Source of the DNA: a virus
Taxonomy: Duplodnaviria > Heunggongvirae > Uroviricota > Caudoviricetes
IMG/VR virus record: IMGVR_UViG_3300045988_154997
Location: 37,871-101,870 of that record
Reading direction: 5' to 3' (one strand)
Length of the DNA: 64,000 nucleotides
A program made the translations under genes and the position numbers. Position 1 is the first letter of the stretch, and each line of letters starts with the position of its first letter. Positions 1 to 64,000 of the stretch are shown one piece after another. The notes under the pieces are model-generated. The model saw only the letters and a list, made by a program, of their open reading frames with translations, was not told the origin of the DNA and made no database searches.

Positions 1-241
1 CATTCTAACTTATACTATGGTAAGGAATACTACTAAAATTTGTATCAATACTGAATACATTCATATCATATGCAAGTTACTTTTCTTACCTATTTTGGGC
101 TAATTTTTCTCCGTGCAATGGCCTTTAACCGGTCTTTTAAGTGCCTATCGAAAAAAATGATAATAGCTTTACAACCCTAACCTTTGATGTAATATCGGTA
201 AGCACTTACCAGAGAGAATTGAACGCGCAAAGGTTGTGACC

Positions 242-628
242 ATGTCTGATAACAAGATTGAATTTATAGAAAGTCGCTACGCTGCTTTTATCGCAGGGTT
301 GATTGAATCCTCACCTATGAGCCAGGCCCAGATAGCCAAAACAATTGGGTATAAAAACGCCAACAACCTTTCTTTAATTAAAAGCGGCAAAATTCCTTTG
401 CCTATCGATAAGGTTCGTCCGCTGGCGCTGGCACTGGGTATTGAGCCAAGTCGTCTTATGATGATGGTGCTGGAAGAACGCCAACCCGAACTCGCAGCAT
501 TTTTATACAAAGAAGGCACTGCTCCTCTTAACGAGGACGAAAAACAGGTTCTTGCTGCATATAACGAGCGATTCGGTAAAGAGAAAGGCGCATCACAAAA
601 GGTTGTTGAGGCCATAAAGTCTCTATGA
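242..628 (+). CDS. XRE-family HTH regulator (putative)
   Basis: ORF track 236..628 starts at GTG; first ATG at 242. HTH-like stretch SQAQIAKTIGYKNANNLSLIKSG. Converges on and overlaps the recombinase stop by 6 nt. Confidence 0.5.
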   Translation: MSDNKIEFIESRYAAFIAGLIESSPMSQAQIAKTIGYKNANNLSLIKSGKIPLPIDKVRPLALALGIEPSRLMMMVLEERQPELAAFLYKEGTAPLNEDEKQVLAAYNERFGKEKGASQKVVEAIKSL

Positions 629-1726
629 AAAATTTACACGAATAAGCTCTGTTGATAGACGATCTCCCTTAAATTTGTGGTCAATTTCGTCTAAATCCGG
701 TTGCTCTACGATTGATGCGATGTACGTCGAGAAACTTTCTAAGGCGTCTCGCATCTCGTCCATATAATCGTGCCGGTCGTAGACCCGATCTATCCCCTCA
801 AGACTGTGGTTCATGATTTTACGTGATACCTCCTGGCTTATGCCTAATGCTGGGAAGTAACTACGCGCAGTACGGCGCAAATCTCGGGGTGTAAATGGCT
901 CAAGCTCCATCAGTTCTGGTCGTTCCAGAATACGACGTAATGCCTGGGCTATTGCCACTTTAGACATAGGAAGGTCTTTCCCGATTTTTTTATTCGAAGG
1001 CACGAGCCACTGGCTGTCTTTACCATATTCGAACAACTCTTCAATACATGTGCGCATTAATGAGCTTAAAGGCAGAGAATGCTCACGGGCAGATTTGTTC
1101 CTCTTGCCTTGATTCCAAACCCCACGCTTAAGATTGAACTCACTTTTTTTAGCCCGCAGTACTTCGTCAGGTCGTCTTGCGGATACAAGACATAGCCTGG
1201 CCGCCCATTTTGTACCAGCACACACATTGAAGTAGTCCCATATATTCCAGAACACCCATACCTCTGCGTCGGTCAGCTTCCGCTCGCGAGGTGTGGGCTT
1301 TGCGCCACCGGCAACTTTGTTAAGTGACATATCGTTTAACGGTGACACGTCGATCATCCCCTGGAAGGCGCACCAGCTGAGGAACTGCTTCATCAGAGAG
1401 AAAACGCGGCGACCCATAACAATTTTGCCATCCAGTATTAGTGGGTTGACCAGTTGGTTCACCATGAACCTATTAATATCACTTACTTTTACATCGGCAA
1501 TGTGCGGCAAAACATGTATCAAAATACAATGAACAGCGATCTCTGGCCGACGTCTTGTTATCAGCAGAGATAAGCGAGTGAATAACATGAATGCGTCCGA
1601 GAATCTCATGTCATTGCTGACCTGGGAGATCATAACGGCCTGCATTTGAGATGCTCTTTCGAGATACTCAATCGCCTCTTTTGAGGTGTTCTCCGCAGCG
1701 CGTGCTCTGTCAAAGCTATTTTTCAT
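623..1726 (-). CDS. int: tyrosine recombinase / integrase
   Basis: C-terminal catalytic signature: ARRPDEV (Arg box), PRDLRRTARSY (box II-like), MNHSLEGIDRVYDRHDY (HxxxxxxxY with catalytic Tyr). Confidence 0.75.
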   Translation of the reverse strand: MKNSFDRARAAENTSKEAIEYLERASQMQAVMISQVSNDMRFSDAFMLFTRLSLLITRRRPEIAVHCILIHVLPHIADVKVSDINRFMVNQLVNPLILDGKIVMGRRVFSLMKQFLSWCAFQGMIDVSPLNDMSLNKVAGGAKPTPRERKLTDAEVWVFWNIWDYFNVCAGTKWAARLCLVSARRPDEVLRAKKSEFNLKRGVWNQGKRNKSAREHSLPLSSLMRTCIEELFEYGKDSQWLVPSNKKIGKDLPMSKVAIAQALRRILERPELMELEPFTPRDLRRTARSYFPALGISQEVSRKIMNHSLEGIDRVYDRHDYMDEMRDALESFSTYIASIVEQPDLDEIDHKFKGDRLSTELIRVNFS

Positions 1727-1824
1727 ATGACAATCACCGAGTTACGCCGATGCACTGTATAAGTAAACAGTATATTAGGCATAGATTCTTATAGGATCAA
1801 GAGTAAAAGTAACTCATTTTCAGT

Positions 1825-1857
1825 AATGATTCCATACATAGTAGGTATGGAATCATT
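1825..1857. promoter_or_regulatory. perfect 13-bp inverted repeat AATGATTCCATAC-N7-GTATGGAATCATT, candidate operator
   Basis: Read directly in the divergent intergenic region between the recombinase (minus) and the first cargo ORF (plus). Half-site recurs at 6642-6654 and 7654-7666. Confidence 0.5.
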
Positions 1858-1946
1858 GGGGGGCGATTTTTTTGAATCTATCTTTTCGAACGGAGGGGTT
1901 GGCTTCACTTTTATCTTCATCACCTAAAAGGTAATTGATTTACTTG

Positions 1947-2924
1947 AAAATGGCTGGTTTTATAGTATTGTCATGCGATCGCTGCAACAGGATAAGAAAA
2001 ATGATAAAAGAGACACCGGAAGTCAACACGCTATCTGAGTTATTAGGGGCTACGCCTCCCAAACCTCAGCTAGTAGTGACGACTAAAGGTATTGATTTAG
2101 GTCTGGATATCTCCCTCGGAGATTGGAATAACTCTTCATTATTATCACGACCTTCAGCTTTGTTAGCAATTGAGCATGGGGAAAATTTATTTGAACTCAT
2201 GGATAAAGAGTTAGGTCTTGTTGGTATTAATGAAGAAGGAGTGATCAAGTCAAACATCATTATCGAACTAGATCCCCATAAAACAACTATGAGAATATTA
2301 GGTAAAATTGCGGAAGCACTCATTGTTGAAGAATGTGAAAAAAACGCGAAACAAAATGAAAACTGGGCATTATTAGCAAAGAGATATACCCCTTTCACAG
2401 ATAGTTTGTCTAATTATAAAGCTGTTGGGACTGGACTCAACTATACGAAAATTAACTATCCTACTAAATATCAACCTAATGATACTCAACGGGACATTGT
2501 GTGGATAGACAAACGAGACCCACTTTCTCAATTACTTATTTCTGCTCCAACGTCGAATTCAGGTATACAGGCTGGAATTCAAGTGAAGGTCAGTGCAAAT
2601 GGTCTTAACTATCTATCACCAATGGATTTTTCTAGCAGAAGATATGAGGTCCCTATTGTTTACTTTGATTTAAATAATGATTTTTTTGAAATTCAGATGA
2701 AGATAGTGAACTCAGGAATTGATTCGGTTTATGGAATGGATTATCACCGTGGTAGAAACATTTCTCCTGAAATACATGAAAAACTATGTGCATATTATAA
2801 CCTTATATACTCCATTATCATTGGTGATATGAAATTAGAGGCTCTGTTACTAAATGAAGAGGCACTGAAAGGGTATGTGACTGAGATTAAAGATAGACAA
2901 GGTAAAAGAATAATCGTGACGTGA
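1947..2924 (+). CDS. hypothetical protein (AT-rich cargo gene, no recognisable motif)
   Basis: Long ORF 1935..2924 (TTG in track); first ATG at 1947, alternative ATG at 2001 with AGGA upstream. Visibly AT-rich compared with the structural genes. Confidence 0.45.
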   Translation, partial: KMAGFIVLSCDRCNRIRKMIKETPEVNTLSELLGATPPKPQLVVTTKGIDLGLDISLGDWNNSSLLSRPSALLAIEHGENLFELMDKELGLVGINEEGVIKSNIIIELDPHKTTMRILGKIAEALIVEECEKNAKQNENWALLAKRYTPFTDSLSNYKAVGTGLNYTKINYPTKYQPNDTQRDIVWIDKRDPLSQLLISAPTSNSGIQAGIQVKVSANGLNYLSPMDFSSRRYEVPIVYFDLNNDFFEIQMKIVNSGIDSVYGMDYHRGRNISPEIHEKLCAYYNLIYSIIIGDMKLEALLLNEEALKGYVTEIKDRQGKRIIVT

Positions 2925-3086
2925 AAACCTAAACTGTAAAGGCAACAAAAGGTGAAATAATAACTCATTAAAAGCACATTGTGTGAAATTTTAATCTGAT
3001 AATTCATATATCGGAAGGGATTTTAGATATTTTTAATATTTATAACTGTCCTTTTCATAGATATAGTTGATTTGAGCGCACACTTT

Positions 3087-3107
3087 CATGTAAAAAGCCG
3101 CCTAAGC
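3087..3107. terminator. hairpin AGCCGC-CTAA-GCGGCT, T-run on minus strand
   Basis: Stem-loop followed by TTTTT when read on the minus strand, immediately downstream of the glutaredoxin stop (3117). Confidence 0.5.
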
Positions 3108-3116
3108 GGCTCTTAA

Positions 3117-3362
3117 TTATAATGTACTCACCAGAGCGGCGAATTCCGTATAGCCACCGATAGATTCGCCATTTACGAACACCTGCGGTATGGTCTCCAC
3201 CGGCTTGCCAACCAGGGCGCTCAATTTCTCTTTGTCTATCCCAGCAGACACAATATCGATGTATTCGTAATCGCCAAAACCGTGACCGTGAAGCTGCTTC
3301 GCCAGCTCGACCGCACGTTTGCAGTATGAGCAGTTATCTCGTCCATAGATAGTGATCGTCAT
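3117..3362 (-). CDS. glutaredoxin (GrxA/NrdC-like)
   Basis: 81 aa; CSYC active-site motif at the N-terminus; KPVETIPQVFVNGESIGGYTEF closely resembles E. coli Grx1 from memory. RBS GAGG 7 nt upstream. Confidence 0.85.
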   Translation of the reverse strand: MTITIYGRDNCSYCKRAVELAKQLHGHGFGDYEYIDIVSAGIDKEKLSALVGKPVETIPQVFVNGESIGGYTEFAALVSTL

Positions 3363-3502
3363 TGCTTTGCCTCGTTATGCGCTTCGCTGGGGAACGTGTA
3401 GCGGTTAGTGAAAGAGCTGAGGTGGTAGTGCTCGTGAATGTATGGATTTGACTTCTGCACCTGACGAGATGCGCGACGCGCATGTTTACATTTATTTCCC
3501 AT
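3359..3502 (-). CDS. small basic hypothetical protein (47 aa), translationally coupled to glutaredoxin
   Basis: ATG at 3502 preceded by AAGGA. Stop overlaps the glutaredoxin start as ATGA. Track ORF 3359..3577 is probably an over-extension. Confidence 0.35.
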   Translation of the reverse strand: MGNKCKHARRASRQVQKSNPYIHEHYHLSSFTNRYTFPSEAHNEAKQ

Positions 3503-3558
3503 ATTGAGTCCTTTCAAGTGAGTATCCGAAAGAACTATACAGTTAACGTGCGTAAAAA

Positions 3559-3587
3559 GTAAGTGCTTACCTATCATTTATTGATAG
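3559..3587. promoter_or_regulatory. dispersed motif copy: GTAAGtgCTTAC palindrome + CTATCA-N5-TGATAG palindrome
   Basis: Contains the 16-mer GTGCTTACCTATCATT (3563-3578), identical to 9685-9700. Sits upstream of the plus-strand ORF at 3652. Confidence 0.4.
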
Positions 3588-3651
3588 AAGAATAGCCGCC
3601 TGTCGTGTGATACTATTTACAGAACTAAACTGGCTTTCCACAAGGTGTAAA

Positions 3652-4473
3652 ATGACTATCCTTGAAAATCCTGATGCGAATGTTGAATCTGTTTATAGTC
3701 TTCATCCAACCACGTTGTTTCATTTTACAAAAAACGAAGATGCTTTCTATAGCATATTGGCTGAGAAATATTTTAAACCATTTCTTGCTCGCGAGGAAAT
3801 AAGAGGAGTCGGGGGACGCAGGAGGTTTGCAGTACCAATGGTATCGTTTTGTGACATAAAACTATCACAAATCAGAGATCATAGCGGAAAATATGGAGAA
3901 TTCGGTCTTGGGCTAACTAAGTCTTGGGCGGAAAAGAAAGGTCTACACCCAGTTCTATATATGAATAAGAGTAGTGAAATATTTTCTAAATACAATGCCA
4001 GAATTCGACTTATTAAAAATAAGTTGGTGCCGCTTTGGAAGGCTAGAGGAAATTTAGATACCAAAAACAGAATAGAGTTTGAGAAATTGAAAGCAGAATA
4101 TTCTGATCTATATAATTTACTGCGTTATATGAAAAATTACAGAGGCAAGCTAGAGCGAAAAGATAATAAAACAATAGAGAATTATATATATGCAGACGAG
4201 AAAGAGTGGCGTTATGTGCCAGCTCCTTTTATTGGTGATTTATGGCCTAGTCTGAGTTTGGAGCGTGTTATCACTTCTGATGACAAAGCAAAAATTAGCT
4301 CAAAATTTTCAAAGTTTGGCATTGATTTTGAGTTCAATGATATAAAATATATACTTATACCTAAAGAACAACATATCCAAAAGCTAATTAACTTTCTCTC
4401 AGGTTTAGATGGATTTGAATCTTCAATTATTAGCAAAATTCTGACCATGGATAAAGTAAAGCAAGATTTTTAA
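3652..4473 (+). CDS. hypothetical Abi-like protein (N-terminal LFHFT motif)
   Basis: ORF 3607..4473; first ATG in frame at 3652 (MTILENP). N-terminal LFHFTKNEDAFYSIL recalls the HFT start of AbiGi-type proteins (from memory, unverified). AT-rich. Confidence 0.45.
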   Translation: MTILENPDANVESVYSLHPTTLFHFTKNEDAFYSILAEKYFKPFLAREEIRGVGGRRRFAVPMVSFCDIKLSQIRDHSGKYGEFGLGLTKSWAEKKGLHPVLYMNKSSEIFSKYNARIRLIKNKLVPLWKARGNLDTKNRIEFEKLKAEYSDLYNLLRYMKNYRGKLERKDNKTIENYIYADEKEWRYVPAPFIGDLWPSLSLERVITSDDKAKISSKFSKFGIDFEFNDIKYILIPKEQHIQKLINFLSGLDGFESSIISKILTMDKVKQDF

Positions 4474-4499
4474 TTTTTGGTTTAACGGGAGCCTAATTA

Positions 4500-5711
4500 G
4501 TGTCAATATTTTTAAGCGAAAAGGAAATGCAAAATTGGATAATTGACAAATTATCTGATCAAGATGGATTATATAATTCAATCATCAATATTGATAAATT
4601 AAATGAATTTAATCCGAAAAGACCCGAAGAGAAAAAAATTAAGGAGAGTTATCAGTTTTGTTTAAAGAACATAACATTGTTACATTTAATGACAGATGAT
4701 GAGAATATCTCAGCAACAAAATCTGAGATATTAAGACCTGATGTCGTTGCTTATTCAACAGAGAATGAATCCTTAGTTCTTATTGAGTTAAAAAATTTTT
4801 CAACACCAACAAGGGAAGCTGGAACTGAGCTAGTGGCATATGCTGCGGAACTAAAAAGTTACTTGTCATACTTGTCTGATGGAGATATTACCAATGTACT
4901 TATATCACCTGACTGGCCACCTTTGGTTAGACACTTTATTTTTAATATGATCGTGTGGCAGAAGAAAAACTTTCTATGTTTAGAACCTTGCTATGATTTA
5001 CAAGGTAACGTATCACTTACTCCTTTAGATATTAATAAATTAGTTATTGCGGAAGAAGCACTCAAGTTCTCATTTCGTCATCTTGGCGGGTTTCATATAT
5101 GTTTGTATGATGATGAAATGTATAATCAACCGACTTCCACTTCTCGTTTACATTCGAAATTGAATGTTATTAAAGCCAGCATGGCAAAAATGTCCTCAGA
5201 CGGTGAAAAGACTAATAGCCATGGGTTTGCTATTTTATGTAGAAATTTGAACGAGAGAACTTTAGCACCATATACGATTACTCTAGTTAATGTTTCTGCG
5301 TTTTCTTCCATAGAGCGATACTTTCATTCGCCACAAATATCCAATGCTTCTCAACTCCCTAGAATAGGACAAAAAATTTATGACATTTACACTCATTACC
5401 AACCATCAGGTTTTGGGGCATCAATGTCGAAAATTTACAATTCTGGGAGGGCATATTTAGAAAAAATTAATTGCAAGCCGCGGATCGAGGTTATAGACAC
5501 CTGGGATGTATTGCAAGTACATACACATGCGCCTTATATGGAAATGGTTCATATTGAAACGTGGGGAGTTTTTAAAGAAAAATTGATTGAAGGTCTAAAT
5601 GAATGTTATGAGGATGAATATTACACACCTGATTTTAACGATGTAGATTTTTGCATGGTGTGTATTGAATCCTTAATTGACCAGAATTATGAATTTATAA
5701 AACTTTTTTGA
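4500..5711 (+). CDS. PD-(D/E)xK nuclease-like protein (putative)
   Basis: 403 aa. Motif ILRPDVVAYSTENESLVLIELK fits the PD...(D/E)xK nuclease core. GTG start at 4500 with GGGAG 9 nt upstream; 26 nt after the previous gene. AT-rich. Confidence 0.5.
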   Translation: MSIFLSEKEMQNWIIDKLSDQDGLYNSIINIDKLNEFNPKRPEEKKIKESYQFCLKNITLLHLMTDDENISATKSEILRPDVVAYSTENESLVLIELKNFSTPTREAGTELVAYAAELKSYLSYLSDGDITNVLISPDWPPLVRHFIFNMIVWQKKNFLCLEPCYDLQGNVSLTPLDINKLVIAEEALKFSFRHLGGFHICLYDDEMYNQPTSTSRLHSKLNVIKASMAKMSSDGEKTNSHGFAILCRNLNERTLAPYTITLVNVSAFSSIERYFHSPQISNASQLPRIGQKIYDIYTHYQPSGFGASMSKIYNSGRAYLEKINCKPRIEVIDTWDVLQVHTHAPYMEMVHIETWGVFKEKLIEGLNECYEDEYYTPDFNDVDFCMVCIESLIDQNYEFIKLF

Positions 5712-5713
5712 AG

Positions 5714-5736
5714 AAAAGGGGCCGAAGCCCCTTTGA
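5714..5736. terminator. rho-independent terminator hairpin (AAAAGGGGC-CGAA-GCCCCTTTT), bidirectional
   Basis: GC stem with 4-nt loop and flanking A/T runs. Ends the plus-strand cargo operon and the minus-strand tRNA transcript. Confidence 0.6.
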
Positions 5737-5805
5737 ATATTGCGCTGAAAAAAAGTGTTGCTAGGATGTTAGCAAGCTATGGTTAAGAACGTCTGCCGTA
5801 ATTGT

Positions 5806-5895
5806 CAATCACAGCGTTGAGCGGTCTGGTTTATGTTAGCGGAGTCTTAATCGAGTTGATTAAAAGGCCAAACCGCTCAACGCTGTGTCTGGCGG
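5806..5895. repeat. long inverted repeat (15-bp arms ACAGCGTTGAGCGGT / ACCGCTCAACGCTGT, ~56-nt spacer)
   Basis: Read directly. Arms resemble those of a second IR at 6712-6833. Lies next to the 3' end of tRNA-Ser. Confidence 0.5.
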
Positions 5896-5899
5896 AGAG

Positions 5900-5986
5900 T
5901 AATGGAATCGAACCATCATCGTTTGCACAATGGGACGATTTTCAAGACCGCTTGAGCACCATGCTCCCTACTCTCCGGCCGTTGTG
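5900..5986 (-). tRNA. tRNA-Ser (anticodon UGA, type II) - tentative isotype
   Basis: 87 nt; reverse complement starts GGAGAGT, ends GGTTCGATTCCATTACTCTCCGCCA. Anticodon loop CTTGAAA. Long variable arm. Anticodon stem has two G-U pairs. Confidence 0.6.
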
Positions 5987-6200
5987 GTGGCCGGTACTGA
6001 ATCTCCGGCATACGGTGCAGCCAATTAGGACTACGGACGATCACCGCTCGCGAAAGGGAAGATTTGCGGCCGCATTTCCCTAACATCCAAGAAAGCTATC
6101 GCATCAGTCTGCGAATCCACCACAACGGTAAGATCACTACCTTTCGACCAGTCATTGTGCACATGAACGACGATTAACCGTAATGATCTTATCGTTGTAT

Positions 6201-6276
6201 TGGTGCCGGTTAACGGACTCGAACCGCTGACATCCTGCTTACAAGGCAGGCGCTCTACCAACTGAGCTAAACCGGC
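6201..6276 (-). tRNA. tRNA-Thr (anticodon UGU)
   Basis: 76 nt GCCGGTTTAGCTCAGTTGGTAGAGCGCCTGCCTTGTAAGCAGG...GGTTCGAGTCCGTTAACCGGCACCA; perfect acceptor and anticodon stems; CCA encoded. Confidence 0.8.
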
Positions 6277-6280
6277 AATT

Positions 6281-6367
6281 TGGTGGGGAGTGATGGAGTC
6301 GAACCACCCGAGTCGCAATGACAGTAGATTTACAGTCTGTCCCGCTACCTCTACGGACTAACTCCCC
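6281..6367 (-). tRNA. tRNA-Tyr (anticodon GUA, type II), atypical anticodon stem
   Basis: 87 nt GGGGAGT...ACAGA-CTGTAAA-TCTAC...GGTTCGACTCCATCACTCCCCACCA; resembles E. coli tRNA-Tyr but the two outer anticodon-stem pairs are C-A / A-C. Confidence 0.65.
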
Positions 6368-6372
6368 TAAAT

Positions 6373-6447
6373 TGGCGATGGTGGGTGGATTCGAACCACC
6401 GACCAGTTGGTTAACAGCCAACTGCTCTACCGCTGAGCTACACCATC
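6373..6447 (-). tRNA. tRNA-Asn (anticodon GUU)
   Basis: 75 nt GATGGTGTAGCTCAGCGGTAGAGCAGTTGGCTGTTAACCAACTGGTCGGTGGTTCGAATCCACCCACCATCGCCA; canonical cloverleaf. Confidence 0.8.
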
Positions 6448-6637
6448 AATTCAGCACTGCCAGTATTTATTACTCAACAGTGCCAATCGCGGCGGTGTTA
6501 GTTTCTGCCAGGAAACACACCGCTACTGGCACTTTCCGTTAGTGCCAGACGTTTTCGACTTCGCTCAATAGAAGGCAAAATCTTTAAGTAGATGATGTTT
6601 CTGAGGACAGCACCTACTTTGTAATTTATACAATGTG

Positions 6638-6654
6638 ATGTATGGAATCATTTG
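6638..6654. promoter_or_regulatory. 17-mer GATGTATGGAATCATTT (copy 1 of 2)
   Basis: Identical 17-mer at 7650-7666; shares its 13-mer with the operator palindrome at 1825-1857. Confidence 0.4.
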
Positions 6655-6711
6655 TTGTGAAAACAGGCACTAATGGCAACAGTGGTTAAACCTATACAAC
6701 AATCCTGTCTT

Positions 6712-6833
6712 CACAACGTTGAGGCCACTACTCCGATTGAATGTTTGCCCAACATGTTACATATCAACGCTCGCCGGTATCTCTGTGAATAGAACCTTAG
6801 AATTGATAAAAATGTAATGGCCTCAACGTTGTG
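6712..6833. repeat. long inverted repeat (15-bp arms CACAACGTTGAGGCC / GGCCTCAACGTTGTG, ~92-nt spacer)
   Basis: Read directly; arm sequence is related to the 5806-5895 IR. Confidence 0.5.
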
Positions 6834-6909
6834 TGCTGGCTAACCATACCAGCCGGGCTACGTCGCCGCTTTTTAACCCAGTATAAACGACATAATTGAA
6901 CAAAATGAC

Positions 6910-6989
6910 GTAACAGGATGGGCGGTCATTGGCTAAGAATCCGGGAGTCGTATATGAGTTGAAAATATACTGACCGCCCATTCTGTTAC
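6910..6989. repeat. inverted repeat (19-bp arms GTAACAGGATGGGCGGTCA / TGACCGCCCATTCTGTTAC, 1 mismatch)
   Basis: Read directly. A further 8-bp-stem hairpin (GAGGGAAC-TCTCAT-GTTCCCTC) follows at 6997-7018. Confidence 0.5.
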
Positions 6990-7193
6990 TTCATCGGAGG
7001 GAACTCTCATGTTCCCTCCTGCGTTCTGCAATCACACTCGCTCAGTGTGTCCCATTTCGGTAACGAGGCTGGAAACTGACCTCGCTGGTGTTTGGCTTAT
7101 TAGGCTACTGCCAGATAGACTTCTTCGTTTGCACTTGTATTTAAGTTCAAACAGTCGCGTCTCAACGAAAACAAAGTCATCTTATACATAAAA

Positions 7194-7219
7194 GATAGGT
7201 AAGTAAATACTTATTATTG
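7194..7219. promoter_or_regulatory. dispersed motif copy (GATAGGTAAGTA + TAAGTA-aa-TACTTA)
   Basis: Contains the reverse complement of TACTTACCTATC and a TAAGTA..TACTTA palindrome; just downstream of the gene ending at 7225. Confidence 0.35.
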
Positions 7220-7224
7220 TATTT

Positions 7225-7515
7225 TTATTCGGTTGTGACTTTTTTGATCAAGGCCACTCTACGACTAGGTGTTCTTGTGATGGTGGCAGTGAATTGTTTC
7301 GCTTGGATAGTAATGGTTTCGTTCTCCTTAAGTTGCCCGTAGCGAGTTTCCACCAGGGTGCCAAGACGCCACAGACCATCATCGATACGTTTATGACTAG
7401 CAAATTTAATCAGCAACAGTTTTACGACTAACTGACCTACGTAAAAGGCGAATGCGACTCCGGCCGCTAAGAAATAGGTGACCAACCACCATTCCCAAGA
7501 AGTTAACTTGCTCAT
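7225..7515 (-). CDS. small membrane protein (hypothetical)
   Basis: 96 aa with hydrophobic segment WEWWLVTYFLAAGVAFAFYVG; start overlaps the upstream stop as ATGA. Confidence 0.5.
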   Translation of the reverse strand: MSKLTSWEWWLVTYFLAAGVAFAFYVGQLVVKLLLIKFASHKRIDDGLWRLGTLVETRYGQLKENETITIQAKQFTATITRTPSRRVALIKKVTTE

Positions 7516-7664
7516 TTTTTCACCTTTGTTTCATGAACTACTCGATACACGCGCTTTCCGATGCACAGTGTTTTGGTTTTAAGTTCCTGCTTAATCAAAT
7601 CATGACAGATGCCGAAGCCGATAAGGAAGCCAGCCATAAAAGCCAATGAGATGTATGGAATCAT
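7512..7664 (-). CDS. small hydrophobic protein (50 aa; below the ORF-track size cutoff)
   Basis: Hand-translated MIPYISLAFMAGFLIGFGICHDLIKQELKTKTLCIGKRVYRVVHETKVKK; ATGA overlaps at both ends. Its start lies inside the 17-mer motif. Confidence 0.35.
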   Translation of the reverse strand: MIPYISLAFMAGFLIGFGICHDLIKQELKTKTLCIGKRVYRVVHETKVKK

Positions 7665-7876
7665 TTAAAGGCTCCTGATTCTACTAATTGCTGTAGCAAT
7701 AATTTCCCTTTATCAGTTAACTGGTAGTTGGCCGAGCGCCACGTTTCAGAAACGTTTGCAACCAACCCTAAACGCTCTAACTTAGCTCGCGTTTTAGGCT
7801 TCCAGTACTCAGGGAACTCCGGCCACTTACTTATTTCATGAAGCGTTTCTTTCTCCCGTTTACTTAATACGATCAT
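7661..7876 (-). CDS. hypothetical protein
   Basis: 71 aa ORF; start overlaps the ligase stop (7873-7876), translationally coupled. Confidence 0.45.
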   Translation of the reverse strand: MIVLSKREKETLHEISKWPEFPEYWKPKTRAKLERLGLVANVSETWRSANYQLTDKGKLLLQQLVESGAFK

Positions 7877-9195
7877 TCTTTATCTCCGATTCGATCTTCG
7901 GTATCGCGTAAGCAACGCGGCCATTTCAGTCGTGGGTGGCGTAAGCTGCCATCAGGTGTTTTCTCGTGACAATGAACCTCGACAATACGACCACGGTACT
8001 TCTCTTTGTTGTTCCAGATCTCGTCCAGATATTTATGCTTAATGCCGCTCGCACGAACGATGACGCCGTTTTCAAGACGAATAACAATTTTCCCAAGCGT
8101 GTTGGCAAAACCAGAGTCCGGGTCGCCCGGCTCAAAATCGATAATTTCACCATCTTCTGAATCTTCGTCTTTTAACTTCCACCAGCTGCGGGTACGTTTA
8201 AACTCGTAAACAGAGTTCGGATCTTTGCCCATCTCCCCTTCTTCGTTATCGTCCAGGCGTTTCATGAAGCGTTCGATGAAGTCTTCGTGGCTATGGATGA
8301 TGTAGAACGGATGCAGGTGAATGTCTTGTGCGTAGCCTTCACTGCGATCGTTTTTGAACAACGCCACGAGCATAGCCAGGCGCTCTTTCAGCTTCATACC
8401 TGTCTTTGCATACTCTTTGGATTTAGCCTGTGCTCGCCATTCCGGTAGGAAGAAGTCGAAAACATGATAAATAGCGCCAATTGCCTGCACGTTCTTTTTG
8501 CGCAATGCAGATACGGACTGGTTAAATGAACCGGCTGTGCCTTCACCATCGAAGAAGATGTGTTTGTGGCCTGAAAGTTTGCCTAATTCGAGCATGGCTG
8601 GCTTTAGGTGATCGAGAGACGTGATTGGATTACCAGTACGAGAAAGGAAGTTAACCTCTTCTTCGTCAACAATAACCTCGCAAATTACTCGCAAACCATC
8701 GAGCTTAAGGCTGCCAATCATCGGCCATTTTGCTTTAGGGTTTGGCTTGAAGGGGTATTTGTCGCCTTTTTCTTTATACGGTGACGCCAGCTGCACCTCG
8801 AATTTCGGAATGGGATTTTCAAAAACCTTGTTGCATAGGCTAATCCCAACGCCAGCTTTCGGATCTTTTAAGAGGAAACGACGGAAGACGTCCTGCCCAT
8901 CGGCGCACATTGACGCCACGATAGACTCAACAGCAGCTATTGCTGCGTTCCCCGTCAGCTCGCGAGAGGCCAGCTTATTCAGTACATCAATGGCTTTTTC
9001 GTCACTTGGGACGGACTCACTAAGCGGCTCTGCCACTTTGTATTTCTTTACCCCAAAACGGATGAAAGGGTTGAGCATCAATGAAACCATGCTTTGTTCA
9101 AAGTCATCCATGTTGGCCAATGCCTCTTTTTTTGCATTGGTTCCCATAGCTTTCATTTCGTCCAGCTTATGCTTAAGTGCGATCAACTTTTTCAT
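7873..9195 (-). CDS. ATP-dependent DNA ligase
   Basis: Adenylation motif I KLDGLR (SLKLDGLRVICEV); C-terminal GSLRHPRLKWPRCLRDTEDRIGDKE typical of ATP-dependent ligase OB-domain ends. Confidence 0.8.
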   Translation of the reverse strand: MKKLIALKHKLDEMKAMGTNAKKEALANMDDFEQSMVSLMLNPFIRFGVKKYKVAEPLSESVPSDEKAIDVLNKLASRELTGNAAIAAVESIVASMCADGQDVFRRFLLKDPKAGVGISLCNKVFENPIPKFEVQLASPYKEKGDKYPFKPNPKAKWPMIGSLKLDGLRVICEVIVDEEEVNFLSRTGNPITSLDHLKPAMLELGKLSGHKHIFFDGEGTAGSFNQSVSALRKKNVQAIGAIYHVFDFFLPEWRAQAKSKEYAKTGMKLKERLAMLVALFKNDRSEGYAQDIHLHPFYIIHSHEDFIERFMKRLDDNEEGEMGKDPNSVYEFKRTRSWWKLKDEDSEDGEIIDFEPGDPDSGFANTLGKIVIRLENGVIVRASGIKHKYLDEIWNNKEKYRGRIVEVHCHEKTPDGSLRHPRLKWPRCLRDTEDRIGDKE

Positions 9196-9662
9196 TGTTG
9201 TTTTGCCTCCATATGTTGATCGATTTGCTCATGTGTTTCTTTTGTTGTTTCTTCAATCAACGCCGCATACACGTCAGTGATCGCTGTTTGTGATGTGGCG
9301 CTCTTCTTAACCATGCTATTAATCGTTACACTGTCACGTTTTCGTTTTATAGTTCTGGCTTGTTTATTCCGTTCTTCAACCTCCTTAATGAGTGCGGTCA
9401 TATCTTCGTAATACAGAGATTCTCCTTTACGAATCTCTTCAACCATCATTTTTAACGCCTTGCATTTGCCTGCTTTAATAGCGGTTGCGCACGACTGGAA
9501 AGACGTTCGAGGAAGACGGTTTTCTTTGAAGGCAAGAATGGTGTGCTGGCAAACGGAGTAGCTGCAATATGCCGACTCACCGTTTATCTTTACTTCCTCA
9601 CAACGAAGTGAATAACCGTTATTTCCTGAAATAGAAGGGATTTTTGACAAATCAGCTTTCAC
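9192..9662 (-). CDS. Cys-rich hypothetical protein
   Basis: 156 aa with clustered cysteines (YCSYSVC, SCATAIKAGKC); overlaps the ligase start by 4 nt. Confidence 0.45.
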   Translation of the reverse strand: MKADLSKIPSISGNNGYSLRCEEVKINGESAYCSYSVCQHTILAFKENRLPRTSFQSCATAIKAGKCKALKMMVEEIRKGESLYYEDMTALIKEVEERNKQARTIKRKRDSVTINSMVKKSATSQTAITDVYAALIEETTKETHEQIDQHMEAKQQ

Positions 9663-9684
9663 AATTACCGCCAGAAATAATCTT

Positions 9685-9700
9685 GTGCTTACCTATCATT
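9685..9700. promoter_or_regulatory. dispersed motif copy GTGCTTACCTATCATT
   Basis: Exact 16-mer shared with 3563-3578, in the intergenic region between minus-strand genes. Confidence 0.4.
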
Positions 9701-9729
9701 ATTTGCGTAAAAAACGACACACAGAGAGC

Positions 9730-10512
9730 TTACCAACTTCCCCAGCTAATCATCTTGCGCTGATCGCTTTCTAAGCGATAGGGGGCAAGAAGCTCTGTGA
9801 CATGATTGGTGGCGTATGATTTGGCCTCTTGCTCTATCATCGGTAATTCGTTAGCAATCCTGACCATCTTCCCAGCAAATTCCGCCATTACGCCATCACA
9901 CGCCTTACCCGCATCAACAATGATATGCACAAGATCCAACTGGCTTTTGCACATGTCCCAAAGAGTCGAATATTCGCTCTCCCTGATTAGATTTACAGCA
10001 TCATTAGCCCCTTTATTAATCAAAACCTCCAACAGATTTGTCGGGGTGACGAAATCGGCTTTCAGAGACAATGTTGGTTCAGCTTTTACCGACAGCAAGT
10101 AATCTTCAAAGTTTTGCTTGTCTTCCAGCAAAGCTAAACTACGCATAGCTCGAATTGATTCTCGAATAACGGCTTCAATATGTTCGTCACCTGGAGGACA
10201 GATAATGGTATCTGTATAGATGACTCTGCCATCAAACCACGTCCCAACCTGCACTTTTAGAGTTCGTAAGTTTTCTTTGCGTACAAAAACAACTAATGCA
10301 GAACGTCGTGCATGTGCAGGTTCGCCCCATACGCACAACTTAACCTTCAGATAAGGTAGCCCCGGTAGCGGGATCTCGACCAAACGAGTGGCGATATGAT
10401 CCATTGCCGTATTGACGGCTTTTCCAATGATGTCTAGCCGATTGCTCTCGCTGATTTCTAAACCAGTTTTATCAATGATGTTGCAGGCTAATCTCTTAAT
10501 TTCTTCTTTCAT
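9730..10512 (-). CDS. hypothetical protein
   Basis: 260 aa ORF, no motif recognised. Confidence 0.45.
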   Translation of the reverse strand: MKEEIKRLACNIIDKTGLEISESNRLDIIGKAVNTAMDHIATRLVEIPLPGLPYLKVKLCVWGEPAHARRSALVVFVRKENLRTLKVQVGTWFDGRVIYTDTIICPPGDEHIEAVIRESIRAMRSLALLEDKQNFEDYLLSVKAEPTLSLKADFVTPTNLLEVLINKGANDAVNLIRESEYSTLWDMCKSQLDLVHIIVDAGKACDGVMAEFAGKMVRIANELPMIEQEAKSYATNHVTELLAPYRLESDQRKMISWGSW

Positions 10513-10553
10513 ACCAACTCCTAGCTAACGGATGAAAGTATTCTTACAAAAAC

Positions 10554-10580
10554 TTAAGTATGTATATACTTATCATTTTA
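10554..10580. promoter_or_regulatory. dispersed motif copy TAAGTA-tgtata-TACTTA + TCATTTTA
   Basis: Palindromic motif in the intergenic region upstream of the 9730..10512 gene. Confidence 0.35.
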
Positions 10581-10637
10581 GGTGCAATAGTTCTTTATAC
10601 TAAGATGCCGGGCGTATCCGCAGCCCAGCATTCACCT

Positions 10638-11051
10638 TTAATGAGCTACAGCCTCACTGTTGCACATCTTTCTGTAGACCTGCTTATAACGCTGTAAATC
10701 ATGAGGATCATTAGGTGCCAACGACTTCGATAGGATTTTGTATACCACCCCTTTTGAAAACATGCCCTTTGGCTTCATTTCGAGTTCAACAACATATGAG
10801 TGATAGCCCACGTATGCACCAAAGCCATTTTTGGCGTTTAATTCACCACACACAAAGCCTGTCACACTCCCATCATCATGATCAGTCCTGACAAACTTAT
10901 CTTTCCTAAACATCACCGACGTGGGATCTTTCATATCATCCGCAATTGCCTGTTGGCCCAGAGTAATAGCCTTCTCGTCTGTAGGCTTACACCCAACTAA
11001 TGCAAACAAAGACAATAAAGCACCTGTTAAAATCAACTTCTTTTTGCTCAT
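10638..11051 (-). CDS. lipoprotein (hypothetical)
   Basis: Signal peptide with lipobox MSKKKLILTGALLSLFALVGC. Confidence 0.55.
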   Translation of the reverse strand: MSKKKLILTGALLSLFALVGCKPTDEKAITLGQQAIADDMKDPTSVMFRKDKFVRTDHDDGSVTGFVCGELNAKNGFGAYVGYHSYVVELEMKPKGMFSKGVVYKILSKSLAPNDPHDLQRYKQVYRKMCNSEAVAH

Positions 11052-11284
11052 TTTGACTTCCCTTTATTTATATTTATCGTAGGTATTAGTTAACCAAAAC
11101 ACGAGCCGTGTCACAATAATTCCATAGCTCATTATTTCCATCGGTGATTAATATCACATCAACTTTACAGTTCATAAATTAAATTATCAAAGCTGACAGA
11201 TTAACTAAATTTAAGTACCCTTTTCGCACACTTGACGCTTGCCGCGTCTAAACTGTTCATCCTATATCAACAGAACAAAAAAAC

Positions 11285-12430
11285 ATGAAATACATAAAAT
11301 CTTCATCGTTGCTGGCATTAACTTTGCTTTTTAACTCTGGATTCGTTAACGCAGACAATAAACAAACGCTGATAGAAGCCGCTACCGCAGGGGATACCGC
11401 AGCACAAAGTGAGTTAGGTACAAATTATTTTGATGGTGTCAATGGTTTTGATAAGGATGTAGTTGAGGCCAAGAAGTGGATTGATCTAGCTGCAGAAAAG
11501 GGAGATAAAGTAGCATATTATGCACTTGGAGTTATGTACACATTTGGCGAGGGTGTAGATAAAGACCTAAATAAAGCTGTTGAGTACTACAAACTTGCGG
11601 GGGATGCTCGTGAAGGTAGAGCCTACAACAATCTTGGTGCTATTTATCAAAAGGGGATGCTTGGTAAAGTAGATCATGCACTCGCCATTAAATACTTCAA
11701 ACTAGCCTCTGATGCCGGGTATGTTAAAGCAACTTCAGTTCTTGGGGCGTATTACCAATATGGTAAAGGCGTTAAAAAGAATTATAAAAAGGCTTTTACT
11801 TATTACAAAAAGGCGGCAGACCAAGGCAGTTCAGAAGCTATGATAGGATTAGGAATACTATACGATGATGGGTTAGGCGTTAAACGCAATGATGCAGAAG
11901 CAGTTAAGTGGTATAAAAAGGCAGCGGAACTTGGAAACGCCGACGCCATAACCAATCTTGGCATTATGTATGAGAATGGGGAAGGTGTAAAAAAGGACTA
12001 TAAAAAAGCAGCCGACCTTTATCAGACTGCTTGCGATAAAGGAGAAAAAAGAGGCTGCGATTACATTGCAGAACTGAAAGAAAGCGGCAAATATCGAGCG
12101 CCGGCTTCCAAAGCCAAAACAAAATCCGCCACCCAGCGACTTATTGCTAAATCCATTGATAAGGGCGTTAACGCTACATTTACCTGGCAGGGTGATGATG
12201 CTACCTTCACCGCTAATGATGGCAAAGTTGACTGCACCTTCCTGAAGGATTTTTCAGAGAAAGGAGGCAATCTGGCTACCTCGTTTGTTTGCACCGACAA
12301 CGTTCAAATCATCCTGAAGCAATTCAGAGATACCAAGAATGCCTACCTCGCGGTAATGACTGACAACTTCAACACAGAAGTTAAATCATTTTCGGTCAAT
12401 GTGTACGTGACTAATACTGGTTCAAACTAA
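11285..12430 (+). CDS. secreted Sel1-repeat (TPR-like) protein
   Basis: N-terminal signal peptide; several Sel1-type repeats (AxxGxxxAxxxLGxMYxxGxGVxKDxxKAxxWYKKAAxxG). Encoded opposite to its neighbours. Confidence 0.75.
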   Translation: MKYIKSSSLLALTLLFNSGFVNADNKQTLIEAATAGDTAAQSELGTNYFDGVNGFDKDVVEAKKWIDLAAEKGDKVAYYALGVMYTFGEGVDKDLNKAVEYYKLAGDAREGRAYNNLGAIYQKGMLGKVDHALAIKYFKLASDAGYVKATSVLGAYYQYGKGVKKNYKKAFTYYKKAADQGSSEAMIGLGILYDDGLGVKRNDAEAVKWYKKAAELGNADAITNLGIMYENGEGVKKDYKKAADLYQTACDKGEKRGCDYIAELKESGKYRAPASKAKTKSATQRLIAKSIDKGVNATFTWQGDDATFTANDGKVDCTFLKDFSEKGGNLATSFVCTDNVQIILKQFRDTKNAYLAVMTDNFNTEVKSFSVNVYVTNTGSN

Positions 12431-13675
12431 TGCTGCTATGCCTTTTACCTTGCTTAAAAGTTCAAGCTGTCGTGAGTAAGGTTTTGCGCAATAGTAGGCT
12501 TTGATAATCTGCCCCGGGGTCGCATCGCCGGGGTCGAGTCCTTCCTCGCCCAAACATGCAATTTTCACATTAAGACCGATACTGGTCAGTCGCCTGGCTG
12601 CGGCCATAGTGTTTCGTATAGCTTGCTTTTCACTATCCCACATCATGATCACATTACGTAATCCACGCGCCTTGAGCGTCAGGAACGCGCCCAACTGATC
12701 TTCTGCATCCTGAGTGGTGTTACCAGATAGATGCATCCCGAACGTTCCTATTGGTTCCACGTAATCGCGTAATGTTTCTTCGTCAAAAATAGCTCGTTTG
12801 ACCCCCATAACATCGAACGCCCCCTCACAGACAACTACAGTCTGTTTGCCGACTGCATTGTGGCCGTTGTAGAGAAACTTACCTGAAGCTGGAAGCTGCA
12901 TAGGAAAGAGGTAGCGGCGTTCTGCTGTACCGGTAATGTCTCGTCCTTGAAATGTCTTCATTACCCCATCCAGATCGTAAACCGGTATCAGTATTCGCAT
13001 ATCGAAAATCTGTCCTTTAACCTGATCTGTATACGGATCTACATAAGCGTGCTTGCCTTCGACGCAGTATCGTAGGTCAAAATACTTTGCCATTTCAGGC
13101 GATATATTTCGTTCAACCAGATAGTCTGGAAGATGGCCATCTATAGGAAGATCGTAATGACGAGGGAGTGCAACTGGTCCCTCTAACTCGACTGTGCTTG
13201 CAAGCACTATCTCTTCTTTCTTTGGTGCCCACCCCTGGGAAAGAAGAGCGTTCTGCACATATTCCTCGAACTGTCGTCGTGATTTACCGCTGTAGTGCTT
13301 GAGGAAGACCAGCTTATTGAACTGAATCTCTTCGGGATGATCACCAGCGAAGCATTTACCGACGCCACTGGTCAGATTGAAATATACCTTCCAGTTGGAG
13401 CTGCCGCATACCGGACACTCCTTGATATTCACTTCACGACCGCGAGTACTCACGCCTCCACGTCGATAAACGATACCTTCAGTATCCAACCATTGTTCAA
13501 AATCTAATTCGGTAATTAGCTCTTTCAGCTCGCTCACGATAATTCCACTTTTAACAGGCAATATTGTGACCAACCTAAATGTTGATATAACATAAAGGCT
13601 CATGTGTTTTTCTTTTGTGGTTTGGCAAAAGAAAAGTTGTTTCACCAATGAATCAAGCGTGGAGGTGTTCTCCAC
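12422..13675 (-). CDS. DNA primase (zinc-binding + TOPRIM)
   Basis: CPVCGSSNWKVY...GKCF zinc-ribbon; TOPRIM-like VVVCEGAFDVMGV. Start uncertain (GTG at 13675; internal candidates at 13606 and 13537). Confidence 0.7.
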   Translation of the reverse strand: MENTSTLDSLVKQLFFCQTTKEKHMSLYVISTFRLVTILPVKSGIIVSELKELITELDFEQWLDTEGIVYRRGGVSTRGREVNIKECPVCGSSNWKVYFNLTSGVGKCFAGDHPEEIQFNKLVFLKHYSGKSRRQFEEYVQNALLSQGWAPKKEEIVLASTVELEGPVALPRHYDLPIDGHLPDYLVERNISPEMAKYFDLRYCVEGKHAYVDPYTDQVKGQIFDMRILIPVYDLDGVMKTFQGRDITGTAERRYLFPMQLPASGKFLYNGHNAVGKQTVVVCEGAFDVMGVKRAIFDEETLRDYVEPIGTFGMHLSGNTTQDAEDQLGAFLTLKARGLRNVIMMWDSEKQAIRNTMAAARRLTSIGLNVKIACLGEEGLDPGDATPGQIIKAYYCAKPYSRQLELLSKVKGIAALV

Positions 13676-13684
13676 GCTTATTTT

Positions 13685-15025
13685 TTAGGTAACGTCTAAG
13701 ATTCGCTCAATGAAGCGCATTTGTTCGAGGTTTTGTTTAACGCGAATGCTGATCCCTCCCTGCTGGTTACGCGAACCAGCAAAGTAGAGACGAGCCTCTC
13801 CTTTCGCTTCTTCTTCTTCGGTTTTGTTGATCGTTATTACCAGGTCAGCAATACGTACTTTTTCGATGTTGTCGGCAGCGTGCATCATTGTGGCAACTTC
13901 TGACGCGCCACCTTCACGGTTTGTTTGCGACGCCGTGATACCAGCAACGTTATGCTTGTCATAAAGAGCACGTAAATCGGTGTAGATACTACGAATGTTG
14001 GCGCGATCATCACGAAGGTCATAACTGGCACGCATCAAATCTGCGTAGTCGACAACAACCATGTCAGGCACCATGCCGTTGGCTTTCATGCTGTTAAGCA
14101 TACGGTCCAGATCTGCCGGTGACATACTTCCTGACGGACGCTCAACCACCCACAAACTACCAATCCCCTTCGTGGCTCCCAACTCTGCCAACTTACGATG
14201 AACCTCATCGCGCCGTTCCACCAGCTTGGACATTTCTGTCTCCGACAATCTTGCATCAAAACGGTCGGATAAAATGGTGGTGTGAACCTCCAGCGAGAGA
14301 TACAGAACATTGTAGCCAGCAAGCGTTGCGTTTATGGAAAACTCACCCATTGCGGTCGATTTGCCGGATTTAGCGAACCCCATGAAGAGCACCATTTCAC
14401 GCTTCGCCCAGCCTTTTTGGTACAGCAACCTATCGAGCAGAGGGAGTCCAGTTGTAATGCTGTTTGGCACATACTCCTCTGAAGCCTCATATTCACGCGC
14501 TTTCAATCGCTCACTTGCGGAGGTGTAGTAGTCATAGATTCCGGTCGCTTCGTTCGAGCCTATCTGCTGAACCTTGGCCATGATTGCCATCGCCCCCTGA
14601 AAGTCGCCCTTCTCTTTCAGTTCAGCAGCTTTAATCAGAGCATCATCAAACGCTACACTTTTTGCGAATGTGGATACCTGGTCAACCATGTACGAGGTAT
14701 CAGACAATTTTTCTGCAAGGATGCGCTTAAACGCAGCAACAACATCCGGGAAGAGTTCCTCACGGATGGTCTTATCGCGTTTCGCGCGCTTAAGCATATC
14801 CAGAATCGCAGATGAAGAAGGCGCGCTCTTGTACATACGGTAATAGCCCGAAACCATATTAACCAATATGGCATTGGCCGCATTGGCAAATTGGCTAGGC
14901 ACAACCAGATCTCCCGCACGAGTAAGAAACTCGTGATCACGACAAAAATATGCCGTCAGTCTGTTCTGGAAATCTTCATCAAACTCTTCGGACAGCCCGC
15001 GTCCTGTATGGCAAAGTTCGGTCAT
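13685..15025 (-). CDS. replicative DNA helicase (DnaB-like)
   Basis: Walker A GFAKSGKST, Walker B VVVDYADLM, ASQTNREG; RecA-like C-terminal domain typical of the DnaB/gp41 family. Confidence 0.85.
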   Translation of the reverse strand: MTELCHTGRGLSEEFDEDFQNRLTAYFCRDHEFLTRAGDLVVPSQFANAANAILVNMVSGYYRMYKSAPSSSAILDMLKRAKRDKTIREELFPDVVAAFKRILAEKLSDTSYMVDQVSTFAKSVAFDDALIKAAELKEKGDFQGAMAIMAKVQQIGSNEATGIYDYYTSASERLKAREYEASEEYVPNSITTGLPLLDRLLYQKGWAKREMVLFMGFAKSGKSTAMGEFSINATLAGYNVLYLSLEVHTTILSDRFDARLSETEMSKLVERRDEVHRKLAELGATKGIGSLWVVERPSGSMSPADLDRMLNSMKANGMVPDMVVVDYADLMRASYDLRDDRANIRSIYTDLRALYDKHNVAGITASQTNREGGASEVATMMHAADNIEKVRIADLVITINKTEEEEAKGEARLYFAGSRNQQGGISIRVKQNLEQMRFIERILDVT

Positions 15026-15044
15026 GTGCTTTCCTTTGTTTTTT

Positions 15045-15075
15045 AAACAAATTGTTTTCTAGTATTAGTTAATTA
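15045..15075. promoter_or_regulatory. conserved promoter/operator element (AACAAATTGTTTTCT...TTAATTAG)
   Basis: One of 8 copies of AACAAnTTGTTTTCT, here ~20 nt upstream of the helicase start. Confidence 0.45.
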
Positions 15076-15818
15076 GATAGGGGATCAATAAACCGCCGTG
15101 CTTCTTCCAGTTCTTCTGGAAAGTGGGCGGAAATAAGGCGCTCTGGAACGATTTCCATTAGCCAGATAGCAGAGAAAATTGCGCGTATGCGCTTGCTGCG
15201 GGGGATGATGCGCAAACGCTCCAGAATCCACTCAAAATAGCTTTCCTGAATCGGGTTGAACTGCATGTCTCCCATATGCTTAAAGCTAACCAGAGAGTCA
15301 TCCAGACGGGTTGTTGCGCGTCTGGATAATTTCTCTTCGAATATCTCAATCAGTTCTGGCTGCCATAAATGCTGTGGGCGCGGCAACTTGTCCCACAGAC
15401 GCCGTGCAGCTGCGGAAAGAACCGTGGAGATAAAGTAGTCGTATGAACAGCAATAGCGATCAGCAAACTGGCGTGCTTTCCATAGCGACGTTTTATTGGC
15501 AGTCGACAACTCCTGATAAGGCAGGCGTTTTAACCCGGTGGTGAACGGAGCTGTTTCAAAGTGTTCGCGACCGTGCGTCAGCATGATATTTGAGTACTGA
15601 CGTTTGTATGCCTCCGTAAAAAGACAGGTGGCCATGAGAGGATGCATGTCGCGGTAATCAAACCACTTCGTCTCGAAGAGTTCAGCCTCGTCATTGCAGC
15701 GCGACAAACCAATGTTTTCAGCGACCCACTTGTCCATAACAGCGGTATTCCACTCTGTCATGAAGTCGTACTGGTCGTTGTCAATGGTATCAAAAAAGAT
15801 TTGGCTCATGTGGCTCAC
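15069..15818 (-). CDS. hypothetical protein
   Basis: 249 aa ORF directly upstream of the helicase; no motif recognised. Confidence 0.45.
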   Translation of the reverse strand: MSHMSQIFFDTIDNDQYDFMTEWNTAVMDKWVAENIGLSRCNDEAELFETKWFDYRDMHPLMATCLFTEAYKRQYSNIMLTHGREHFETAPFTTGLKRLPYQELSTANKTSLWKARQFADRYCCSYDYFISTVLSAAARRLWDKLPRPQHLWQPELIEIFEEKLSRRATTRLDDSLVSFKHMGDMQFNPIQESYFEWILERLRIIPRSKRIRAIFSAIWLMEIVPERLISAHFPEELEEARRFIDPLSN

Positions 15819-15819
15819 C

Positions 15820-15840
15820 TGATAGGTAGTTACTTACTTA
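15820..15840. promoter_or_regulatory. dispersed motif copy (reverse orientation: TAAGTAAGTAACTACCTATCA)
   Basis: Lies ~10 nt upstream of the start codon of the 15069..15818 gene on the minus strand. Confidence 0.35.
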
Positions 15841-15927
15841 TTGCAATGAGCGGATGATAGCGACTGGTGGCAGTTTTTGGAAGTGGAAACGGAAGGGAAT
15901 GTGTCTGGGAAGTTGGCATAGAAAAAG

Positions 15928-15985
15928 ACCTGCTTCCGTATAAATAATAATAAGTAACTTAGTATTTATATACAGAAGCAGGTTC
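15928..15985. repeat. ~58-bp palindromic element (CCTGCTTCCGTATA...AT-rich core...TATACAGAAGCAGG)
   Basis: 14-bp GC-containing arms around an AT-rich core with TAAGTAACTTAGTA; a paralogous element sits at 49989-50045. Confidence 0.5.
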
Positions 15986-16006
15986 CAAATTCAACCAGCA
16001 GGATGC

Positions 16007-17203
16007 TTAAACATCTTTTAGAAAGCCTGGAAACCAATGTTTCATGATATACCTAAAATGTGCTCTAGTTGGTTCAAAAACCTGTCTAGATACCAGCGCT
16101 CCATCAGGATGATTCTGAACAGACTGTTCTTTTTCCATATCGTAAAAATTATGAGTTATCTCTGGGGGGAAGAAAATATTTCTGTCCAGTGGCACTGTCG
16201 CAAAAGGATTGTAGTAAATATGAAGGCCGTCAAAGTGCGTCTCTTCATGAGCAGTGGAATGGCAAACTACAATATCCGCACCAGTGACTTCGTTATTTAA
16301 AAAATGCCGATATGTAGTGATGAAATGATCAGGACCTATCCTTTGTGTGTGCTTTCCCTCGTTTTTCATCCCTTCATTGGCGATGAAATCATTCACATCA
16401 ATGGCTCGATATCGTGTTGACCTTACATATCTACCGATACCGCTTTGAACCACGGCTTTTCCAAAAGTGCCGGTGGTGGAGAAAATAACCGCACTTATTT
16501 CTTTATATGAGTCGTTAGTAAATATACCTAATGGAATTTCAACGTCTTCATTCTTTTTGATTGAGGTAACTTTAGTTTGGCTGCCAGTCACCAAATTTCT
16601 GGTGGTAGGTTCCTCAATGCCAAACAACACTCGATTGATGATTGTGTTATTTTGAGACAATGATAAATCGGAGTCAAAGGGTGCAAGCGCCAGAACAAAC
16701 GGCTTATTAACTACATGAGACATCGTAGAGTACGGGAATTTTTTGCCATTAACTCCTGTAAAAAGATCATGTTTGTCTTTGATTTTTCCGATTAATTTTA
16801 GCGTTGATTGATGTTTGAATTTTGATTCGCTAAAAAGAGCACCTGCAGGTGGATTATGTGGCCGATCTGATATCACAGCTTCGACGTTAAACTGGTAGCC
16901 TGACGGTGTAGTAACACAGAAATCGGGACTGTCTTTTGTGTAGTCGACAGAATAATCGAGACGAATAAACATTTCGTTCAGATACAATTCCCATAAGGCG
17001 GAATTGAAGGTTGTCTGAAACTCTTTAACGAATTTAGTCTGCTCACCGCTACGCTCCAGTAACCCACGCCCCCACGACTGTATCACTTCTCTTACTGGAG
17101 CATATGTATTATCTTGATAAATCTGTTTAAAAGATTCGTGCAGCTTGTTTTTTGCTATTTTGGTTGAGAACAAATCCATTATTAGCCTCACTAACCAGTT
17201 CAA
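16007..17203 (-). CDS. hypothetical protein (398 aa), partner of the DUF2971-like gene
   Basis: Long ORF, moderately AT-rich, no motif recognised; immediately downstream of the DUF2971-like gene on the same strand. Confidence 0.45.
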   Translation of the reverse strand: MNWLVRLIMDLFSTKIAKNKLHESFKQIYQDNTYAPVREVIQSWGRGLLERSGEQTKFVKEFQTTFNSALWELYLNEMFIRLDYSVDYTKDSPDFCVTTPSGYQFNVEAVISDRPHNPPAGALFSESKFKHQSTLKLIGKIKDKHDLFTGVNGKKFPYSTMSHVVNKPFVLALAPFDSDLSLSQNNTIINRVLFGIEEPTTRNLVTGSQTKVTSIKKNEDVEIPLGIFTNDSYKEISAVIFSTTGTFGKAVVQSGIGRYVRSTRYRAIDVNDFIANEGMKNEGKHTQRIGPDHFITTYRHFLNNEVTGADIVVCHSTAHEETHFDGLHIYYNPFATVPLDRNIFFPPEITHNFYDMEKEQSVQNHPDGALVSRQVFEPTRAHFRYIMKHWFPGFLKDV

Positions 17204-17245
17204 TAAGAAAAGCGCCCAACATAATCATTTGAGGAAAGTCTGGAG

Positions 17246-17965
17246 CTACTTCAGCTTTTCTTTGACAAGAAGATAACCATCATCAGGTGTACTCATTTTG
17301 TAAACCTCGATGCTCGTGTCTAGCTGTGTCCGGGCATATTCTTCTACTTCAGGAGAAACGTTATACCCAAGAATGATCTCTCTAATATATTTCTTATCAA
17401 ATGCCTGAGCGCCTATTTTTTTAGTAATAACCCTTTGTTCTTCCTCATATTTCCAGCATTCGTGCTTGTAGAAAAAGAGCTTATCAAAAAGTACCTTAAA
17501 CTCATCTGTAACTTCATCGAACACGGGAACAGAAGGTATATATTTCACATTATCAAAGCTGTGATACCCCTCAATAGAGGTAACAAAATCATCATCAAAG
17601 CCTATGCAGAAACCTTTATGCGACACTGAGTAATGTGACCACATCAAGATGTTATCTTCGTTTGGTGACAAGCACACCACACCAAAAGCCCCTAATGATT
17701 CTTTCCGCAAATCCACAGCCAACGATTTTGCAGCTTCAGGAGCTACAGCATCCCAGTCTTCAAAGGAAAAATCCTTACATCCATTGTCTTCAAAGTGTTT
17801 CCGGCGCTCCACTTCTGTACCTCCCATCGTTATCGAAACTTTGAACTCTGATGGGTCGTTGAATGAAGAAGGTGCGCTAGCAGAGATAGTGCCGTCCTCT
17901 ACAAACCGTTTGAGGTTACGTAACACTTTTTGCGAATCTTCACTTCCAATATATTTGTAGAGCAT
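17246..17965 (-). CDS. DUF2971-like protein
   Basis: First ATG gives MLYKYIGSED...SSFNDPSEF...NILMWSHYSVSHKGFCIGFD; the LYKY / FNDP / MWSHY pattern matches my recollection of DUF2971. Track start 18004 is TTG. Confidence 0.45.
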   Translation of the reverse strand: MLYKYIGSEDSQKVLRNLKRFVEDGTISASAPSSFNDPSEFKVSITMGGTEVERRKHFEDNGCKDFSFEDWDAVAPEAAKSLAVDLRKESLGAFGVVCLSPNEDNILMWSHYSVSHKGFCIGFDDDFVTSIEGYHSFDNVKYIPSVPVFDEVTDEFKVLFDKLFFYKHECWKYEEEQRVITKKIGAQAFDKKYIREIILGYNVSPEVEEYARTQLDTSIEVYKMSTPDDGYLLVKEKLK

Positions 17966-18009
17966 TAGGGAACCTATAGAAAGAGGTGCCAAGCAGCACC
18001 TCAATAAAA

Positions 18010-18369
18010 TTAACCTTTCTTCATCAACTCGCGTTTGATTTCATCGGTACGCATCGTGACGTCGGCAGCAGTGATCGCCTCGTTAAGTTTCACGATATCC
18101 TCGATTTCCTGCGGCGACTTCTCTGCCAGATGGAAAATAGCAGCACGAATCACATCAGAGCGGGTGAATTTCTCGAAGCGAGGGATGAACTTCATCATCT
18201 CCAGCAGTTCGAAGTATTCGTCTTCCAGTGACATTGTGCGGCTTTTAATTTTCTCTTTGCCACGAGTCGGGCGTCCCTGTGGTCTGACTGGTTGGCGCAA
18301 AGGAGTTGTGTTCTTAGCCGGTGCATCAGGCTCTTTGCGCTTTGCTAGGTCACCCATTTTCATGGACAT
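18010..18369 (-). CDS. small partition partner protein (ParG/ParB-like, putative)
   Basis: 119 aa, basic N-terminus then helical C-terminus; directly downstream of ParA with a 1-nt overlap, as in type Ib partition operons. Confidence 0.45.
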   Translation of the reverse strand: MSMKMGDLAKRKEPDAPAKNTTPLRQPVRPQGRPTRGKEKIKSRTMSLEDEYFELLEMMKFIPRFEKFTRSDVIRAAIFHLAEKSPQEIEDIVKLNEAITAADVTMRTDEIKRELMKKG

Positions 18370-19037
18370 TATTCTTCTTCCTCCAGACTCAACAGATAAT
18401 CTACAAATTCTTCAAACTCGGCTTCCGCCTTTTTGTCGCGCTCGCTACCGGTCATTTCAAAGATAGAACGACCAGACTCTTCCGCATCATCGTAGACGTT
18501 GCGGTTATATAGATTGACAGGCGCAGACTCGATGCCAAACGTCTCGACAATCTCTTTAGCCGCCAGAATGCGAGACACTTGTGATGGCAAAGCCGGGCAC
18601 TGGTTCATGACCGCGCGGACCTTCACTTTATCGTTTACATTGCGAACATTGTCGATAATAGGATCGATGTCACGTAAAGATTTCAAATCACGACGCTTAG
18701 GACGCAGCGGGATAATGATAACGTCAGCCATCAGCATCGCTTGTCGCTGAATTTCGGAGTCGAAGCCACCAGCATCTACCACTACATACTCAGCTCTACC
18801 CTGAAGCGATTTTAGGTGCTTAATGATGTCATCCTGAACGTATGCAAAAGGAATCAGCTCAAGGTCTTCGTTCTGTCGACGGTCTTCACACCAGCTCGTT
18901 GTCGTGCGCTGAATATCTATATCGGTGATATAAACCTTCTTCTTCTTTTTGACTTTCAGGCAAACGGCAATTTGCTGGGCAACGGTGGATTTGCCAGGCC
19001 CGCCCTTTGTGCCGCCAACCACAAAGATCTTGGTCAT
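18369..19037 (-). CDS. parA: ParA-family partition ATPase
   Basis: Deviant Walker A GGTKGGPGKST at the N-terminus, ~220 aa, acidic C-terminal tail. Confidence 0.8.
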   Translation of the reverse strand: MTKIFVVGGTKGGPGKSTVAQQIAVCLKVKKKKKVYITDIDIQRTTTSWCEDRRQNEDLELIPFAYVQDDIIKHLKSLQGRAEYVVVDAGGFDSEIQRQAMLMADVIIIPLRPKRRDLKSLRDIDPIIDNVRNVNDKVKVRAVMNQCPALPSQVSRILAAKEIVETFGIESAPVNLYNRNVYDDAEESGRSIFEMTGSERDKKAEAEFEEFVDYLLSLEEEE

Positions 19038-19073
19038 TGGAGAGTTCCCTTTGCGTATATAATTATCGTCTGA

Positions 19074-19100
19074 AACAACTTGTTTTCTTATATGTGATAT
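19074..19100. promoter_or_regulatory. conserved promoter/operator element (AACAACTTGTTTTCTTATATGTGATAT)
   Basis: Copy of the AACAAnTTGTTTTCT element ~40 nt upstream of parA. Confidence 0.45.
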
Positions 19101-19172
19101 AGCCTAAATGCCTACGGCTGTGGTGTAAAGGTTTAATGATAGGTACATAGATTTGGTAAGGACTTAATAACA

Positions 19173-19197
19173 AAAAACCCGCCGTAGCGGGTTTAGG
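19173..19197. terminator. rho-independent terminator (AACCCGC-CGTA-GCGGGTT), minus strand
   Basis: Hairpin followed by a T-run on the minus strand, 3 nt after the stop of the 19200..19976 gene. Confidence 0.6.
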
Positions 19198-19199
19198 AA

Positions 19200-19976
19200 T
19201 TAGTGGTTGGTAGACCTGGCATCAAATGTTGTAACGCCCACTTCAATGTGGCGGTCTTCTTTGGAGATGATGGTGAGAATCTGACTAGATGGGTCTATGC
19301 TGACAGCCATAGGGTTCCAGTGACGTAACTGAGCCTCGCTGTTCAATAGCAGCGCATCCCACGGTTTGACGCCATTCTGCCCAATACCACCTTCAACAAG
19401 GACATCTATAAATTCTTTATTTAAATTGTCATAGATTTGGACACGCCCGACCAGAAGCATACCGACCGCCCAAATTCTGGCACCGTAAACCGTCTGATGG
19501 TCATCACATACCACATGGTCATGCCAATTGAGAAGGAAATTGTAAACTCTTCTAGCAAGTCCCTTTTGTTCCTTTGAAGGGGTTACAAATGCCCCTTTGA
19601 TCTGGACACCAAGGTGAGAGCCTTTTTGTGAGCGAAACTGGAAACGTTTGTAGACGAACCTGGCAATCTGAATGCCGTCATCATCTTCTTGTTCATCACC
19701 AACTAACTCACGAACACTATGAACTATCTCTGCTTCTGAATACCCCTGCTCGTCAAGATCCATTGCATGTTCTTGAAGCCAATCTGCATCAGGGTCGCCT
19801 ACAAATGATACTGTCAAACAGTAATCATAATTAGATCCCGTCAAGGACCATTCTGTGAGCCGTAAAACAGAAAAATCAGAGTTAACCATGTAGCCAACTC
19901 TGATTTTCTCTCTTGCTTCACATTCAGGGAAATCAGACAGAACTTTTGAATACTCTGCTATGAATGATGGTGACAT
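19200..19976 (-). CDS. hypothetical protein
   Basis: 258 aa ORF with an acidic stretch EQEDDDG; no motif recognised. Confidence 0.45.
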   Translation of the reverse strand: MSPSFIAEYSKVLSDFPECEAREKIRVGYMVNSDFSVLRLTEWSLTGSNYDYCLTVSFVGDPDADWLQEHAMDLDEQGYSEAEIVHSVRELVGDEQEDDDGIQIARFVYKRFQFRSQKGSHLGVQIKGAFVTPSKEQKGLARRVYNFLLNWHDHVVCDDHQTVYGARIWAVGMLLVGRVQIYDNLNKEFIDVLVEGGIGQNGVKPWDALLLNSEAQLRHWNPMAVSIDPSSQILTIISKEDRHIEVGVTTFDARSTNH

Positions 19977-20375
19977 TTAGTTCGCAAGCCGCATATCCGT
20001 AGATGAATCCAGTTTCGCTATTTTAACATCTACGCGGTATTTATCTTTGATAAATTTAGCTATTTTGCTTTCAATCTCATAGAAAGCATCCTGTTCACAA
20101 CGCACAACATCGGGAAACTGTTTTTCTGGCTTAACAAGAAAACGTAACCGATTGTTGAGCACCATCATTTCTGCAAACAATTTGATGGTAAACTTGCCTT
20201 CTTCAACGTCACTTTTAAGGTTAACGATGAAACGCTGATCCTTAAGCATACCCGGTTTGTTCATTTCACGAATTTGGAGCGAGTCATTCCAATGCCGCAA
20301 CGGAACCGATGCGATCATCTTGGTACAGTCTCTTATCGTCTGAATAGAACGAGATGCGTTAAGTGCAGTATGCAT
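19977..20375 (-). CDS. hypothetical protein
   Basis: 132 aa ORF abutting the previous gene. Confidence 0.45.
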   Translation of the reverse strand: MHTALNASRSIQTIRDCTKMIASVPLRHWNDSLQIREMNKPGMLKDQRFIVNLKSDVEEGKFTIKLFAEMMVLNNRLRFLVKPEKQFPDVVRCEQDAFYEIESKIAKFIKDKYRVDVKIAKLDSSTDMRLAN

Positions 20376-20549
20376 GTTTCCACCTTAGCCGGTAATAACT
20401 TTATGTCATAGCGGCGACCTTGTCGGTTTAGAGGCTACGAGTATGCGTCGATTTATTAAAACAAGGTATGATTTACTTGACATCCATGCTTCAAATCTAC
20501 CTTGTGCTCTAATAATATGCAAATTTTATGTTAGAAAATTCCGCTTTTA

Positions 20550-20789
20550 TTATGGCACTTTTCTGCCCCATCCACACAATCGCTCCCCTATCATATTGTG
20601 AAAAAGTACTTCCCTTTCAGTCTCTTCGGTCATGAGATCATCACGGCTGATGTATAGCGGTGTAGCCGCATCGCAGAAAAGCACACCAGAGGATTGAGGC
20701 TTAATCACGCAACCACTTATTGTGCAACTCATGATGAACAGTAGAAGCATCTTTGCGCCGTAACTCATCAAGTGTTTCATTTTTGACAT
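20550..20789 (-). CDS. outer-membrane spanin (Rz1-like lipoprotein), overlapping the i-spanin
   Basis: Internal start MSKMKHLMSYGAKMLLLFIMSCTISGC gives a signal peptide and lipobox; the frame overlaps the 3' part of the i-spanin gene. Confidence 0.45.
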   Translation of the reverse strand: MSKMKHLMSYGAKMLLLFIMSCTISGCVIKPQSSGVLFCDAATPLYISRDDLMTEETEREVLFHNMIGERLCGWGRKVP

Positions 20790-20952
20790 CCACTGTGCTT
20801 TGAAGTCGTTTCCTGTCTTCCTGTTTTGCCTTCTCTTCCATTGCTCGTCGCGCCGCATTTCCGCCCATCGTGTAAGCGCCGACCAGAACGAAAAGAACGG
20901 CAGCCAGCGTAATCAAAGCAACTTTTAGCTTTGTCATCAGGCTGCCTAGCAT
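20701..20952 (-). CDS. inner-membrane spanin (Rz-like)
   Basis: 83 aa; N-terminal TM segment ALITLAAVLFVLVGAY followed by charged coiled-coil; directly downstream of the endolysin. Confidence 0.5.
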   Translation of the reverse strand: MLGSLMTKLKVALITLAAVLFVLVGAYTMGGNAARRAMEEKAKQEDRKRLQSTVDVKNETLDELRRKDASTVHHELHNKWLRD

Positions 20953-20953
20953 A

Positions 20954-21673
20954 TTAGACCATCCCTTTCTGGTGTCTTCTTACCTGCGACCAGGCGATAA
21001 ATCCAGCCACAACAATAGTGGCAATACCGAAGATGATGCGTACTGTATCCCCACTAGAGATATGACCTTGTGCTTTATCCATAGCAGCGGAAACCTGCGG
21101 CATAACATCGGCCAGCTGCGCCAGACCAATACCTGCTGTAACAGTTGCGCCTGCTGTTTCTTTAGTTACAGGAACAGCCTTCACGGTTTTCACCGGCTTA
21201 ACGACGCCAGCTCGACGCAGACCTTCCTCAATAACTTCTGCCGCATACCAGGTGTTCAGCGTTTTTAGCGGACCTCGCCCATTCTCATGGCGAATGATTG
21301 CCTCAACCAAAGGTCGAAGAATGTCGTAATCATGCAGATCGATGATCATGTCTGCGGTTACACCAACGGCTTTAGACACCTCATTAATGTAGGCGTCAGT
21401 GTTGTTTTCATTCGGCGGTGCCCAACGTTCAATAACTTCACGAATGGTATCGATACTTGAGCCGTCTTTTGCGCGACGTTTGTCGTGGTAGGTAATTAGA
21501 GTCACCGCCAGCGCACGAATCCCCCAAACAGGGTCTTTAAACGTGCAAAAGCGCGGTTCGTCTGGATTCGCAACCAGACCTTGCCACGGTGATCCTTTAT
21601 CAAGATTACCGGGGTTATTATTACGAATGCCTCTCGGAGTCTTCATCCTTGATCTCCTGTTATTGCAGTCCAT
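20954..21673 (-). CDS. putative endolysin (peptidoglycan hydrolase) with C-terminal TM segment
   Basis: Position in the lysis cassette; N-terminal GIRNNNPGNL motif (recalled from phage lysins, unverified); C-terminal hydrophobic VRIIFGIATIVVAGFIAW. Confidence 0.45.
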   Translation of the reverse strand: MDCNNRRSRMKTPRGIRNNNPGNLDKGSPWQGLVANPDEPRFCTFKDPVWGIRALAVTLITYHDKRRAKDGSSIDTIREVIERWAPPNENNTDAYINEVSKAVGVTADMIIDLHDYDILRPLVEAIIRHENGRGPLKTLNTWYAAEVIEEGLRRAGVVKPVKTVKAVPVTKETAGATVTAGIGLAQLADVMPQVSAAMDKAQGHISSGDTVRIIFGIATIVVAGFIAWSQVRRHQKGMV

Positions 21674-21995
21674 TTTTTACGCCATACGCGGCTAACCCCA
21701 AAAGCAGTGCAGTAATAAAGAACGACGTTATTTTAGAAACAATGCCGCCAAAGAACCCACTGGAGATGGAATCTAACCGGTTAAGGAGTTTGTCCAGATT
21801 GGAGTGTTGAATACTATGTTGCGCCGGGGTCATATCACCAAAGTAGGTTTTCAGCTGATCATTGACCTCCTGGCCAATTTCTTCACGTAGCTCTTTACCT
21901 AATTTGCCAACAACCTCCCGAGCAACGATCGCGGCAATACGCTCAACTTGCTCTGTTGTAACGCTCGCCATCTCGTTCGACATGTTTTCCTCCAT
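21660..21995 (-). CDS. holin-like membrane protein (putative)
   Basis: 111 aa with C-terminal TM segment SKITSFFITALLLGLAAYGV; directly upstream of and overlapping the endolysin. Confidence 0.35.
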   Translation of the reverse strand: MEENMSNEMASVTTEQVERIAAIVAREVVGKLGKELREEIGQEVNDQLKTYFGDMTPAQHSIQHSNLDKLLNRLDSISSGFFGGIVSKITSFFITALLLGLAAYGVKNGLQ

Positions 21996-22051
21996 GAAAA
22001 GTCAAATCGGGATGGCGGATTTATATCACATTTCACCCTTTTGTTGTAGGT

Positions 22052-22069
22052 GTGTACTTACCTATCATT
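22052..22069. promoter_or_regulatory. dispersed motif copy GTGTACTTACCTATCATT
   Basis: Upstream (~60 nt) of the holin-like gene start. Confidence 0.4.
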
Positions 22070-22298
22070 CAGCATTGCAACGAACTGATGAGAAAGCACC
22101 TACTCCTACCCATCGCCAGTTATAGATGCTACCCGCTTTGTATAAGGTATAGTCGTTCACTTTTTTAACAGCATATATGGGTATGACTGTCTCCTGTCCA
22201 CCAATGATAGCCTCACCGTAACATATAGGTGTCGGCAATTTCTGGCAGCCAGTAAGAGAGAGAACAACAGCTATTGTTAGAAATAATCTTTTCATCAT
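22065..22298 (-). CDS. small lipoprotein, candidate superinfection-exclusion (Cor/Llp-like role)
   Basis: 77 aa, lipobox MMKRLFLTIAVVLSLTGC; sits between the tail-fibre genes and the lysis genes. Confidence 0.5.
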   Translation of the reverse strand: MMKRLFLTIAVVLSLTGCQKLPTPICYGEAIIGGQETVIPIYAVKKVNDYTLYKAGSIYNWRWVGVGAFSSVRCNAE

Positions 22299-22305
22299 TT
22301 ACTCA

Positions 22306-22914
22306 TCAGTTATACAGATTTCTATTTATTACCGGTACTCTGCCATTTACGCTAAAACTATGGCCGCCATTAAGTTGGTTTACGAATATCGAGCTAACAG
22401 TATTTCCATATGCCGCATATCCATAAACCATTGTCATGGCCCCGCCCGGTACTGGAACCGCGAACACATTTGCATATGTTGGGATTATCGCTGGCGGGTA
22501 ATCAAAAACATGCCCTCCAGAACTGTTCCACTCCGTATTATTAAGAAAGGTAAATGAAAGTGGGATATTTGCCGTATTATAGATCTCCTCTCCTCGCGCA
22601 TTGAAAAAACTCATGCCCCAAGTTTCTTTTTTGGCTATACCTTTCGAAAATACGTATATCGTGGCACTAGAATCGCTACCCTGACCTCCGAAACTGTAAA
22701 TCACCTGGTTGTTACGCACTATTCTGTTGGCTATTAATGAAACAGCTTTCGAATAGGCAACAAAAATCATCGGTGAACGATCTGGAGATATTTGGGTGTT
22801 AAACTCTGTCCCGCCAGACAAAGAAACAACCTGCTTTCTCTGAAAAACGATAGGAGACAAAGAAGGAGACATCCAGACCTTCCCGTCAGATCGATATATC
22901 TTGCTTCCGTACAT
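22306..22914 (-). CDS. tail fibre-associated protein (hypothetical)
   Basis: 202 aa, Gly/Ser/Asn-rich; coupled (TAATG overlap) to the upstream 84-aa gene, downstream of the tail fibre. Confidence 0.4.
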   Translation of the reverse strand: MYGSKIYRSDGKVWMSPSLSPIVFQRKQVVSLSGGTEFNTQISPDRSPMIFVAYSKAVSLIANRIVRNNQVIYSFGGQGSDSSATIYVFSKGIAKKETWGMSFFNARGEEIYNTANIPLSFTFLNNTEWNSSGGHVFDYPPAIIPTYANVFAVPVPGGAMTMVYGYAAYGNTVSSIFVNQLNGGHSFSVNGRVPVINRNLYN

Positions 22915-23168
22915 TATTTTTGAAAAACCAATATGTTTAAATTGCCACTAGCTCCAGACCATGAAATGGTATTTCCAGAAACCGTAAGACTTGTGTATTT
23001 CCCATTGGTTACGTCCATTATGTAATAGTCGATTCCCAATCCCGCCTCAACCTCATATGTTCTACTTCCTGAACCAGAGGGAGTAAAATAATCGAGGTAA
23101 TAAACAGGGGCCAACGCATCGACCATCTCCTGTCTTGATGGCGACCAAACCTGTGCACCATAGCTCAT
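22914..23168 (-). CDS. hypothetical protein (tail fibre region)
   Basis: 84 aa ORF directly downstream of the tail fibre gene. Confidence 0.4.
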   Translation of the reverse strand: MSYGAQVWSPSRQEMVDALAPVYYLDYFTPSGSGSRTYEVEAGLGIDYYIMDVTNGKYTSLTVSGNTISWSGASGNLNILVFQK

Positions 23169-23228
23169 AAATATATCCTTATACTTTTAAGCAGGGGCTG
23201 GTTTAGTTCCAGCCCCGATTGAAGTTGT

Positions 23229-26200
23229 TTATTCTTTAGGTGAATTTAACTTCGTTTCAAGCTCCTCAACCCTTTTGGTCAATTGCTGAATATGATGAAT
23301 GAGTGGTACAACCAAACGCTCATACATCACTCCTTCAGCGACCATACCATTTGAGGAAATATCTCCTGGAGAATCATTATTTGTTGGTTCACGCCAATGG
23401 ACATATTGCGGGGCAATCTCACCAACCTCTTCAGCAATAAGGCCGTAATACCCCCAATCCTTTCGGTCACCTCGACAAATTGAACGATACCAAACAGGTC
23501 TTAATGACAAAAGTTCATCAGCATATCGATCTTGTAATGTTTCAATATCCTTTTTATAGCGCCTTGAAGATGTTGAACGCCAAACTGTATTGATACCTGG
23601 GTTTGGATCAATGTACATATTGGCACCGCTAGTAGTTGTGCCAATATCCCATATAGCAAACCCTCCACTACCGCCTGATTTGACAACCAGTGTTTCAGCA
23701 ATAATATCCAGGTTGCCACTATAGCCTGTCAGTGATGATCTGCTTGCATAGGAACTTAGAAGGTTTGTTACCTCTGTTTTCGTATAAGCATTAAGGTTAG
23801 CCGCAGTCAAAGTAATATCGGCAGAGCCATCAAACGCCACACCAGCAATTTTCCTTGCTGTCTGCAATTTTGTGGCTGTTGCGGCATTACCAGTAGTATT
23901 CTGATTACCGGTTGTATTCACACCAGGGATTGAATCCTTAGCGGTATATACCTGCGCCCACGCTGACCATGCCGCATCAGTGGTATCTCTTCTGGAGCGA
24001 ATGAAAACCGGCGCATGTGCACCGCTCGTACCACTCCAGCCAATAAGCAACTCGCCCTCACCAGCAGCACTCGCACCTTTCATGTGCAATACGTTGCCAT
24101 ACGTGGTCGGGTAGCTATTGTTGTACGCCTCGTACATTTGAATGCCAGCAGTACCTTGAGTAGAACCGCTTAAAGCCGTAACTCGACCACGAGAAACCAA
24201 TGTATTAATATTGATATCACCTGAACCATCAAACTTAACACCATTGATGTTTCTCGCTGTTTGCAACTTCGTAGCTGTTGAAGCATTGCCATTCAAGCTA
24301 CCATTTACGCCACCAGTAACATTTAGTCCATTACCAATAGACACAACACCGCTGCTATTATTAATTATAATCGGTCGCAAACTGTTCCATGAACCTAACG
24401 TATCTCCTGATGCTGTTAGCATGAAATATGTGCTGCCGCCGTCATTACGGATAAAGAACCCGTAGTTACCGTAAGCAATGCGGAAACCATTTGCATATTT
24501 TGAAACGATCTCACCAGAAGACGTTAACCCTCCAGATAATGTGCCACCTGAAAGCGGTAATGCTCCTACATCAGAAGCTGTTGGTTTGTTTCTAGTGTTA
24601 TAAGAACGACGCCAGCCTGGTGCATAATCACTTCCATTGTACACATAAATAAATTCCGCATTGTTAACACCACCATGACCCGATGTTGTTGTCGTTGTAA
24701 CACGAATAGTGTAGTGGCTTGTTGCCTTATTACTAAACACCTCAATCACGGAACCAGATAGATCGATCCTACCGCAACCAGTGTCGTCTATATAATTATT
24801 GTTGGCGTAAGTCCATGAGCACCGTGCGATCCAATGTTTGTTTGTAAATGCCCCCTGATTATTTAGCCAAGTTATAAATTGAGCAGTCGTAAATGCCGTT
24901 CCGTTACCACTATTTAACCATCCAGCGGCAGCGGTTGGCGCGTTTATATCAGCCGGCTGAGGCATAAATCCAGTCGTGTAAACCTGCTCCCAACCACTTT
25001 CAAAACCATAGCCATCTCTTGAGGAACGGTAGAACAGACCACCATTTTTATAGTGAGCTTTAATTTGAAGCGTACGGCAACTACCTACACCGGTATAAAA
25101 GTTGGCAAGAATATAACTGTCGCCTGTTCTAGTTACATTGTAAGCACCAGATTCAGCATTCCACGGCACGCCACCATCAGCATCCGCATATGACCCTGTT
25201 GCCCTTCTTGCGAAAGCGGCAACATGCGCAGCGGTTAAAGTGATATCAGTAGAACCATCAAATGGAACACCGGATATTTTTCTTGCAGTCTGAAGTTTTG
25301 TAGCAGTTGCAGCATTACCAGTGGTGTTCTGATTACCCGTAGTGTTTACACCTGGAAGGTTGATATTTGCAGAACCGTCGAAACCAACTCCACCGATAGA
25401 TCTTGCCGTCTGCAATTTCGTTGCTGTACTTGCATTACCATTTAATGTTCCGGTGATCCCACCAGTAACAGACAACGGACCTGAAACTGTTCCTCCGGTT
25501 GTTGGCAGTGCTCCAATATCTAACGGCGTCGGTTTCTGATGTGTGCTATACATCGTATAAACAACACCATCGGTAACGCTGGAAGGCTTACTCGCTGAAT
25601 ATGTTGGCGATGTATAAATAGAAACTGACGCATTTGCAGTACAATCCCAATGGATATTTACACTCGTCGCATAATTGCCAATTTCAACGTAAATATCATA
25701 TGTATCGCCGGATGTGTTGATCCAGGCGAAATTCGTTAATCCGACAGCTGTACGCTTCCACAAAGCACCTGTAATCCCTTTGGGGTTTCCATTGCCTGCT
25801 CGTAGAACCAGTTCTGAAATGCCTGCCTGATGTGGGGAGCCGACGTTGTAACCAGCGCCACCAATCAATGCGATGTAAACGATGGAACTCGCTTGTGGCA
25901 TTGTAACAGTAGCCAGTTTGAACCACCCGGCCCCGCCAGAGAAAGACATCGTTATTGAATTTAAAGTACCAATATCTTTCGGCGTTAATGTGATATCCGC
26001 AGTCAGTGCTTTCCCGTTAATTTTTCGGTTAGATGGCACCCTGCTGTTCGCATTGTCATTGACTACTTTAACTGCTTTTGGCGTTGCGGCCAGCGATTCA
26101 CTGGTGCTGTCGACAGCACTGCTAAGTTTCACAACACCTTTAGTTGTAAGGCTTGCGTCTTCCATCGCAACTGCACCGGCAATCTCTTCAGCACGATCAG

Positions 26201-27527
26201 CAGCAGCTTCCGCACGGGTCGCAGCGGATTCAGCAGCAGTTTTGCTCTGAGATGCTGCCGTCGCACTGCCTGCCGCCTCTGTTGCTTTCGTGGATGCCGT
26301 CGTGGCGCTGCCCTTCGCTGCTGACGCCTGTCTGGTCGCCTCATCTTTTGAAGCAGACGCAGATGATGCCGATGACGCCGCCGAACTGGCGGACGATGCG
26401 GCAGCCGTTTTTGAGGATTCTGCGCTGGTTTCCGACGCTTTCGCGTTCGTTTCGGATGTCTTCGCTGCGGAAGCAGACCTCGCTGCTGCGCTGGCCTGTT
26501 CAGTGGCTTCGCCAGCCTTCGTTGTGGCTGTTGAAGCAGACGATGCGGCACTTTCTGCCGATTTTCCGGCGGCGGTGGCACTGGCTGAGGCCTGCCCGGC
26601 ACTTGTTGACGCGGCACTGGCAGACGACGCAGCCGCTGTTTTTGAGCCTGCCGCAGCCGAGGCGCTCTGTCCCGCTGCCGTTTCAGAAGACCTGGCGTTC
26701 GTCTCGGACGTTTTTGCCGCCTTCGCGGAATTTCCTGCCGCCGTTGCCGAGGAAGCGGCATTACTGGCGCTCGAGGCTGCGCTCGTTTCTGATGATTTCG
26801 CTGCCTCTTTTGAGGCCGCCGCATCCCGGGCTGAGGTGGCAGCTTCTGACGCCTTCGTGGTCGCGGTGGATGCAGAAGTGGCTGCAGATTTTTGTGACGC
26901 TGCAGCATTCGTTTCAGACGTTTTCGCGGCACCGGCACTGGTGGCCGCCGCGCTTTTTGAGGACTCTGCAGCGGATGCACTTTGAGACGCTTGAGAGGCT
27001 TTTTCTCCAGCGGTATTGGCGCTTTCTGCTGCTGCGGCAGCACTGGCCGCCGCCTCACGAGCTTTGTCGCCAGCAGCATCAATCGCGTCAGTGTTATTTT
27101 TATACCACTCAACGTTTTCGTTGTGCTCGTTGACGATCTGCATTAGCGGCTTAACGGTCACTTCTGTACCGTCTTCACGCTCGATTGTCACCTCATCCAG
27201 AGCAGTCAACCAACTGCGCATGGACTTGGAATCAGCCGACATACGCGACATTAGTGCTGTAAAGCGCGCGCTAAACTGTGTTAAGTCGCCTTCATAGGTC
27301 GTAATGATTCGGCACGGAACTTCAGACTGAGTTTCGCCGGTATAAGGTTCTGAGAGAACAATGTTCGTATCACTGGTTACGCGCTTGATCTCATACAGCT
27401 TATTGTCGGGGCCAATGACGATCATCCCCGGCAACACACCATTAGCTGTTACGTTCCAGGCTGTCCCTGCCCCAACCAGAGTATTGCTGCCCTGTGTAAA
27501 TGTGATAGTACCTTCCCTGTACCACAT
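23229..27527 (-). CDS. long tail fibre protein with C-terminal intramolecular chaperone (S74-like) domain
   Basis: 1432 aa: N-terminal Ala/Ser-rich low-complexity region, four copies of a GNASTATKLQTARxIxGVxFDGSxDI fibre repeat, C-terminal RYKKDIE...GLIAEEV autoproteolytic chaperone-like domain. Confidence 0.8.
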   Translation of the reverse strand: MWYREGTITFTQGSNTLVGAGTAWNVTANGVLPGMIVIGPDNKLYEIKRVTSDTNIVLSEPYTGETQSEVPCRIITTYEGDLTQFSARFTALMSRMSADSKSMRSWLTALDEVTIEREDGTEVTVKPLMQIVNEHNENVEWYKNNTDAIDAAGDKAREAAASAAAAAESANTAGEKASQASQSASAAESSKSAAATSAGAAKTSETNAAASQKSAATSASTATTKASEAATSARDAAASKEAAKSSETSAASSASNAASSATAAGNSAKAAKTSETNARSSETAAGQSASAAAGSKTAAASSASAASTSAGQASASATAAGKSAESAASSASTATTKAGEATEQASAAARSASAAKTSETNAKASETSAESSKTAAASSASSAASSASSASASKDEATRQASAAKGSATTASTKATEAAGSATAASQSKTAAESAATRAEAAADRAEEIAGAVAMEDASLTTKGVVKLSSAVDSTSESLAATPKAVKVVNDNANSRVPSNRKINGKALTADITLTPKDIGTLNSITMSFSGGAGWFKLATVTMPQASSIVYIALIGGAGYNVGSPHQAGISELVLRAGNGNPKGITGALWKRTAVGLTNFAWINTSGDTYDIYVEIGNYATSVNIHWDCTANASVSIYTSPTYSASKPSSVTDGVVYTMYSTHQKPTPLDIGALPTTGGTVSGPLSVTGGITGTLNGNASTATKLQTARSIGGVGFDGSANINLPGVNTTGNQNTTGNAATATKLQTARKISGVPFDGSTDITLTAAHVAAFARRATGSYADADGGVPWNAESGAYNVTRTGDSYILANFYTGVGSCRTLQIKAHYKNGGLFYRSSRDGYGFESGWEQVYTTGFMPQPADINAPTAAAGWLNSGNGTAFTTAQFITWLNNQGAFTNKHWIARCSWTYANNNYIDDTGCGRIDLSGSVIEVFSNKATSHYTIRVTTTTTSGHGGVNNAEFIYVYNGSDYAPGWRRSYNTRNKPTASDVGALPLSGGTLSGGLTSSGEIVSKYANGFRIAYGNYGFFIRNDGGSTYFMLTASGDTLGSWNSLRPIIINNSSGVVSIGNGLNVTGGVNGSLNGNASTATKLQTARNINGVKFDGSGDININTLVSRGRVTALSGSTQGTAGIQMYEAYNNSYPTTYGNVLHMKGASAAGEGELLIGWSGTSGAHAPVFIRSRRDTTDAAWSAWAQVYTAKDSIPGVNTTGNQNTTGNAATATKLQTARKIAGVAFDGSADITLTAANLNAYTKTEVTNLLSSYASRSSLTGYSGNLDIIAETLVVKSGGSGGFAIWDIGTTTSGANMYIDPNPGINTVWRSTSSRRYKKDIETLQDRYADELLSLRPVWYRSICRGDRKDWGYYGLIAEEVGEIAPQYVHWREPTNNDSPGDISSNGMVAEGVMYERLVVPLIHHIQQLTKRVEELETKLNSPKE
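26130..27110. repeat. low-complexity GC-rich coding repeat (Ala/Ser/Thr-rich part of the tail fibre)
   Basis: Repetitive GCx codon runs; produces three long artefactual antisense ORFs in the six-frame track. Confidence 0.7.
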
Positions 27528-27571
27528 GTTGAATATGCTCCTTGATTTGGTGGGCTATCCTTGCCCACCAT

Positions 27572-27590
27572 TAAGTATGTACCTACTTAT
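27572..27590. promoter_or_regulatory. dispersed motif copy TAAGTATGTACCTACTTAT
   Basis: Between the J stop and the tail-fibre start; preceded by hairpin GGTGGGC-TATCCTT-GCCCACC (27549-27569). Confidence 0.35.
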
Positions 27591-27619
27591 TTTTACCGAT
27601 ATAAATATTTTTTTCTACA

Positions 27620-30600
27620 TTACAGAAGGCCAATTCTTACTCGTAGGACGTTGTTATCGTCATAAACGTCAATCCGCTGACCATTTATGACCAGTCGCCC
27701 ATTACCCCCGCTATTACCGTTGATCTCAAGCGTTCCATTTTTGCCGAACCGCCATCCAGATCTACCGCTAACAAAATTGGTAGATTGCAGATCGCCTACT
27801 TTTGCATTGGTGATTGTGCCATCCTTGATATACGCACCATTCATATAGGCGATACTGTTTTCGATAACAAATGGCGTGGTGATCTTCCCGTTAACAGAGT
27901 TGACCAAACCAAACCTGTCAGCCTGCACCAAAAACTGAGAAAGGCCAGTGGTGTCGATACCAAGCGCAATACCAGCAACATACTTCTGCCCTCCGCTCGT
28001 TGAAGTTTCCATTTTCAACGTCCACGCGGTTGACACTTTTTTGTTGGTATCAGCAATAGCTGTTGCCTGCTGTTGAATTGTCGCGGTATTTCCATCCACC
28101 TCTGCTTTCAGAGTATCGATTCGCCCACTCAGAGCATTATCTGCCTGCGTTCTCGCTGTCGTTTCAGTTGTTACCGCCGCGGAAATGTTGGCTGCCGTTT
28201 GAGACTCTAAGTTTGTGATTTGAGTCGCCAATGCAGCATCTTGCTCTGTACGCGTTTTCGTTTCGGTTGCTACAGCCGCTTTAATATCCTCTTTGTATTG
28301 AGAGGTCAGCTTGGTGATCTGAGACGACAACGCCGAGTCAGCATCAGTTCGAGCCTGCGTTTCAACTGCAACGGCCGCACTAATATCTTTCGCTGTCTGT
28401 GCTTTTAAACTTGAAACCTCTTTTGTTAAAGCGGTATCACCATCAGCACGAGCCGTTGTTTCTCTGGCAAGAGATGCCTCGAGATCATTAGCTTTTGCTG
28501 TAAGAGACGAAATCTGAGTGGACAATGCACTATCGGCATCAGTCCTTGCCTTTGTCTCTACAGCAACCGCTGCGGCAATATCAGTTCCGGTTTGTGCTCG
28601 CAGGCTGTTAATTTCTCGTGAGAGCGCCTGGTCAGCACTTGCTCTGGCCTCCTGCTCCTGAGTGATGGCAGCGGATATATCACCGTCAACCTTTGACTGA
28701 AGCTGGTTTATTTGTTTGGCTAACGCAGAGTCCCCGCTTGCTCGGGCCTCCTGCTCACTACGTATTGCAGCAGAAATATCATCATCAACCTTTGCCTGAA
28801 GTTGGGTGATCTGGCTTGCCAGAGCCGAATCTTCCGTTGCTCGGGCTTCTTGCTCTTCCTTAATAGCTGCGACGATATCGTTGCTTACTTTCGACTCAAG
28901 CTGAGTGATCTGTGTCGTCAGAGCTTCATCGGCAGATGTGCGAGCCTCCTGCTCTGTACTAATCGCCGCGCTGATATCTCCTTCAAACTTAGATTGCAGC
29001 TGAGTGACACGCTTTGCCAACGCTTCATCGCCATCGGCACGAGCGGTGGACTCTTCCAGAATACTGGCCTTAATGTCTTCGCCAATTTCTACGCGAATTT
29101 CCTCAACCTTCGTGGCCATTGCAGACATATCATCAGCAAAGGTTTTCTGTGTTGTTGCGATCTTCGCGTTATTGACCATCTGCTTGTGCTGGTCTTCATC
29201 TTGACGAAGAGCCAGGTCAATATTTGTTTTGGCTAACGCCTCAATGTTCGTAGTCAGTTCTGCACTGGCACGATCGACCTCTGCAACCGTCTTTTTCATT
29301 TCTTCAACGGCAGCGGAGCTTTCCTCTACCGTTGACTGCAACACTTCCAGTTGTTTAGCGTTTGCAGCATCGCCTTCAACACGAGCCTCGCTTTCCTTAG
29401 CAATAAGAGCCGCCGCTTCATCTCTTGCAGCCTTTATTGCCTCGACTGTATTAGCGAGAGCTTTATCGTGTTCAGATACGGTGTTTTCGATTTCAACAAT
29501 TGCAGCATCAGTAGCATCAATTTTTTCAAACGCTTCATTGACCTTGTCGATCGTTGCCGAAACCTCACCTTTAAGCTCGGTTTGTGCGTTCTCCAAAGCA
29601 TCGCTACGCTCGTTGAATTTTATTTCAAAACCCGCGAGGTTATCGCTGAACTGCTTATCTAATTCAGCTATATCTTCCTTAACGTCGTTTACCGACCCCT
29701 CCAAAGATTCGACGCTCTGGTTGATATGCTCATTTAACTCGTCAACTGCTTCTTGAGAGGCTTTGCTGTTGATGTCCTCAAGCAGAGCCTGACCAAGCTC
29801 GGAAGATGTAATTTTGCCAGCCAGGAACGACAGTACATCGCGAGTTGTCGCCTCTGTACCCAAGTTTGAGTTCGGAGGGCTTAACATACCTCGCTTGTTC
29901 GATGCTCGAACCCAGTAATACCACGTTTCGCTATCCCCAAGACCAGCATGTGTAAAGGTGGTGCTTGCAGACTCTGCGATCAGTTTCGCCGTATCCAGAT
30001 TGTTGGTCTGGGATGCGTAAACATTAATGTGATCAAGGTCTACCGAATCTGGATTAACCCAATTCAGTATCACATTACGATAGTCTCCAACGGCCGTTAA
30101 TGACGTTGGTGCATCCGGCGGTGTCATTGTGCCCAGCACCTGATAAACGGTACTGATAATTTCTGTTTTTTTACCGTTGAATGAAACCGCATACAGTTGG
30201 AAGTCGTAGCGTCCATTCTCCGCGACATTAACGATTTCGTATTGCTCTTCGGTTACACGCGCCGATTGCCAGTTCGATACATTGTTTTCATCAGAACGTC
30301 GCCAACTGATCCAATACTCTGGAGATTTCCCTTCCCATGTTGCAGTCAGTTTTACTGACAGGTTGCCCGGGCTTGAGAGGTAAGTCCCTTCAGTGATTTG
30401 CAAATTAGACGGCTTGGAGTAAGTCGGGTCCAATACCGTCGTATTCTGCGGGATAAGCGTTGCACCATTGTCGATCGCCTCATATTTAGACGGATTGTTT
30501 TCAACAGCGGTGATGTCAAAGCTACCCGACGTTTCCCCCTGAGCGATGTTAACGATGCGAACGCGCATAGGTTCGAGATCTGGTTCTGTAATTGTCCAGA

Positions 30601-32350
30601 CACCGTTCAAAACAGGCGTTTCCGCTGACGACAGAGCTTTTGAAAACGTAACCTTTGTTATGTTTTCGCCAGTTTCAAGAACATCGCGCTCAACGATTTT
30701 GCCTTCCTGATTCAATATCCGAATAAAGCTGCCGCTTTTAGCTAACGACACAGGCGCATCGAGAGTGATGCTGTTTTTGGTAAACTCCACAATTCGACCG
30801 GAGTTACGTTTACCTGCACGATATTTGTTCTGAATCAGAACGGTTTCACCGGGCATCAGAAATGAGGCGTCTAAGCCGGCAGTAAATGTAATTACATCCG
30901 ACTCCATTCTGGCGGTATACAAAAGCCACAAACCAACTCGGTGAGCCTGGCCTCGGCTTGTACATCCAAATGCTACGACTTCTGTTTTACGCTCACCATA
31001 ACGGCGCATTGCGTCCTGATCTTCAACGTACTCGATATTTTGCTTATAACCGTCCTCCTTGTTGTTGTAGGTTACGAGCGCAACGGATGGGCGATCTTTA
31101 CGCGCAGAACCTTTATAGGTAAACAGTCCATCTTTGACGTTGGAGTTGGTAAACATCATTACCGGATCTGATGGGCTATCCTGCATGATGTTAACCATGC
31201 CACCAGCCCAAAACACCATGCCGCGGAATGCACCGGCAATATCCTGAATTAATCGGTATGCGTCTTGTCGACTGGTGATCTGCGTATTGATTGCAAAGCG
31301 TTTCTCTTTACCCCCAAAGCCATCATCGACCTCTTCGTCACAATATCGACCAATCTGGTAGAGCTGGCCGAGGTCAATCATGGATTCCGACACAAATTGC
31401 CCAAGACCATACCGAGTATTGGTAAGCAAATCGTAGAGAATCCACGCAGGGTTTGAAGAAGACAACAGCTTAAAAGTACCGTCCCATACGCCGACATAAG
31501 TATTGGTGTATTCGTTGTAGTTTGACGGTACTCGGATTTTGATACCGCGCACCAAATACGAACGGGAAGGCATTGTGCTACCAAACTGCTCTGAATTGAC
31601 CTTCAAGCCAACAAGAGCAGAGTTAGGGTAGTTCATTGGCGTGTCGACAATCTCACCGATGGAATCAACCCATGTGTCGTTGTAGAGGTACTGGCTACTG
31701 TTATCATCTGTAAGACGAATCACCCTAACCTTGTATGCACGACCAGGCTTAGGTAGTTTCAGCTCATAGCTACGGTAATACACGCCTGTTTTCTTTGCCG
31801 TTAGCGTGATATCAACGCTTTTCTCACCTTCTGCCACCACATCAGAAAATGTTGCGTCTCCGTTGGCGATCTGGAATTTGTACTTCACCGTAGTGCCATT
31901 TGTATCGCCAGAGCTTTTATCAACGCTACGTAAAGAGGGGAATTTCATGATGACACGAACGCGATCAGCTTCATCGTTATCGATTGAAACCGTAACGTCG
32001 TGTGTTTTTTTAAGCTGAATATTTACGGACTTAGGCGTTTCAACAAAATCAAAACCAGCCATTGGCGTCTGGTCTTGTGAGCCGTCACGAAAATCCCATG
32101 TAATACCGCTGAAGTTGGAAGAGCCATCTTCATTCAAGATCGGTAAATCGTCGATGAAGATCGACTTTGCGCCATTTACCAGGCCACCGATAACCCCCTC
32201 GCCAAGAAGGTCGAGGATGGCTGCCATAGCACGAGAATTGACAGTATCATCAGCTTCAACCGGGGTACGGCTGGAGCTTTTACTTTTCTTGCCACCAGCA
32301 CCGGCAATAAGAAGCGGTAATTTTTTCTTCTTGAACTGTTCCATGTCCAA
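27620..32350 (-). CDS. J: central tail fibre / tip attachment protein J with inserted tandem-repeat region
   Basis: N-terminal half aligns by eye to lambda gpJ (YPNSALVGLKVNSEQFGS, AFGCTSRGQAHRVGLWLL, KYVAGIALGIDTTGLSQFLV); contains ~10 tandem ~33-aa repeats. Confidence 0.85.
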   Translation of the reverse strand: MDMEQFKKKKLPLLIAGAGGKKSKSSSRTPVEADDTVNSRAMAAILDLLGEGVIGGLVNGAKSIFIDDLPILNEDGSSNFSGITWDFRDGSQDQTPMAGFDFVETPKSVNIQLKKTHDVTVSIDNDEADRVRVIMKFPSLRSVDKSSGDTNGTTVKYKFQIANGDATFSDVVAEGEKSVDITLTAKKTGVYYRSYELKLPKPGRAYKVRVIRLTDDNSSQYLYNDTWVDSIGEIVDTPMNYPNSALVGLKVNSEQFGSTMPSRSYLVRGIKIRVPSNYNEYTNTYVGVWDGTFKLLSSSNPAWILYDLLTNTRYGLGQFVSESMIDLGQLYQIGRYCDEEVDDGFGGKEKRFAINTQITSRQDAYRLIQDIAGAFRGMVFWAGGMVNIMQDSPSDPVMMFTNSNVKDGLFTYKGSARKDRPSVALVTYNNKEDGYKQNIEYVEDQDAMRRYGERKTEVVAFGCTSRGQAHRVGLWLLYTARMESDVITFTAGLDASFLMPGETVLIQNKYRAGKRNSGRIVEFTKNSITLDAPVSLAKSGSFIRILNQEGKIVERDVLETGENITKVTFSKALSSAETPVLNGVWTITEPDLEPMRVRIVNIAQGETSGSFDITAVENNPSKYEAIDNGATLIPQNTTVLDPTYSKPSNLQITEGTYLSSPGNLSVKLTATWEGKSPEYWISWRRSDENNVSNWQSARVTEEQYEIVNVAENGRYDFQLYAVSFNGKKTEIISTVYQVLGTMTPPDAPTSLTAVGDYRNVILNWVNPDSVDLDHINVYASQTNNLDTAKLIAESASTTFTHAGLGDSETWYYWVRASNKRGMLSPPNSNLGTEATTRDVLSFLAGKITSSELGQALLEDINSKASQEAVDELNEHINQSVESLEGSVNDVKEDIAELDKQFSDNLAGFEIKFNERSDALENAQTELKGEVSATIDKVNEAFEKIDATDAAIVEIENTVSEHDKALANTVEAIKAARDEAAALIAKESEARVEGDAANAKQLEVLQSTVEESSAAVEEMKKTVAEVDRASAELTTNIEALAKTNIDLALRQDEDQHKQMVNNAKIATTQKTFADDMSAMATKVEEIRVEIGEDIKASILEESTARADGDEALAKRVTQLQSKFEGDISAAISTEQEARTSADEALTTQITQLESKVSNDIVAAIKEEQEARATEDSALASQITQLQAKVDDDISAAIRSEQEARASGDSALAKQINQLQSKVDGDISAAITQEQEARASADQALSREINSLRAQTGTDIAAAVAVETKARTDADSALSTQISSLTAKANDLEASLARETTARADGDTALTKEVSSLKAQTAKDISAAVAVETQARTDADSALSSQITKLTSQYKEDIKAAVATETKTRTEQDAALATQITNLESQTAANISAAVTTETTARTQADNALSGRIDTLKAEVDGNTATIQQQATAIADTNKKVSTAWTLKMETSTSGGQKYVAGIALGIDTTGLSQFLVQADRFGLVNSVNGKITTPFVIENSIAYMNGAYIKDGTITNAKVGDLQSTNFVSGRSGWRFGKNGTLEINGNSGGNGRLVINGQRIDVYDDNNVLRVRIGLL
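28060..29010. repeat. tandem ~99-bp repeats inside the J gene (encode the 33-aa DISAAIxxEQEARxxAD repeats)
   Basis: Near-identical segments recur with 99-bp spacing (e.g. GCTCGGGCCTCCTGCTC at ~28737 and ~28836). Confidence 0.7.
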
Positions 32351-32361
32351 AAAATCCTTGA

Positions 32362-32952
32362 TTACATAAGCTGGTCGATGGTGATAGAAGAACTCACGAC
32401 CTGTGAGCCAACTAAAATTTCCTCGCCATAGATAAGCTGTACAGGGTTCCCCTGGTTTGTTGTGTTTTGAGGTCCATCAAAGTAATAAGAGTTCGAGTTA
32501 TCCGCCTGCCTCACACTTTCGTTAGTGGCTTGCGGAGATATGATTTGCGCTATACCGCCCATCATCAGTGACAAACCGAGAGGCGCAAGAGCGGGCACCC
32601 ATATCGAGGCAACCATTAATACTGCTCCAACAACCGTCTGAAACCATCCAAAAGCAGATCCACCACTTCCTCGCGGAACAGGGGTAATGCGGATTTTTGC
32701 AATATTGTCAGACTGCCCCATCATCTGATATTCACTCTCGTCCACAGACCACTTGTGGCCCTGTTTATTGGTGATCTGGATGTGGTATCTGTCATAGGTT
32801 TTGATATTGCGCTTCATCCATGCTTTAAACCCAGGCTTGTTGGCCTCAATTAAATCCAGAGCCTGTTTTGTATTACGCACCTTTAGATGCCAGTGGCGGC
32901 CAAAATGTTTGGCCATAGGGCCTCCAAGCTGCACATGAACTAACTCAGACAC
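32362..32952 (-). CDS. I: tail assembly protein I
   Basis: C-terminal GPQNTTNQGNPVQLIYGEEILVGS matches lambda gpI GPVNTVAQGNPVPLLYGEMIVGS; position between K and J. Confidence 0.7.
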   Translation of the reverse strand: MSELVHVQLGGPMAKHFGRHWHLKVRNTKQALDLIEANKPGFKAWMKRNIKTYDRYHIQITNKQGHKWSVDESEYQMMGQSDNIAKIRITPVPRGSGGSAFGWFQTVVGAVLMVASIWVPALAPLGLSLMMGGIAQIISPQATNESVRQADNSNSYYFDGPQNTTNQGNPVQLIYGEEILVGSQVVSSSITIDQLM

Positions 32953-33764
32953 GTCTCATCTCCCTTGAGCAAGTCTCTGTGACGCAAGTGATGCGTCGTA
33001 TGTTTCTGATACATTCCGCCGTAATAAGCACGACAACTTAGGCGGTCGATCTGGTGATGAAGAATCATTCCATCGCCGATATAAACCGCGCAGTGGTCAG
33101 GCATTTTCCCGTATTGGATAAAGAATACGTCCCCACGTTGAGGCTCTGTTCCGGGCGCAAGACGCACCAATCCCTCGTTACGGTAGTTCTGATCGAGAAT
33201 GTCGTTATCGCCGGTGTACCACGATGGAATATGCAGGTGTGCGTTCGGGTTTAGTTCGACGTTAAACTCACGCTTCAAATAGTCCCGACACAACATCCAG
33301 CAATCAAATACGCCAAATACATACGGTCTGCCCAGGTATGGCATTTCGAAACCATCAGGTGTGATCACATTCATCTCGCTAAAATGGAAAGGGGCATCTC
33401 CCTCAACATTCTTGCGAATAGCCAGAATCATCCACGGAACTTCCGTCGTTTCGCAGCCTGCACGATCGGCATAAGATGCTTCTGCTGATTCATCAGTATG
33501 TGAATGCCAGATTGCGATAACATCACCCGCATCCTCTGCCGCCATAATGTCGTCAACGTGCATTACAAAAGTGTTCTGCGGGTTCTCCGAAACATTCCGC
33601 GCTTCCATAAAGCGATATTTGTCGCCATTAGTTCTAACCAGAAAGCCACACGCTTCATTAGGGTAGCGATTTATGGCGCAGAGATAGATTTGCTGCATAA
33701 CGTCAGAGCCAAGCTCAGGGATTGCTTTATTACCCATACCGCGTAGCTCCAATAAATCCGCCAA
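32940..33764 (-). CDS. K: tail assembly protein K (JAB/MPN + NlpC/P60 domains)
   Basis: ACGFLV and HSHTDES (JAB-like), GDVFF...HCAVYIGDGMILHH (NlpC/P60-like); lambda K position. Confidence 0.75.
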   Translation of the reverse strand: MADLLELRGMGNKAIPELGSDVMQQIYLCAINRYPNEACGFLVRTNGDKYRFMEARNVSENPQNTFVMHVDDIMAAEDAGDVIAIWHSHTDESAEASYADRAGCETTEVPWMILAIRKNVEGDAPFHFSEMNVITPDGFEMPYLGRPYVFGVFDCWMLCRDYLKREFNVELNPNAHLHIPSWYTGDNDILDQNYRNEGLVRLAPGTEPQRGDVFFIQYGKMPDHCAVYIGDGMILHHQIDRLSCRAYYGGMYQKHTTHHLRHRDLLKGDETCLS

Positions 33765-34428
33765 AATGGATCACACCGTCGGCAAAATAATTCCGACGCG
33801 CATTACAGGCGTCATAACGTTTTGTGCAGTAATCCGCACCAGACATAGACGTCTGCTGGTTATTTTTGTCGAAATATGGACCGGTATAGCCGCATTCTGG
33901 CCCTCGGTATTTCCACGGGCAGGTGTTTTTAATGATCTGACGATACGGCAGTTGCACCCCCATCAAATCGAACACACTGGACAATTCAAACTCGACAACC
34001 TGATGAGTTTCGAGAGTTTTCTGTTCGATAAACCACATTTCATCCGGGAAATGTTGGTTTGGATCTGCTGTTGGGTTGCCGTCTTTAAAATTAACGGCAT
34101 CGAGGAAGCGAGCCAGCGTCATCTTGCGAATAATGCGGCAGCCAACAAGATCGTCGTTCGCCTGAACTTCCGCAGAGACGGTTCCGGCAAAGTTCGATAC
34201 CTGAATTTTTGGACGAGGCAACGTTCCCTGGCCCGTTTTGTCAAAGCCTGATGCTTTTATTGGCCACGGCTCGTATGTCACTCCTTGCCAGACGACCGGT
34301 TGCATCAGTTCGTTTGTTCCGGCGTGGAAGAATAGCTTCCCCCCTGAAGTTGTGTTCGACATATCCAGTACGAACAACTCAATGAGTGCAGAGGGAGATA
34401 AGCTCTGAATATCAGCTTTAATTCCCAT
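33730..34428 (-). CDS. L: minor tail protein L
   Basis: ARFLDAVNF and NTCPWKYRGPECGYTGP match lambda gpL; start moved to MGIKAD (34428) with AAGGA upstream, giving 232 aa. Confidence 0.85.
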   Translation of the reverse strand: MGIKADIQSLSPSALIELFVLDMSNTTSGGKLFFHAGTNELMQPVVWQGVTYEPWPIKASGFDKTGQGTLPRPKIQVSNFAGTVSAEVQANDDLVGCRIIRKMTLARFLDAVNFKDGNPTADPNQHFPDEMWFIEQKTLETHQVVEFELSSVFDLMGVQLPYRQIIKNTCPWKYRGPECGYTGPYFDKNNQQTSMSGADYCTKRYDACNARRNYFADGVIHFGGFIGATRYG

Positions 34429-34477
34429 TGTTTCATCCTTGAAATAAGTAGGCGCTAACATCCTGTCAGCGCCACAA

Positions 34478-34500
34478 TGATAGTAAATTAGTACTTACTT
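34478..34500. promoter_or_regulatory. dispersed motif copy (TGATAG...TACTTACTT) with adjacent hairpin
   Basis: In the M-L intergenic region; hairpin GGCGCT-N11-AGCGCC at 34451-34473. Confidence 0.3.
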
Positions 34501-34510
34501 ATCCAGATAC

Positions 34511-34846
34511 TTAAGCCTCAAATACTTGTCTGAATGTAGCAGTTAAGACACAGTACCCCTGATATCGCTTGACCGTATGACTGTCACATACAACTACAAT
34601 CTGCTTGCCTCTTGGATTAACCCAATAGAACGATTCAACGCCTGATCGCTCAGTCAGGAAGTCATCGATTGCATTAATTTCGTTGTATGATCTGGTAAAG
34701 GTTAACGACCATTCTTCTTTAATACGATTAAGACCTTGAGCCTGTCGCTGCTCGTAGTCATCACCAAAATTAAGTACCGTTACATTCGGTTTTACGCTTT
34801 TTTCAGATTCGTAATCTGGATACCAATTAAACGTTTGTCTTTCCAT
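34511..34846 (-). CDS. M: minor tail protein M
   Basis: 111 aa; FGDDYEQRQAQGLN...SFYWVNP resembles lambda gpM (FGDGYSQRAPAGLN...SFLWTPP); located between H and L. Confidence 0.8.
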   Translation of the reverse strand: MERQTFNWYPDYESEKSVKPNVTVLNFGDDYEQRQAQGLNRIKEEWSLTFTRSYNEINAIDDFLTERSGVESFYWVNPRGKQIVVVCDSHTVKRYQGYCVLTATFRQVFEA

Positions 34847-34888
34847 CTCACATCCTTGTGAGACTGCCCCGGTCGGGGCAGTCGATAG

Positions 34889-37800
34889 TTAGTTACGTTG
34901 AGTGTTTGGGTTGAGTGATCCGCCAGGGCGTTTCTCTTGAGCAATAGTCTCAAGCGCGATTGCTTTCATCCGTTGAGCGGCATTGTTCCATATGCTTTCT
35001 GTATCGCCGGATTCAGTTGTGCTACCGTCACTATGGACGTTGATCTCAATTGATACCGGAGAAAGAACATTTCCTCCTCCACTCATACCATCGGTACTGA
35101 GCGTTACAGGGATTGTTCGGCCATCAGGCAATGGAACATACGCCTCATTCATAGAACCTTCCCCAAACAACGCTAATTGAGGCGAGTTAGCAATACCGCC
35201 TTTCTGGTATGCCCGGAGCGGGATCACGCCGTCTTTTCCGAATATTCCTCCATTTGCAAACTTCGGGATTGCAGGAATGCCTTTAGTTCCGTCAGCCACA
35301 CTGCTGGTTGCGGTTTTAGCAGAGCTTGATGTCACGCTGTCGAAACCACCGCCAGCCCAAGCTGAAACAAGACCAGATGCAACCGTTGCTCCAAAACTCA
35401 ACCACTTATTACCAGAGCCGGAAGCATTAGCTCCAAGCATTGCAAACGCGGCAGACAGCGCGCCGGTAACAGAGCTTAGGTTCTGCATCGAGAAGATGGA
35501 GTCCTTCACTGCTTTTGTCTCAGCATCTTTGGCTTCAGTGCTATCAAATAGCCCTGATACCCAGCTACCAATCGCATTTGTTGCAGTGCCAATTGCGCTG
35601 GTGGTCTGCTGTGTTGTTTGCCCCAATCCAGTTACCGAACTGGACGTCTCCTTCGTGGCTTCTCCTACTGACTTGTCGCCGTTAACAGTGTTACCCATTC
35701 GTACACCTTGATTGGCAACGGCGGAAGCAACCCCGGTCAGCAAATTACCACTCTGTGAACTACCAGCTGCGGTGGTTCCCATCCCCAACATGTTCATTAG
35801 AGGCAGCGTGATCTGCGACTTCACGACCATATTGGTGATATCTTTCAAAATGGACTGAGATAGGCTGGAGAAGCTCATCTTCCCGTTAATAACGAAATCA
35901 GTCAGGGCATCAGTTAAGCCACTAAACAAATCAGTCCAGGTGTTTTCGATCTGCTCTGCCAGATTTTCGTATTCCAGTGCCAACTTCTGCGTCGCAGTCC
36001 CCGTCTCTTTAATGAGCGCGGTATTTCCAGCGGCAATAAGTTGATTGATTTTCTTAGTATAAAGCGCCACGACTTTAGGATCAGACGCCTTATCACGAAG
36101 TTCTATCAACGCTTTAAGATTACGGTTGTAGGTGCCTTCGAAATCAGCAACTTTATCTTCGCGAGACGGCGTATAGCCAGCACTAATAATGGAATCCGCC
36201 TCCGGTGCCCAAGTGGAGATCATCTGCTCAACATTGCGGCGATTAAACATCTCGCGATATTCAGGTGTCGCATTTTTGAGGTCTTCAAGACGTTTTTTCG
36301 CCTTGTCGATCATCTCTTGAGTGATGAACTCGTTAGGAACCGCATTAGCCAAATCTGTCAGCGATTTCGTTGTATCGCGAAGAGACTGATCAAACGATAC
36401 CGTAGCCTTAGAGCTTTCACCCATTTGCCCCATAAGCTGATCGGCTTTGTCCAGAGCCTTCTGGTATCCGGCTGCCAGTTTCTGTTGCGCTGCCTGTTCC
36501 TTCTTGGCCGCACGCTGCGAGGCGTTAGCTGATCGTTGGGCTGCTTTCTCGGCAGCTGCTGCATCCTGTTCACGAGCTTTAGTCAGTGCAGCAATGGCTG
36601 CGGCACGCTCTTCATCGCTCATTTTCTCCAGAGAGCTGGCGCTGGATGCTTTCTGCAAATTAAGCTGCGTCTTGAGTTGTTTAGGCCCAATAATCGGCTT
36701 ACCTTCGAAGTCCATCATCGGAGTGCCGTCAGGCAAAGTACGTTGATAAGTCGCAGAATCCATCTGGTTTCGCATATATTGCGCCAGCGCCTTCTGAGCT
36801 GCTTTATCAGTTGTACCTAACCCAAGAACAGTCCCCTGGTTTGACATTACGCCCTTACCAGTTTTGGCCGCGTTATCTCTCTCGAACTCTGCCTGAGTCA
36901 GCTCCTGAGCAACGGCTTCCAAATGCTCCTGATAACCACGAATACTGCCTTGCAGTTTCTGGATCTGCTCGGTATTTCCATCCTTTTTGGCTTTTTCAAG
37001 CTGATCATTAAGAGTCGCGATTTGCTTCTCGGTCGCATTCTTACGAGAAGAAAGTGAATCAACCAGTTTTTGCGCAGGCTCCAGATAGCTTTTGTTTACC
37101 GTTTCACGTAACGGTGCCAATAGCTTGTTCTTTTCGTCATCTGAAAGTGAACCGTCATCATTGATTTTCTGGATCTTATCCAGAGCCTCCTGCCGGGCTT
37201 TCACGAATGTTGCCGCGAAAATCTGGTTTTCCGCTCGAATTTTCTCAATCTGAGATTCGGCAGCCTCTTTAGCCAAACGCTTTGCTACAGCGCCGTCACC
37301 AAGAGCTATCGTGCCGGTTATCTTTTGATACTCTTCCTGATTTTTTTTCAGGCGTGCTTCGATGTCAGCCTTCGACTCTTTGTGAGTAATAACACCGGCA
37401 GAGTTAGATACGTAATTAACGCCCTCACCATTTTTTAATGCTCGTTGATCAGCGAGAATCTGCTTTTCGAGCTTTTCTGCGCGATCGGCCATCTGTGCTC
37501 GTTTGGCCGCTGTCATCGCCTCTGGTATTTTCCTAATCTCGTCAACGACCTTTGAAGTTTCGCTGCGGAGCATGGTCATGTACGTGATTAGGCCAGCAAC
37601 AGCTACAGTGGCAACTGTAAATGCTGCCCCTATAGGGTTTGCTGCAATGAACGCCGTTAATCCCGCAAAAGCGCCTTTAAGCCCCGTAATCGCCCCACGG
37701 ATGGCGAAAATAAGAGAGGGAATCGGAGCCAGCCCCATACGTGCCGCACGATTGAATCGAGTTACTGCTGTAGCACCGAGATTAAATGGAGTCTGTATGG

Positions 37801-39463
37801 CGGTCGCCATCGTGGCAAAGGTGCTAACCATCTGGCTCCCAGCGCCAACTACCCCCATGATCCCTGCTCGCATCAGTTTGAACGCAACCATCGCGGCCAC
37901 GACCTTACCGAGATTAATTACCAGCTCTTGGTTCTTTGCTAACCATTGAGCAAGCTGACGCAACCCATCGATTGCCGTTGTTAACCCCGAACCTAAAGAA
38001 TTGGCAAACGAAATCCCTTCGGCGCTATTCATGATTGAAGCCAGTTCTTTCATCCCCTTCGATAGAGAATCCAGATATCCGGCCTGACCAACCCGATCAG
38101 CAAATAACGTGAATGACGTCTGAAGTTGCGCCAGCGCACCTGTGTAGGTTTGCATCATGTCTTTCGCTGCGTTCTCATTCTCCGCACGCAGACCAACAAA
38201 CATCAGAGACAACGCCTGTTTTGCCTCAACCGTACCGCTGGCAACGGCTTTAGTCAGTTCCCCCATAGTGATGCCTGCGGCGTCTGCCATTGCCTGCATC
38301 GCGTTAGGAACGGCTTCACCTAATTGCTGACGTAGCTCTTCCATTGACACAACGCCCTTACCGGACATCTGCTGAACGGCCACAGCCGCACGTTTCAACA
38401 GCTCACTATCACCACCAAAACGAGCAACGGAGTCCACCAGCGCCTTCAGAGAACCATCGGTTGGATCTAAGCCAGCAGAACGAAACTTCACGAAGGAGTC
38501 TGTTAACGCCTGCATCGCGAACGGCGCATTTTGAGCCATGTCTACGATGTACCTCATATCATCAGCGGCAGCCTGGCCCGGGTTGGACTTCTCCTTATTC
38601 AACCCTCGAAGCATCACCCGCATACGTTCCATTTCGGCCGCAGCTTCAACAATAGGCTTCTGCCACCCAAACATGATGTCAGTAACCGTTCTGGCTGCAT
38701 CTCCGATCTCGCCAAGCAGGAAAATGTTGCCACGAAGGCCAGAGAACATACCTCCTTCGTTACTTTTACCGCTATGGCCAGAAGCGCCGCTACGCCGCCC
38801 GCTACCACCATCGCCACTTCCAGATGTACGAACGCGTACCGGCTTGCTAATCAGTTGCTGACGTCCGATAACTTCGTCCATCTGCTCACGAACCTTTTTC
38901 AGTCCCTCGGCAGCCTGACTCGTTGTGACACCCCAATTACTGAGTCGCTTCGTCGTGGTATTAAGGCGCGTATTCATGCCACTCACGGACGCAGAGGCTT
39001 CTTTGACCTCCGTACCAAAGCGGCTTGCGCTTTTGCTTGCATAGGTCGCCCAATCAGAGAAATCATTTAGCTCTGATTGCACTTTACGTAATGACGCGGT
39101 GAGTTTATCTACTGAAGAAGTTGTCGTATCGACGCGCTCAATCAGGGCTTTAAGACCAGAATTGAGGCTGGTGATGTTGCCACGCATTTTACGCGTAGCA
39201 TCTGAAGCAAGCTCAAAACCGGCAGCTACATCCTGTAGTTTATCTGCCGTAGAATCGAGCTTGCTTTCCAGAACGCCAATGATACGGGCGACCGAACCCA
39301 AAGAGCGTTCAAAGGTTTGGATTTTTTGAGCAGGCTTTGTTACCTGCTCACCAAATCGAGTAAGCAGTTTCCCCGCACGATCGATTGACGCTGTAAACTG
39401 TTTGTCTTCCAGCGACAGGATAAACTCTACGTTTTGTGACATTCCCTTGTCATCCTCTGCCAA
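34889..39463 (-). CDS. H: tail tape measure protein
   Basis: 1524 aa, long helical/coiled-coil central region, hydrophobic Gly-rich segment; position between G-T and M. Confidence 0.85.
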   Translation of the reverse strand: MAEDDKGMSQNVEFILSLEDKQFTASIDRAGKLLTRFGEQVTKPAQKIQTFERSLGSVARIIGVLESKLDSTADKLQDVAAGFELASDATRKMRGNITSLNSGLKALIERVDTTTSSVDKLTASLRKVQSELNDFSDWATYASKSASRFGTEVKEASASVSGMNTRLNTTTKRLSNWGVTTSQAAEGLKKVREQMDEVIGRQQLISKPVRVRTSGSGDGGSGRRSGASGHSGKSNEGGMFSGLRGNIFLLGEIGDAARTVTDIMFGWQKPIVEAAAEMERMRVMLRGLNKEKSNPGQAAADDMRYIVDMAQNAPFAMQALTDSFVKFRSAGLDPTDGSLKALVDSVARFGGDSELLKRAAVAVQQMSGKGVVSMEELRQQLGEAVPNAMQAMADAAGITMGELTKAVASGTVEAKQALSLMFVGLRAENENAAKDMMQTYTGALAQLQTSFTLFADRVGQAGYLDSLSKGMKELASIMNSAEGISFANSLGSGLTTAIDGLRQLAQWLAKNQELVINLGKVVAAMVAFKLMRAGIMGVVGAGSQMVSTFATMATAIQTPFNLGATAVTRFNRAARMGLAPIPSLIFAIRGAITGLKGAFAGLTAFIAANPIGAAFTVATVAVAGLITYMTMLRSETSKVVDEIRKIPEAMTAAKRAQMADRAEKLEKQILADQRALKNGEGVNYVSNSAGVITHKESKADIEARLKKNQEEYQKITGTIALGDGAVAKRLAKEAAESQIEKIRAENQIFAATFVKARQEALDKIQKINDDGSLSDDEKNKLLAPLRETVNKSYLEPAQKLVDSLSSRKNATEKQIATLNDQLEKAKKDGNTEQIQKLQGSIRGYQEHLEAVAQELTQAEFERDNAAKTGKGVMSNQGTVLGLGTTDKAAQKALAQYMRNQMDSATYQRTLPDGTPMMDFEGKPIIGPKQLKTQLNLQKASSASSLEKMSDEERAAAIAALTKAREQDAAAAEKAAQRSANASQRAAKKEQAAQQKLAAGYQKALDKADQLMGQMGESSKATVSFDQSLRDTTKSLTDLANAVPNEFITQEMIDKAKKRLEDLKNATPEYREMFNRRNVEQMISTWAPEADSIISAGYTPSREDKVADFEGTYNRNLKALIELRDKASDPKVVALYTKKINQLIAAGNTALIKETGTATQKLALEYENLAEQIENTWTDLFSGLTDALTDFVINGKMSFSSLSQSILKDITNMVVKSQITLPLMNMLGMGTTAAGSSQSGNLLTGVASAVANQGVRMGNTVNGDKSVGEATKETSSSVTGLGQTTQQTTSAIGTATNAIGSWVSGLFDSTEAKDAETKAVKDSIFSMQNLSSVTGALSAAFAMLGANASGSGNKWLSFGATVASGLVSAWAGGGFDSVTSSSAKTATSSVADGTKGIPAIPKFANGGIFGKDGVIPLRAYQKGGIANSPQLALFGEGSMNEAYVPLPDGRTIPVTLSTDGMSGGGNVLSPVSIEINVHSDGSTTESGDTESIWNNAAQRMKAIALETIAQEKRPGGSLNPNTQRN

Positions 39464-39719
39464 ATATTTGCATCAGTTGCTCTTTGGCGTCAGGGTCTGC
39501 CTTATCCTGGCTTGGATCGTAGACTTTATCTGTTACGACTGGTCTTCCAATCCTGAGTTGCAAACCCTCCATGAACGCCTTCACAGCCTCGCCATCCGCC
39601 TGGGACGCACGAGCGACTTGTAAGTTGCGGACATCCTCTTCCGCACGCAGACGGTCTATATTGCGACTGAGCATCCAGAACATCGTGAGAGGAACGTTCA
39701 GTAGCTCTAATGGCGACAC
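39450..39719 (-). CDS. T: T-frame segment of tail assembly chaperone G-T (reached by -1 frameshift from G)
   Basis: This frame is open upstream to 39836 and sits at -1 relative to G; poly-A slippery stretch GAAAAAG at plus coordinates 39823-39829 (minus strand). Confidence 0.6.
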   Translation of the reverse strand: MSPLELLNVPLTMFWMLSRNIDRLRAEEDVRNLQVARASQADGEAVKAFMEGLQLRIGRPVVTDKVYDPSQDKADPDAKEQLMQIFGRG

Positions 39720-39799
39720 GGCGTAGTGAGCAACTACACGACTGAAATAGAATCCGAGATCTATTGAGACGGTCCTTGTCCCGGATTCATCGCGGGAAA

Positions 39800-40117
39800 T
39801 TACTTTGCCCCTTCGCCAGCCGCTTTTTCGTTTTCTTCATCAATCACTTCCATAGCGAAGGTGAAGATCTGCTGGAGTTGCGGAACAGTCAGTTTTTCAA
39901 GAACTTCGTTAGGTACTGAAGGGATAACCTTACGAACCAGATCTGCATAAGCTGTCACTTGCTCAACAGGAGACATGTTCATGAGATCTTTGCCTTCCAT
40001 CTGCTTGATGGAAACGAACAGACCTACCGTCATTTCAACGATGGGATATTCCTGACCGCCAAATTTGATGCTTTTCTTCGGAGGCAGAATGGAATCTAGA
40101 TCGAGTAATTTGGTCAT
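39800..40117 (-). CDS. G: tail assembly chaperone G
   Basis: 105 aa acidic protein between the major tail and tape measure genes; ends EENEKAAGEGAK. Confidence 0.7.
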   Translation of the reverse strand: MTKLLDLDSILPPKKSIKFGGQEYPIVEMTVGLFVSIKQMEGKDLMNMSPVEQVTAYADLVRKVIPSVPNEVLEKLTVPQLQQIFTFAMEVIDEENEKAAGEGAK

Positions 40118-40172
40118 TGGTTAAAATCCTTTTAAAAGAGAGGCCCATCCTGAGCCTCTGCTTAATTACTGA

Positions 40173-40919
40173 TTAATCTGCGGGGTTAATCGTTACTGAC
40201 TTAGTTGCCTTCTTACCACCGCTATTGCTGGTGAAGGAGATATTTGTAGAACCCTGCGCCACACCACGTACCAGACCCGTTTGATCTACCGTGGCCTTTT
40301 TCTGGTCTTCGGATTCCCAAACACCGGTTTTGTCTGCGGCATCAGCTGGAGTGATTTCGGCTGTCAGTTGCACAGTCTCCCCTGCTTTTACAGTTGGAGA
40401 TTCCGGTTTGATCGACACGGTTTTTACCGGTTTAGGGCCGCTCATTCTTCCCAGAACGCCTTCGTCATCAGGGTATGCGCTGAACTGAACAGAGAACACA
40501 CGAACATCATCAGACTGGTAAGTCATGGTGAAGTTACCTGCGGTCGCAGCTTTCGGGATGGTCAGAACGTAGTCGGTAGTGTCCTGCGGAGTCAGAACCA
40601 GCTCTTTGGCTACGTCGATCAGGTTGACACCCTGTGCGGAAGTGATGGTCACAGCGTTGTCGTCTTCGTTCAGAGTAGACCCCGGCATCAGATCGACCAT
40701 ATTTTTCAACACAGACTCGGCCAGCGGCGCAGTAATGGTAATGTTACGACCCTGCACCAGCTCTGACATAATTGTCTGGCCGTGCTGGTCGACAGTGACT
40801 TTCAGCGTTTCAGTGGCTACTTCAACCTGAACACCACCTTTGGTGTAACCCAAATCCACACCACCAAACGACACCTTACAGGCACCAAGTTTGATGTTTT
40901 TTACATGGGTATTAGACAT
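40173..40919 (-). CDS. V: major tail protein with C-terminal Ig-like (Big_2) domain
   Basis: Start MSNTHVK with AAGGAG 8 nt upstream; C-terminal Big_2-like VKAGETVQLTAEITPADAADKTGVWESEDQKKATVDQTGLVRGVAQG. Confidence 0.75.
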   Translation of the reverse strand: MSNTHVKNIKLGACKVSFGGVDLGYTKGGVQVEVATETLKVTVDQHGQTIMSELVQGRNITITAPLAESVLKNMVDLMPGSTLNEDDNAVTITSAQGVNLIDVAKELVLTPQDTTDYVLTIPKAATAGNFTMTYQSDDVRVFSVQFSAYPDDEGVLGRMSGPKPVKTVSIKPESPTVKAGETVQLTAEITPADAADKTGVWESEDQKKATVDQTGLVRGVAQGSTNISFTSNSGGKKATKSVTINPAD

Positions 40920-40969
40920 TGATGGAAAACTCCTTTTTCCGTTAATTCTACGCATTCATTGCGCTAACA

Positions 40970-40985
40970 GTAAGTATATACTTAC
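40970..40985. promoter_or_regulatory. dispersed motif copy, perfect palindrome GTAAGTATATACTTAC
   Basis: 16-bp perfect palindrome in the U-V intergenic region. Confidence 0.4.
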
Positions 40986-40993
40986 CGATTAAC

Positions 40994-41377
40994 TTAATTC
41001 AATAAATAGCCAGCAAATTCAACAGGAATGCCTGCTTCTATTAATGCTCCATCATTTTTGGGATAAATGATTGGCATCGCCATCGGTCGTACCAGTCGAA
41101 AATAAACACCACCAGATTCCGTTTCCTCTACTGGAAACATCTCAATGATTTTATTGGCTTTCTCAACCGTCGTAGTAATTGACGAACCACGCACAATTAT
41201 TGTGAATGATTCGTGGTAAAAGCCCTGTAGCTCATGATCGATGCTGATACCGGTATTTGGGTTAATAAGCAGGACGCCAGATTTCACATTGGCAGGCAAG
41301 TAGTGACAGAAAATGTCAGTCCCGACCGTGCCAATCTTTGCCTTCTGCATCAAACTTGCAAACGCTTCAATAAACAC
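40994..41377 (-). CDS. tail terminator protein (U-like), by position
   Basis: Probable GTG start at 41377 with GAGAGG upstream, 2 nt after the upstream stop; track start 41500 would overlap the upstream gene. Confidence 0.45.
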   Translation of the reverse strand: MFIEAFASLMQKAKIGTVGTDIFCHYLPANVKSGVLLINPNTGISIDHELQGFYHESFTIIVRGSSITTTVEKANKIIEMFPVEETESGGVYFRLVRPMAMPIIYPKNDGALIEAGIPVEFAGYLLN

Positions 41378-41378
41378 A

Positions 41379-41852
41379 TTAACCTCTCGTAAAACCGGCT
41401 TTTCTGGCAGCCTCAAGAATCGCTTCTGAGAACTGCTTCTCGCTAATTTCCACCGTTCTTTCCAGAAAGTGTGGCCCAACACGAGGTTTAACACCGGCAA
41501 TTGGTGGGTTTGTCACGTTCTTCATTCGAGAAAGATAACCGAGTCGGTATTTACCCAGCTCCATGTACTTAGCATAGTCACCGACTTCTACGCCCGGATG
41601 CCCCTGACGTGGTTTTGCTCCAGACACAGAAAGCTCAATGCGCAGCCCTGAATAACCTTCTTTAATCACCCTGGCAAAGATGGCTGTCTCCAGAGATCCG
41701 GTTTCCAGCGGGGCCATTGCACGGCTGAGACGCTCAACCAAACGCGCCAGCTTTTCCATGTCCCGAATAAGATATCGCTTAAATGCTTTCTGGCTGTTAT
41801 TGAGTCTATTCCCCGCACGTTTGAACTGATGCGCATCGTATTTCAGACCCAT
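41379..41852 (-). CDS. tail completion / head-tail joining protein (Z or HK97 gp10-like), by position
   Basis: 157 aa basic protein in the head-tail connector position. Confidence 0.45.
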   Translation of the reverse strand: MGLKYDAHQFKRAGNRLNNSQKAFKRYLIRDMEKLARLVERLSRAMAPLETGSLETAIFARVIKEGYSGLRIELSVSGAKPRQGHPGVEVGDYAKYMELGKYRLGYLSRMKNVTNPPIAGVKPRVGPHFLERTVEISEKQFSEAILEAARKAGFTRG

Positions 41853-42187
41853 ATATTCGCCCCCACTTCAAGATGCCCAGGTCTTCCTCGTAGCCCCCAG
41901 CGGCGATGAACACTGGACACCTTTAATTTTTGACCTTCAAGGATCAGCACATCATCAAGTTGTACAGCCGCTTCTAAAGGGACAACTAACACAGCATCAA
42001 ACAGCTCCAGACTCGCCTTACCACGACTACCAGAGCTATCAGCACGAACTGACGATTTCTCATTACTCTGTTCGAACTTAACCACGCCGACATTCGTCTT
42101 CCTGACGAATTGTAATTGCGCCTCGCCGTAAACGTTCTTTGCGCCAAAGCGGTAGATCGCAATTTCTGTTTGCCACGAAATATTCAT
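41843..42187 (-). CDS. head-tail adaptor / head closure protein (putative)
   Basis: Track ORF starts at TTG (42283); first ATG at 42187 (MNISWQTEIAIY). Confidence 0.4.
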   Translation of the reverse strand: MNISWQTEIAIYRFGAKNVYGEAQLQFVRKTNVGVVKFEQSNEKSSVRADSSGSRGKASLELFDAVLVVPLEAAVQLDDVLILEGQKLKVSSVHRRWGLRGRPGHLEVGANIWV

Positions 42188-42266
42188 GCTCTCTCTCTGT
42201 TGTTGTCGGTCGCTCTCATTACTGGCCAAAAACCCTTTCGACCAAAAGTAAATAATGCGACTGGCG

Positions 42267-43100
42267 TTACGCACGGCGAACAATCATACGGTTGTTGATG
42301 TAACTGACCAGCAAGCGCCAGGTACTGCGAGCCACATGCACGTTTGCAGCTTTACCGGTACGGTACATGTTGGTTGTTTCACCGATTGACTCTGATAAAA
42401 TGCCATCCTCTCGTGCTGCGGCAACATCATTGCCATTTGCGATCTCACACGCTTCGTTGACAACGGCAAGCATCAACGCTTCTTTGAAGTAGTCAGGGAA
42501 CTCTTCAAACTTCTCCTGCGTCATCTTTTCCCAATCGACTAAATCATGCCGGTACGCTCCATCTGCTCCCCACGGAATGTCATACACATTCAGCATATTT
42601 TGAGGGCGATCGTATCGGTCAAAGTCGATACGTAGAATTTTGCAGATTGAGAACGGTAAAGTTTTAATTCGTCTGGTAGCCTCAATGAGACGCTTGCGCA
42701 TTAAGCCTTCACCATCCGACAGCAAAGTGTCCCCATTCAGCATATCGATCGCCTGCATTTGAGCATCAGCGACAGTTGCAAACGACTGTTCTGGTATCGA
42801 CAGTTCAAAACTATTCAGCAGAACATACATTTGCCGCTCTTCATGCGTCAGACCCGATGCAACAGCCTTCACAATGATGTACCGCAGATCGCGTTCTTTC
42901 TCAGAGAGCTGGTTATATTCAGCCGACACGACAACCGGAATCGACATTTGACCGCTGGTAATTTCTAGCGGCTCGCCATCAACGAGAATAGCCCCGGTGC
43001 TGTCCTTTACTGTGTAGGTAGCAGATTCGATATCCAGCACGTTGAAGGCAAATGAAAGGGAAACAGCTTCACCGCTACGATACGAGTCGATCTGCGCCAT
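42267..43100 (-). CDS. hypothetical virion-module protein
   Basis: 277 aa ORF in the head-tail connector block. Confidence 0.45.
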   Translation of the reverse strand: MAQIDSYRSGEAVSLSFAFNVLDIESATYTVKDSTGAILVDGEPLEITSGQMSIPVVVSAEYNQLSEKERDLRYIIVKAVASGLTHEERQMYVLLNSFELSIPEQSFATVADAQMQAIDMLNGDTLLSDGEGLMRKRLIEATRRIKTLPFSICKILRIDFDRYDRPQNMLNVYDIPWGADGAYRHDLVDWEKMTQEKFEEFPDYFKEALMLAVVNEACEIANGNDVAAAREDGILSESIGETTNMYRTGKAANVHVARSTWRLLVSYINNRMIVRRA

Positions 43101-43534
43101 TACTCACCGCCTTGTGCTTTCAGGATGCCTTCAATCATCTCGACAATTCCTTTCGCTTTGACACCAACCTGATTACCAATCACACGTAGACCGGCAATGC
43201 CTTCATTGTCTGCAATTGACTCCAACTCTTCTCGTGTGAAAGTCTGGATCTGTTTGGCCGGTTCATCTGGTGTCCCACGTTTCATTGGCACAATGTCAGG
43301 TGCTGCTGGCTCGGTAATCAGGTCTGCGGTCAACTCGCCACGATCACTGTATGCGGCAGACGGAGAAACATTTTTGCCCTCGACTGTTGATGCTCGCATT
43401 GAGGCACAAATCCTTTGCTGATCGATAAAAGGCAACTCCGCTACGGACACCCCGTTCTCGAACTGAACGCCGCACAACATTCCCGAATAACCGGAAAATT
43501 GCGGTTCTAATAAAACAATTTTTGCTGGTTTCAT
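43100..43534 (-). CDS. hypothetical virion-module protein
   Basis: 144 aa ORF, start overlaps the downstream gene. Confidence 0.45.
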   Translation of the reverse strand: MKPAKIVLLEPQFSGYSGMLCGVQFENGVSVAELPFIDQQRICASMRASTVEGKNVSPSAAYSDRGELTADLITEPAAPDIVPMKRGTPDEPAKQIQTFTREELESIADNEGIAGLRVIGNQVGVKAKGIVEMIEGILKAQGGE

Positions 43535-43578
43535 AACGCATTCTCTCTACATGGGCGGCTTTCGCCGCCCAATATTGA

Positions 43579-44499
43579 TTATTCCTGTGCAGCAGTGACT
43601 TCTACGGTCGCTGTCGCTTTGTGGCTACCATCTTGGGTAGTAACCTCGATTGTGGCAGTACCAGCCGCAACGCCAGTTACAACACCGGTTTCGCTATCCA
43701 CCGTTGCAAACTCGGTATTTTTGGATTCCCAAGTAACGGTTTTATTTGTTGCTCCTGCCGGCTCGACATTTGCGGTCAGCTGAACAGTTTTGTTTGCCTC
43801 AACGGTTGTGCTATTTGGGTCGATTTCGACGCCGGTAACAGCCACAACAGGCGCAGTTACTTCCACCGTTGCAGTTGCCTTTTTGCTGCCATCTTGGGAA
43901 ACGATCTCAATCGTCGCAGTGCCAACTTCTACACCAGTAACGTTCCCGCTCTGGTCTACCGTTGCCTTATCTTCATTTTTGGAAGACCAGGTAACAGCCT
44001 TATTCGTCGCATTTGACGGCTGAACATTCGCTTTCAGACTGACTGATTTCCCTTTCTCAACAGACGTTGATTCTGGCGTTACCGTTACGGATTGAACGGC
44101 TACCGGATTTACGGTGACTTCCACTGAAGCGGAAAGCTGGGTTTCCTGATCAGTTGCAGTAATTTTTACTTTGCCTGGTGCTGCGCCAGTTACTAATCCA
44201 GTGCCGTTAACGGTTGCAATTTGGTCATTGGCTGACTTCCAGGTGAATGAACTGGCACTCTTACCCATACTAATACCTGCACTAAGTTGAACAGTTTTCC
44301 CAACCAAAACTGACGGTGAAGCCGGGGTTATGTTTACGGATTGGGAGAGGGGAACCGCCTGCAAACAAGCAGATAGCTGACTTTGTTGCCGCTCGGTTAA
44401 AGGTTCATCGGAGATAGAATTGGTAAATCCGGCACGGCACATATGCCCCGTAAAATCCGAAAATGCCTCTTCCGTAATCTTCATCTTTTGTTCTGGCAT
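43579..44499 (-). CDS. Ig-like (3x Big_2) capsid decoration protein (putative)
   Basis: Three tandem ~85-aa Big_2-like repeats (VxLxAxVxPxxATNKxVTWxSxNxxxATVDxxGxVTGVxxGTATI); directly downstream of the major capsid gene. Confidence 0.6.
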   Translation of the reverse strand: MPEQKMKITEEAFSDFTGHMCRAGFTNSISDEPLTERQQSQLSACLQAVPLSQSVNITPASPSVLVGKTVQLSAGISMGKSASSFTWKSANDQIATVNGTGLVTGAAPGKVKITATDQETQLSASVEVTVNPVAVQSVTVTPESTSVEKGKSVSLKANVQPSNATNKAVTWSSKNEDKATVDQSGNVTGVEVGTATIEIVSQDGSKKATATVEVTAPVVAVTGVEIDPNSTTVEANKTVQLTANVEPAGATNKTVTWESKNTEFATVDSETGVVTGVAAGTATIEVTTQDGSHKATATVEVTAAQE

Positions 44500-44572
44500 T
44501 TCTCGCTCCTACAAAAAGGGTGGGCGTATAGCCCACCCTTTAACATAGATAACTACCTATCTACCACACTGA

Positions 44573-45448
44573 TTAAATTTTTACATTGGTCAGTGCAGCG
44601 ATAGCCTTATCGTGCTTATTCGCCAGAGAGCAGTACCACTTCACACGGGTACGTACTGCGTCTTTGTTCTGTACAGTACCAATGTTTTCAACAACGATAC
44701 CTGCGTTGTCGCCGCCATACAGACCAGTAACGCCGTTCTCTTCTGACAGATGCAGGCAGTAGATGCTTGCTTTGCCAGCATCGGTCGGGATGAAGTCGTT
44801 GATGATGAACGGAACGCCGTTATGACACAGCATCGGACGACCGAAGTTCTCCATCATGATTTCAGACGGACCTACGTTTACTGTACGCAGCAGCGCACGG
44901 TAAGCACGCAGGTGCTCTGAACGCATCATGATGCAGTCAGCACCAAGATCTTTCACCGCATCGACCAGTTCGTCGAACATAGAGAAAGTCATAGATGCAC
45001 CGGCGATATCGATCTTCTGATCTGCGTGCATCAGGCGTGGAATGCCGTCAAACGCCTTGTTGTTGGAGCTGGAGTCACCCAAAATCAGGTTGCGACGGAA
45101 CGCACGAGCCAGACCTTTAACTTTCTGACGAACCTGAATAGCCAACTGGTTGTTGGTGTCGGCCATAGTGGTCGCCAGGAATTTATCAACGTCTACGTCA
45201 CCAGCCAGAATACGCAGTTTCGCAACGCATTCTTCGAAGGTTGCTGCACCTTCAGGGATGGTGTCGTTAACGTCGATGAAGGTAGCTTCACTCAGCGTTT
45301 TTTCACGGTTGTACAGATATGCCTTTGAATTAATTTTCATAAAAGGCAGGATGGCAAACAGGTCATCGCGATCGATGATAGTTTCGATCACACCCTGTTC
45401 AAGTTCGTTGTTAGACAGCTTTTCAGCTTCTTCACGCAGTAGTGGCAT
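44573..45448 (-). CDS. major capsid protein
   Basis: 291 aa, located after the scaffold gene and before the decoration gene; call rests on gene order and size only. Confidence 0.75.
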   Translation of the reverse strand: MPLLREEAEKLSNNELEQGVIETIIDRDDLFAILPFMKINSKAYLYNREKTLSEATFIDVNDTIPEGAATFEECVAKLRILAGDVDVDKFLATTMADTNNQLAIQVRQKVKGLARAFRRNLILGDSSSNNKAFDGIPRLMHADQKIDIAGASMTFSMFDELVDAVKDLGADCIMMRSEHLRAYRALLRTVNVGPSEIMMENFGRPMLCHNGVPFIINDFIPTDAGKASIYCLHLSEENGVTGLYGGDNAGIVVENIGTVQNKDAVRTRVKWYCSLANKHDKAIAALTNVKI

Positions 45449-45473
45449 CTATCAATTCCCTTTGATTTAGATG

Positions 45474-46361
45474 TTACTTAAGTCCAATTTTCCCCAGACC
45501 GGAGGCCAACTTATCCATAGTCGACTTGTTCTTCGGTTGGGATATTGTGTAGGTCGATTTGGAATGTGAGCCTACACCCTGCTTGGCTTCGCTACGCATC
45601 AATGCGTCAGCTTCCGGATCTGCCCGCACAATGCGTTCAATCGCGGATTCAAACGGCAACGGCTTACCTTCACCGTCAACCAGAACAGCTCGTTCTTTGT
45701 GACCTGCCGGTTTGTCATAACCCACTACGCTACCGTCTTCACCCACTTCAAAATGAGAACCGTAGATCACGCGGGCTTTTGCCGGGGTCATCAGAACTTT
45801 GTCACGTAGGAAGAGAGAGTTACTGAAGGAAGCGCCCACGGTCATCTCGACTAATTGAGATTTCAGTGATGCGTTTTCACTTTCCAGTGCTGCATAACGT
45901 TCGTCACGCTGTGCCAGCTCTGCCTGGTGTGCTTCGATCATCTGTTTTTTAACAGCATCGAACTCACCACGACGCTCCAGTTCAGCTTGCTCCGCCTCAC
46001 GACGTGCGTTTTCTGCGGCCTGTTCAGCTTCTAAAAGCTGGCGAGCACGAGCCGGATCGATATCACCGTACTGAGCAAGCTGATCGGCCAATGTGCGCTC
46101 TTTCTCTTTGCGCTTCATGTTCTCCTTCAGCAGTTCAGCACCAGCTTTCTTGGTTTTACGAAGTTCGGCCAGTAACTCTTCCTGAGTCATGCCAGCGTAT
46201 TCGTCATCGCCCTTCGGCTGCTCTTTTTGTTCCCCCTGTTTGTCAGGATCTTGTGTACTCTGCTCATTATCAGCAGCTACACCGCCAGCGCCTCCACGCT
46301 CATGCGCTTCAGCGACATCCATCAGACCACGACGGGCCAAAAGCATTTGCCACAGATTCAT
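45474..46361 (-). CDS. scaffolding protein
   Basis: 295 aa, strongly charged/helical (EAEQAAENARREAEQAELERR); between portal and capsid. Confidence 0.7.
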   Translation of the reverse strand: MNLWQMLLARRGLMDVAEAHERGGAGGVAADNEQSTQDPDKQGEQKEQPKGDDEYAGMTQEELLAELRKTKKAGAELLKENMKRKEKERTLADQLAQYGDIDPARARQLLEAEQAAENARREAEQAELERRGEFDAVKKQMIEAHQAELAQRDERYAALESENASLKSQLVEMTVGASFSNSLFLRDKVLMTPAKARVIYGSHFEVGEDGSVVGYDKPAGHKERAVLVDGEGKPLPFESAIERIVRADPEADALMRSEAKQGVGSHSKSTYTISQPKNKSTMDKLASGLGKIGLK

Positions 46362-46382
46362 AAAAATTCCTTTTGTTACTTA

Positions 46383-47957
46383 TCACTCGTTCTCTTGAGT
46401 AGATGAGTCCCCATTCCCTCGGGGTTGATCTTGCCCGCTTTCTTGGGCTGCACCACGATCATAAGTAAGTACTGACTTATTTTCAAGGGTATTTAGATCA
46501 TTTTTTGGAGGAAAATTCAAGAGATCTTTATCAAATTCCTTTTTCATCGCCTCAGTAATGTTCGGGAAAATCTTCTCAATAAGCATTTCCATCTGGTGAC
46601 GACGTACAGAGTCCGGTGCCTGAAGTAATGACAGTTTCTCGGCAACAGAAAATTCATCAGTAAGGCCACGAATATCGAAACTTTCTGGATACGCAATTAA
46701 AGAGTGGTCTTCGTCCAGATCTACCCCCATCCATTTCGCAACCAGTAGCATGATTTGGCGTTCAGCCCTTTCCAGACGCTCTGCTTTTGTGACAAGCAAG
46801 CTATTTACACGCTGGAAGTCATACATTTTTGCGGCACCAGATGAATTATCGATTCCCTGTGCGTTGTCCTGCTTCGTTCGCTCACCAGCTACACCAACTG
46901 AATGGTAGATTTCGTTAATCACCGTCTTAATCGTAGTGATGATCATCTGAGCTTGTTTCGGGTCTGGTGACAGATAAAACGGCTGGTTTCCACCTTCAGA
47001 ATCGTAGGTGAAGACTCGCTTTGTGCCCATTTCAAGCACTTTAGTGTGGTTTTCATCACCAGGTAAAAGCGACTGTACCGGTATAGCCAACTGGCTAAAT
47101 GTCTGATCCTGAATAATGGCATCAAGGTTTGACAGATAGTTTGCAACCGCACGATCAAGATAAGCGATATCATCGATCAACGATGGGCTGAAATACGGTG
47201 ATTCACTTTCTCCAATACAATCAACAGGAAACACAGGAACTACGCCGAGATTATGCTCACCGCTATCCTCTAAAATAACTTTTGCCTGACGGCGACCTGC
47301 TCCACCAGCGCCCTTCTTCACTTCCTCACGGAACAGATACCACTCGTTTTGTGTCCACAGACGATAACGTTGGTATTCCTGACCTGTAGAAGTAAAAGGA
47401 TCTGCGTCATCACGAGCGACTTCCACAATTAACGCCCACAACATATTCCCGTCGTCGTCCCATGCCACATCCAGCATTTGCTGAGGTGAAATCCAGTAGG
47501 CGTAGGCGCGAGCATCTTTCTTTTTCTCGTCAGCTACTGACTCAACATCACCACTCATCGTGCTATCGACAACAACCCATATGCGACCGTAAATAGACGA
47601 CTGCAAATCAATAGCGGCCATAAATGAGTCAATAGAGGCATTCTGGCGAGTCGCACGTTTCCAGAAATTGCGGATCTGCTCTGGTGCCTCTTCGATATTT
47701 CTATGAATGTCTTCTTTAAAGAGATATTTGTTGATGAGGTTTACCACCTCACGAGTGTGGTTGAAGCGATAAGCACGTTCAACTCGCTCCTTAAACTCCT
47801 GATCTCCCTCTTTAAAGTAACGAAAGATATTGTCTGTAAACCAACCACGCCCGCCAGCGTAAGTGCTGGCGAGGAAGTCCCAATGTTCTTTTTTCTTTTC
47901 GTATTCCGGGTGGCGTCGCGCCACCAGATCCTTAATTTGTTTGTCGTTCAATTCCAT
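46383..47957 (-). CDS. portal protein
   Basis: 524 aa directly downstream of the large terminase; acidic C-terminus. Confidence 0.75.
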   Translation of the reverse strand: MELNDKQIKDLVARRHPEYEKKKEHWDFLASTYAGGRGWFTDNIFRYFKEGDQEFKERVERAYRFNHTREVVNLINKYLFKEDIHRNIEEAPEQIRNFWKRATRQNASIDSFMAAIDLQSSIYGRIWVVVDSTMSGDVESVADEKKKDARAYAYWISPQQMLDVAWDDDGNMLWALIVEVARDDADPFTSTGQEYQRYRLWTQNEWYLFREEVKKGAGGAGRRQAKVILEDSGEHNLGVVPVFPVDCIGESESPYFSPSLIDDIAYLDRAVANYLSNLDAIIQDQTFSQLAIPVQSLLPGDENHTKVLEMGTKRVFTYDSEGGNQPFYLSPDPKQAQMIITTIKTVINEIYHSVGVAGERTKQDNAQGIDNSSGAAKMYDFQRVNSLLVTKAERLERAERQIMLLVAKWMGVDLDEDHSLIAYPESFDIRGLTDEFSVAEKLSLLQAPDSVRRHQMEMLIEKIFPNITEAMKKEFDKDLLNFPPKNDLNTLENKSVLTYDRGAAQESGQDQPRGNGDSSTQENE

Positions 47958-47975
47958 TTGAATAACCTTGGATAA

Positions 47976-47990
47976 TTACTTACCTATCGA
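47976..47990. promoter_or_regulatory. dispersed motif copy TTACTTACCTATCGA
   Basis: In the 26-nt gap between the terminase large subunit and the portal. Confidence 0.35.
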
Positions 47991-49240
47991 GAACCACCAA
48001 GAATAACACGGTTTTTGACTGGATACCTACGATGTACTGGATAGCCCAATGCGTCTGCACTATGCTCAATGCCACCTGTCTTATCCATATCTCGTGTTCC
48101 AGGCTTGTAGATGACTTTTTCCAGTGAATCAATCAAATGCTTGCACTTCGGATCGATATACAGCCGGATATCTCCAGATGCGGACATCAGCATTCGGTTA
48201 ACAGCATTAACACGATCCGCAATTGGCGGGTGCTTTTTCGAATAATCGACACGTAAGAATCCCTTCTCTTTGAATATGTCTACGTCAGACTCCCCACGAG
48301 CATGTTGGCGATAAGCACCTGCCGGATCTGGAAATACCGTTACCTGTGATTTCCAGCGCCAGAAGCGTCTCTCAAGCTCATCACAAACTTCTGCCGTGTT
48401 AGAGGAAAAGAGCACCAATTCATCAATTGCCCATAGCTCACCATTTGGCTGAGGTTGCAAAATTACTGAAGACATCGGGTCAATGTTGAAGTCCTGCCCT
48501 ACCCATATAGGCAACCGAGGGTTGAACTGAAGCGGTTTTACATGCACGTTACGATCGAACGGGTAGTAAACGCGCCCGGACATGTTCTCAAAGCTGGCCA
48601 GGTACTCCTGAGCGAACGATTTGGGGTCCATATCGTTCTTAGCAGCTTCAATTTCCGCCGTAGGTACAAACGGAGAATCGGCAGTTACAAACTGCCAGCT
48701 CTTCCACTGTCCCTTTCTTTGCAGCTCTACGTTCTGGCCTATAGTCCACAGTTTGTGAAATTCCGAGAAGCCTTTTGGCGTACCAATGATCAGTGCACCG
48801 CCGCGTGTCGATGAAAGAGTAGGTCGTAACACCTTGTACCAGGTGTCAGCCTTCATATCCTGAAATTCATCAAGCACTACAAAATGCAACGCTACGCCGC
48901 GCAGAGTGTCAGGCTTATCAGCACCTTTGAGGGCGATCTCCGAACCGTTCTTCAACACGATTGTCATCGTGGTGTCGTTCTTTTTCCTAACCCACTTACG
49001 AGGCAGAACTTCCTGTAGATCGTCCCATAAAATCTGGCGAGCCATCTGGTAAGTAGGAGCGACATACCAGACCCTTTGCTTTTTTTCCTTTGCCGCCGCA
49101 CGAATAATAGTGGAGATCGACAACCGGGATTTTCCCCAGCGTCGACCAGCACAAACAACTTTAAATCGATGCGGAGACTGGAAGACTTTCATCTGTCCAG
49201 AATGCAGTTGCACAAGACTGAGCGAGGACGGGATTGCCAT
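47984..49240 (-). CDS. terminase large subunit
   Basis: Walker A VVCAGRRWGKS, Walker B VVLDEF; C-terminal nuclease-sized domain. Confidence 0.85.
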   Translation of the reverse strand: MAIPSSLSLVQLHSGQMKVFQSPHRFKVVCAGRRWGKSRLSISTIIRAAAKEKKQRVWYVAPTYQMARQILWDDLQEVLPRKWVRKKNDTTMTIVLKNGSEIALKGADKPDTLRGVALHFVVLDEFQDMKADTWYKVLRPTLSSTRGGALIIGTPKGFSEFHKLWTIGQNVELQRKGQWKSWQFVTADSPFVPTAEIEAAKNDMDPKSFAQEYLASFENMSGRVYYPFDRNVHVKPLQFNPRLPIWVGQDFNIDPMSSVILQPQPNGELWAIDELVLFSSNTAEVCDELERRFWRWKSQVTVFPDPAGAYRQHARGESDVDIFKEKGFLRVDYSKKHPPIADRVNAVNRMLMSASGDIRLYIDPKCKHLIDSLEKVIYKPGTRDMDKTGGIEHSADALGYPVHRRYPVKNRVILGGSR

Positions 49241-49872
49241 TATTCGTCCTCCCCTTCACTTCCATCATCTGTCGCATCAAATTCGCTTAGAGCTTCTTCT
49301 TCCAACGTCTCAAGCAATTCGTCATCGATGATTTCAGGCTCGTCGTCTTCCTGACGTAATTTCGCCACCTGGGAAGGCGTAAGCTCACCAAATACCAGGT
49401 TCGGAATTTCTTCCTCGTCATTTTCCGCATGATCCATGCCCAATGCTTTGGACGAAACTTCAAAGCATTTTGCAAGGGTATTACTGGCTCTCTGTAAGCT
49501 CTTGAGAGAATCCTCAATCGCCCCTAAAGGCTTACCCTCACGTTTGGCCGTAGTGACTTCGACCATCACCATCTGCCCCAACGCATACGCCCAGCCGTCA
49601 TAACGTGTACGACGTTCTTCTATCTTTTCCGCACGGGCTTTAGCGCGAAGCTCTGCGTCAGATTTAAGAGACTCACGAACCATCTTCCCAACAGAGTCCG
49701 CGCCTTTCTCTAATCCTCGCTTTTTGAAATGTCTGGAGAGTGTTTCACGACGAATGCCGTACTCTTCCTCCAGCTTTGAGAGTGTATATTCGCCTGACGT
49801 CCATTTGGCTTCAGCTTCGGCCCACTCCGCTGGTGTCAGGCGAGTTTTTACCTCGTCTTTTTCGACCGTCAT
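49240..49872 (-). CDS. terminase small subunit (putative)
   Basis: 210 aa, N-terminal HTH-like YTLSKLEEEYGIRRETLSRHFKKRG, acidic C-terminus; start of the large subunit overlaps its stop. Confidence 0.6.
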   Translation of the reverse strand: MTVEKDEVKTRLTPAEWAEAEAKWTSGEYTLSKLEEEYGIRRETLSRHFKKRGLEKGADSVGKMVRESLKSDAELRAKARAEKIEERRTRYDGWAYALGQMVMVEVTTAKREGKPLGAIEDSLKSLQRASNTLAKCFEVSSKALGMDHAENDEEEIPNLVFGELTPSQVAKLRQEDDEPEIIDDELLETLEEEALSEFDATDDGSEGEDE

Positions 49873-49913
49873 AGATCCCTCTAAAACACACAGAGCGCGT
49901 CCATGCGCTCTAA

Positions 49914-49969
49914 AACAACTTGTTTACTGCATCTGCTAACCAACTTGTTTTCTGGGGTGTTTAATTAGG
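49914..49969. promoter_or_regulatory. two tandem copies of the conserved promoter/operator element
   Basis: AACAACTTGTTT (49914-49925) and CAACTTGTTTTCTGGGGTGTTTAATTAGG (49941-49969), upstream of the terminase small subunit. Confidence 0.45.
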
Positions 49970-49988
49970 TCTGGCATGTCTTACGAAG

Positions 49989-50045
49989 CCTGCTTCCGTA
50001 TATATTTAATAAGTTACTTATTATTTATATATACAGATGCAGGTC
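49989..50045. repeat. ~57-bp palindromic element, paralogue of 15928-15985
   Basis: CCTGCTTCCGTATATAT...TAAGTTACTTATTA...ATATATACAGATGCAGG. Confidence 0.5.
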
Positions 50046-50067
50046 TTTAAATAAGCTCCCAGACCGA

Positions 50068-50334
50068 TTACATCACCAGTAACTTCGCTTTGGCTCGACC
50101 TAAAGTGGTTAACCCAAGAGTTCGGCGGTGATAGCGATTGTCACTGCGTTGGCGCGTATGCCCTTTCTCCACCAGCCCCTTTTTTATCAGAGCGCGAATT
50201 GAGAACTGGATACTTTGCTTGGTTGTCTTGTACGGCAAAACTTCAAGCAATTCGTCCAGGTCAAGTAGATGACCTCGCTCATAACCGAGATTGAGCGTTT
50301 TGATGATGTCCTTTTGTTTATCGGTTAACGTCAT
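50068..50334 (-). CDS. small winged-helix DNA-binding protein (putative)
   Basis: 88 aa, basic C-terminus; last gene of the ParB-ParB-ATPase-GNAT operon. Confidence 0.4.
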   Translation of the reverse strand: MTLTDKQKDIIKTLNLGYERGHLLDLDELLEVLPYKTTKQSIQFSIRALIKKGLVEKGHTRQRSDNRYHRRTLGLTTLGRAKAKLLVM

Positions 50335-50343
50335 GGCAAATCC

Positions 50344-51234
50344 TTATGCCGGTAAAGCAATTTCTAACGGTTTATCCAAAGGTTGTTTGTCGAATGCCAG
50401 CAGTGGCAGCGTGTCAGGCAGTCGACGGCCAAAGTCAGGGTTTCGGTACACACCATACAACGGAGACGTAAAGCTCAGGTTGTGAATGTCCTTGAGCAGC
50501 TTCACAATGCTGGCCTCGTCCACCAGACTGTCGGCAATGTCCTGAATCGTCGTGCCACGATTCCGCCCAGCTTTTGCCAGGGAACTGTTCTTGTGGTAGT
50601 CCGCCACCAGATCACGCAGTGCACGGCGACGACGAGACTCGCTCATTGCGAACAACTCTTTGACGATCGCCTCGTTATCACCCGGGTCGGAACGGAAATG
50701 GCGCTGGAATACACGCAGTGCACTTTCATAGCTCTTCGGTCGCTCAGGGCGGATGAACTTAAACCCTGCTTTCATGGCGAAGGGATTGTATTTGCTCATC
50801 GAGGACTGGATCTCAATGATTGGCCGGTCATGCATCCTGCTAACCAGGTTAATCATTCGATAAGAGACGCCTACGCCACGATACTGAGTATCCACAACTG
50901 AGCGACTGATCACCGCAAAGTTGTTATTCACGTACCGACCCCAGTACTGGTTAGCCACGGTGGTATTAGTGGTTGGTTTCAACTTAGGAAACATGCGGTG
51001 GCGAGGTGCCAACAGTAGTTTCGGGTAAGCCATAACCACGACGCCCACCAGACGGTCATCAAGTTCGCAGCGATAGTAAGTTGGCGCGAAAGGTTTGCCG
51101 TCTGTTTTGTAGTGAAGCGACTTAAGAGCGTGCCAGTCCTCTACAGTTCCCTTTGTAACAGTCATTCGCTCCAGAAAGTCCAGATGACGCGGAAACTCTT
51201 CAGGGCGGTAGCGTTTAATGATGATGTCCGTCAT
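50344..51234 (-). CDS. GNAT-fold acetyltransferase-like protein (putative)
   Basis: Motif-A-like TQYRGVGVSYRMINLV (Q-x-x-G-x-G); 296 aa. Confidence 0.45.
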   Translation of the reverse strand: MTDIIIKRYRPEEFPRHLDFLERMTVTKGTVEDWHALKSLHYKTDGKPFAPTYYRCELDDRLVGVVVMAYPKLLLAPRHRMFPKLKPTTNTTVANQYWGRYVNNNFAVISRSVVDTQYRGVGVSYRMINLVSRMHDRPIIEIQSSMSKYNPFAMKAGFKFIRPERPKSYESALRVFQRHFRSDPGDNEAIVKELFAMSESRRRRALRDLVADYHKNSSLAKAGRNRGTTIQDIADSLVDEASIVKLLKDIHNLSFTSPLYGVYRNPDFGRRLPDTLPLLAFDKQPLDKPLEIALPA

Positions 51235-51896
51235 GAATGGACCTCATCATGACTACCATTGTGATATTCCACCTTCACGCGTTCTTTGTAGTGCTTGGTG
51301 ATCTGCATATCCGGGCGCAGCGCGTTCTTCAGGTCTTCGTGAGTCGTCGCCACCATTACCGTCGCACCAACCTTTCGAGCGGCACGCTGGAGGTTAGACG
51401 CCACAACCTGAGCGGTTACACGGTCGAGAACAGCGCCGAACTCGTCAGCAGCCCACACTTTAGCGCCTGACTCAATCAGTTTGGCAATCTTGAGACGATA
51501 TTTCTGACCGTCTGACATTTCAGAAGGCTTGCGAACAAACAGATATGCATCGTTCAGACCAGCCATAGATAACAACCCAAGCGCATCGCTGGTCGTTTTG
51601 CCCAACTGATCGATGACGTTAACCTCATTATCGAAGGTAAAATCATCGATGGAGGCTACAGACAGCCCTTCATCCTTCATCTGTCGTTGCAACTCGCGCA
51701 GCACAACGGATTTGCCGGAACCGGATTGGCCGGTGATGTACACCACATCGCCCTGCTTCACTTCCAGCTCCAGATTGTCGTAAAGCGTCCACTCTTTTTC
51801 GTCCAGGCCAAGCCCGAACGACTCAGCGATTTCCAACGTGCGCGTGGTTTTATTTACGCGTGTCTGAAACGATACGTTGATGATGTATTTGCTCAT
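51231..51896 (-). CDS. ABC-type P-loop ATPase
   Basis: Walker A GQSGSGKS, ABC signature-like LSDGQKYRL (my call; the 4th residue is D, and only one Gly is present), Walker B VWAADEF, H-loop TTHED; 221 aa. Confidence 0.7.
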   Translation of the reverse strand: MSKYIINVSFQTRVNKTTRTLEIAESFGLGLDEKEWTLYDNLELEVKQGDVVYITGQSGSGKSVVLRELQRQMKDEGLSVASIDDFTFDNEVNVIDQLGKTTSDALGLLSMAGLNDAYLFVRKPSEMSDGQKYRLKIAKLIESGAKVWAADEFGAVLDRVTAQVVASNLQRAARKVGATVMVATTHEDLKNALRPDMQITKHYKERVKVEYHNGSHDEVHS

Positions 51897-52594
51897 GCAG
51901 CCATCTCCCCGGAAGAGATCTTCTCCGCATATGCCACAAATGCGTCTACCCCGCTTTCTCCCGTCATTTCTTCCATGTGGGCAAGCAAATCACCAACAAC
52001 AATGGCAGAGCCAGCAGGAAGCGTTTTAAAGCCCAATACGTCGACAACACGTACTTCTTCCGCTGCAACTTCACGACTGATCTCGGTGTGTTCATCCTTC
52101 TGTCGTTTAGTTTCTTCGCCAAGATCGATAACTAGCGAGTCGGTGTCCATTTCTTCTGTCATGCTACCAACGAGAACATTCAACTCACGCTCTTCAAAGC
52201 CGAAAACCTCGATATCGTCCAGAACAAGCGACTCAAGCTCTTTCTGTAGCTTAATTGCATCGTAATCAATGCTGGCAAGTCGGTTATCTTCAAGGCGCTT
52301 CGCACGAACCTCGTCATCACTGAGATCATCGCGAACAATAACCGGTACGCGCTCAAGTCCAGCAAAAATTGCAGCCTCACGGCGGCCGTGGCCAGTAATA
52401 ATTACGTCGTTCTTATCGACCGTAATTGGCTGGTCAAATCCGCGCTTTTTAATGGCTGCGGCTAGATCTCGGATCTGCTGTTCATCATGCTTTTTGGCAT
52501 TCATCTCATAGGGAATAAGATCTGCCGGGTCGCGATATACGATTTCAAACTTTTTGGTCATTACATACGCTCCTTGTAGTAGTCGACCAGCCAC
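51893..52594 (-). CDS. ParB-like nuclease domain protein
   Basis: ParB/Srx N-terminal motif IITGHGRREAAIFAGLERVPVIV; acidic C-terminal half. Confidence 0.6.
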   Translation of the reverse strand: MAGRLLQGAYVMTKKFEIVYRDPADLIPYEMNAKKHDEQQIRDLAAAIKKRGFDQPITVDKNDVIITGHGRREAAIFAGLERVPVIVRDDLSDDEVRAKRLEDNRLASIDYDAIKLQKELESLVLDDIEVFGFEERELNVLVGSMTEEMDTDSLVIDLGEETKRQKDEHTEISREVAAEEVRVVDVLGFKTLPAGSAIVVGDLLAHMEEMTGESGVDAFVAYAEKISSGEMAA

Positions 52595-53259
52595 ACCAGA
52601 GCCTCACCAGCGTTCTCCATTTCATTACCGGTGTTAATAGCCTGCTCTTTGATGATGTTTTTTATGGTTTCTGCAACACGATCTGACGCATCGAAAGTTA
52701 CTTTGAAGCGCATGGTCTGATGTTCCGCACCCACACGTTCGGTTTTCTCTCGTTTGTCGGTATCGACAGGCTCATCACTACCACGAGACAACGCCTCCAG
52801 TGCTTCAAGGTCGATTGCCGCCTCTTTTGCTAAAACCATCGAGATTTCGTCGTCATACGGGGCGATTTCAGACAGTTGATAGTCAAGTTCTGACTGAATT
52901 TCTTCAATGAAGCGTTGCAATGCGATTTGGTCGTCTTCACCGTATCGCTCGTTGTCCACCAGTGACATCTGTTTAGCTACGACATCGCTAATTTTGCCCA
53001 CAGAAAGCACCGGAACCGTTGAAATTCCTTGCTCAATAGCAGCACGCCAGCGATGTTCGCCGCCGAGGATTTCAAAAAATCCATCTTCAAGTTCACGAGC
53101 CAAAATTGGCTTAAAAAAGCCCAATTTTTCGATAGAACCTTTCAGTTTTTCAAAATTCTGCGCACCAACCGAATTGGTGTTCCAGGTATTCGGGCGAAGG
53201 TTGGCAACATCAACCTGCAAAATCGTGATTTTTACATCCATTTTATTGCTACAATCCAC
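52561..53259 (-). CDS. ParB-like nuclease domain protein (second copy)
   Basis: ParB/Srx motif ILGGEHRWRAAIEQGISTVPVLSV; first gene of the operon. Confidence 0.6.
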   Translation of the reverse strand: MDCSNKMDVKITILQVDVANLRPNTWNTNSVGAQNFEKLKGSIEKLGFFKPILARELEDGFFEILGGEHRWRAAIEQGISTVPVLSVGKISDVVAKQMSLVDNERYGEDDQIALQRFIEEIQSELDYQLSEIAPYDDEISMVLAKEAAIDLEALEALSRGSDEPVDTDKREKTERVGAEHQTMRFKVTFDASDRVAETIKNIIKEQAINTGNEMENAGEALVWLVDYYKERM

Positions 53260-53277
53260 TAAGTAATCACTTACTTA
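53260..53277. promoter_or_regulatory. dispersed motif copy TAAGTAA-tcac-TTACTTA in a divergent promoter region
   Basis: Palindrome between the minus-strand ParB-like operon start (53259) and the plus-strand helicase start (53324). Confidence 0.4.
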
Positions 53278-53323
53278 TTATAATAGCCAAATAACATACA
53301 AAAGGCACTAAGGAAAGAGGTTT

Positions 53324-54883
53324 ATGACTGTTCGGATTGTATCTAACGCAGTTAATGCGCTTATTTCTGGCGCAGATGACAAGGTAAAGCAAATGGTGCA
53401 ACAGATGTTGAGCTACGAAGTCGAGACTGGCGACTGGAAGGGCACAAGCACGATGTTCAACTGGAGTAAAAACTCGTTCCCTGCTGGCTTTGCCAAGCCT
53501 GTAGCGGCGAACTTGAACAAGGCGGGCATCAAATGTGTTCATATCCGCAAAGACAAAGCCCCGGCGCTTGGTAAACCAAATCCTGCGGTTAACCCATTCC
53601 CATACAATCCTGATTATGCGTATCAGGATCAGACTGTGGAAACACTGGTTCGAGAGGGAATGATGATTGCGCAGATCGCTACTGGTGGCGGGAAATCTAA
53701 CGTTGCCTGCAAAGCAGCTGCACGTATCGGTCGAATGACATTATTTTTAACAACCCGCTCTGTTCTGATGTTTCAAATGGCCGAAAACTTCCAGAGATCC
53801 ATCGACTACCGCGCCGAAAATGGCGAACCGTGGTTAAAAGACCAAAAGGTTGGAGTCATTGGCTCGGGTGAGTTCCAGGTATCACGACATATCAACGTCG
53901 CTACAGTTCAAACTCTTGCAAGTTTCCTCGAAGAACCACCACGCGATGCAACACCAGATAAGAAAAGCTACCACCTCAAACGTCGGGAGTTGGTGAAACG
54001 CTTCCTTTCAAGTGTCTCTCTTCTTATTCTGGAAGAGGCGCATGAGTCTTCAGGCTCAAATTTCTATGACATCGCCAGATTATGTGTGAACGCAGACTAT
54101 CGTCTGGCGCTTACAGCCACGCCGTTCATGAAGGATTCGACGGAAGCCAACATGCGCCTGATGGCGGTGGCCGGGCGAATTGAAATTAAAGTCACAGAAA
54201 AGTACCTGATTGATCGAGGCATTCTGGCAAAGCCGTACTTCCTTTATCATAAAGTTGCCTACAAGCCAGACGAGGCCAGAATCAAGGCCGAACTTGCCAA
54301 CAAACACCTCAATTTTAGAGTTGGTATGAGCACCGCCTACCAAAAGGCTTATCAGTTGGGGATCGTGTATAATTTGGGACGTAACGAGGCCATTGTTCGC
54401 GAAGCATTGCTCTATAAGCAACATTCTCTCAATTGTATGACTCTGGTTCGTCTTAAACGCCACGGGCAAATCCTGATGGAAATGATGAAAGAGTCCGGCC
54501 TTAGAGTTGACTTCATCTATGGGGAATCTAACCAGGCGACAAGGCAAGCAAAGCTGAACAGTTTAGCGTCTGGAGAAATAGATGTTTTAATAGGCTCGAC
54601 TATTCTGGATGTCGGTGTTGATGTGCCAAGCGTTGGTGCGGTCATTCTTGCTGGTGGTGGGAAAGCAGAAGTTGAAATGAGGCAGCGTGTCGGTCGTGGC
54701 TTACGAGCCAAAAAAAATCAGGCAAACGTGTGTTTTATCACTGATTTCATTGACATTAGCAACAAATACCTGTTGTCTCACTCTTATGAGCGAAAACACA
54801 TCATCGACACCACACCTGGCTTTGCAGAAGGTGTATTGCCTATTGATGGAGCATTCGATTTTGGAGTTCTGAAACGAGATTAG
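53324..54883 (+). CDS. superfamily-2 DEAD/DEAH-box helicase
   Basis: Motif I IATGGGKSNVA, motif II LILEEAHES, motif III LTATPF, motif VI QRVGRGLR. Confidence 0.8.
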   Translation: MTVRIVSNAVNALISGADDKVKQMVQQMLSYEVETGDWKGTSTMFNWSKNSFPAGFAKPVAANLNKAGIKCVHIRKDKAPALGKPNPAVNPFPYNPDYAYQDQTVETLVREGMMIAQIATGGGKSNVACKAAARIGRMTLFLTTRSVLMFQMAENFQRSIDYRAENGEPWLKDQKVGVIGSGEFQVSRHINVATVQTLASFLEEPPRDATPDKKSYHLKRRELVKRFLSSVSLLILEEAHESSGSNFYDIARLCVNADYRLALTATPFMKDSTEANMRLMAVAGRIEIKVTEKYLIDRGILAKPYFLYHKVAYKPDEARIKAELANKHLNFRVGMSTAYQKAYQLGIVYNLGRNEAIVREALLYKQHSLNCMTLVRLKRHGQILMEMMKESGLRVDFIYGESNQATRQAKLNSLASGEIDVLIGSTILDVGVDVPSVGAVILAGGGKAEVEMRQRVGRGLRAKKNQANVCFITDFIDISNKYLLSHSYERKHIIDTTPGFAEGVLPIDGAFDFGVLKRD

Positions 54884-54885
54884 TT

Positions 54886-55164
54886 ATGAGCGAAAAGAAA
54901 ACAACTTATTGTCAGGTAGCATTGTCTGATAAGGCCAATGACAAACTTGGAAAGTTTCAAGTGAAACTAAAAGAAAAAAATATCAAAATGTCTAAGGCTG
55001 AAGTCATAAATACCATTCTGGAACAATTGACAATGGCCGACTTTGACAAGGTTATATCTTCTGTCGGGGCTTCCGCTAAGACTCGTGAGAAAATCATGCG
55101 TATCTATGAGAACTCTAATATGACAAAGGAAGATCTCGAAACGCTATTAAGCAGATTAAAATAA
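54886..55164 (+). CDS. hypothetical protein
   Basis: 92 aa ORF 2 nt after the helicase stop. Confidence 0.45.
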   Translation: MSEKKTTYCQVALSDKANDKLGKFQVKLKEKNIKMSKAEVINTILEQLTMADFDKVISSVGASAKTREKIMRIYENSNMTKEDLETLLSRLK

Positions 55165-55190
55165 TCACGCTATCAATTAGGGAGACAAAG

Positions 55191-55655
55191 ATGAAGTCTC
55201 CCATACTGTTCACTTTCTGTTCTAAAACTATCATGAAATACTCGCTTCTCCCTCTACTAACGTTACCAGTGTTGATGCTTACCGCGTGCCAATCACGCCC
55301 AATATCAATCCATGACGCCAAACCAGCACCGCAGGCCAAAGTGTTCAAGTATCAAAGCGCAGCGCCAGCTACGTTGGTGGTAATGAGAGACACAGGTTTT
55401 GTAGGAGCTGGATGTGATGCTTCCATTTTCATCAACGGCGAAACTGTCGCAAAACTGGCTACAGGCGAAAAAGCGACTTTCCATTTAAATGCCGGAGAAT
55501 TAATTGTGGGTGCATCTCTTGAAGGTGCAGGTTTATGTGCTCTAAACCCCGCTCGTCAAGAGCGAGAAACGACTCTGAAGAATGGAGACACAAAAGCGTT
55601 CAGGGTGTTCACCAGCAATTCTGGTGACATCGACATTCTGCCAACAACTCTGTGA
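55191..55655 (+). CDS. lipoprotein (hypothetical)
   Basis: Signal peptide with lipobox LLTLPVLMLTAC. Confidence 0.5.
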   Translation: MKSPILFTFCSKTIMKYSLLPLLTLPVLMLTACQSRPISIHDAKPAPQAKVFKYQSAAPATLVVMRDTGFVGAGCDASIFINGETVAKLATGEKATFHLNAGELIVGASLEGAGLCALNPARQERETTLKNGDTKAFRVFTSNSGDIDILPTTL

Positions 55656-55659
55656 TGAC

Positions 55660-56184
55660 ATGACAACCAAAGATATTACCTACGGTATCCAAGCTGAACT
55701 CTGGCCGCGAGATTACACTAACGTTGAAAAACTACTGATGTTCTGGCGCAGAGAACAAATTCCTGTAAGGGTCACTCTCGAAGATGGCCAGGCGTTTTGC
55801 ATGTACGTTTATGGCCTCATGCCATCTCGTAACAAAGTTGACCTTTGCCCAGCCCCTTTTGACAAAGAAAATCGTATAAGGCTCCCACTTGAACGCATTA
55901 GTACAATTGAATCAGGTGTGGTTGACAGTATCGCTCACGATTTCAAAGGTCGACTAACAGTTCACCCTGATTATGTCGATAATCGGCCATCACGCCGCGA
56001 TTTTTTTGCAATTTGCAACCAAGCCTACAAAGCAAACAAATCTATAAGGGTGTACATGGCGGATGGCCGTGAAATTGAGGGGGTGTCAGCAGGCGCAGAT
56101 GCTTGTCAGGTTACACTACGTGTCGAGAACGGTAGAAAAATAGTTGTTTTGTTCGATTGGGTTGAACGAATTTTGCCTTTTTGA
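55660..56184 (+). CDS. hypothetical protein
   Basis: Track ORF 55582..56184; in-frame ATG at 55660 (MTTKD) lies just after the upstream stop. Confidence 0.45.
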   Translation: MTTKDITYGIQAELWPRDYTNVEKLLMFWRREQIPVRVTLEDGQAFCMYVYGLMPSRNKVDLCPAPFDKENRIRLPLERISTIESGVVDSIAHDFKGRLTVHPDYVDNRPSRRDFFAICNQAYKANKSIRVYMADGREIEGVSAGADACQVTLRVENGRKIVVLFDWVERILPF

Positions 56185-56187
56185 GTT

Positions 56188-56496
56188 ATGAAATCGATAT
56201 TGTTACCACCATTATTTTTACTTTGCTCAGTTGCGGCAAATGCAATGGACTATAAGCCTGTCATTCAGTCGCTGATGAATGACGTGTGCTCAACGTCTCA
56301 GAATGTATCAGTTTGCATGTATCAATTTTCGGCAGCCGTAAAAGCAGGAAAAGCGATAGGTGAGAATGTGGAACTGTGTAAGAAAGTGGCAAATGAAGAA
56401 CGGGCAATGTTGGATTGCGAATCTAGCGAGTCATCGGCACAGTTCGTTGATGCGCTATTTGACACCAATCGTAAGGCTGTAGATTCTGTTCAATAA
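56188..56496 (+). CDS. secreted hypothetical protein
   Basis: N-terminal signal peptide MKSILLPPLFLLCSVAANA; several Cys. Confidence 0.45.
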   Translation: MKSILLPPLFLLCSVAANAMDYKPVIQSLMNDVCSTSQNVSVCMYQFSAAVKAGKAIGENVELCKKVANEERAMLDCESSESSAQFVDALFDTNRKAVDSVQ

Positions 56497-56508
56497 ATCT
56501 ATAAGGTT

Positions 56509-56540
56509 AATAACCGGCTAAGTCCGGTTATTATTTTTCA
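56509..56540 (+). terminator. rho-independent terminator (AATAACCGG-CTAAGT-CCGGTTATT + T-run)
   Basis: Hairpin followed by ATTTTT, 13 nt after the stop at 56496. Confidence 0.6.
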
Positions 56541-56779
56541 CATCACTTCTTTATATCTACAAATCAAATAACCTAAATATATATAAGGTCTAAAGCCGCA
56601 ATCGATTATTTATTTAGGGAACACCTTCGACGATCTCGCTTTTATTTCTAGGACTTTCATCCCTGCAAAAAATTTAAAAAAAACACTTGCAATCTTTTTT
56701 CGCATATCGATAATTGAACTCGTCGAAAGCGAAGACGCTAACGACAATAAATTTTAAATTTACATAAGGAAAAATTATC

Positions 56780-57430
56780 ATGGCTAACATTATCATTTCT
56801 AAAAAATCCATCATTGAAGCTGCTTCCATTGTATCCGATGAACTGCGCGAAAAAGCAGATCTGGCAACTCAAACATATAACGAACATTATAAAAATGGTA
56901 CGCACACTAAAGCAGACAAAGCAAATATGCAAGCTGCGACCACTAAACTTGCTTACTTCATCAACAACGTCGTAAACGCAGTAGAAGACGAAAAATTATG
57001 CTCTGTTTTCTACTATGCGATTAAAGCAAGCAAACAAGCGCCAGAAGTATTTTTCCGTGATGCAATGACTAATAGTTATTCTCTGGAAAAACTGGTTTAT
57101 CTGGTTAAATCAATTAAATCTGGTAAATGCGTTTATTCCATCGCTGATATGTCTGGATCTCGTGTATTCGCTTTAATCGATATGATTAACGACGAGATCG
57201 ACACGTTCACTAATGGCGCTGTTTTCGATTTAATGAATGAAGCTAAAAAAGCGTGTGAAATTAAATTGGACGCTGGTTATACTCAAGCCAACCAGTTGAT
57301 CAATCTTTGCGAACGTCTTGGACTTGTTGAAAAAGTCAAAGGAGCTGGGAGCGCGAAAGCTGGTACTCAGCAATATCGCTTCATTAAAAATGATTTCTAC
57401 AATTATTTAGCTGATGCTTTCAAAGCGTAA
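56780..57430 (+). CDS. hypothetical protein (AT-rich cassette gene 1)
   Basis: 216 aa ORF with AAGGAAAAA upstream; visibly AT-rich. Confidence 0.5.
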   Translation: MANIIISKKSIIEAASIVSDELREKADLATQTYNEHYKNGTHTKADKANMQAATTKLAYFINNVVNAVEDEKLCSVFYYAIKASKQAPEVFFRDAMTNSYSLEKLVYLVKSIKSGKCVYSIADMSGSRVFALIDMINDEIDTFTNGAVFDLMNEAKKACEIKLDAGYTQANQLINLCERLGLVEKVKGAGSAKAGTQQYRFIKNDFYNYLADAFKA

Positions 57431-57442
57431 TTAATGGAATCA

Positions 57443-57463
57443 AGCGCCCACTATGGGCGCTTT
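57443..57463 (+). terminator. hairpin AGCGCCCA-CTAT-GGGCGCT (weak T-run), duplicate of the 57940-57960 hairpin
   Basis: Identical 21-mer at 57940-57960; sits between gene 1 and gene 2 of the cassette. Confidence 0.4.
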
Positions 57464-57478
57464 AAAGGAGCTTTGAAA

Positions 57479-57682
57479 ATGGTCAGCTATGACAAGATCC
57501 GCGCGGAATATCGCGCAAAGTATCGCGCTTATAAACTAGAATTAATCGATGATTTAATCGCGCAACGCGACCAATTAAATTTTACGTTTTCTGATTTGCT
57601 TAACAGCAAGCGAGATTGCAAGCGCAAACGTGAATACTTACGTTTAAGCGCATTAATCGGAAAACTTCAAAATTCTATTTAA
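57479..57682 (+). CDS. hypothetical protein (AT-rich cassette gene 2)
   Basis: ATG at 57479 with AAGGAG 9 nt upstream; the track start 57434 would place the hairpin inside the ORF. Confidence 0.4.
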   Translation: MVSYDKIRAEYRAKYRAYKLELIDDLIAQRDQLNFTFSDLLNSKRDCKRKREYLRLSALIGKLQNSI

Positions 57683-57702
57683 TTTTTTTAAGGAGCTTAA
57701 TC

Positions 57703-57933
57703 ATGTTTGTTCTTATCGCTGGCGTTAACGTCCATAACGAATATTATGTTAATCGCATCGCTGGGATCGCTGGTTACGCTGGGCGCGCAGTCGAGCTTAT
57801 AGATGAAACGACGCGCAAAATTGACTTATTGAGCGACCAGGAGCGAAAAAAAGCAGACGTGAACGACGCTGATATATTTTTAATGTTAAAAGCGTTTGTA
57901 GAAATGGGATTTAAAATCAGTTTACACAAATAA
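57703..57933 (+). CDS. hypothetical protein (AT-rich cassette gene 3)
   Basis: 76 aa ORF with AAGGAG upstream. Confidence 0.4.
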   Translation: MFVLIAGVNVHNEYYVNRIAGIAGYAGRAVELIDETTRKIDLLSDQERKKADVNDADIFLMLKAFVEMGFKISLHK

Positions 57934-57937
57934 AATC

Positions 57938-57966
57938 GAGCGCCCACTATGGGCGCTTTTTTCGTT
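57938..57966 (+). terminator. rho-independent terminator (GAGCGCCCA-CTAT-GGGCGC + TTTTTT)
   Basis: Strong hairpin with a 6-T run, 5 nt after the stop at 57933. Confidence 0.7.
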
Positions 57967-58420
57967 TCCAATACTCCCACCATAACGCGCCATCATTAGC
58001 ACGTTTTTTATTGTCTTTAACTCACTCCAACAACATAAAAATAAGCGCCAAAATAACGCTATGGACGCGTTTTTATATCCTTACCAGTACATACCCATTA
58101 CTTAACACATTAACGCGCTTAAAACACGTTATATTGCGCTATAGAGTATGGTTAATCATTGGCTTTTAGTCTTGCTTTATGATCCGCGTTTATTTGTCGG
58201 CGCGGATCGGCATTTTGTTTTGTTCCGTATCCGCTCGCGTATTATGTGCGCGTGATTTTTCACATAATCACACCACTTAATCACGTATGTGATTATGCTA
58301 CGAAAGAAAACTGGATGTCTCAGGCGACGAAAGTCATCATAATTTTCCCCGCTCACCTGTCCGACAACCGCTGGTTGGATTCCACCAGCTTCCCGATGTT
58401 TTTTCTACATAAAGGCGAAT
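57967..58420. other. AT-rich non-coding region with short inverted repeats (candidate origin-associated region)
   Basis: No convincing ORF; short IRs (GATCCGCG...CGCGGATC, CATAATCACA...TGTGATTATG); adjacent to iteron-like repeats. Confidence 0.4.
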
Positions 58421-58423
58421 GCA

Positions 58424-58541
58424 GCCGTTTCCCGAAAAAAATCCTGGCCGTTCCCCGTCGGTTCATGAATACGTTCCTCGCCGTTTCTGAAAATTTCCCT
58501 GCGGCAGCTGGTGGCTATAGAGAAAGGGCCGTTTCTGGCCC
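58424..58541. repeat. iteron-like direct repeats, array A (GCCGTTTCCC-type, 4 copies)
   Basis: Copies at 58424, 58447, 58480, 58528; the last lies within a terminator hairpin downstream of the 58551..59033 gene. Confidence 0.5.
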
Positions 58542-58550
58542 TCTTCTCAG

Positions 58551-59033
58551 TTACACGCCATCAAGGATGTGGATGCGGTTGCTTGCGTATACATTCAGCA
58601 TAAAGTTAGCGCAAAACAGTTTCCATGTATCAACGCCAGCGGTATACGTAATGTTTTTGCATTTAATTGCATTGTTGGCGATCCGCATCCCCTGCGATAC
58701 TGCTTCATCGTCGGAAAATTTGAACGACGATTGAGTTTTAATCCAGACAGAAATCTGCGTAGCGAACTCAATCAGCTTGGACTGGCAGAATCGCCCGGAG
58801 CGCACCGGAAAGACGAACGTTCCGAATCCAGAATTTACCACATACGCTTTCTCAAATACCCGCGAGTAACGACGATTGCCAATGATGTCGCGTGCAATAA
58901 TGCATTTTTCTTGTGCTGACAGTTCTACCGTCTCATTGTCGCGCCATGCACCAAGTACTCGTTTTTCAATGTCAGAGAACGTTACAGCGATATTGCCATG
59001 TGCGGGTGCGTTTACAGTAGCGATAAAATTCAT
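58551..59033 (-). CDS. hypothetical protein
   Basis: 160 aa ORF flanked by a promoter-like element upstream and a terminator hairpin downstream. Confidence 0.5.
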   Translation of the reverse strand: MNFIATVNAPAHGNIAVTFSDIEKRVLGAWRDNETVELSAQEKCIIARDIIGNRRYSRVFEKAYVVNSGFGTFVFPVRSGRFCQSKLIEFATQISVWIKTQSSFKFSDDEAVSQGMRIANNAIKCKNITYTAGVDTWKLFCANFMLNVYASNRIHILDGV

Positions 59034-59044
59034 GATTAATTCCT

Positions 59045-59077
59045 TATCGTAAATAACAAATTGTTTTCTTGTTGGTG
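59045..59077. promoter_or_regulatory. conserved promoter/operator element (AACAAATTGTTTTCTTGTTGGTGTTAATTATCG)
   Basis: Best-preserved copy. On the minus strand reads TTAACA-N17-TGTTAT with palindrome AACAATTTGTT in the spacer, then AAGGA and ATG. Confidence 0.5.
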
Positions 59078-59119
59078 TTAATTATCGTTGTACGAATAAG
59101 GCGTCAAAGTGGAAAGTTG

Positions 59120-59208
59120 CGGTAGCCGGACGGGAACAGGTGGGTTTGTCGGTTGCCTGGAGGTAAGAGGTTGGTGTTTTTAGCCTGCGGGAAACAGGAT
59201 GGTCATTT
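59120..59208. repeat. three tandem ~31-bp repeats (CGGTAGCCnGG-N-GAGGTgGG-TTTT family)
   Basis: Same family recurs as two tandem copies at 62295-62357. Confidence 0.5.
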
Positions 59209-59228
59209 AAGGCCATCAATGCTGATGG

Positions 59229-59381
59229 CCTTAATAATTATCGACCGATTACGCTAAGGATCTTTTCCTCAACTGATTTGTTGTTGCGACTAAACTGCCT
59301 TGCGTATCTGATGACAGAAGAGGCGTTTTGCTTTCTGACCATCTCGGCTCTTTCCTTCAGGCGTTTCTTGAAATCGCCCAT
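59229..59381 (-). CDS. small basic protein (50 aa; below the ORF-track cutoff)
   Basis: Hand-translated MGDFKKRLKERAEMVRKQNASSVIRYARQFSRNNKS...; GGTGG upstream of the ATG; hairpin 59201-59224 downstream. Confidence 0.3.
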
Positions 59382-59383
59382 AT

Positions 59384-59758
59384 TTACCACCAGGCGCAGA
59401 AGGTCAGTCTGTTATTGTGAAAGTCGTGGTTCCTGATCAGGTCTTCCACAAGTTTTTTCAGCTTATCCACGTCATGCCAGTAACCTTCGTCGTACTCCTG
59501 ACTGCCGAAGAAAAAACCTTCCCGAGTAGGCAAGTACTCTTCGCAATTGCTTTCGTTTATGTGCATCAAATGAGCTTTCAGAAGACAAATGTCATTCATC
59601 GTTAATTCTAAAAGCTCACAATTTTCGACTTCACCTACGTTGCGCTCCATCCACCCAACGAGCGCATTGAACTTACGGAAGTAAGCAACCTGCTTTCTGG
59701 ATGCCTCGTTATTCAGATCGTTTTTAGGCTGTGTCTCGATATAGATATCAAGTCCCAT
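59384..59758 (-). CDS. hypothetical protein
   Basis: Start placed at MGLDIYIE (59758) with AAGGA 7 nt upstream; the track start 59800 is GTG. Confidence 0.45.
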   Translation of the reverse strand: MGLDIYIETQPKNDLNNEASRKQVAYFRKFNALVGWMERNVGEVENCELLELTMNDICLLKAHLMHINESNCEEYLPTREGFFFGSQEYDEGYWHDVDKLKKLVEDLIRNHDFHNNRLTFCAWW

Positions 59759-59805
59759 GATGGTTTCCTTATTAAGTTGCTTCAGTGAAATCATTTTCAC
59801 AAATC

Positions 59806-59826
59806 AGATAAGGCAGAAAACAAATT
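59806..59826. promoter_or_regulatory. conserved promoter/operator element (GAAAACAAATTGTTATCGGGC)
   Basis: Copy of the AACAAnTTGTT element upstream of the 59384..59758 gene. Confidence 0.4.
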
Positions 59827-59832
59827 GTTATC

Positions 59833-59857
59833 GGGCATAATAAAATGGCGCGGTTTA
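59833..59857. terminator. rho-independent terminator (AAATGGCGCG-GTTTA-CGCGCCATTT), minus strand
   Basis: Perfect hairpin with T-rich tail on the minus strand, downstream of the stop at 59876. Confidence 0.6.
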
Positions 59858-59875
59858 CGCGCCATTTAAAGAGGA

Positions 59876-60271
59876 TTAAGCGAATACGCTTTCAGGGATT
59901 AAGGTGTCGGCAGGAATGCCAGAGGTAATGCGCAGACCGTACTGGCCAATCCAGGTGGTGCTGGTGTTCAGGCTGGAGGCGAATACGGTGTTAACCATAT
60001 TCATCATGGTTTCAAACACCTCTTCATCAACCTGGCGGAAGTAGTTCTCGATTTTCAGCAGCAGCGGGTCAGTTGCATCGAGAATGGACTGGTATTGAGT
60101 CGCGTACTCGCCGCCGGAGGCGTCACCTTTACGCACGATCGTACTGGCCTGGACTTCGGCACCAGTTTCGGTGTTGTACGTAACAACGGTAATTTTTGCC
60201 ACATTCTTACCTTCGGCGGTTTCAGAGGCATAGTAAACATCAACTGTCAGTTTTTCGCGTTTAACGGTCAT
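59876..60271 (-). CDS. hypothetical protein
   Basis: 131 aa ORF between a terminator and an upstream palindromic motif. Confidence 0.5.
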   Translation of the reverse strand: MTVKREKLTVDVYYASETAEGKNVAKITVVTYNTETGAEVQASTIVRKGDASGGEYATQYQSILDATDPLLLKIENYFRQVDEEVFETMMNMVNTVFASSLNTSTTWIGQYGLRITSGIPADTLIPESVFA

Positions 60272-60314
60272 TTCACTCTCCGTAGTGTATTGGTTATTTT
60301 TCTATTCTATGATC

Positions 60315-60330
60315 GTAAGTATGTACTTAC
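60315..60330. promoter_or_regulatory. dispersed motif copy GTAAGTA-tg-TACTTAC
   Basis: Near-perfect palindrome ~45 nt upstream of the 59876..60271 gene start. Confidence 0.4.
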
Positions 60331-60340
60331 AATACAAAAA

Positions 60341-60363
60341 AGCCCCGTAAGGATGGCGGGGCT
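60341..60363. terminator. rho-independent terminator (AGCCCCG-TAAGGATGG-CGGGGCT), minus strand
   Basis: Hairpin followed by TTTTTT on the minus strand, downstream of the stop at 60398. Confidence 0.6.
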
Positions 60364-60397
60364 GTCGTACGGTCGACTAATTACCACTTGCACATTA

Positions 60398-60708
60398 TCA
60401 GGCTATTGCCATCACTGATGCTCTCTGAATCTCTTGCTGGGCCACGCGGTTAACTTCCATCAAAGCCAGTTCGAGCTGATGTTCCGGCCACATTCTTTGA
60501 AATGCCACCCAGCCTTTTCCACGCTGGCGACGAACATTCATTACATAACGAGTAAAGGTGTTTTTATCGAAAGACACCGCTGTTTCACGGAACAGACGAA
60601 TAGAGGTCCCATTGGCAACGATGTCCAGCAAAGTTAATTGAGCAACCAGTGCAGGCTTCTCTTTTCTCTTCTGGTCTTTGTCCAGACCAAGAACCAATGA
60701 TTTTTTCA
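60398..60708 (-). CDS. hypothetical protein
   Basis: Start placed at MKKSLVLG with GGAG 6 nt upstream; the track start 60739 would overlap the promoter element. Confidence 0.45.
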
Positions 60709-60721
60709 TCACAACTCCGTA

Positions 60722-60750
60722 AACAACTTGTTTTCTCAATGGCGTAAATA
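60722..60750. promoter_or_regulatory. conserved promoter/operator element (AACAACTTGTTTTCTCAATGGCGTAAATAAT)
   Basis: Copy of the AACAAnTTGTT element directly upstream of the 60398..60708 gene. Confidence 0.45.
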
Positions 60751-60862
60751 ATACCAGTAAGAAAACGGCTACAAAGCATATTGATCAGGTGCATGAGCTA
60801 TATGCAGGTTCTTCCCTGCGGCTATAGAGAAATTAAGCCAGCAATGCTGGCTTTGGTTGGGG

Positions 60863-61213
60863 TTACTCGAATACTTCAAGAAACTCCTGAACGTCCCAAT
60901 GCTGGACGAGGTGAAGATAGACCTTAGAAATCACGTCATTTTCGCTATCGCATGTGAAGTAGTACTTCTGGCTGCGGTTGTATGTGTCCACACAAAATTC
61001 GCTCATATCCATAAAGTCAGCATCTTCACCCATGTCGCAAATCATCAAAGCAGGTGCGTCATCACGAGTCATCAGCTCAAGCACCCACCGCGAATTGATC
61101 AGAGTGGAAGACCAACCTTCTAACTCATAAAACTGATCAAACTCTTTTTGAGTTAATTTCTTGATTTGGTTGATGTCGATATTTGCAAACATAAAGCAAT
61201 CCTTAAACAACAT
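60863..61213 (-). CDS. hypothetical protein
   Basis: 116 aa acidic ORF; start possibly at the internal MFANIDINQ (61192). Confidence 0.4.
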   Translation of the reverse strand: MLFKDCFMFANIDINQIKKLTQKEFDQFYELEGWSSTLINSRWVLELMTRDDAPALMICDMGEDADFMDMSEFCVDTYNRSQKYYFTCDSENDVISKVYLHLVQHWDVQEFLEVFE

Positions 61214-61236
61214 GTTTTCTTGATGGTGTTATTATC
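61206..61236. promoter_or_regulatory. conserved promoter/operator element (AACAACATGTTTTCTTGATGGTGTTATTATCG)
   Basis: Copy of the element at the 5' end of the 60863..61213 gene. Confidence 0.45.
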
Positions 61237-61555
61237 GCAATAACGCACAGGCGAAAAAGGATTTTATTCCGGTGAATGTGGTTTTGGCAGTGAGTTTTCA
61301 GGTTCAGTACCGAGTACACTTTTTACATTATTCTGATTTAGTGGCCGAAAGTGGCTGGTGGGCAGAATAATCCTCTCCCCGAAAACCTACTGAAATCGAT
61401 TGTGACCCGTTGGCTGTCTGGCACAATTACGCTGTAGCTGGGCATTCAGAGGGAATCCAGCGGTAAGCAAGTCCGCCTGCACGTGAGCGCCTCTCTTCTT
61501 CCCGCACATTACAGGTGGGTAGCCGCAACTCTCCCTCTCGCTATACCGGTACGCC

Positions 61556-61690
61556 GCCGTTCCTGAACCGGCATCGAGCCTTTTCCCGAAATCCACACAG
61601 GCAACTCGACCGTTTCCCTGAAAACCTCCAGCCGTACCCCGAAGGCAACCCAGCCGTTTCTGTAGCGGGATGCAGCCTTTTCCCTGTATG
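61556..61690. repeat. iteron-like direct repeats, array B (6 copies of GCCGTTTCCCTG-type 10-mer at ~22-bp spacing)
   Basis: Copies start at 61556, 61578, 61609, 61631, 61653, 61675; spacing 22 bp (one 31-bp gap). Confidence 0.6.
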
Positions 61691-61899
61691 GACCGAAGGC
61701 TGACCGTAGGGGTGTTACGGGGGATAAAATCAGGAGTTGAATAAATACGAAAAAGGAGGCGACACCCCTCCTTCCCTCCCGACTTATACATACCTGGCTT
61801 CTTCGCTATACATGTTGTGTTTTCTTCGTGTTTTATCTGTTTCAACCTCTCTATAGGCGTTAATGCTCACTCCTTCCAGAACGTTCTATACGGCGACTA

Positions 61900-62520
61900 T
61901 TTCTGTTGGTGAATTGGGTGTGTTGTTTTCTCTGTCGGTGTATGTGGTTTCGTTAGTTTTGCGGTGGTTCTTCTATGGGGTGTTCTCGTCGTTTTGGTGA
62001 TTGTTCTTCTCCGTCTATGGAGTAATGGCAGGTGGGCGATTGCTTTCGTTATTGTGTTTGAGTTGTTTGTCTGGAGTGTGTGAAAGGCTTTTGTAGTTAT
62101 TCGTGTATTGGGTAATGGCGTTTCCCGTGATTGTTATGTTTCGTGTCTTTTGGGATTGAGAGAAACCTTGCGGTTACAGGCTTCGTTGGGGTTTCAGTGA
62201 TTCTGGTGTTTCTTCGCTGTTTGGGTAATGGCGTGTCGTGGGTATCGCGCGTATGAATGTTTTCGGATTGCCTGTGAAAGTTAGGTTGGTTGTCCGGTAG
62301 CCTGGGGAGAAGAGGTGGGTCTTTTCGGTAGCCTGCCATAAAGAGGTTGGCTGTTTTGGGTAATGGCATATGTGTTATTTAGTTGTTTTGTTATGCCTGA
62401 AAATAAGTTGTTTATATGTTTGTGTAACGCAACGGGAACGATTTTGAGCGTGTGTTTTTGTTGGTAGTGTGTTGGGTCGTCTGTGGTGAAAATTGGACGC
62501 TGTGGCGCTGTCTGCTGCGT
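61900..62520. repeat. G+T-rich strand-biased non-coding region with internal repeats
   Basis: Plus strand almost only G and T; GGGTAATGGC recurs at ~62111, ~62223, ~62359; two tandem 31-bp repeats at 62295-62357; no credible ORF. Confidence 0.5.
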
Positions 62521-62756
62521 AGAATTACGGGTATAAGCAGTGATGTGTGAAAACGTCAATTTTTTAGACCAAATCGGGTGAAAGCGTTGATGTTTCGTTG
62601 ATCTGTTATTCAGTTGTTTTCTTGATTGTATAAACAACTATAACTTATTGATATTTAAGGATGTGATTGCGGGTATGGAAGGAGAGTAGTGGCGATCAAC
62701 GGATTCTTATAGAAAAGAATCAAATTGTGACCGCCATTATCAATGAGTTGCAACCG

Positions 62757-63326
62757 TTAGTTGTTCAGATAAACATTTGGAACACGGACGTAGAAGTTCC
62801 TGTCGCCGGTAAGTTCCAGAGTAATGTTAATGTCATTACCATTGTCTAGTGTAGCCGTTGCTCTATAGAACTTATCCGTCACCTTGTCCTCTATTGTCAC
62901 CTTCATACATTTTGGTGCAGTCGAACCGTTATTCTCTTTCAGAATAGTTGTCACGAGAGGGCAGGCTGCTTCTTCAAGAGCAACCTCGTCCTTGTGTGGG
63001 ATGCCGATGAAGATAATCCAAGCCAGCGACGCAACGATTATGATAAATGGCACTCTGCTGCCTTTTGTAATAGTCGCGCGCTTCCAGAGATAGACAGGCA
63101 GGAGGAATACCCCCCATAGAATTGAAGGTGGTTCACAGCCAGACTCCGATAGAGCCATTCTGTCAGCTACTAACAAACCGATGGTAGTTACACCCCCAAT
63201 TATAATAGCGTAATTGGTATACTCTTCCGGCGATACTCCAAAGAAGAAAGGCATGAACGCTAGAATCCACGCATAAATGTTATTCAGAGGTTTTGTTTGT
63301 TGGTTCTGGGTTTCCATCACATCCAT
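62757..63326 (-). CDS. membrane protein (hypothetical)
   Basis: 189 aa with several hydrophobic segments (IYAWILAFMPFFFGV, IIIGGVTTIGLLV, ILWGVFLLPVYLW, FIIIVASLAWIIFIGI). Confidence 0.5.
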   Translation of the reverse strand: MDVMETQNQQTKPLNNIYAWILAFMPFFFGVSPEEYTNYAIIIGGVTTIGLLVADRMALSESGCEPPSILWGVFLLPVYLWKRATITKGSRVPFIIIVASLAWIIFIGIPHKDEVALEEAACPLVTTILKENNGSTAPKCMKVTIEDKVTDKFYRATATLDNGNDINITLELTGDRNFYVRVPNVYLNN

Positions 63327-63478
63327 TCCATCACATAAAAATCGCGTTTATATATTATCAATTTTCTCACTTGTATAACCTAAATACGCATCCGTTTATC
63401 AATCCACCTTCCACAAACATCAGCGTTAGCTATGAAAAATAACAATCTCAAAGTGAAAACCATTATCATAGGAAACGA

Positions 63479-63664
63479 TTAGATGAGATGGTCTAATTCA
63501 TCATCTATCATTGCTTTAACACTTGAGTCATTAACCCCGTATTGATTTATGAACCGTTTCAGCTCCGGTGAAAACTGAAGGTAGATATCGTGAGCGTTTT
63601 TCACTGTAGGTTCAACGCCACGCATTTCAAGCGCCTTTAGTAGATATGAGTCTTCTTTAAGCAT
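63479..63664 (-). CDS. small hypothetical protein
   Basis: 61 aa ORF; no motif. Confidence 0.3.
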   Translation of the reverse strand: MLKEDSYLLKALEMRGVEPTVKNAHDIYLQFSPELKRFINQYGVNDSSVKAMIDDELDHLI

Positions 63665-63700
63665 AAATTCTCCGTTGTCTAGTATGAAGCGATTGCCGGA

Positions 63701-64000
63701 TTACCATTGCCAGCACTCTAGCCCTTCAACGACCGGTGCACCACAATCAAAATGTACAGAGTCAAAGCCTACATCAAGTACTTTCTGAATGTTCGCAATC
63801 GCGCCCTCGGATATACCATATCGACGCAACTCATCTTTCCAGTCATCGTCCTGTAACCCGGCGTGGACAATGCAACCGTACTCAATTTGTGAAACCCAAT
63901 CCAGCTCATTGCTTGCGATCATGAATCGGCGAGCATCTTCCTCTGATGTATGAGATGAGCTGATCAATGCCACCTGGTAGGCTTGGGTAATGTTCAACAT
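63701..64000 (-). CDS. hypothetical protein, possibly truncated by the window edge
   Basis: ORF reaches the last base of the window; the ATG at 64000 may or may not be the true start. Confidence 0.35.
   Translation of the reverse strand: MLNITQAYQVALISSSHTSEEDARRFMIASNELDWVSQIEYGCIVHAGLQDDDWKDELRRYGISEGAIANIQKVLDVGFDSVHFDCGAPVVEGLECWQW

Follow-up and report, generated by a model that had tools for sequence, protein, structure and literature searches.

STnc100 and PasD are reported to be prophage-encoded, Hfq-associated small RNAs that carry different seeds and for which a common origin has been proposed (bioRxiv 10.64898/2026.05.13.724894). Both are reported as expressed RNAs that act by base-pairing (bioRxiv 10.64898/2026.05.13.724894; PMC12370729). 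The put RNA of phage HK022 is built differently, from two stem-loops arranged in a V shape, and has no closing helix (PMC9378689). The tRNA cluster of phage T4 ends with the genes of two small structured RNAs, rnaC (species 1) and rnaD (species 2). In Escherichia coli, the spacers and trailers of tRNA operons also give rise to small RNAs, e.g., the 3'ETS of leuZ. Long processing stems flank the 16S and 23S rRNAs, and T7 early RNA has RNase III sites. The reading we prefer for the locus described here, and to which we give an even chance of being right, is that it is a minus-strand stable-RNA operon of an SSU5-like phage-plasmid, in which one element of the tRNA precursor, called A below, is a divergent and unannotated relative of STnc100 and PasD.

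The window, by which we mean the whole 64 kb stretch of DNA that was analyzed, comes from an E. coli SSU5-like phage-plasmid, and its tRNA region has 97.5% identity to "phage CMS-2020a". The flanking genes encode a ligase, a primase, and a helicase, as in Cyrano and SSU5. On the minus strand, an untranslated and densely structured leader (6448-7224) separates a 96-aa gene (7225-7515) from the first tRNA, tRNA-Asn. This leader is conserved in SSU5-like phage-plasmids (79% identity in SSU5), and a block near its 5' end was recognized by eye in the leader of the P1 ban operon and in the late leader of HK620. A simple scan of the leader gave no sigma-70-like promoter. At the opposite side of the region lies a GC-rich hairpin (GGGGCCGAAGCCCC, 5718-5731, within 5710-5734), followed on the minus strand by UUUUCUUC. 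It was called as a terminator by eye and from the predicted fold, a consensus terminator scan did not list it, and it is probably the end of the tRNA operon and also of the convergent plus-strand gene at 4500-5711.

A sequence-only reading of this DNA had proposed four minus-strand tRNAs, and ARAGORN calls all of them: tRNA-Asn(GUU) at 6373-6447 (call gtt), tRNA-Tyr(GUA) at 6281-6367 (gta), tRNA-Thr(UGU) at 6201-6276 (tgt), which has an encoded CCA, and tRNA-Ser(UGA) at 5890-5976 (tga). With the Rfam tRNA model (RF00005, gathering score of 29 bits), the Asn, Thr, and Tyr genes score 75.5, 74.9, and 32.9 bits, all above the threshold. Of the two calls that the tRNA finders were to check, Tyr is made by both programs and Ser by ARAGORN only, Rfam not listing it at gathering. 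In Rfam, the best match of the Ser gene is tRNA-Sec-like and, at 42.3 bits, falls short of that family's gathering score (47). The predicted tRNA-Ser combines a short D-loop with a long variable arm, and its acceptor helix may reach 8-9 bp. Among its homologues in the fetched loci (57 in 11 variants), pairing in the acceptor, D, and variable arms is kept by compensatory changes.

The same reading had pointed to C-A and A-C mismatches in the anticodon stem of tRNA-Tyr and called this tRNA atypical. The mismatches are real: the alignment contains A27.C43 and C28.A42, produced by a change of GU to AC at positions 27-28 that breaks the top two pairs, so that the canonical five-pair anticodon arm (27-31 with 39-43) is absent from the window's tRNA-Tyr. 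They do not extend to the gene family as a whole. All 39 homologues of the fetched loci have a perfect stem (GUAGA/UCUAC, with G27-C43 and U28-A42), and the window's tRNA-Tyr sequence is found identical in just 6 of 272 E. coli plasmid records. The mismatches are a rare lineage variant and not a designed feature.

The tRNAs are accompanied by unusually long inverted repeats, as had been claimed. A search of the whole 64 kb for arms of at least 18 nt lying within 150 nt found four, and three of them are beside the tRNAs (5810-5829/5868-5887, 6712-6731/6814-6833, and 6905-6928/6971-6994). The relatedness of the arms of two repeats also held up (CACAGCGTTGAG and CACAACGTTGAG). Predicted folding is far stronger than that of shuffled sequences, both at 5700-5895 (z = -6.6) and at 6448-7220 (z = -7.1). 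All the hairpins are given here on the minus strand. Hairpin H1 (5806-5891) begins 2 nt past the CCA of tRNA-Ser and has a 20-bp stem (5810-5829/5868-5887) and a 38-nt loop; the sole mismatch of the stem reads U.G on the tRNA strand, and relatives show a compensatory change from GAGCGG/CCGCTC to GAACGG/CCGTTC. Hairpin B (6117-6203) has arms at 6180-6203 and 6117-6140 with 83% complementarity, a 39-nt loop, and a 5' arm that starts at the CCA of tRNA-Thr. In the leader, H3 (6712-6833) combines a 20-bp stem and an 82-nt loop; in its orthologues, the stem differs by compensatory or wobble changes (GGCC/GGCC, GACC/GGTC, GGTC/GGCC) and the loop measures 57-90 nt. It is followed by a small hairpin closed by GUUGUGAAGACAGG/CCUGUUUUCACAAC (6654-6717), the 5' strand of which lies partly within the 3' arm of H3. 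H4 (6905-6994) belongs to the B type but has diverged; it has a stem of 24-26 bp with 2-3 mismatches and a loop of some 40 nt that partly resembles that of H1, and it has counterparts in the leaders of D6 and P1. Finally, a short GC-rich hairpin without U-tract (GGAGGGAAC...GUUCCCUCC) lies at 6997-7018. Across plasmids, the hairpin stems show compensatory changes and G.U changes on the sense strand.

We rejected the long hairpins as intrinsic terminators: they lack U-tracts, and the terminator scan listed none of H1, B, H3, H4, and 6997-7018. Rfam gave nothing for the hairpins or for the gap between tRNA-Thr and tRNA-Ser, at gathering or at E <= 10, and weak snoRNA and miRNA matches were set aside as chance matches caused by the long hairpins. 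The hairpins can be compared with the rRNA processing stems and with the T7 sites cleaved by RNase III: here too, stems of 20-26 bp would bracket or separate stable RNAs in one untranslated precursor, and, like the T7 sites, they are paralogous and share sequence. They differ in that they stand beside the tRNAs instead of enclosing them and have long and variable loops (38-82 nt).

The gap at 5977-6200 had been described as having no foldable tRNA, and ARAGORN calls none there. It is not mostly unstructured. It contains hairpin B and a multi-branch element of about 150 nt, A (5979-6128, minus strand), which we delineated from its fold and from covariation in its family. Together, these structures abut the CCA of tRNA-Thr on one side and the 5' end of tRNA-Ser on the other, with 2 nt between the 3' end of A and the tRNA. 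Helix P1 closes A (6117-6128 with 5979-5990; GUUGUGGUG/CACCACAAC). It is followed by an AAU linker, by the 5' hairpin P2 (6099-6114, UCGCAGACUGAUGCGA), by a centre that varies across the family (about 6010-6098), and by the 3' hairpin P3 (5990-6009, GCCGGAGAUUCAGUACCGGC), which stacks on the closing helix. P3 is the hairpin previously noticed at 5985-6004, and P2 (6114-6099) is the only terminator-like site that the scan reports inside 5806-7018. The stretch GUUGUGG is common to the 3' arm of B and the 5' strand of P1, and the small hairpin that follows H3 reproduces the arrangement of A after B. The motif occurs once in the window, where the covariance model that we built for the family (R1) scores 73.2 bits, on the minus strand only. 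Compensatory changes separate the window's A from a Klebsiella phage copy.

A is nowhere near a private feature of this plasmid. We found the family in at least 120 IMG/VR contigs and in 145 GenBank phage records, including P1, HK620, Stx phages, virulent N4-like, T1-like, and jumbo phages, other phages, and prophages of gamma- and beta-proteobacteria. Host genomes with A comprise Kosakonia, Citrobacter, Klebsiella, Rahnella, Pantoea, Yersinia, Aeromonas, Janthinobacterium, and others. Each pattern match in genome contigs was checked for P2, P3, and the closing helix, and 79 of 120 were set aside as chance matches. The related loci were taken from the viral collection; a protein search of genome contigs found none. 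Everywhere, the closing helix and the two hairpins are conserved and the centre is hypervariable. In 44 distinct sequences, 97.6% of the cells pair, a percentage that is inflated because this set was chosen for pairing (G.U allowed). The double changes are not inflated by this choice: 9 pairs changed on both sides (36 cells). None of 500 shuffles reached any of the observed measures, and slid controls pair at 27-53%. A strand-symmetric extraction gave an excess of G.U over A.C (66 to 19) on the tRNA strand. A loop-loop contact (CUGA/UCAG) has no clear support in the variants called A3, the P2 loop having been fixed in the family search. A literature search with the conserved sequence strings of A returned no paper. 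The A family is large and unannotated, and its members are putative structured RNAs.

These data bear on the idea that neutral spacer and the remains of tRNA genes make up the hairpins and the gap, whose structure would be left over from former cloverleaves and devoid of present function. The idea draws on the hairpin that follows tRNA-Thr in phages P1 and D6, which has a perfect T-arm-like loop sequence (GAGGGTTCGAATCCCTAC), on the hypervariability of the loops and of the A centre, and on one relative with a chimeric Asn/Thr tRNA produced by deletion. Yet decay fits poorly with a covarying scaffold that is nearly invariant from Escherichia to Janthinobacterium, with stems that stay paired through compensatory changes, with the many places where A has no tRNA nearby, and with the failure of ARAGORN and Rfam to find a tRNA remnant in 5977-6200. 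We regard it as highly improbable.

What A resembles most is STnc100. Both have a closing helix with a UGGUG/CACCA core that leads through an AAU linker to a 5' hairpin; the centre is variable, and the hairpin on the 3' side, CCGG..CCGG, stacks on the closing helix. The fold of the window's A, set against the consensus and structure line of the STnc100 model, shows this architecture. The Rfam model of STnc100 (RF02076, gathering score of 47 bits) has no match in 5400-7500 of the window at E <= 10, and the P2 and P3 sequences of the window's A are unlike those of STnc100. Intermediates link the two. The STnc100 model aligns the A3 variant of phage P1 over the closing helix, linker, and both hairpins (33.9 bits), and R1 scores A3 variants at 24-31 bits. 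With filters off, R1 aligns end to end the STnc100 copy downstream of stx2B in O157 (18.7 bits; the next best match has 4). Because of the shared architecture and these weak mutual matches through intermediates, A looks like a distant and divergent relative of the prophage small RNA. The genomic settings also agree: like STnc100 and PasD, A is encoded by phages or prophages, at untranslated sites in the neighbourhood of Q, of lysis genes, or of tRNA clusters (bioRxiv 10.64898/2026.05.13.724894). They differ in that STnc100 stands alone with its own terminator, whereas A lies between two tRNAs of a phage-plasmid operon, after hairpin B. Since Hfq binding and targets are known for STnc100 and PasD only, stability and action in trans would be extrapolated to A from these relatives.

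The suggestion that the region encodes small stable RNAs, as phage tRNA regions can, is in part supported: A, a conserved and covarying element on the tRNA strand, is a candidate for such an RNA. Like A, rnaC and rnaD are small structured RNAs beside phage tRNAs of the same strand, and rnaC has a multi-branch fold as well, in which the two ends of the RNA pair to form the closing helix and a 3' hairpin adjoins it. However, rnaC has a genuine T-arm (GGUUCGAAUCC) that A lacks. We rejected homology of A with the T4 stable RNAs because R1 finds nothing in positions 68000-76000 of T4 at E <= 1; a blastn search of the Thr-Ser spacer against the phage collection also gave no T4-type record. To our knowledge, rnaC and rnaD also have no known function. 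On the model of the leuZ 3'ETS, A would be a by-product of tRNA processing with ends set by RNase P and RNase E. Nevertheless, leuZ-type RNAs are short unstructured sponges, and A is a large, conserved, and closed scaffold that is also found away from tRNAs. We also discarded A as the RNA partner of a neighbouring defence gene or DUF2303 (YfdQ-like) gene: PADLOC had no hit for the neighbours, and the motif is absent from the yfdP-yfdQ region of CPS-53 in K-12.

The placement of A follows transcription. All tRNAs within 1.5 kb of A elements are on the strand of A, which in many loci ends just before the 5' end of a tRNA, and the nearest flanking genes are co-oriented with it. Of 174 contexts, 39% have a B-type hairpin ahead of A, for 3-4% in controls. 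In phage P1, the interval from tRNA-Thr to tciA, which lies downstream of the C1 operator, contains four B-A modules; HK620 has B-A between pR'/qut and an annotated terminator; and in mEp460 and one Stx2a phage A lies between cI and the early-left genes. Like HK022 put and lambda nut, A occurs in leaders that begin shortly after an early or late promoter. The modules could be cis-acting leader elements that confer resistance to Rho or terminators, or insulation, as do rrn boxA, lambda nut, and HK022 put, either by recruiting a conserved host factor (NusB/NusE or RNA polymerase) or by denying Rho an unstructured loading site. A elements lie in untranslated leaders that would suit such a role: past cI, at the location of nutL or putL; in the interval that separates Q/pR' from the lysis genes; and ahead of tciA-ban in the P1 ban operon. 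The extreme structuring of the whole region would fit as well, as would a scaffold that is nearly invariant over gamma- and beta-proteobacteria, which conserved host machinery could explain; conserved loops and a near-invariant closing helix could equally mark a site for a host protein. Moreover, the family consensus just upstream of helix P1, CAGUGCUCUUUCCGUU followed by GUGGUG, has what we take to be a resemblance to the E. coli rrn leader, where boxA (UGCUCUUUA) precedes a GU-rich box, and 30% of 162 contexts have the exact GCUCUU in one fixed register.

This cis-acting role meets several obstacles. The copy in the window reads UGAUCUUAC, and the leader and tRNA region (5700-7224) has no boxA-like site: for the GCUCUUUA-type octamer, it gave neither GCTCTT nor a match to TGCTCTTTA at <=2 mismatches, and the only TGCTCTTTA match in 5700-8000 is inside the upstream 96-aa gene (7407-7415). 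The boxA-like stretch belongs to the paired 3' arm of B, where many members have an unrelated, compensated sequence instead. We rejected kinship with put (~70 nt): HK022 lacks the A motif at <=3 mismatches, and the architecture differs, put having no closing helix (PMC9378689). In the window, A lies at the 3' end of the operon, before only tRNA-Ser and the terminator-like hairpin, and in HK620 a constitutive antiterminator right before the late terminator would be harmful. A cis-acting role seems unlikely to us.

The spacer between tRNA-Thr and tRNA-Ser is modular. Its length ranges from 8 to 668 nt among relatives, it is built of differing B and A variants, and only ACACAATT is kept in Cyrano. 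Spacers identical to that of the window are present in NZ_CP028430, NZ_CP014490, and other records of this plasmid type. Homology with P7 and D6 stops at CACAACG. Two points speak against the preferred reading: no protein-coding gene follows A in the window, and the block of A and tRNA-Ser is 97.5% identical in these two phages, so that A may merely have come along with tRNA-Ser from a P1-like phage. Gain, loss, and swapping of modules exactly at the conserved CACAACG/CGTTGTG ends could also be expected of DNA-level elements, i.e., MITE- or attC-like palindromic units or recombination sites that shuffle tRNA cassettes, whose inverted repeats form DNA hairpins or cruciforms and for which RNA structure is a by-product. 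The ends, (T)CACAAC and GTTGTG(T), resemble the attC cores RYYYAAC and GTTRRRY with one mismatch each, sizes of 60-150 nt and variable centres are attC-like, and a tyrosine recombinase gene lies 4 kb from the region. A hairpin of single-stranded DNA could give rise to the strand bias in G.T pairs too. On the other hand, the inverted-repeat ends enclose the covarying internal helices P2 and P3, for which a simple transposon end has no use, and the elements without exception point the same way as the transcription unit and tRNAs around them. The recombinase matches the generic Phage_integrase family only, a shared recombinase is not evident across the virulent phages with the same elements, and no target-site duplications were seen at the ends. 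Integron attC sites were rejected on imperfect cores, the lack of an integron integrase, and co-orientation with transcription. An origin as DNA elements is, in our opinion, very unlikely.

In the preferred reading, that of a stable-RNA operon, transcription on the minus strand from the side of the replication genes would yield one untranslated precursor with the four tRNAs, the family of 20-26-bp hairpins, and A. The B-A segment would be freed by tRNA processing, through an RNase P cut 2 nt past the 3' end of A and, on the other side, 3' trimming of tRNA-Thr. The sequences themselves show the anatomy of the elements, their conservation, covariation, and strand, their contexts, and their modular variation; beyond this, we infer that A is transcribed and processed in this way into a stable RNA, its closed scaffold shielding it from exonucleases, and that it may bind Hfq and some target. 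The variable centre would provide specificity, e.g., as a base-pairing seed of the kind reported for STnc100 and PasD. The long hairpins may serve as processing or stabilising stalks that act on the RNA, and the shared GUUGUG/CACAAC hairpin ends may be the junctions at which phages gain, lose, and swap modules.

A broader proposal, which we hold tentatively and rate as doubtful, is that B-A units form a modular RNA-cassette system of proteobacterial phages, in which a near-invariant, tRNA-sized scaffold displays a hypervariable insert. The cassettes would be exchanged between unrelated phages via the GUUGUG/CACAAC helices, arrayed in P1, and released by tRNA processing, and STnc100, PasD, and the A family would be one superfamily of scaffolded regulatory or decoy RNAs whose scaffold is recognized by a conserved host factor. 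The scaffold meant here comprises the closing helix and the two hairpins, the loops of which possibly touch.

In databases, the places of A either bear no annotation or are assigned to small hypothetical ORFs, and the covariance model R1 can now be used to annotate them. If these readings are correct, an unannotated class of conserved structured RNA is present in well-studied phages (P1, HK620, Stx2 phages) and in clinical E. coli phage-plasmids by the hundreds. A scaffold with a variable insert would offer a concrete model that can be checked against existing Hfq interactome data, and it would give a reason why the tRNA regions of phage-plasmids vary so much. The STnc100/PasD family would then no longer be confined to lambdoid prophages in pathogenic E. 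coli but would also include members in tRNA operons, in virulent phages, and in beta-proteobacteria.

Positions 5700-7250 of the window share 97.5% identity with 'Escherichia phage CMS-2020a' and ~96% with phage Cyrano, two SSU5-like phage-plasmids of ~108 kb each. In annotated relatives, a single strand carries in order helicase, primase, ligase, three small genes, ~750 nt of non-coding DNA and the tRNAs; in the window, Pfam identifies the ligase at 7873-9195 (-) and a tyrosine recombinase at 623-1726 (-). Exactly four tRNAs are called by ARAGORN across the 64 kb; all lie on the minus strand and correspond to the Ser(tga), Thr(tgt), Tyr(gta) and Asn(gtt) genes of a previous sequence-only reading. 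The unusually long inverted repeats with related arms reported there are also real. Arms of at least 18 nt within 150 nt occur in only four inverted repeats of the window, three of which flank the tRNAs. Folding energies are well under those of shuffled controls (z = -6.6 and -7.1), and these features are not due to chance. The arms of three repeats have CACA(A/G)CG...CG(T/C)TGTG ends in common, two share a loop sequence, and an extra inverted repeat lies at 6117-6203 (83% complementarity).

The interval between tRNA-Ser and tRNA-Thr had been described as a gap without a tRNA but with one hairpin. ARAGORN indeed calls no tRNA there, but the interval holds more than a hairpin. On the tRNA strand, the predicted fold of 6203-5979 has two units flush with the tRNA ends: hairpin B (6117-6203, -), which begins at the CCA of tRNA-Thr, and then element A (5979-6128, -), a multi-branch RNA closed by a perfect 12-bp helix (CCGUUGUGGUGG/CCACCACAACGG) with its 3' end 2 nt short of tRNA-Ser. 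This spacer occurs in identical copies in ~100 complete E. coli plasmids. A together with tRNA-Ser shows 97.5% identity to the P1-like phages P7 and D6, and A shows 75% identity to its copies in Klebsiella Jedunavirus phages, where no tRNA is present at this place. Between the window and the Klebsiella copy, an internal helix changes from GGGAA/UUCCC to AGCGA/UCGCU. Common to all members of the family are the closing helix (GUUGUGGUG/CACCACAAC), an AAU linker, a 5' hairpin (GCGCAGGCUGAUGCGC) and a 3' hairpin that abuts the closing helix (GCCGGAGAUCAGCACCGGC), while the centre, of 10 to ~150 nt, shows no conservation.

Among 44 distinct A sequences, 97.6% of cells are paired, a percentage inflated by the pairing filter used to choose them, and both sides change in 9 of 23 pairs (36 cells), a count that the filter does not inflate. 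None of 500 shuffles matches any of five measures on these sequences, and slid partners give 27-53% pairing. With a filter treating both mismatch types alike, the family has 66 G.U for 19 A.C, an excess that points to folding of the tRNA-sense strand. The tRNAs within 1.5 kb of A elements are always on the strand of A, the nearest genes on either side are co-oriented, and the window's A scores 73.2 bits with our covariance model of the family (R1), which finds it only on the minus strand. We are highly confident that selection maintains A as an RNA structure folded from the tRNA strand.

In SSU5-like plasmids, the Thr-Ser spacer measures 8, 195-224, 294, 320-364, ~490 or 668 nt and is assembled from differing B and A variants, at times two of each; that of Cyrano consists of ACACAATT only, with one copy of the junction motif. 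The homology of the window to P7 and D6 ends exactly after CACAACG. Hence, the conserved helix ends are also the points of module exchange. Exchange at conserved ends could suggest a mobile or recombination element acting at the DNA level, but the internal helices covary and the co-orientation is strict, which makes this reading improbable.

The family is large. A search pattern derived from A's conserved 5' part matches at least 120 IMG/VR contigs among the matches listed, and blastn with a common variant matches 145 GenBank phage records, none of which annotates A. They include P1, mEp460, Stx2 phages, HK620, the N4-like IME11, the T1-like HC6, Klebsiella jumbo phages and phages of Erwinia, Pantoea, Edwardsiella and Stenotrophomonas. 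In one-genome-per-species data with chance hits removed, the full architecture is found in many Enterobacterales, and also in Aeromonas, Marinobacterium, Pseudomonas, Moraxellaceae assemblies, Janthinobacterium and Rugamonas. The B-A modules themselves carry no annotation in RefSeq/GenBank. One P1 record has a small hypothetical protein annotated over part of the array (L207 2662-2835); it is probably spurious, as are the hypothetical proteins of mEp460 (L212 2208-2761) and the ORFs overlying modules and tRNAs in the window (5802-6083, +; 5916-6086, -; 6031-6318, -).

Phage P1 has, in order, the C1 operator Op72, a leader with a B-type hairpin, tRNA-Asn, tRNA-Thr, an array of four B-A modules in ~900 nt, and tciA...ban. 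In HK620, B-A lies between pR'/qut and the annotated late terminator, with the holin downstream, and by eye a block of its leader sequence recurs in the leaders of P1 and the window. In mEp460 and one Stx2a phage, cI and the first early-left gene lie on either side of A. Over ~120 contexts, the recurrent upstream neighbours are a CI-like repressor or Q, and the downstream ones holin, endolysin, spanin or YfdP/YfdQ-like genes. Klebsiella phage BUCT_49532 (Jedunavirus; L004 3214-3795) has A alone, lacking tRNA and B hairpin, just downstream of a co-oriented free-standing HNH endonuclease gene inserted among tail genes; the two may be mobile together. Beside the rha antirepressor gene of mEp460 (L212 1-172), Rfam matches isrK (67 bits) and C4 antisense RNA (45.8 bits), known prophage RNAs unrelated to A.

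B-type hairpins have a stem of ~20 bp, start with CACAAC(G/A)G(G/U)UAAG... and finish with ...CUUACCGUUGUG. Such a hairpin stands ahead of A in 39% of the 174 distinct contexts (controls, 3-4%), and the stems show widespread compensation. Across plasmids, the hairpin stems keep their pairing by compensatory or sense-strand G.U changes, around loops of 57-90 nt. GUUGUG occurs both in the 3' arm of B and in the 5' strand of A's closing helix, so B (through its 5' arm) and A (through its 3' end) compete for this hexamer. The B-then-A arrangement is repeated by hairpin H3 (6712-6833) and a small hairpin (6654-6717), and hairpins H1 (5806-5891) and H4 (6905-6994) are diverged B-type members. The long hairpins are thus part of the same system as A.

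In P1 (L207 2420-2500) and D6 (L002 3491-3570), the loop of the hairpin after tRNA-Thr contains a perfect T-arm-like sequence (GAGGGTTCGAATCCCTAC), apparently what is left of a tRNA that the hairpin arms enclosed. This would fit an origin of the elements as decayed tRNAs, but the scaffold is near-invariant across host orders and we regard such an origin as very improbable.

The leader positions of A elements and a boxA-like family consensus upstream of the closing helix (CAGUGCUCUUUCC) would suit a cis-acting antitermination or anti-Rho element. Over 162 contexts, the consensus sequence of B's 3' arm is CAGUGCUCUUUCCGUU and GUGGUG comes next (e.g., HK620, L208 1985-2003), a combination that we take to resemble closely the boxA of E. 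coli rrn leaders (CACUGCUCUUUAACAA) and its GU-rich box. Of these contexts, 30% have an exact GCUCUU at a fixed register; it is absent from the window's copy. Since the window lacks boxA and has A at the operon's end, and since the motif lies inside a stem and is often replaced in the family, we consider a cis-acting role unlikely.

The last module of the P1 array, a variant we call A3, has a sub-threshold Rfam match to STnc100 (RF02076; 33.9 bits for a gathering score of 47). The alignment covers the closing helix UGGUG/CACCA, the AAU linker, the 5' hairpin and the 3' hairpin CCGGG..CCCGG. Conversely, R1 gives A3 variants 24-31 bits and, with filters off, aligns end to end an STnc100 copy ~100 nt downstream of stx2B (18.7 bits; next best 4). 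In the Stx2a prophage of O157:H7 (L335 1999-2119), such a copy is followed by a terminator, presumably in the region where the anti-sRNA AsxR was mapped. STnc100-like sequences occur in 2,900 of 5,426 complete E. coli genomes, in up to 13 copies each, unannotated in RefSeq. In a 2026 preprint, STnc100 and PasD are described as small RNAs encoded by prophages, alike in structure, distinct in their seed regions and probably descended from one ancestor; PasD was found bound to Hfq and is located near Q and lysis genes (bioRxiv 10.64898/2026.05.13.724894). STnc100 RNA has been detected experimentally (PMC12370729). The window's A does not match RF02076 even at E <= 10, so that, given the matches through A3 and this literature, we file it as STnc100/PasD-like but outside the family as Rfam defines STnc100. 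Common ancestry is probable, and by analogy A may work like these RNAs.

The sequence comparisons establish the anatomy of the elements, the size of the family, its covariation, strand and co-orientation, the position directly against tRNA ends, the arrays and the exchange of modules; on this basis we propose a mechanism. The leader would be transcribed on the minus strand, as in the P1 ban operon, and RNase P cleavage at tRNA-Ser together with maturation of the tRNA-Thr 3' end would release B-A. Stems of at least 20 bp could be RNase III substrates, the closed scaffold would stabilise A, and its variable centre would give specificity, like the seeds of STnc100 and PasD. We give about even chances to this overall picture of an STnc100/PasD-like RNA released from a tRNA precursor; that A is an Hfq-dependent base-pairing small RNA, again by analogy, is a more tentative proposal.

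ARAGORN calls both tRNA-Ser and tRNA-Tyr. Asn, Thr and Tyr also pass the Rfam tRNA model, whereas Ser has only a sub-threshold tRNA-Sec-like match. The anticodon-stem mismatches noticed earlier in tRNA-Tyr, A27.C43 and C28.A42, are present, yet 39 of 39 other copies in the fetched loci have a perfect GUAGA/UCUAC stem, and just 6 of the 272 E. coli plasmid records carrying the gene match the window's sequence exactly. The change, a GU to AC dinucleotide substitution that also creates a perfect alternative 5-bp helix (GACAG/CUGUC, 12-nt loop), is inherited in a small lineage with isolates from several hosts; it is a genuine variant, neither a sequencing error nor a family trait. The tRNA-Ser(UGA) (5890-5976) has a non-standard cloverleaf, with A8, a very short D-loop and potentially 8-9 bp in the acceptor helix. 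It scores better with the tRNA-Sec model than with the general one, and tRNAscan-SE gave its counterpart in the D6 record no amino acid. Because compensatory changes preserve the acceptor, D and variable arms in 57 homologues from the fetched loci, we accept it, on this comparative evidence, as a putatively functional gene.

AriB, the nuclease of PARIS, targets host tRNAs that have U36-A-A-U39 in common, beside the 40/41 cleavage site (PMC12409363). The window's tRNA-Thr (6201-6276) has UAAG and its tRNA-Asn (6373-6447) UAAC, and they may therefore escape such nucleases as resistant replacements; P1's own tRNA-Asn retains UAAU. An SSU5-like IMG/VR contig (L078 4570-4644) has a chimeric tRNA, with the 5' two-thirds of tRNA-Asn and the 3' end of tRNA-Thr fused in the T-arm (…GGTTCGAATCCGTTAACCGGCACCA), Tyr and Thr deleted and the acceptor stem mismatched, suggesting recombination between T-loops. 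In the window, the stretch from the recombinase to the tRNA operon holds an AbiGi gene (3607-4473, +; Pfam 4.8e-25, PADLOC 5.3e-47) and an adjacent gene for a 403-aa protein not assigned to a family (4500-5711, +), probably an AbiG-type abortive-infection pair. Their place is a variable cargo slot, since Cyrano has glutaredoxin and other genes there.

The sequence-only view of a region combining tRNAs and small stable RNAs was thus partly right, but the odd tRNA-Tyr is not its point of interest. The main interest lies in a widespread, unannotated, covarying RNA scaffold with its partner hairpins, which is probably a relative of STnc100/PasD and sits in the tRNA operons of phage-plasmids, P1 included.

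What the first reader, a model, noticed from the sequence alone, without database searches (positions are those of the whole stretch)
10638..12430. Secreted Sel1-repeat protein and a lipoprotein as morons in the replication region
A plus-strand gene for a signal-peptide-bearing Sel1/TPR-like repeat protein (11285-12430) is inserted against the orientation of all neighbours and converges on the primase gene with an 9-nt overlap. Next to it is a minus-strand lipoprotein gene. Sel1-repeat secreted proteins are more typical of bacterial host-interaction factors than of phage cores, suggesting lysogenic-conversion-type cargo.
Basis: partly seen in the sequence, partly recalled or inferred. Interest (0 to 1): 0.45.

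Follow-up and report, generated by a model that had tools for sequence, protein, structure and literature searches.

The report
Exported Sel1-repeat cargo gene in phage-plasmid
A 112-kb E. coli phage-plasmid carries, between its primase and ligase genes, a dispensable cargo slot with a lipoprotein gene and a backwards-facing gene for an exported Sel1-repeat protein ending in a rare beta-barrel; the function of both is still unknown.

Summary
The element is an SSU5-like E. coli phage-plasmid, identical over the 2.1 kb tested to plasmids NZ_CP073997.1 and NZ_CP104116.1.

The Sel1 gene (11285-12430, +) is a true accessory cassette. It is absent from viable relatives (PhiR41_1, Cyrano, SSU5). It occurs in 62 of 253 E. 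coli genomes that carry this primase, always on plasmids. A conserved promoter-like motif travels with it. It recurs in unrelated prophages, is under purifying selection, and is sometimes broken by IS1 or deletion.

The protein has a signal peptide, seven Sel1-like repeats and an 8-stranded beta-barrel without Pfam or solved-structure relatives. The barrel is more conserved than the repeats. Remote stand-alone secreted homologues exist in virulent Stephanstirmvirinae phages.

The lipoprotein (10638-11051, -) is a different case. It is co-oriented and sits at the same position in Salmonella, Klebsiella, Cronobacter and Enterobacter phage-plasmids. It is therefore an older in-line accessory gene, and its family also occurs as cargo in P2-like and sipho-prophages.

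Function is untested. I favour an action in the periplasm (exclusion or envelope protection) over a host-virulence role, with low confidence. The result is moderately interesting: a known kind of element (a phage moron) with an undescribed domain architecture.

The parts
10638..11051 (-). Lipoprotein gene, 137 aa. Lipobox LVGC (Cys21), Lys at +2, conserved Cys68 and Cys130. Member of phrog_2320 (function unknown).
   Evidence: phrog_2320, E 2e-39; 219 homologues, all unnamed or 'lipoprotein'; no Pfam or PDB match; dN/dS 0.04-0.11; same position in phage-plasmids of other genera.
11052..11284 (.). AT-rich (33% GC) divergent control region between the lipoprotein and Sel1 genes. The part from about 11097 onward belongs to the Sel1 cassette.
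   Evidence: The conserved 'TTAACTAAT(T)ACCT' upstream of the lipoprotein start in lipoprotein-only plasmids marks the left edge of the insertion.
11193..11221 (+). Conserved promoter-like element CTGACA-N17-TACCCT, 64 nt upstream of the Sel1 ATG. It travels with the gene.
   Evidence: alignment; a single match in the window, 0.02 expected by chance; exactly one match in each of 23 loci, and upstream of the Sel1 homologue wherever its position was checked. These include the divergent alleles L054/L055, Escherichia whittamii L032 and Pseudenterobacter L005. Function as a promoter is inferred, not shown.
11162..11190 (-). Weak sigma-70-like site (TTGATA-17-TAAAGT) facing the lipoprotein gene, inside the inserted DNA. 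It might restore transcription of the downstream genes.
   Evidence: 9 of 12 consensus positions. Such sites are barely enriched over shuffles (8 found, 5.1 expected). Speculative.
11285..11350 (+). Sel1 protein residues 1-22: Sec signal peptide.
   Evidence: Sequence. An N-terminal hydrophobic segment is present in the full-length homologues. pLDDT is below 50 here, as expected for a signal peptide.
11351..12085 (+). Residues 23-267: seven Sel1-like helix pairs forming a solenoid. This part varies between alleles, which carry 6, 7 or 8 repeats. Cys250 and Cys258 lie in the last repeat.
   Evidence: 14 helices, pLDDT above 90; Foldseek to 4bwr, 1ouv, 8sxq, E about 1e-15; allele alignment; dS saturated; dN/dS about 0.1-0.3.
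12086..12136 (+). Residues 268-284: Lys/Ser/Ala-rich flexible linker.
   Evidence: pLDDT below 50.
12137..12412 (+). Residues 285-376: 8-stranded antiparallel beta-domain with invariant Cys317 and Cys336. This is the most conserved part of the protein. No Pfam family and no solved-structure relative.
   Evidence: model of the domain alone, pLDDT about 90. (no Pfam at E up to 10). (no PDB match below E 0.036). (8 cluster representatives among 1.84 billion proteins). (5 of 185,579 species genomes). (remote phage homologues).
12422..12430 (.). 9-nt convergent overlap of the Sel1 and primase 3' ends. It is conserved in all allele classes and in Enterobacter.
11097..12421 (+). The Sel1 cassette: about 1.33 kb present here and absent from phage-plasmids where the primase gene is followed directly by the lipoprotein gene.
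   Evidence: compared with L007, L009, L011 and L014.
10574..12421 (.). The whole slot content (lipoprotein plus Sel1). Phage PhiR41_1 has about 15-39 bp in its place.
12422..13675 (-). Flank: DnaG-type primase gene (longest ORF; the true start is probably at 13537 or 13603).
9730..10512 (-). Flank: conserved 260-aa gene of unknown function (phrog_4248), the other border of the slot.

Best explanation
SHOWN. The window is part of an SSU5-like phage-plasmid of E. coli. The gap between the primase gene and the next gene of the replication-gene block (a 260-aa protein, followed by a 156-aa protein and the ligase) is a variable cargo slot. I saw five states across relatives:
- lipoprotein only;
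- Sel1 plus lipoprotein (this window);
- Sel1 only;
- empty;
- in SSU5 itself, a different backwards-facing 321-aa gene.

The Sel1 gene is a self-contained cassette of about 1.33 kb. It carries a conserved promoter-like motif and recurs in at least three other phage backgrounds. It is under purifying selection yet dispensable for the element. Its product has a signal peptide, a seven-repeat Sel1-like solenoid whose repeat array is swapped between alleles, and a near-invariant 8-stranded beta-barrel with a conserved cysteine pair.

INFERRED (about 0.35 for this specific mechanism). The protein is made from its own promoter while the element sits as a plasmid, when the convergent primase operon is quiet, and is exported by Sec to the periplasm. 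There the barrel, whose stand-alone relatives are secreted proteins of virulent coliphages, docks on a conserved envelope component or ligand. The exchangeable repeat array captures a variable protein partner. The outcome would be protection of the lysogen's envelope against something arriving from outside: a superinfecting phage's entry machinery or wall-degrading enzyme, or a periplasm-acting toxin. The outer-membrane lipoprotein next door plausibly has a separate envelope or exclusion role of its own.
For: Identity of the element: over the 2.1 kb tested it is 100% identical to plasmids NZ_CP073997.1 and NZ_CP104116.1, and its relatives include pECOH89, PhiR41_1, Cyrano and SSU5.

Slot states.

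Prevalence: the primase is in 253, Sel1 in 62 and the lipoprotein in 59 of 5426 complete E. coli genomes. None of the Sel1 or lipoprotein matches is chromosomal.

Decay: IS1 insertion (L013) and a deletion scar removing window 10720-12291 (L016).

A real gene under selection: dN/dS is 0.04-0.29 in the repeat and barrel regions.

Mosaic alleles: 6-, 7- and 8-repeat arrays share the last repeat and the barrel, with breakpoints near 11954-11984.

Own control element: the motif occurs once in the window (0.02 expected) and once in each of 23 loci, upstream of the homologue wherever checked, including divergent and chromosomal copies.

Mobility as a cassette: the same roughly 1.8-kb unit sits in different prophage flanks, after tail-fibre genes, and between the tail tube and tail chaperone genes of a myovirus.

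Export: the signal peptide and conserved cysteine pairs are seen in the sequence.

Fold.

The barrel as a phage periplasmic module: Foldseek against BFVD gives E 5.6e-5, TM 0.61/0.68, to a 106-aa protein of coliphage Mt1B1_P17, and E 9e-4 to a protein annotated 'putative lysozyme inhibitor'. hhalign gives 93.6% probability, E 2e-7, to ESCO5 gp174. That protein has its own signal peptide, and its two cysteines align with Cys317 and Cys336. The gp174 family is found in 126 phage records, nearly all large (130-160 kb) Escherichia and Klebsiella phage genomes, with Phapecoctavirus and Justusliebigvirus among them.

Neighbourhood: PD-T7-5, PDC-S31 and AbiGi defence candidates lie in the same plasmid-type region.
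Against: Nothing here tests function, localisation or expression. The promoter-like motif has a poor -10 hexamer (3 of 6) and failed the standard scan. No terminator and no clear ribosome-binding site were found. The barrel has no significant solved-structure neighbour, and no Pfam family, MliC included, matched it. The 'lysozyme inhibitor' label on one BFVD neighbour is an unverified annotation. The link to the virulent-phage protein rests on one profile comparison over 55 columns and on a predicted-structure match; I did not verify that the two point to the same protein. PADLOC has no model matching either protein. Repeat-array differences show purifying selection, not positive selection, so there is no arms-race signature beyond allele swapping. 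Proximity to defence genes is weak evidence.
Confidence: 0.6

Rival explanations
1. Orphan immunity protein. The periplasmic repeat protein neutralises a periplasm-acting antibacterial toxin (a T6SS phospholipase or VgrG-type effector, or a bacteriocin) delivered by competitors. This would give the phage-plasmid's host a competitive edge.
For: Sel1-like repeat proteins are proven T6SS immunity proteins. Sel1E protects against VgrG4 in Klebsiella (PMC7108748, read). PA5086, PA5087 and PA5088 appear among the fold matches at E 5e-6 to 8e-5. The signal peptide places the protein in the right compartment. The Pseudenterobacter chromosomal homologue lies among orphan CDI toxin fragments and IS elements. 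The swappable repeat array would suit changing toxin specificity.
Against: No effector gene lies next to it in the window or in any phage context seen. The known immunity proteins are far weaker matches than generic repeat proteins such as EsiB and HcpC. None of them has the C-terminal barrel, which is the most conserved part here. Stand-alone barrel homologues in virulent phages are hard to explain as toxin immunity. CDI immunity proteins are normally cytoplasmic (from general knowledge).
Confidence: 0.2
2. Host-interaction or virulence factor. The protein is surface-exposed or released and binds a host (animal) protein, as EsiB binds secretory IgA or as the Helicobacter Hcp and Legionella LpnE/EnhC proteins act.
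For: EsiB (c5321, 4bwr) is the best Foldseek match and the second-best by sequence; the best by sequence is an uncharacterised Oxalobacter formigenes Sel1 protein, 6ok3. For EsiB: phmmer E 9e-65; Foldseek E 7.5e-16, 37% identity over 246 columns. HcpC, LpnE and LceB follow. Carriers come from guts of humans, poultry, pigs and cattle.
Against: The similarity is confined to the generic repeat scaffold. No secretion route beyond the periplasm is evident. The conserved barrel, not the repeats, is the family's signature, and it has relatives in virulent phages. The family also occurs in Pantoea and Leclercia, which are not gut specialists. No experimental data exist.
Confidence: 0.12
3. Regulator of the host's own cell-wall enzymes or of an envelope stress pathway. 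It would be a periplasmic adaptor that binds a lytic transglycosylase, a sensor kinase or a similar protein, as EnhC binds Slt and ExoR binds ExoS. This would tune the envelope for the benefit of the element, for example in lysis timing.
For: NCBIfam gives weak repeat-level matches to ExoR, MotX and AlgK, all periplasmic adaptors. Weak fold neighbours of the barrel include RseB/MucB and LolA-type half-barrels. The EnhC and ExoR precedents are from general knowledge, not tested here.
Against: All these matches are far below the family cut-offs (59-79 bits against cut-offs of 330-700). The PDB fold matches are not significant (E at least 0.036, TM at most 0.5).
Confidence: 0.1
4. The two genes are a functional pair acquired together: an outer-membrane lipoprotein plus a periplasmic partner forming one system.
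For: In E. coli they nearly always co-occur (59 against 62 of 253 genomes). They are transcribed divergently from one 233-bp region.
Against: They occur apart. Lipoprotein only: Salmonella, Klebsiella, Cronobacter, Enterobacter. Sel1 only: L021, L026, L044-46, L054/55. Each family moves alone in other phages. I did not intersect the genome lists one by one.
Confidence: 0.08

Closest known systems
Phage morons / lysogenic-conversion genes (the concept of Juhala, Hendrix and colleagues; examples lom and bor of lambda)
   Same: An extra gene between two genes that are adjacent in related phages. It has its own apparent promoter, lower GC than its surroundings, is dispensable, encodes an exported product, and the same cassette is found in unrelated phage genomes at classic moron sites (after tail-fibre genes, inside tail modules).
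   Different: No terminator was found. The gene ends inside the 3' end of the primase gene in a conserved 9-nt convergent overlap. The carrier is a phage-plasmid, and the site lies in the replication-gene block, not the late region. Expression in lysogeny is untested.
Bacterial Sel1-like repeat (SLR) proteins: EsiB/c5321 (4bwr), HcpC (1ouv), LpnE (6deh), LceB (8sxq)
   Same: A signal peptide followed by a tandem Sel1 solenoid. Sequence identity 30-38% over about 245 residues; Foldseek E about 1e-15.
   Different: None of these has the C-terminal 8-stranded barrel. Here the repeats are the variable part and the barrel the conserved part. This protein is encoded by a phage-plasmid.
T6SS immunity proteins with Sel1 repeats: PA5086-PA5088 (Tli5 type) and Klebsiella Sel1E
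   Same: A Sel1-like repeat fold used to neutralise an incoming protein; the PA5086-88 proteins are described as periplasmic, while the localisation of Sel1E is unresolved (PMC7108748). This is the nearest functional precedent for a protective role.
   Different: Much weaker similarity (E about 1e-5). No adjacent effector gene. No barrel domain in those proteins.
Small secreted proteins of Stephanstirmvirinae coliphages (ESCO5 gp174 family); MliC/PliC-type lysozyme inhibitors as a looser comparison
   Same: gp174 has a signal peptide and a beta-rich domain of about 100 aa with two cysteines that align with Cys317 and Cys336 (hhalign 93.6%, E 2e-7). A BFVD neighbour is labelled 'putative lysozyme inhibitor'. 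MliC/PliC are also 8-stranded periplasmic barrels (from general knowledge).
   Different: gp174 is stand-alone, uncharacterised and belongs to a virulent phage. No Pfam family (MliC included) matched at E up to 10. No MliC or PliC structure is among the top 50 PDB fold matches. The MliC loop motifs, as I recall them, are not visible in the sequence.
Receptor-blocking / superinfection-exclusion lipoproteins (T5 Llp, phi80/N15 Cor), as a comparison for the 137-aa lipoprotein
   Same: A small phage-encoded lipoprotein predicted to sit in the outer membrane, dispensable, found in several phage types including inside a tail-gene cluster and at the ogr-int end of a P2-like phage.
   Different: No detectable sequence relationship: only function-unknown PHROG families match. 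The mature protein is larger (116 aa). In this element it is not next to a receptor-binding protein gene. Its function is untested.

Membership tests
Sel1-like repeat family (Pfam PF08238) | Tandem repeats of 36-44 aa scoring above the Pfam gathering threshold | tested here: met
   178.2 bits against a cut-off of 30.7, 6 stretches.
Sel1-like repeat family (Pfam PF08238) | Alpha/alpha solenoid fold superimposable on solved Sel1-like repeat proteins | tested here: met
   The AlphaFold2 model has 14 helices with pLDDT above 90. Foldseek to 4bwr, 6ok3, 8sxq and 1ouv: E 1e-15 to 1e-14, rmsd 2-3 A.
Phage moron | Lies between two genes that are adjacent in related phages | tested here: met
   The primase gene is directly followed by the lipoprotein gene in L007-L012 and L014, and by the 260-aa gene in PhiR41_1.
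Phage moron | Own promoter | tested here: inconclusive
   The motif CTGACA-N17-TAMCCT occurs once in the window and once in each of 23 loci, upstream of the homologue wherever checked. Its -10 hexamer is weak, it failed the standard promoter scan, and there are no transcript data.
Phage moron | Own transcription terminator | tested here: not met
   No convincing terminator follows the stop codon. The gene ends inside the primase gene. Only a weak hairpin lies at 12589-12604.
Phage moron | Base composition different from the surrounding genome | tested here: met
   ORF 41.8% GC (repeat part 40.6%), upstream region 33%, window 45.6%, primase 46.3%. The deviation is modest.
Phage moron | Expressed from the repressed prophage and beneficial to the lysogen | not testable with these tools
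   Needs RNA-seq and phenotyping.
T6SS Sel1-repeat immunity proteins (PA5086-88, Sel1E) | Encoded next to the cognate effector gene | tested here: not met
   The neighbours are the primase, the lipoprotein and replication genes. No effector is seen in the other phage contexts.
T6SS Sel1-repeat immunity proteins (PA5086-88, Sel1E) | Binds and neutralises a toxin | not testable with these tools
   -
MliC/PliC lysozyme inhibitors (Pfam PF09864) | Match to the family profile | tested here: not met
   No Pfam family at E up to 10 for residues 267-381. No PDB sequence match with the domain profile.
MliC/PliC lysozyme inhibitors (Pfam PF09864) | 8-stranded beta-barrel close to solved MliC/PliC structures | tested here: inconclusive
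   The model has 8 antiparallel strands. The top 50 PDB matches (E at least 0.036) contain no MliC or PliC. One BFVD neighbour is annotated 'putative lysozyme inhibitor' at E 9e-4.
Bacterial lipoproteins (for ORF 10638-11051) | Signal peptide ending in a lipobox [LVI][ASTVI][GAS]C | tested here: met
   The sequence ...LFALVGC at Cys21. Cys21 is invariant in 47 homologues. Eight family members match Pfam LPAM_1.
Cor / Llp exclusion lipoproteins | Sequence homology to Cor or Llp | tested here: not met
   hmmscan against PHROGs returns only function-unknown families. No Pfam or PDB match.
Known anti-phage defence systems (PADLOC 2.0) | Match to a defence-protein model | tested here: not met
   Sel1 gives only a spurious 22-bit match to PtuA over 40 residues. 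The lipoprotein gives none.

The most novel reading that the evidence does not exclude
The protein founds an undescribed class of phage-encoded periplasmic exclusion factors. A conserved beta-barrel, shared with secreted proteins of virulent Stephanstirmvirinae phages, would dock on or inhibit a conserved envelope or cell-wall-degrading activity. An exchangeable Sel1-repeat array would set which incoming phage or toxin protein is captured. This would resemble T4 Spackle but be modular and spread as a moron among phage-plasmids and prophages of Enterobacterales.
Probability: 0.15. Interest if true: 0.7.

Novelty: new variant of a known kind. Interest (0 to 1): 0.4.

Why it matters
SSU5-like phage-plasmids are present in about 5% of complete E. 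coli genomes (253 of 5426) and are mostly studied as carriers of resistance genes. This work maps a defined cargo slot in their replication region with at least five alternative contents. It also shows that one content is a mobile cassette shared with unrelated prophages. The cassette encodes an exported protein whose most conserved part is a domain absent from Pfam and from solved structures. That domain is found in only 5 of 185,579 species genomes, and has remote relatives as a secreted protein in many virulent coliphages.

If the domain proves to act on phage entry or on wall-degrading enzymes, it would add a periplasmic layer to the defence and exclusion functions already seen on these elements (PD-T7-5, PDC-S31 and AbiGi in this window). 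It would also assign a function to PHROG family 8741 and to the ESCO5 gp174 protein family. If it has no such role, it is one more uncharacterised moron.

Tried and rejected
- Mobile-element scars around the insert. No flanking direct or inverted repeats were found, so there is no evidence for transposition. Gain and loss look like homologous or illegitimate recombination.
- Conserved partner genes next to chromosomal or prophage homologues. None is shared between contexts. A 185-aa membrane protein precedes the gene only in Pantoea.
- Diversifying selection on the repeats. dN/dS is 0.09-0.29, so purifying. The divergence comes from allele replacement, not rapid evolution.
- RNA elements. No Rfam match in 9500-13800 at E up to 1. 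The hairpin after the lipoprotein stop has no U-tract and a z-score of -1.9.
- Assigning the barrel by solved structures. Foldseek against PDB gave nothing below E 0.036 (weak lipocalin-like, LolA and RseB hits). The profile search against PDB sequences gave nothing.
- Assigning the lipoprotein. There is no Pfam, NCBIfam, PADLOC or PDB match, even with a 47-sequence profile.
- Literature. Four full-text searches found no paper that discusses this gene in SSU5-like elements. The large phage-plasmid survey preprint does not mention Sel1, tetratricopeptide or lipoprotein.
- SSU5_041, the alternative slot content. No Pfam or PADLOC assignment.
- 'Pseudogene or chance ORF' was rejected: full-length conservation, a PHROG match of 702 bits and purifying selection.
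- 'Core replication component' was rejected because of absence from viable phages.
Full report
**1. What is in the sequence**

The ORF list reproduces the finding exactly.
- A 381-aa ORF lies on the plus strand at 11285-12430.
- A 137-aa ORF lies on the minus strand at 10638-11051.
- A primase ORF lies on the minus strand and ends at 12422, so the two 3' ends overlap by 9 nt.
- All other genes from about 7.2 to 19 kb are on the minus strand.

The 381-aa protein matches Pfam Sel1 at E 1e-53 in six stretches. It starts with a typical Sec signal peptide (MKYIK, a hydrophobic core, then VNA|D). The 137-aa protein has the lipobox LVGC with Lys at +2. By the classical +2 rule (general knowledge) that predicts an outer-membrane lipoprotein. 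The flanking genes are a DnaG-type primase, a DnaB-type helicase and an ATP-dependent ligase.

**2. What the element is**

The 2.1-kb region is 100% identical to E. coli plasmids NZ_CP073997.1 and NZ_CP104116.1 (about 112.6 kb). It matches 217 plasmid records, nearly all Escherichia and non-mobilizable, among them pECOH89. The flanks are 94-97% identical to the phages PhiR41_1, Cyrano and CMS-2020a, and 80% to Salmonella phage SSU5. The window is therefore part of an SSU5-like phage-plasmid. Published work describes this group as having a conserved phage core plus a large shell and cloud of variable genes (PMC7969092, read).

**3. The slot**

In phage PhiR41_1, window 10574-12421 is replaced by a few tens of bases. 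There the primase stop is followed directly by the upstream region of the 260-aa gene.

In phage-plasmids of Salmonella (including serovar Typhi), Klebsiella aerogenes, Cronobacter sakazakii and Enterobacter hormaechei, the lipoprotein gene (47-66% identical) follows the primase gene after 32-55 bp. It has the same orientation as the operon, and there is no Sel1 gene.

Alignment to those plasmids places the Sel1 insertion at about 11097-12421, some 1.33 kb.

Other states exist:
- Sel1 without the lipoprotein: L021, L022, L026, L044-46, and the more divergent L054/L055.
- Sel1 interrupted by IS1B in E. fergusonii.
- A deletion scar that keeps only the last 82 bp of the lipoprotein gene and the last 139 bp of the Sel1 gene.
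- In SSU5 itself, an unrelated 321-aa gene that also faces backwards and ends 1 nt from the primase gene.

Prevalence among 5426 complete E. coli genomes:

| Feature | Genomes with a match | Location |
|---|---|---|
| SSU5-type primase | 253 | 254 of 257 places on plasmids |
| Sel1 gene | 62 (45 near full length at high identity) | all on plasmids |
| Lipoprotein gene | 59 | all on plasmids |

**4. The Sel1 gene behaves as an autonomous, mobile but selected cassette**

(a) Alleles differ in repeat number. E. coli elements carry alleles with 6, 7 or 8 repeats (335/345, 381 and 417 aa). These share an almost identical last repeat, linker and C-terminal domain. Their 5' two-thirds are so different that synonymous sites are saturated. 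The breakpoints lie near 11954-11984.

(b) dN/dS is 0.04-0.29 in the repeat and barrel regions, so the gene is functional.

(c) A promoter-like motif accompanies the gene. The 29-nt motif CTGACA-N17-TA(A/C)CCT lies 64 nt upstream of the ATG (11193-11221). It occurs once in the 64-kb window against 0.02 expected by chance. It also occurs exactly once in each of 23 fetched loci. In every locus where I checked its position it lies on the gene's strand, 60-100 nt upstream of the homologue. Many of these loci were not used to define the motif: the 54%-identical alleles L054/L055, Escherichia whittamii, and Pseudenterobacter. I read it as the gene's own, probably activator-dependent, promoter. This is an inference.

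(d) Homologues at 42-53% identity sit in quite different phages:
- after the tail-tip and tail-fibre genes at the end of a sipho-prophage;
- as the same roughly 1.8-kb cassette in another prophage flank in Leclercia, where the copy is frameshifted;
- between the tail tube and tail chaperone genes of a contractile-tail phage.

(e) In E. whittamii, an intact copy with a fragment of the phage-plasmid primase sits beside IS3 remnants between the chromosomal genes yciB and yciA/tonB (these gene names are my reading of the translated ORFs, not a tool result). The cargo gene survived while the replication gene did not.

(f) No terminator was found, and the 9-nt overlap with the primase gene is conserved in all alleles and in Enterobacter.

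Because the gene converges on the primase/helicase operon, I infer that it is expressed when that operon is quiet, that is, in the plasmid state.

**5. The protein**

AlphaFold2 gives:
- a disordered signal peptide;
- 14 helices (seven Sel1-like pairs, residues 23-267, pLDDT above 90);
- a flexible linker;
- an 8-stranded antiparallel beta-domain (residues 285-376).

Modelled on its own, the beta-domain reaches pLDDT of about 90. The repeat part matches EsiB, HcpC, LpnE, LceB and Oxalobacter Sel1 proteins, and more weakly the T6SS immunity proteins PA5086-88.

The C-terminal domain is the most conserved part of the family.
- It has an invariant cysteine pair, Cys317 and Cys336.
- It has no Pfam family at E up to 10.
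- It has no solved-structure relative by sequence or by fold; the best PDB match is E 0.036, with weak lipocalin-like and LolA/RseB-like barrels.
- An exhaustive HMMER search of 1.84 billion cluster representatives found 8 proteins. The 7 real matches are Sel1 proteins or fragments of them; the eighth, at E 6e-6, looks spurious.
- Among 185,579 species genomes only 5 carry it, all Enterobacterales.

Against predicted viral structures the domain does find neighbours. The best is a 106-aa protein of coliphage Mt1B1_P17 (E 5.6e-5, TM 0.61/0.68). Fourth is a Serratia-phage protein annotated 'putative lysozyme inhibitor' (E 9e-4).

Independently, weak tblastn hits led to ESCO5 gp174. This 119-aa protein has its own signal peptide. 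It aligns to the domain profile with 93.6% probability (E 2e-7), and both cysteines are in register. Its family occurs in 126 phage records, nearly all large (130-160 kb) Escherichia and Klebsiella phage genomes, with Phapecoctavirus and Justusliebigvirus among them, and every annotated match is a 'hypothetical protein'.

**6. The lipoprotein**

It belongs to phrog_2320 (function unknown). It has 219 detectable relatives in Enterobacterales. It is under strong purifying selection, with dN/dS 0.04-0.11. It has no Pfam or PDB relative even with a 47-sequence profile.

Outside phage-plasmids the family sits at typical cargo sites:
- between ogr and int of P2-like phages;
- between the tail chaperone and tape-measure genes of an E. 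coli sipho-prophage.

Its N-terminal half is similar to parts of phage proteins annotated with peptidoglycan-binding domains. It is dispensable, being absent from PhiR41_1, Cyrano and SSU5. In this lineage, however, it is an old in-line gene and not a recent insertion.

**7. How it most likely works**

The following steps are shown:
- cargo status;
- mobility as a cassette;
- purifying selection;
- the domain architecture;
- a sequence consistent with export.

The following steps are inferred:
- expression from its own promoter in the plasmid state;
- a periplasmic location;
- the barrel acting as the conserved working or docking module, with the repeat array as an exchangeable protein-capture module.

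The barrel also exists as a secreted protein in virulent phages. Such phages gain nothing from host colonisation traits. For that reason I weight a phage-related function in the envelope (about 0.35) above the alternatives. Such a function could be exclusion of superinfecting phages or protection of the wall and envelope. T4 Spackle inhibiting the gp5 tail lysozyme is the conceptual precedent; that comparison rests on general knowledge.

| Reading | Weight |
|---|---|
| Phage-related envelope function | about 0.35 |
| Orphan toxin immunity | about 0.2 |
| Host-interaction factor of the EsiB type | about 0.12 |
| Modulator of host envelope enzymes | about 0.1 |

None of these is tested.

**8. 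Comparison with what is known, and novelty**

As a genetic element this is a moron. It meets the position and composition criteria, plausibly the promoter criterion, and fails the terminator criterion. The protein is a clear member of the Sel1-like repeat family.

It is not demonstrably a member of the T6SS immunity proteins, of the MliC/PliC inhibitors, or of any PADLOC defence family.

The combination of a Sel1 solenoid with this barrel is, as far as I could find, undescribed. So are the barrel family itself, the link to Stephanstirmvirinae gp174 and the five-state slot. No paper in the searched library mentions them.

The gene is already annotated in public records, but only as 'tetratricopeptide repeat protein' or 'sel1 repeat family protein', and it sits in PHROGs as a function-unknown family.

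**9. Verdict**

I rate it a new variant of a known kind, with interest 0.4.

Noticed in passing
window 16007-17203 (-) and 17246-18004 (-): Two candidate anti-phage defence genes, PD-T7-5 (PADLOC E 1.5e-139) and PDC-S31/DUF2971 (E 2e-38), sit between the 249-aa gene and parB/parA. Related phage-plasmids hold other genes in the same slot: a DUF2971 protein, a KAP NTPase matching PDC-S49, and unknown 324-aa and 351-aa proteins. This is a second variable slot.
   Followed up: partly
window 3607-4473 (+), 4500-5711 (+), 623-1726 (-): An AbiGi homologue (PADLOC E 5e-47) is followed by a 403-aa ORF with no match, possibly its AbiGii partner. A tyrosine-recombinase gene lies nearby.
   Followed up: partly
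L059 2494-3459 (Salmonella phage SSU5, gene SSU5_041): SSU5 fills the same primase-proximal slot with an unrelated 321-aa cytoplasmic protein. That gene is also reverse-oriented and ends 1 nt from the primase gene. It has no Pfam or PADLOC match.
   Followed up: partly
L060 2408-2767 (Escherichia phage ESCO5 gp174): A 119-aa secreted protein conserved in 126 phage records, nearly all large (130-160 kb) Escherichia and Klebsiella phage genomes that include Phapecoctavirus and Justusliebigvirus, is a remote homologue of the Sel1 protein's C-terminal barrel. It lies in a run of small genes upstream of an nrdA-like gene and a helicase gene. Its function is unknown.
   Followed up: partly
L032 5626-9014 (Escherichia whittamii chromosome): IS3-family remnants, an intact Sel1 homologue with its promoter-like motif, and a 146-aa fragment of the phage-plasmid primase lie between yciB and yciA/tonB (gene names from my reading of the ORFs). 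A piece of an SSU5-like element was captured in the chromosome with the cargo gene preserved.
   Followed up: partly
L018 8047-8982: At the same prophage end, 0.8 kb downstream of the Sel1 homologue, is a second and different Sel1-repeat protein. It is 311 aa, has no signal peptide, and has a Cys-rich segment and C-terminal hydrophobic segments.
   Followed up: no
window 12422-13675: The start of the primase gene is ambiguous. The longest ORF is 417 aa from a GTG, while relatives are annotated as 371, 379 or 393 aa.
   Followed up: no
L034 7072-8363 (Leclercia adecarboxylata NCTC13032): The Sel1 homologue in this prophage is split into three ORFs by frameshifts. It is either a pseudogene or an assembly error.
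   Followed up: no
L053 7110-8351: The myovirus-borne homologue has a possible lipobox (LSVGC) in its signal peptide, so some family members may be lipid-anchored and not soluble.
   Followed up: no

What the first reader, a model, noticed from the sequence alone, without database searches (positions are those of the whole stretch)
15045..61236. Conserved ~30-bp promoter/operator element repeated 8 times upstream of leftward genes
The sequence AACAA-n-TTGTTTTCT, often followed by TGGTGTTAATTA, recurs at 15045, 19074, 49914, 49941, 59045, 59806, 60722 and 61206, always just upstream of minus-strand gene starts (helicase, parA, terminase small subunit and the small-gene block). On the transcribed strand it reads roughly TTAACA-N17-TGTTTA with a palindrome (AACAAnTTGTT) in the spacer. 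That looks like a sigma-70-type promoter overlapped by a dimeric repressor operator, suggesting one regulator coordinates replication, partition and packaging genes.
Basis: seen in the sequence. Interest (0 to 1): 0.65.

Follow-up and report, generated by a model that had tools for sequence, protein, structure and literature searches.

The report
Repeated operator motif in phage-plasmid
A short, nearly palindromic DNA word (AGAAAACAAnTTGTTT) sits just ahead of about 16 genes of an SSU5-type phage-plasmid and is kept in all close relatives, so it marks one co-regulated gene set, but the protein that reads it and whether it is read as DNA or as RNA are not yet known.

Summary
The motif is about 15 times more frequent than chance, almost entirely intergenic, and lies upstream of leftward genes. 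These include the DnaB helicase, parA, terS and a block of small single-gene cassettes.

The window is an SSU5/pHCM2-type phage-plasmid, nearly identical to E. coli pYLPM7a. The whole plasmid has 16 sites, SSU5 about 22 and Cyrano about 17, at matching places.

Its proposed -10 has an invariant G at hexamer position 2. It would also start transcripts beyond the Shine-Dalgarno (ribosome-binding) sequence at four sites. Sigma-70-like -35/-10 pairs lie upstream instead, placing the palindrome at roughly +1 to +20 of the transcript.

Genes behind the motif are mostly silent in published RNA-seq of a Cyrano lysogen.

Best reading (about 0.42): a dispersed double-stranded DNA operator for a phage-encoded repressor, working like the phage P1 C1 operators or the mycobacteriophage L5 stoperators. 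The binder is unidentified.

Main rival (about 0.33) and most novel reading: the motif is an mRNA-leader operator for the FljA-family protein that every relative encodes. I find that protein to be a tandem Sm/Hfq-like fold. This link is suggestive only.

The motif regulon was not found described in the searchable literature.

The parts
15043..15060 (-). Motif site (forward polarity) in the 43-bp gap before the DnaB-like helicase start (15025). It reads AGAAAACAATTTGTTTAA on the minus strand.
   Evidence: The orthologous site is kept in SSU5 (34391), Cyrano (32086) and K. pneumoniae CP027615.
19071..19088 (-). Motif site before the parA start (19037); a terminator-like hairpin lies upstream at 19175-19194.
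   Evidence: Kept in SSU5 (30455), Cyrano (29265) and CP027615.
49911..49928 (-). Proximal site of the pair in front of the terS-like gene (ATG 49872).
   Evidence: The pair is kept in SSU5 (62/87), Cyrano (63/88), pMT1 (28504/28529) and L204 (4128/4153).
49936..49953 (-). Distal site of the terS pair, 25 bp from the proximal one.
49891..49912 (-). Terminator-like hairpin between the double site and the terS start codon.
59052..59069 (-). Motif site before the small gene 58551-59033.
59081..59107 (-). Best example of the upstream sigma-70-like promoter: TTGACG (59102-59107), a 15-nt spacer, then GATAAT (59081-59086). This places the palindrome centre (59060) at about +14.
   Evidence: score 9.7 against a background 95th percentile of 5.0; sequence
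59815..59832 (+). Inverted site (the extended arm AGAAAACAA is on the + strand). It lies directly after the terminator hairpin of gene 59876-60271 and upstream of gene 59384-59758.
   Evidence: Orthologous inverted sites occur in Cyrano (97196), SSU5 (93668), L204 (15518), L206 (19648) and pMT1 (37961).
60719..60736 (-). Motif site 12 nt before the ATG of gene 60398-60709; the SD sequence GGAG follows the palindrome directly.
61203..61220 (-). Motif site 13 nt before the ATG of gene 60863-61192; the SD sequence AAGGA starts 1 nt after the palindrome.
54896..54913 (+). Weaker site with + polarity just inside the start of ORF 54886-55164. This is the first gene after the helicase, in the same operon as the FljA-like gene.
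   Evidence: (PWM 19.9). Kept in Cyrano (103480) but not detected in SSU5.
56134..56151 (+). Weak site with + polarity at the 3' end of the FljA-like gene, about 40 nt before ORF 56200-56496.
   Evidence: PWM 17.9
55660..56184 (+). Candidate trans factor: an FljA-family protein (Pfam PF03614) with a predicted tandem Sm/Hfq-like fold.
54886..55164 (+). Candidate trans factor: a conserved 92-aa protein (phrog_1466). Its Cyrano homologue CYRAN_117 is expressed 12-fold above background in a lysogen. Fold unresolved.
18010..18363 (-). Candidate trans factor: a ParG/omega-like centromere-binding protein (CBP) encoded downstream of ParA. It has a basic disordered tail followed by a domain that looks like a ribbon-helix-helix (RHH).
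   Evidence: weak RHH hits only; expression 89 in the Cyrano lysogen
50068..50334 (-). Candidate trans factor: an 88-aa protein resembling a winged helix-turn-helix (wHTH), directly upstream of the terS double site.
   Evidence: weak Lrs14/Sta1/LexA-N hits; at background in the lysogen

Best explanation
The element is a cis-regulatory operator placed at the very start of at least 16 transcription units of an SSU5-type phage-plasmid. Each unit has a weak-to-moderate sigma-70-type promoter, with TTGnnn at about -47 and (G)ATAAT-like hexamers ending 11-21 bp before the dyad centre. The promoter is followed by the 16-19-bp element AGAAAACAA-n-TTGTTT(aa), then a Shine-Dalgarno sequence and the start codon.

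I think the element most likely works as double-stranded DNA. A phage-encoded repressor would bind the dyad across the start site and early transcribed region (about +1 to +20). This would keep the replication, nucleotide-metabolism, packaging and small early gene units off, and parA low, while the element lives as a plasmid prophage. Losing or inactivating that one protein would switch all units on together.

Shown: the motif, its enrichment, its position and polarity relative to genes, its family-wide conservation, and the low RNA level of downstream genes in a lysogen.

Inferred: the transcription start sites, that the element is read as DNA, that the effect is negative, and the identity of the binder. 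The 92-aa protein at 54886-55164 is the best-expressed conserved candidate. The wHTH-like 50068-50334 protein and the ParG-like protein are alternatives.
For: Enrichment and intergenic bias.

There are 16 intergenic sites in the whole plasmid, all before leftward genes. The same sites occur at orthologous places in SSU5, Cyrano, pMT1, a Klebsiella plasmid and a Nissabacter-type contig.

The core has perfect dyad symmetry within +/-6 bp. Single-arm changes are never compensated (AACATGTTGTT, AATAATTTGTT, TTGGT). This fits protein-DNA reading rather than RNA pairing.

Sigma-70-like -35/-10 pairs sit upstream of the dyad at about half of the sites, and the positions at dnaB and nrdB are conserved between the E. 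coli plasmid and SSU5.

Terminator hairpins precede several sites, so these are separate units.

Inverted sites occur 51 bp upstream of forward sites, over the -35 region, as auxiliary operators would.

In RNA-seq of a Cyrano lysogen (PMC9928086, S1 Table) the background median is 9.8. Ten of 13 motif-preceded genes read 5.7-12.9. The strongly expressed lysogenic genes carry no motif.

From my own knowledge, P1 C1 operators and L5 stoperators are precedents for many dispersed operators in a temperate phage.
Against: No start sites are mapped.

The left flank (A-9, G-8, A-7) is nearly invariant but is not mirrored on the right. About 80% of sites point the same way as transcription. A symmetric homodimer does not explain this polarity.

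No conserved protein with a confident DNA-binding fold has been tied to the motif. The HTH regulator next to the integrase and the S24 peptidase are absent from SSU5, which keeps the regulon. The ParG-like protein is absent from pMT1, which keeps seven sites. The model of the 92-aa protein is of low confidence, and sequence profiles give no DNA-binding family.

The parA operon carries a perfect site yet is 5-9-fold above background in the lysogen.

Most of the prophage is silent in that data set anyway, so the silence of motif genes is weak evidence.
Confidence: 0.42

Rival explanations
1. The motif is an mRNA-leader operator for the phage FljA-family protein. It is transcribed as the 5' leader (AGAAAACAAnUUGUUU, 12-41 nt before the start codon). 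The tandem Sm/Hfq-like protein encoded at 55660-56184 binds it as single-stranded RNA, blocking ribosome loading and lowering mRNA stability, as FljA is reported to do on fliC mRNA.
For: The protein is a full-length PF03614 member (E = 2.5e-84).

The gene sits in a conserved helicase / small ORF / FljA operon in every relative examined. It is on 825 PLSDB plasmids, including 341 from Klebsiella (non-flagellate, from my own knowledge) and 62 from Yersinia. Repression of fliC therefore cannot be its conserved role, and it needs a phage-internal target.

Canonical fljB-linked FljA shares all conserved sequence blocks with the phage subfamily.

The motif lies on the sense strand next to the SD sequence, also inside operons (dnaB, nrdB, cobT), and is polar.

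The Salmonella and Citrobacter fliC leader carries CAAGTTGT, matching 8 of 10 core positions, 24 nt before the ATG. That spacing is like the phage sites.

The distant Moellerella relative has only a remote, shorter homologue and only A-rich half-sites, with no palindrome.
Against: The fliC match is not significant with the full matrix (P about 0.09). The E. coli fliC leader lacks the core.

I could not read the published FljA binding site.

The exact dyad with an unconstrained centre is the classic signature of a DNA operator.

The inverted sites lie right after terminators and upstream of the putative -10, so they may not be transcribed on the sense strand.

At nrdB the predicted start falls inside the element.

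Motif genes are low at the RNA level in lysogens.

The Moellerella comparison does not discriminate, because all the other candidates have also diverged there.
Confidence: 0.33
2. The sites are dispersed centromere/operator sites of the type Ib partition system. The small ParG/omega-like protein encoded after ParA (18010-18363) would bind the dyads. It would use them for partition and as a global repressor, as KorB of RK2, omega of pSM19035 or SopB of N15 do.
For: A perfect site sits just upstream of parA, and no other repeat array is near the par operon.

The protein has a basic disordered tail followed by a beta-alpha-alpha-like segment, with weak RHH hits.

It is well expressed in the Cyrano lysogen (89 against a background of 9.8).

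In a Klebsiella relative the protein is only 48% identical overall, yet the putative DNA-reading strand KSRTMS and the helix TRSDVIRAAI are unchanged, and the motif is kept.

A tight dyad conserved within +/-6 bp suits a ribbon-helix-helix reader (from my own knowledge).
Against: Y. pestis pMT1 has lost this par system (it has P1-type ParAB instead) and still keeps seven sites. These could, however, be recent relics.

Moellerella keeps the conserved strand but has no palindromes.

The RHH assignment falls below every curated threshold.

Type Ib centromeres are normally arrays of repeats, not single dyads (from my own knowledge).
Confidence: 0.1
3. The whole 45-bp block is a promoter of a special class. 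It would be read by host RNA polymerase only with a phage activator or sigma-like factor, or exactly as the first reader drew it (-35 TTAACA, 17 bp, -10 TGTTTA with the operator in the spacer).
For: T at -20 is invariant, and A at -18 and C at -15 are conserved, upstream of the dyad. The -35 PWM has a local peak at -21.

The block is polar and precedes genes.

Motif genes are silent without induction.
Against: The proposed -10 lacks the essential A at position 2 and T at position 6. It passes background at 2 of 33 sites.

Its start sites would fall past the SD at four sites.

The distance from the best upstream -10 to the dyad varies from 11 to 28 bp. That fits an operator but not an activator box, which needs fixed spacing.

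No RNA polymerase or sigma gene is annotated in the plasmid.
Confidence: 0.08

Closest known systems
Phage P1 C1 repressor and its dispersed operators (P1 is also a plasmid prophage)
   Same: One repressor with many operators scattered over a roughly 100-kb plasmid-prophage genome. The operators overlap promoters of replication and other lytic functions. (From my own knowledge.)
   Different: The P1 operator is an asymmetric 17-mer (ATTGCTCTAATAAATTT), not this dyad. No C1 homologue is annotated here. Binding is untested.
Mycobacteriophage L5 gp71 'stoperators'
   Same: Two dozen or more short sites lie in small intergenic gaps, including inside operons, and mostly point the same way as transcription. 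(From my own knowledge.)
   Different: Stoperators are 13-bp asymmetric sites bound by a monomeric HTH repressor that blocks elongation. Here the core is a dyad, about 20% of sites are inverted, and the hosts and proteins are unrelated.
FljA-fliC translational control in Salmonella phase variation
   Same: The element encodes a full-length FljA-family protein. The motif sits in leaders a few nucleotides before the SD sequence, as the CAAGTTGT stretch does in the fliC leader.
   Different: FljA has one known target whereas here there would be 16-22. Identity to canonical FljA is only 37-39%. The sequence match to the fliC leader is not significant. Many hosts have no flagellin.
KorB of RK2, omega of pSM19035 and SopB of N15 (partition proteins that double as global regulators)
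   Same: A palindromic site lies upstream of parA, with further copies at promoters of replication and other genes around the replicon.
   Different: The sites persist in pMT1, which lacks this partition system. There are no repeat arrays, and no ParB-HTH protein of KorB type is linked to the site.

Membership tests
   Position +3 is G in 13 of 14 sites. Position +7 is A in 8, T in 5 and C in 1 of 14. There are no consensus-scan hits. The PWM passes the background 95th percentile at 2 of 33 sites.
   At window 60722 and 61206, and plasmid record 80865 and 92697, the ATG is 12-14 nt after the palindrome and the SD sequence starts 1-8 nt after it.
Sigma-70 promoter upstream of the dyad (alternative register) | -35 and -10 hexamers with a 15-19-bp spacer that score above background | tested here: inconclusive
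   About 17 of 33 sites reach the background 95th percentile. The dnaB and nrdB hexamers are conserved between the E. coli plasmid and SSU5. The strict consensus scan finds none. No 5'-end data exist.
Dispersed repressor operators (P1 C1 type) | Many copies of one site at promoters across the genome | tested here: met
   16 sites in pYLPM7a, about 22 in SSU5 and about 17 in Cyrano, at orthologous intergenic places.
Dispersed repressor operators (P1 C1 type) | The P1 operator sequence and a C1-family repressor | tested here: not met
   The motif is AGAAAACAAnTTGTTT, not the P1 17-mer (P1 sequence from my own knowledge). No C1-like gene appears in the annotations. A direct homology search for C1 was not run.
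L5-type stoperators | An asymmetric site in a single orientation relative to transcription, in intergenic gaps inside operons | tested here: inconclusive
   The extended arm points with transcription at about 80% of sites, and sites lie in the dnaB, nrdB and cobT gaps. However, the core is a dyad and about 20% of sites are inverted.
FljA-type translational operator | An FljA-family (PF03614) protein is encoded by the same element | tested here: met
   E = 2.5e-84 over the full length. It is conserved in all relatives.
FljA-type translational operator | The site lies in the 5' untranslated leader close to the ribosome-binding site | tested here: inconclusive
   The palindrome ends 12-41 nt before the start codons. 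Being inside the transcript depends on predicted, unmapped start sites.
FljA-type translational operator | Sequence resemblance to the validated fliC leader target | tested here: inconclusive
   The Salmonella and Citrobacter leader has AtCAAgTTGTa (8 of 10 core positions), centred 24 nt from the ATG. The full PWM gives P of about 0.09. The E. coli leader lacks it.
FljA-type translational operator | The protein binds the RNA and represses translation | not testable with these tools
   This needs RNA gel-shift or CLIP assays and translational fusions.
Partition-protein global operator (KorB, omega, N15 SopB type) | A site upstream of parA plus a cognate centromere-binding protein | tested here: inconclusive
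   The site at 19074 lies before parA, and a ParG-like protein is encoded at 18010-18363. RHH hits fall below thresholds. The sites persist in pMT1 without this system.
Known RNA families (Rfam 15) | A covariance-model match at gathering score | tested here: not met
   Only three tRNA hits in the window and nothing at the motif sites.

The most novel reading that the evidence does not exclude
The FljA family, known only as the Salmonella phase-1 flagellin repressor, is primarily a phage-plasmid global post-transcriptional regulator. It would be a tandem Sm/Hfq-like protein that reads the leader AGAAAACAAnUUGUUU on 16-22 phage mRNAs covering replication, partition, packaging and early cassettes. 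The inverted copies next to terminators could possibly give short decoy or antisense RNAs. On this reading, Salmonella phase variation borrowed the protein and a look-alike site in the fliC leader from such an element.
Probability: 0.3. Interest if true: 0.85.

Novelty: new variant of a known kind. Interest (0 to 1): 0.6.

Why it matters
SSU5/pHCM2/pMT1-type phage-plasmids are very common in E. coli, Klebsiella, Salmonella, Enterobacter and Yersinia. More than 800 plasmid records carry the family's FljA-like gene. Several papers report that these elements carry antibiotic-resistance genes.

Full-text searches found no description of their lysis-lysogeny or copy-number circuitry at the level of operators.

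A single cis word that marks the whole early, replication and packaging gene set gives a direct handle on that circuit. One could pull down its binder, mutate it, or use it as a sensor of induction.

If the binder is the FljA-like tandem Sm protein, the finding has wider reach. It would give the FljA family a fold, a physiological role outside flagellar phase variation, and an evolutionary origin. It would also add a sequence-specific Hfq-like translational repressor to phage biology.

Tried and rejected
1. An exact-pattern scan of viral contigs gave mostly single chance hits plus multi-hit contigs of 100-112 kb of SSU5 size. It did not help with mechanism.

2. The HTH_19 regulator beside the integrase (window 242-628; called the putative repressor in Cyrano) and the S24 peptidase were rejected as binders. 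SSU5 lacks both but keeps the regulon.

3. The 92-aa protein at 54886-55164 looked like a ribbon-helix-helix (RHH) by eye. AlphaFold gave pLDDT 53, and profile searches against PDB and Pfam gave no RHH support. This is left open.

4. I could not read the primary FljA papers for the mapped binding site. Secondary papers give no sequence.

5. The fliC leader resemblance scored with the full matrix is not significant, so I downgraded it from key evidence to a lead.

6. I first read the Moellerella plasmid as lacking FljA (tblastn). A profile search then found a remote, shorter homologue. The clean 'no FljA, no motif' argument was therefore withdrawn.

7. P0074 (an E. coli chromosomal hit) turned out to be a degraded integrated SSU5-like element, not a flagellin-linked FljA.

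8. pBSSB1 (AM419040) is not in the collections.

9. An RNA hairpin made by the dyad itself was rejected. A 1-nt spacer cannot form a loop, and arm changes are not compensated.

10. A MerR-type arrangement (operator in a long spacer, with a -10 further downstream) was rejected. No hexamer with T at position 6 lies at +4 to +11, and there is no room before the SD sequence.

Full report
WHAT THE WINDOW IS

Megablast shows the window is an SSU5/pHCM2-type phage-plasmid. Its first 22 kb match the E. coli plasmid pYLPM7a (NZ_CP073997.1) at 100%, and over all 64 kb it differs from record positions 16851-80850 at 13 positions. I fetched the whole 112,588-bp record with its annotation.

Most genes run leftward. 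They include the tail and head genes, terL, a terS-like gene, a type Ib parA with a small partner, dnaB, primase and ligase. One rightward operon (53324-57933) starts with a DEAD-box helicase.

THE OBSERVATION

AACAANTTGTTTTCT with up to two mismatches occurs 16 times, against 1.1 expected. The 11-bp core with up to one mismatch occurs 11 times, against 2.9 in shuffles. Nine of those 11 lie in the 14% of the window that is intergenic (P = 9e-7). A 19-column weight matrix (PWM) at 19 bits or more is expected 0.15 times per shuffled plasmid and is found 18 times.

All eight listed sites exist, and a few coordinates are off by 1-13 nt. They precede dnaB, parA, the terS-like gene (a pair 25 bp apart) and four small genes.

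In the whole plasmid there are 16 intergenic sites. The extra ones lie before cobT, nrdB, a TerB-family gene and other small genes.

ANATOMY

Sites were aligned on the transcribed strand and numbered from the dyad centre. The conserved block is tAATwA.aC...(a/t)..AGAAAACAA n TTGTTT(a/t)(a).
- Positions -6 to +6 form a perfect dyad with a free centre.
- A-9, G-8 and A-7 are nearly invariant but are not mirrored at +7 to +9.
- T-20 is invariant.
- Arm changes (AACATGTTGTT, AATAATTTGTT, TTGGT) are never compensated, so the dyad is not an RNA stem. A 1-nt spacer could not loop anyway.

The palindrome ends 12-41 nt before the start codon. At four sites the Shine-Dalgarno (SD) sequence follows it directly.

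About one site in five is inverted. Inverted sites lie either 51 bp upstream of a forward site or alone, right after the terminator hairpin of the preceding gene. Terminator-like hairpins bracket the small genes, which therefore look like single-gene cassettes.

Between the terS double site and the terS ATG there is a terminator-like hairpin. In RNA the two copies could also pair with each other.

WHERE THE PROMOTER IS

The consensus scan finds nothing there. A start site after it would skip the SD sequence at four sites.

I profiled a sigma-70 PWM across 34 sites from the plasmid and SSU5. The -10 score peaks for hexamers starting at -25 (GATAAT class), and the -35 score has a local peak at -47 (TTG).
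- Site by site, a -10 starting at -28 to -22 reaches the background 95th percentile at about 17 of 33 sites.
- The dnaB and nrdB sites instead have good pairs closer in. These are TTGATC-16-AATACT or TAGTAT starting at -15 or -16, and TTGTAA or TTGAGC-16-TAAGAT starting at -11. Both are conserved between the E. coli plasmid and SSU5.

The dyad therefore sits at roughly +1 to +20 of the predicted transcripts, at a variable distance from the -10. That is what an operator does, not an activator box. No start site has been mapped, so this is inference.

CONSERVATION

- SSU5 has about 22 sites and Cyrano about 17, at orthologous positions.
- A Nissabacter-type contig, whose FljA-like protein is only 57% identical, keeps the same word before terS and the small genes.
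- Y. pestis pMT1 keeps seven sites.
- A Klebsiella plasmid with diverged partition genes keeps the parA and dnaB sites.
- A distant relative from Moellerella (41% GC) has no palindromes. It has only four intergenic half-sites AAGAAAA(A)CAA behind an ATAATTA-type module.

EXPRESSION

In published RNA-seq of the Cyrano lysogen (PMC9928086, S1 Table; background median 9.8), most motif-preceded genes are at background:
- terS 7.1, cobT 7.8, nrdB 12.9, and small genes 5.7-12.8.

The exceptions are:
- the parA operon (50-89);
- dnaB (21, against 6.2 for the gene before it);
- one small gene (25.5).

The strongly expressed lysogenic genes carry no motif. This fits repression, but most of the prophage is silent in that sample.

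WHO READS IT

The HTH regulator beside the integrase and the S24 peptidase are absent from SSU5, so they are not the readers. Four small proteins are conserved in SSU5, Cyrano and this plasmid.

1. A 92-aa protein (54886-55164). Its Cyrano homologue is 12-fold above background in the lysogen. Its fold is unresolved.

2. An 88-aa protein resembling a winged helix-turn-helix (wHTH), just upstream of the terS pair. The family hits are weak, and it is at background in the lysogen.

3. The ParG/omega-like centromere-binding protein (CBP) encoded after ParA. It is expressed at 89 in the lysogen, and its putative DNA-reading strand is unchanged in a 48%-identical homologue. However, it is missing from pMT1, which keeps seven sites.

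4. A full-length FljA-family protein (55660-56184; PF03614, E = 2.5e-84).

THE FljA LEAD

FljA is cited as a translational repressor that acts on fliC mRNA.

The gene is a hallmark of the family. It is on 825 plasmid records, including 341 from Klebsiella and 62 from Yersinia. Flagellin repression cannot be its conserved job in those hosts.

Canonical fljB-linked FljA is 37-39% identical to the phage subfamily and shares all its conserved blocks.

The Salmonella and Citrobacter fliC leader contains CAAGTTGT, centred 24 nt from the ATG. That spacing is like the phage sites. But the match to the full matrix is not significant (P about 0.09), and the E. coli leader lacks it.

The Moellerella relative has only a remote, shorter homologue. 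The other candidates have diverged there too, so this comparison does not discriminate.

VERDICT

The motif is a real, conserved, regulon-defining element.

I rank a double-stranded DNA operator for an unidentified phage repressor first, at about 0.42. The grounds are the dyad, the position over the start region, the inverted auxiliary copies, the silence in lysogens, and the P1 and L5 precedents.

The FljA-RNA operator comes second, at about 0.33. It offers a named binder with the right biochemistry and fold, and it explains the polarity and the position next to the SD sequence.

The partition-protein operator is at about 0.10.

Full-text searches found no description of this motif, or of an Sm-like fold for FljA.

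Noticed in passing
window 55660-56184 (+): The FljA-family protein (Pfam PF03614) is predicted to be two tandem Sm/Hfq-like domains behind a conserved N-terminal DIT(Y/W)G..AE.WPRDY motif, with no HTH. It is universal in SSU5-like plasmids, including those of non-flagellate Klebsiella and Yersinia. Literature searches found no mention of this fold for FljA.
   Followed up: yes
window 49866-49965 (-): The terS leader holds a terminator-like hairpin (49891-49912) between the double motif and the ATG. In RNA the two motif copies can pair with each other (MFE -27.8 kcal/mol, z = -2.7). This suggests attenuation or antitermination control of the late operon.
   Followed up: partly
window 61213-62757: A 1.5-kb stretch has no annotated gene. 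It holds a weak motif of + polarity (62398-62415) next to a conserved 'aacgcaacggga' string that recurs in SSU5 (90746), Cyrano (94611) and L204 (18922). It also holds terminator-like hairpins at 61749-61776. It may be an RNA gene or an origin-related region.
   Followed up: no
window 59785-59800: A second palindrome, GTGAAA-TCAT-TTTCAC (resembling a CRP half-site), lies just downstream in the transcription sense of the inverted motif site. The flanking 'ttttcacaaat' is conserved in SSU5 and Cyrano.
   Followed up: no
window 18010-18363 (-): The gene after ParA is annotated as a RelE/ParE toxin in Cyrano (CYRAN_29). It looks instead like a ParG/omega-type centromere-binding protein, with a basic disordered tail followed by a strand-helix-helix segment. 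No repeat array that could be a classical centromere lies near the par operon.
   Followed up: partly
window 5890-6447 (-): A cluster of four tRNA genes (Ser-TGA, Thr-TGT, Tyr-GTA, Asn-GTT). The plasmid gene table does not list RNA genes.
   Followed up: no
window 54896-54913 (+): A motif copy (PWM 19.9; chance expectation 0.15 per plasmid at 19 bits or more) lies inside the first codons of ORF 54886-55164. This is the first gene after the helicase, in the operon that also encodes the FljA-like protein, so it may be an autoregulatory site. It is kept in Cyrano but not detected in SSU5.
   Followed up: partly
L213-L215 (Moellerella wisconsensis pW18-2-b, NZ_CP093251.1), e.g. record 15464, 51698, 53075, 54739: A distant SSU5-like plasmid keeps only the A-rich half (AAGAAAA(A)CAA) behind an ATAATTA-type module, before parA and three small genes. 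It carries a shorter, remote FljA-like protein (49018-49443). This hints that the two halves of the motif can evolve separately.
   Followed up: partly
L208-L209 (Y. pestis CO92 pMT1): The plague plasmid pMT1 still carries the helicase / small ORF / FljA-like operon and seven motif sites. It has replaced the type Ib partition genes with P1-type ParAB.
   Followed up: partly
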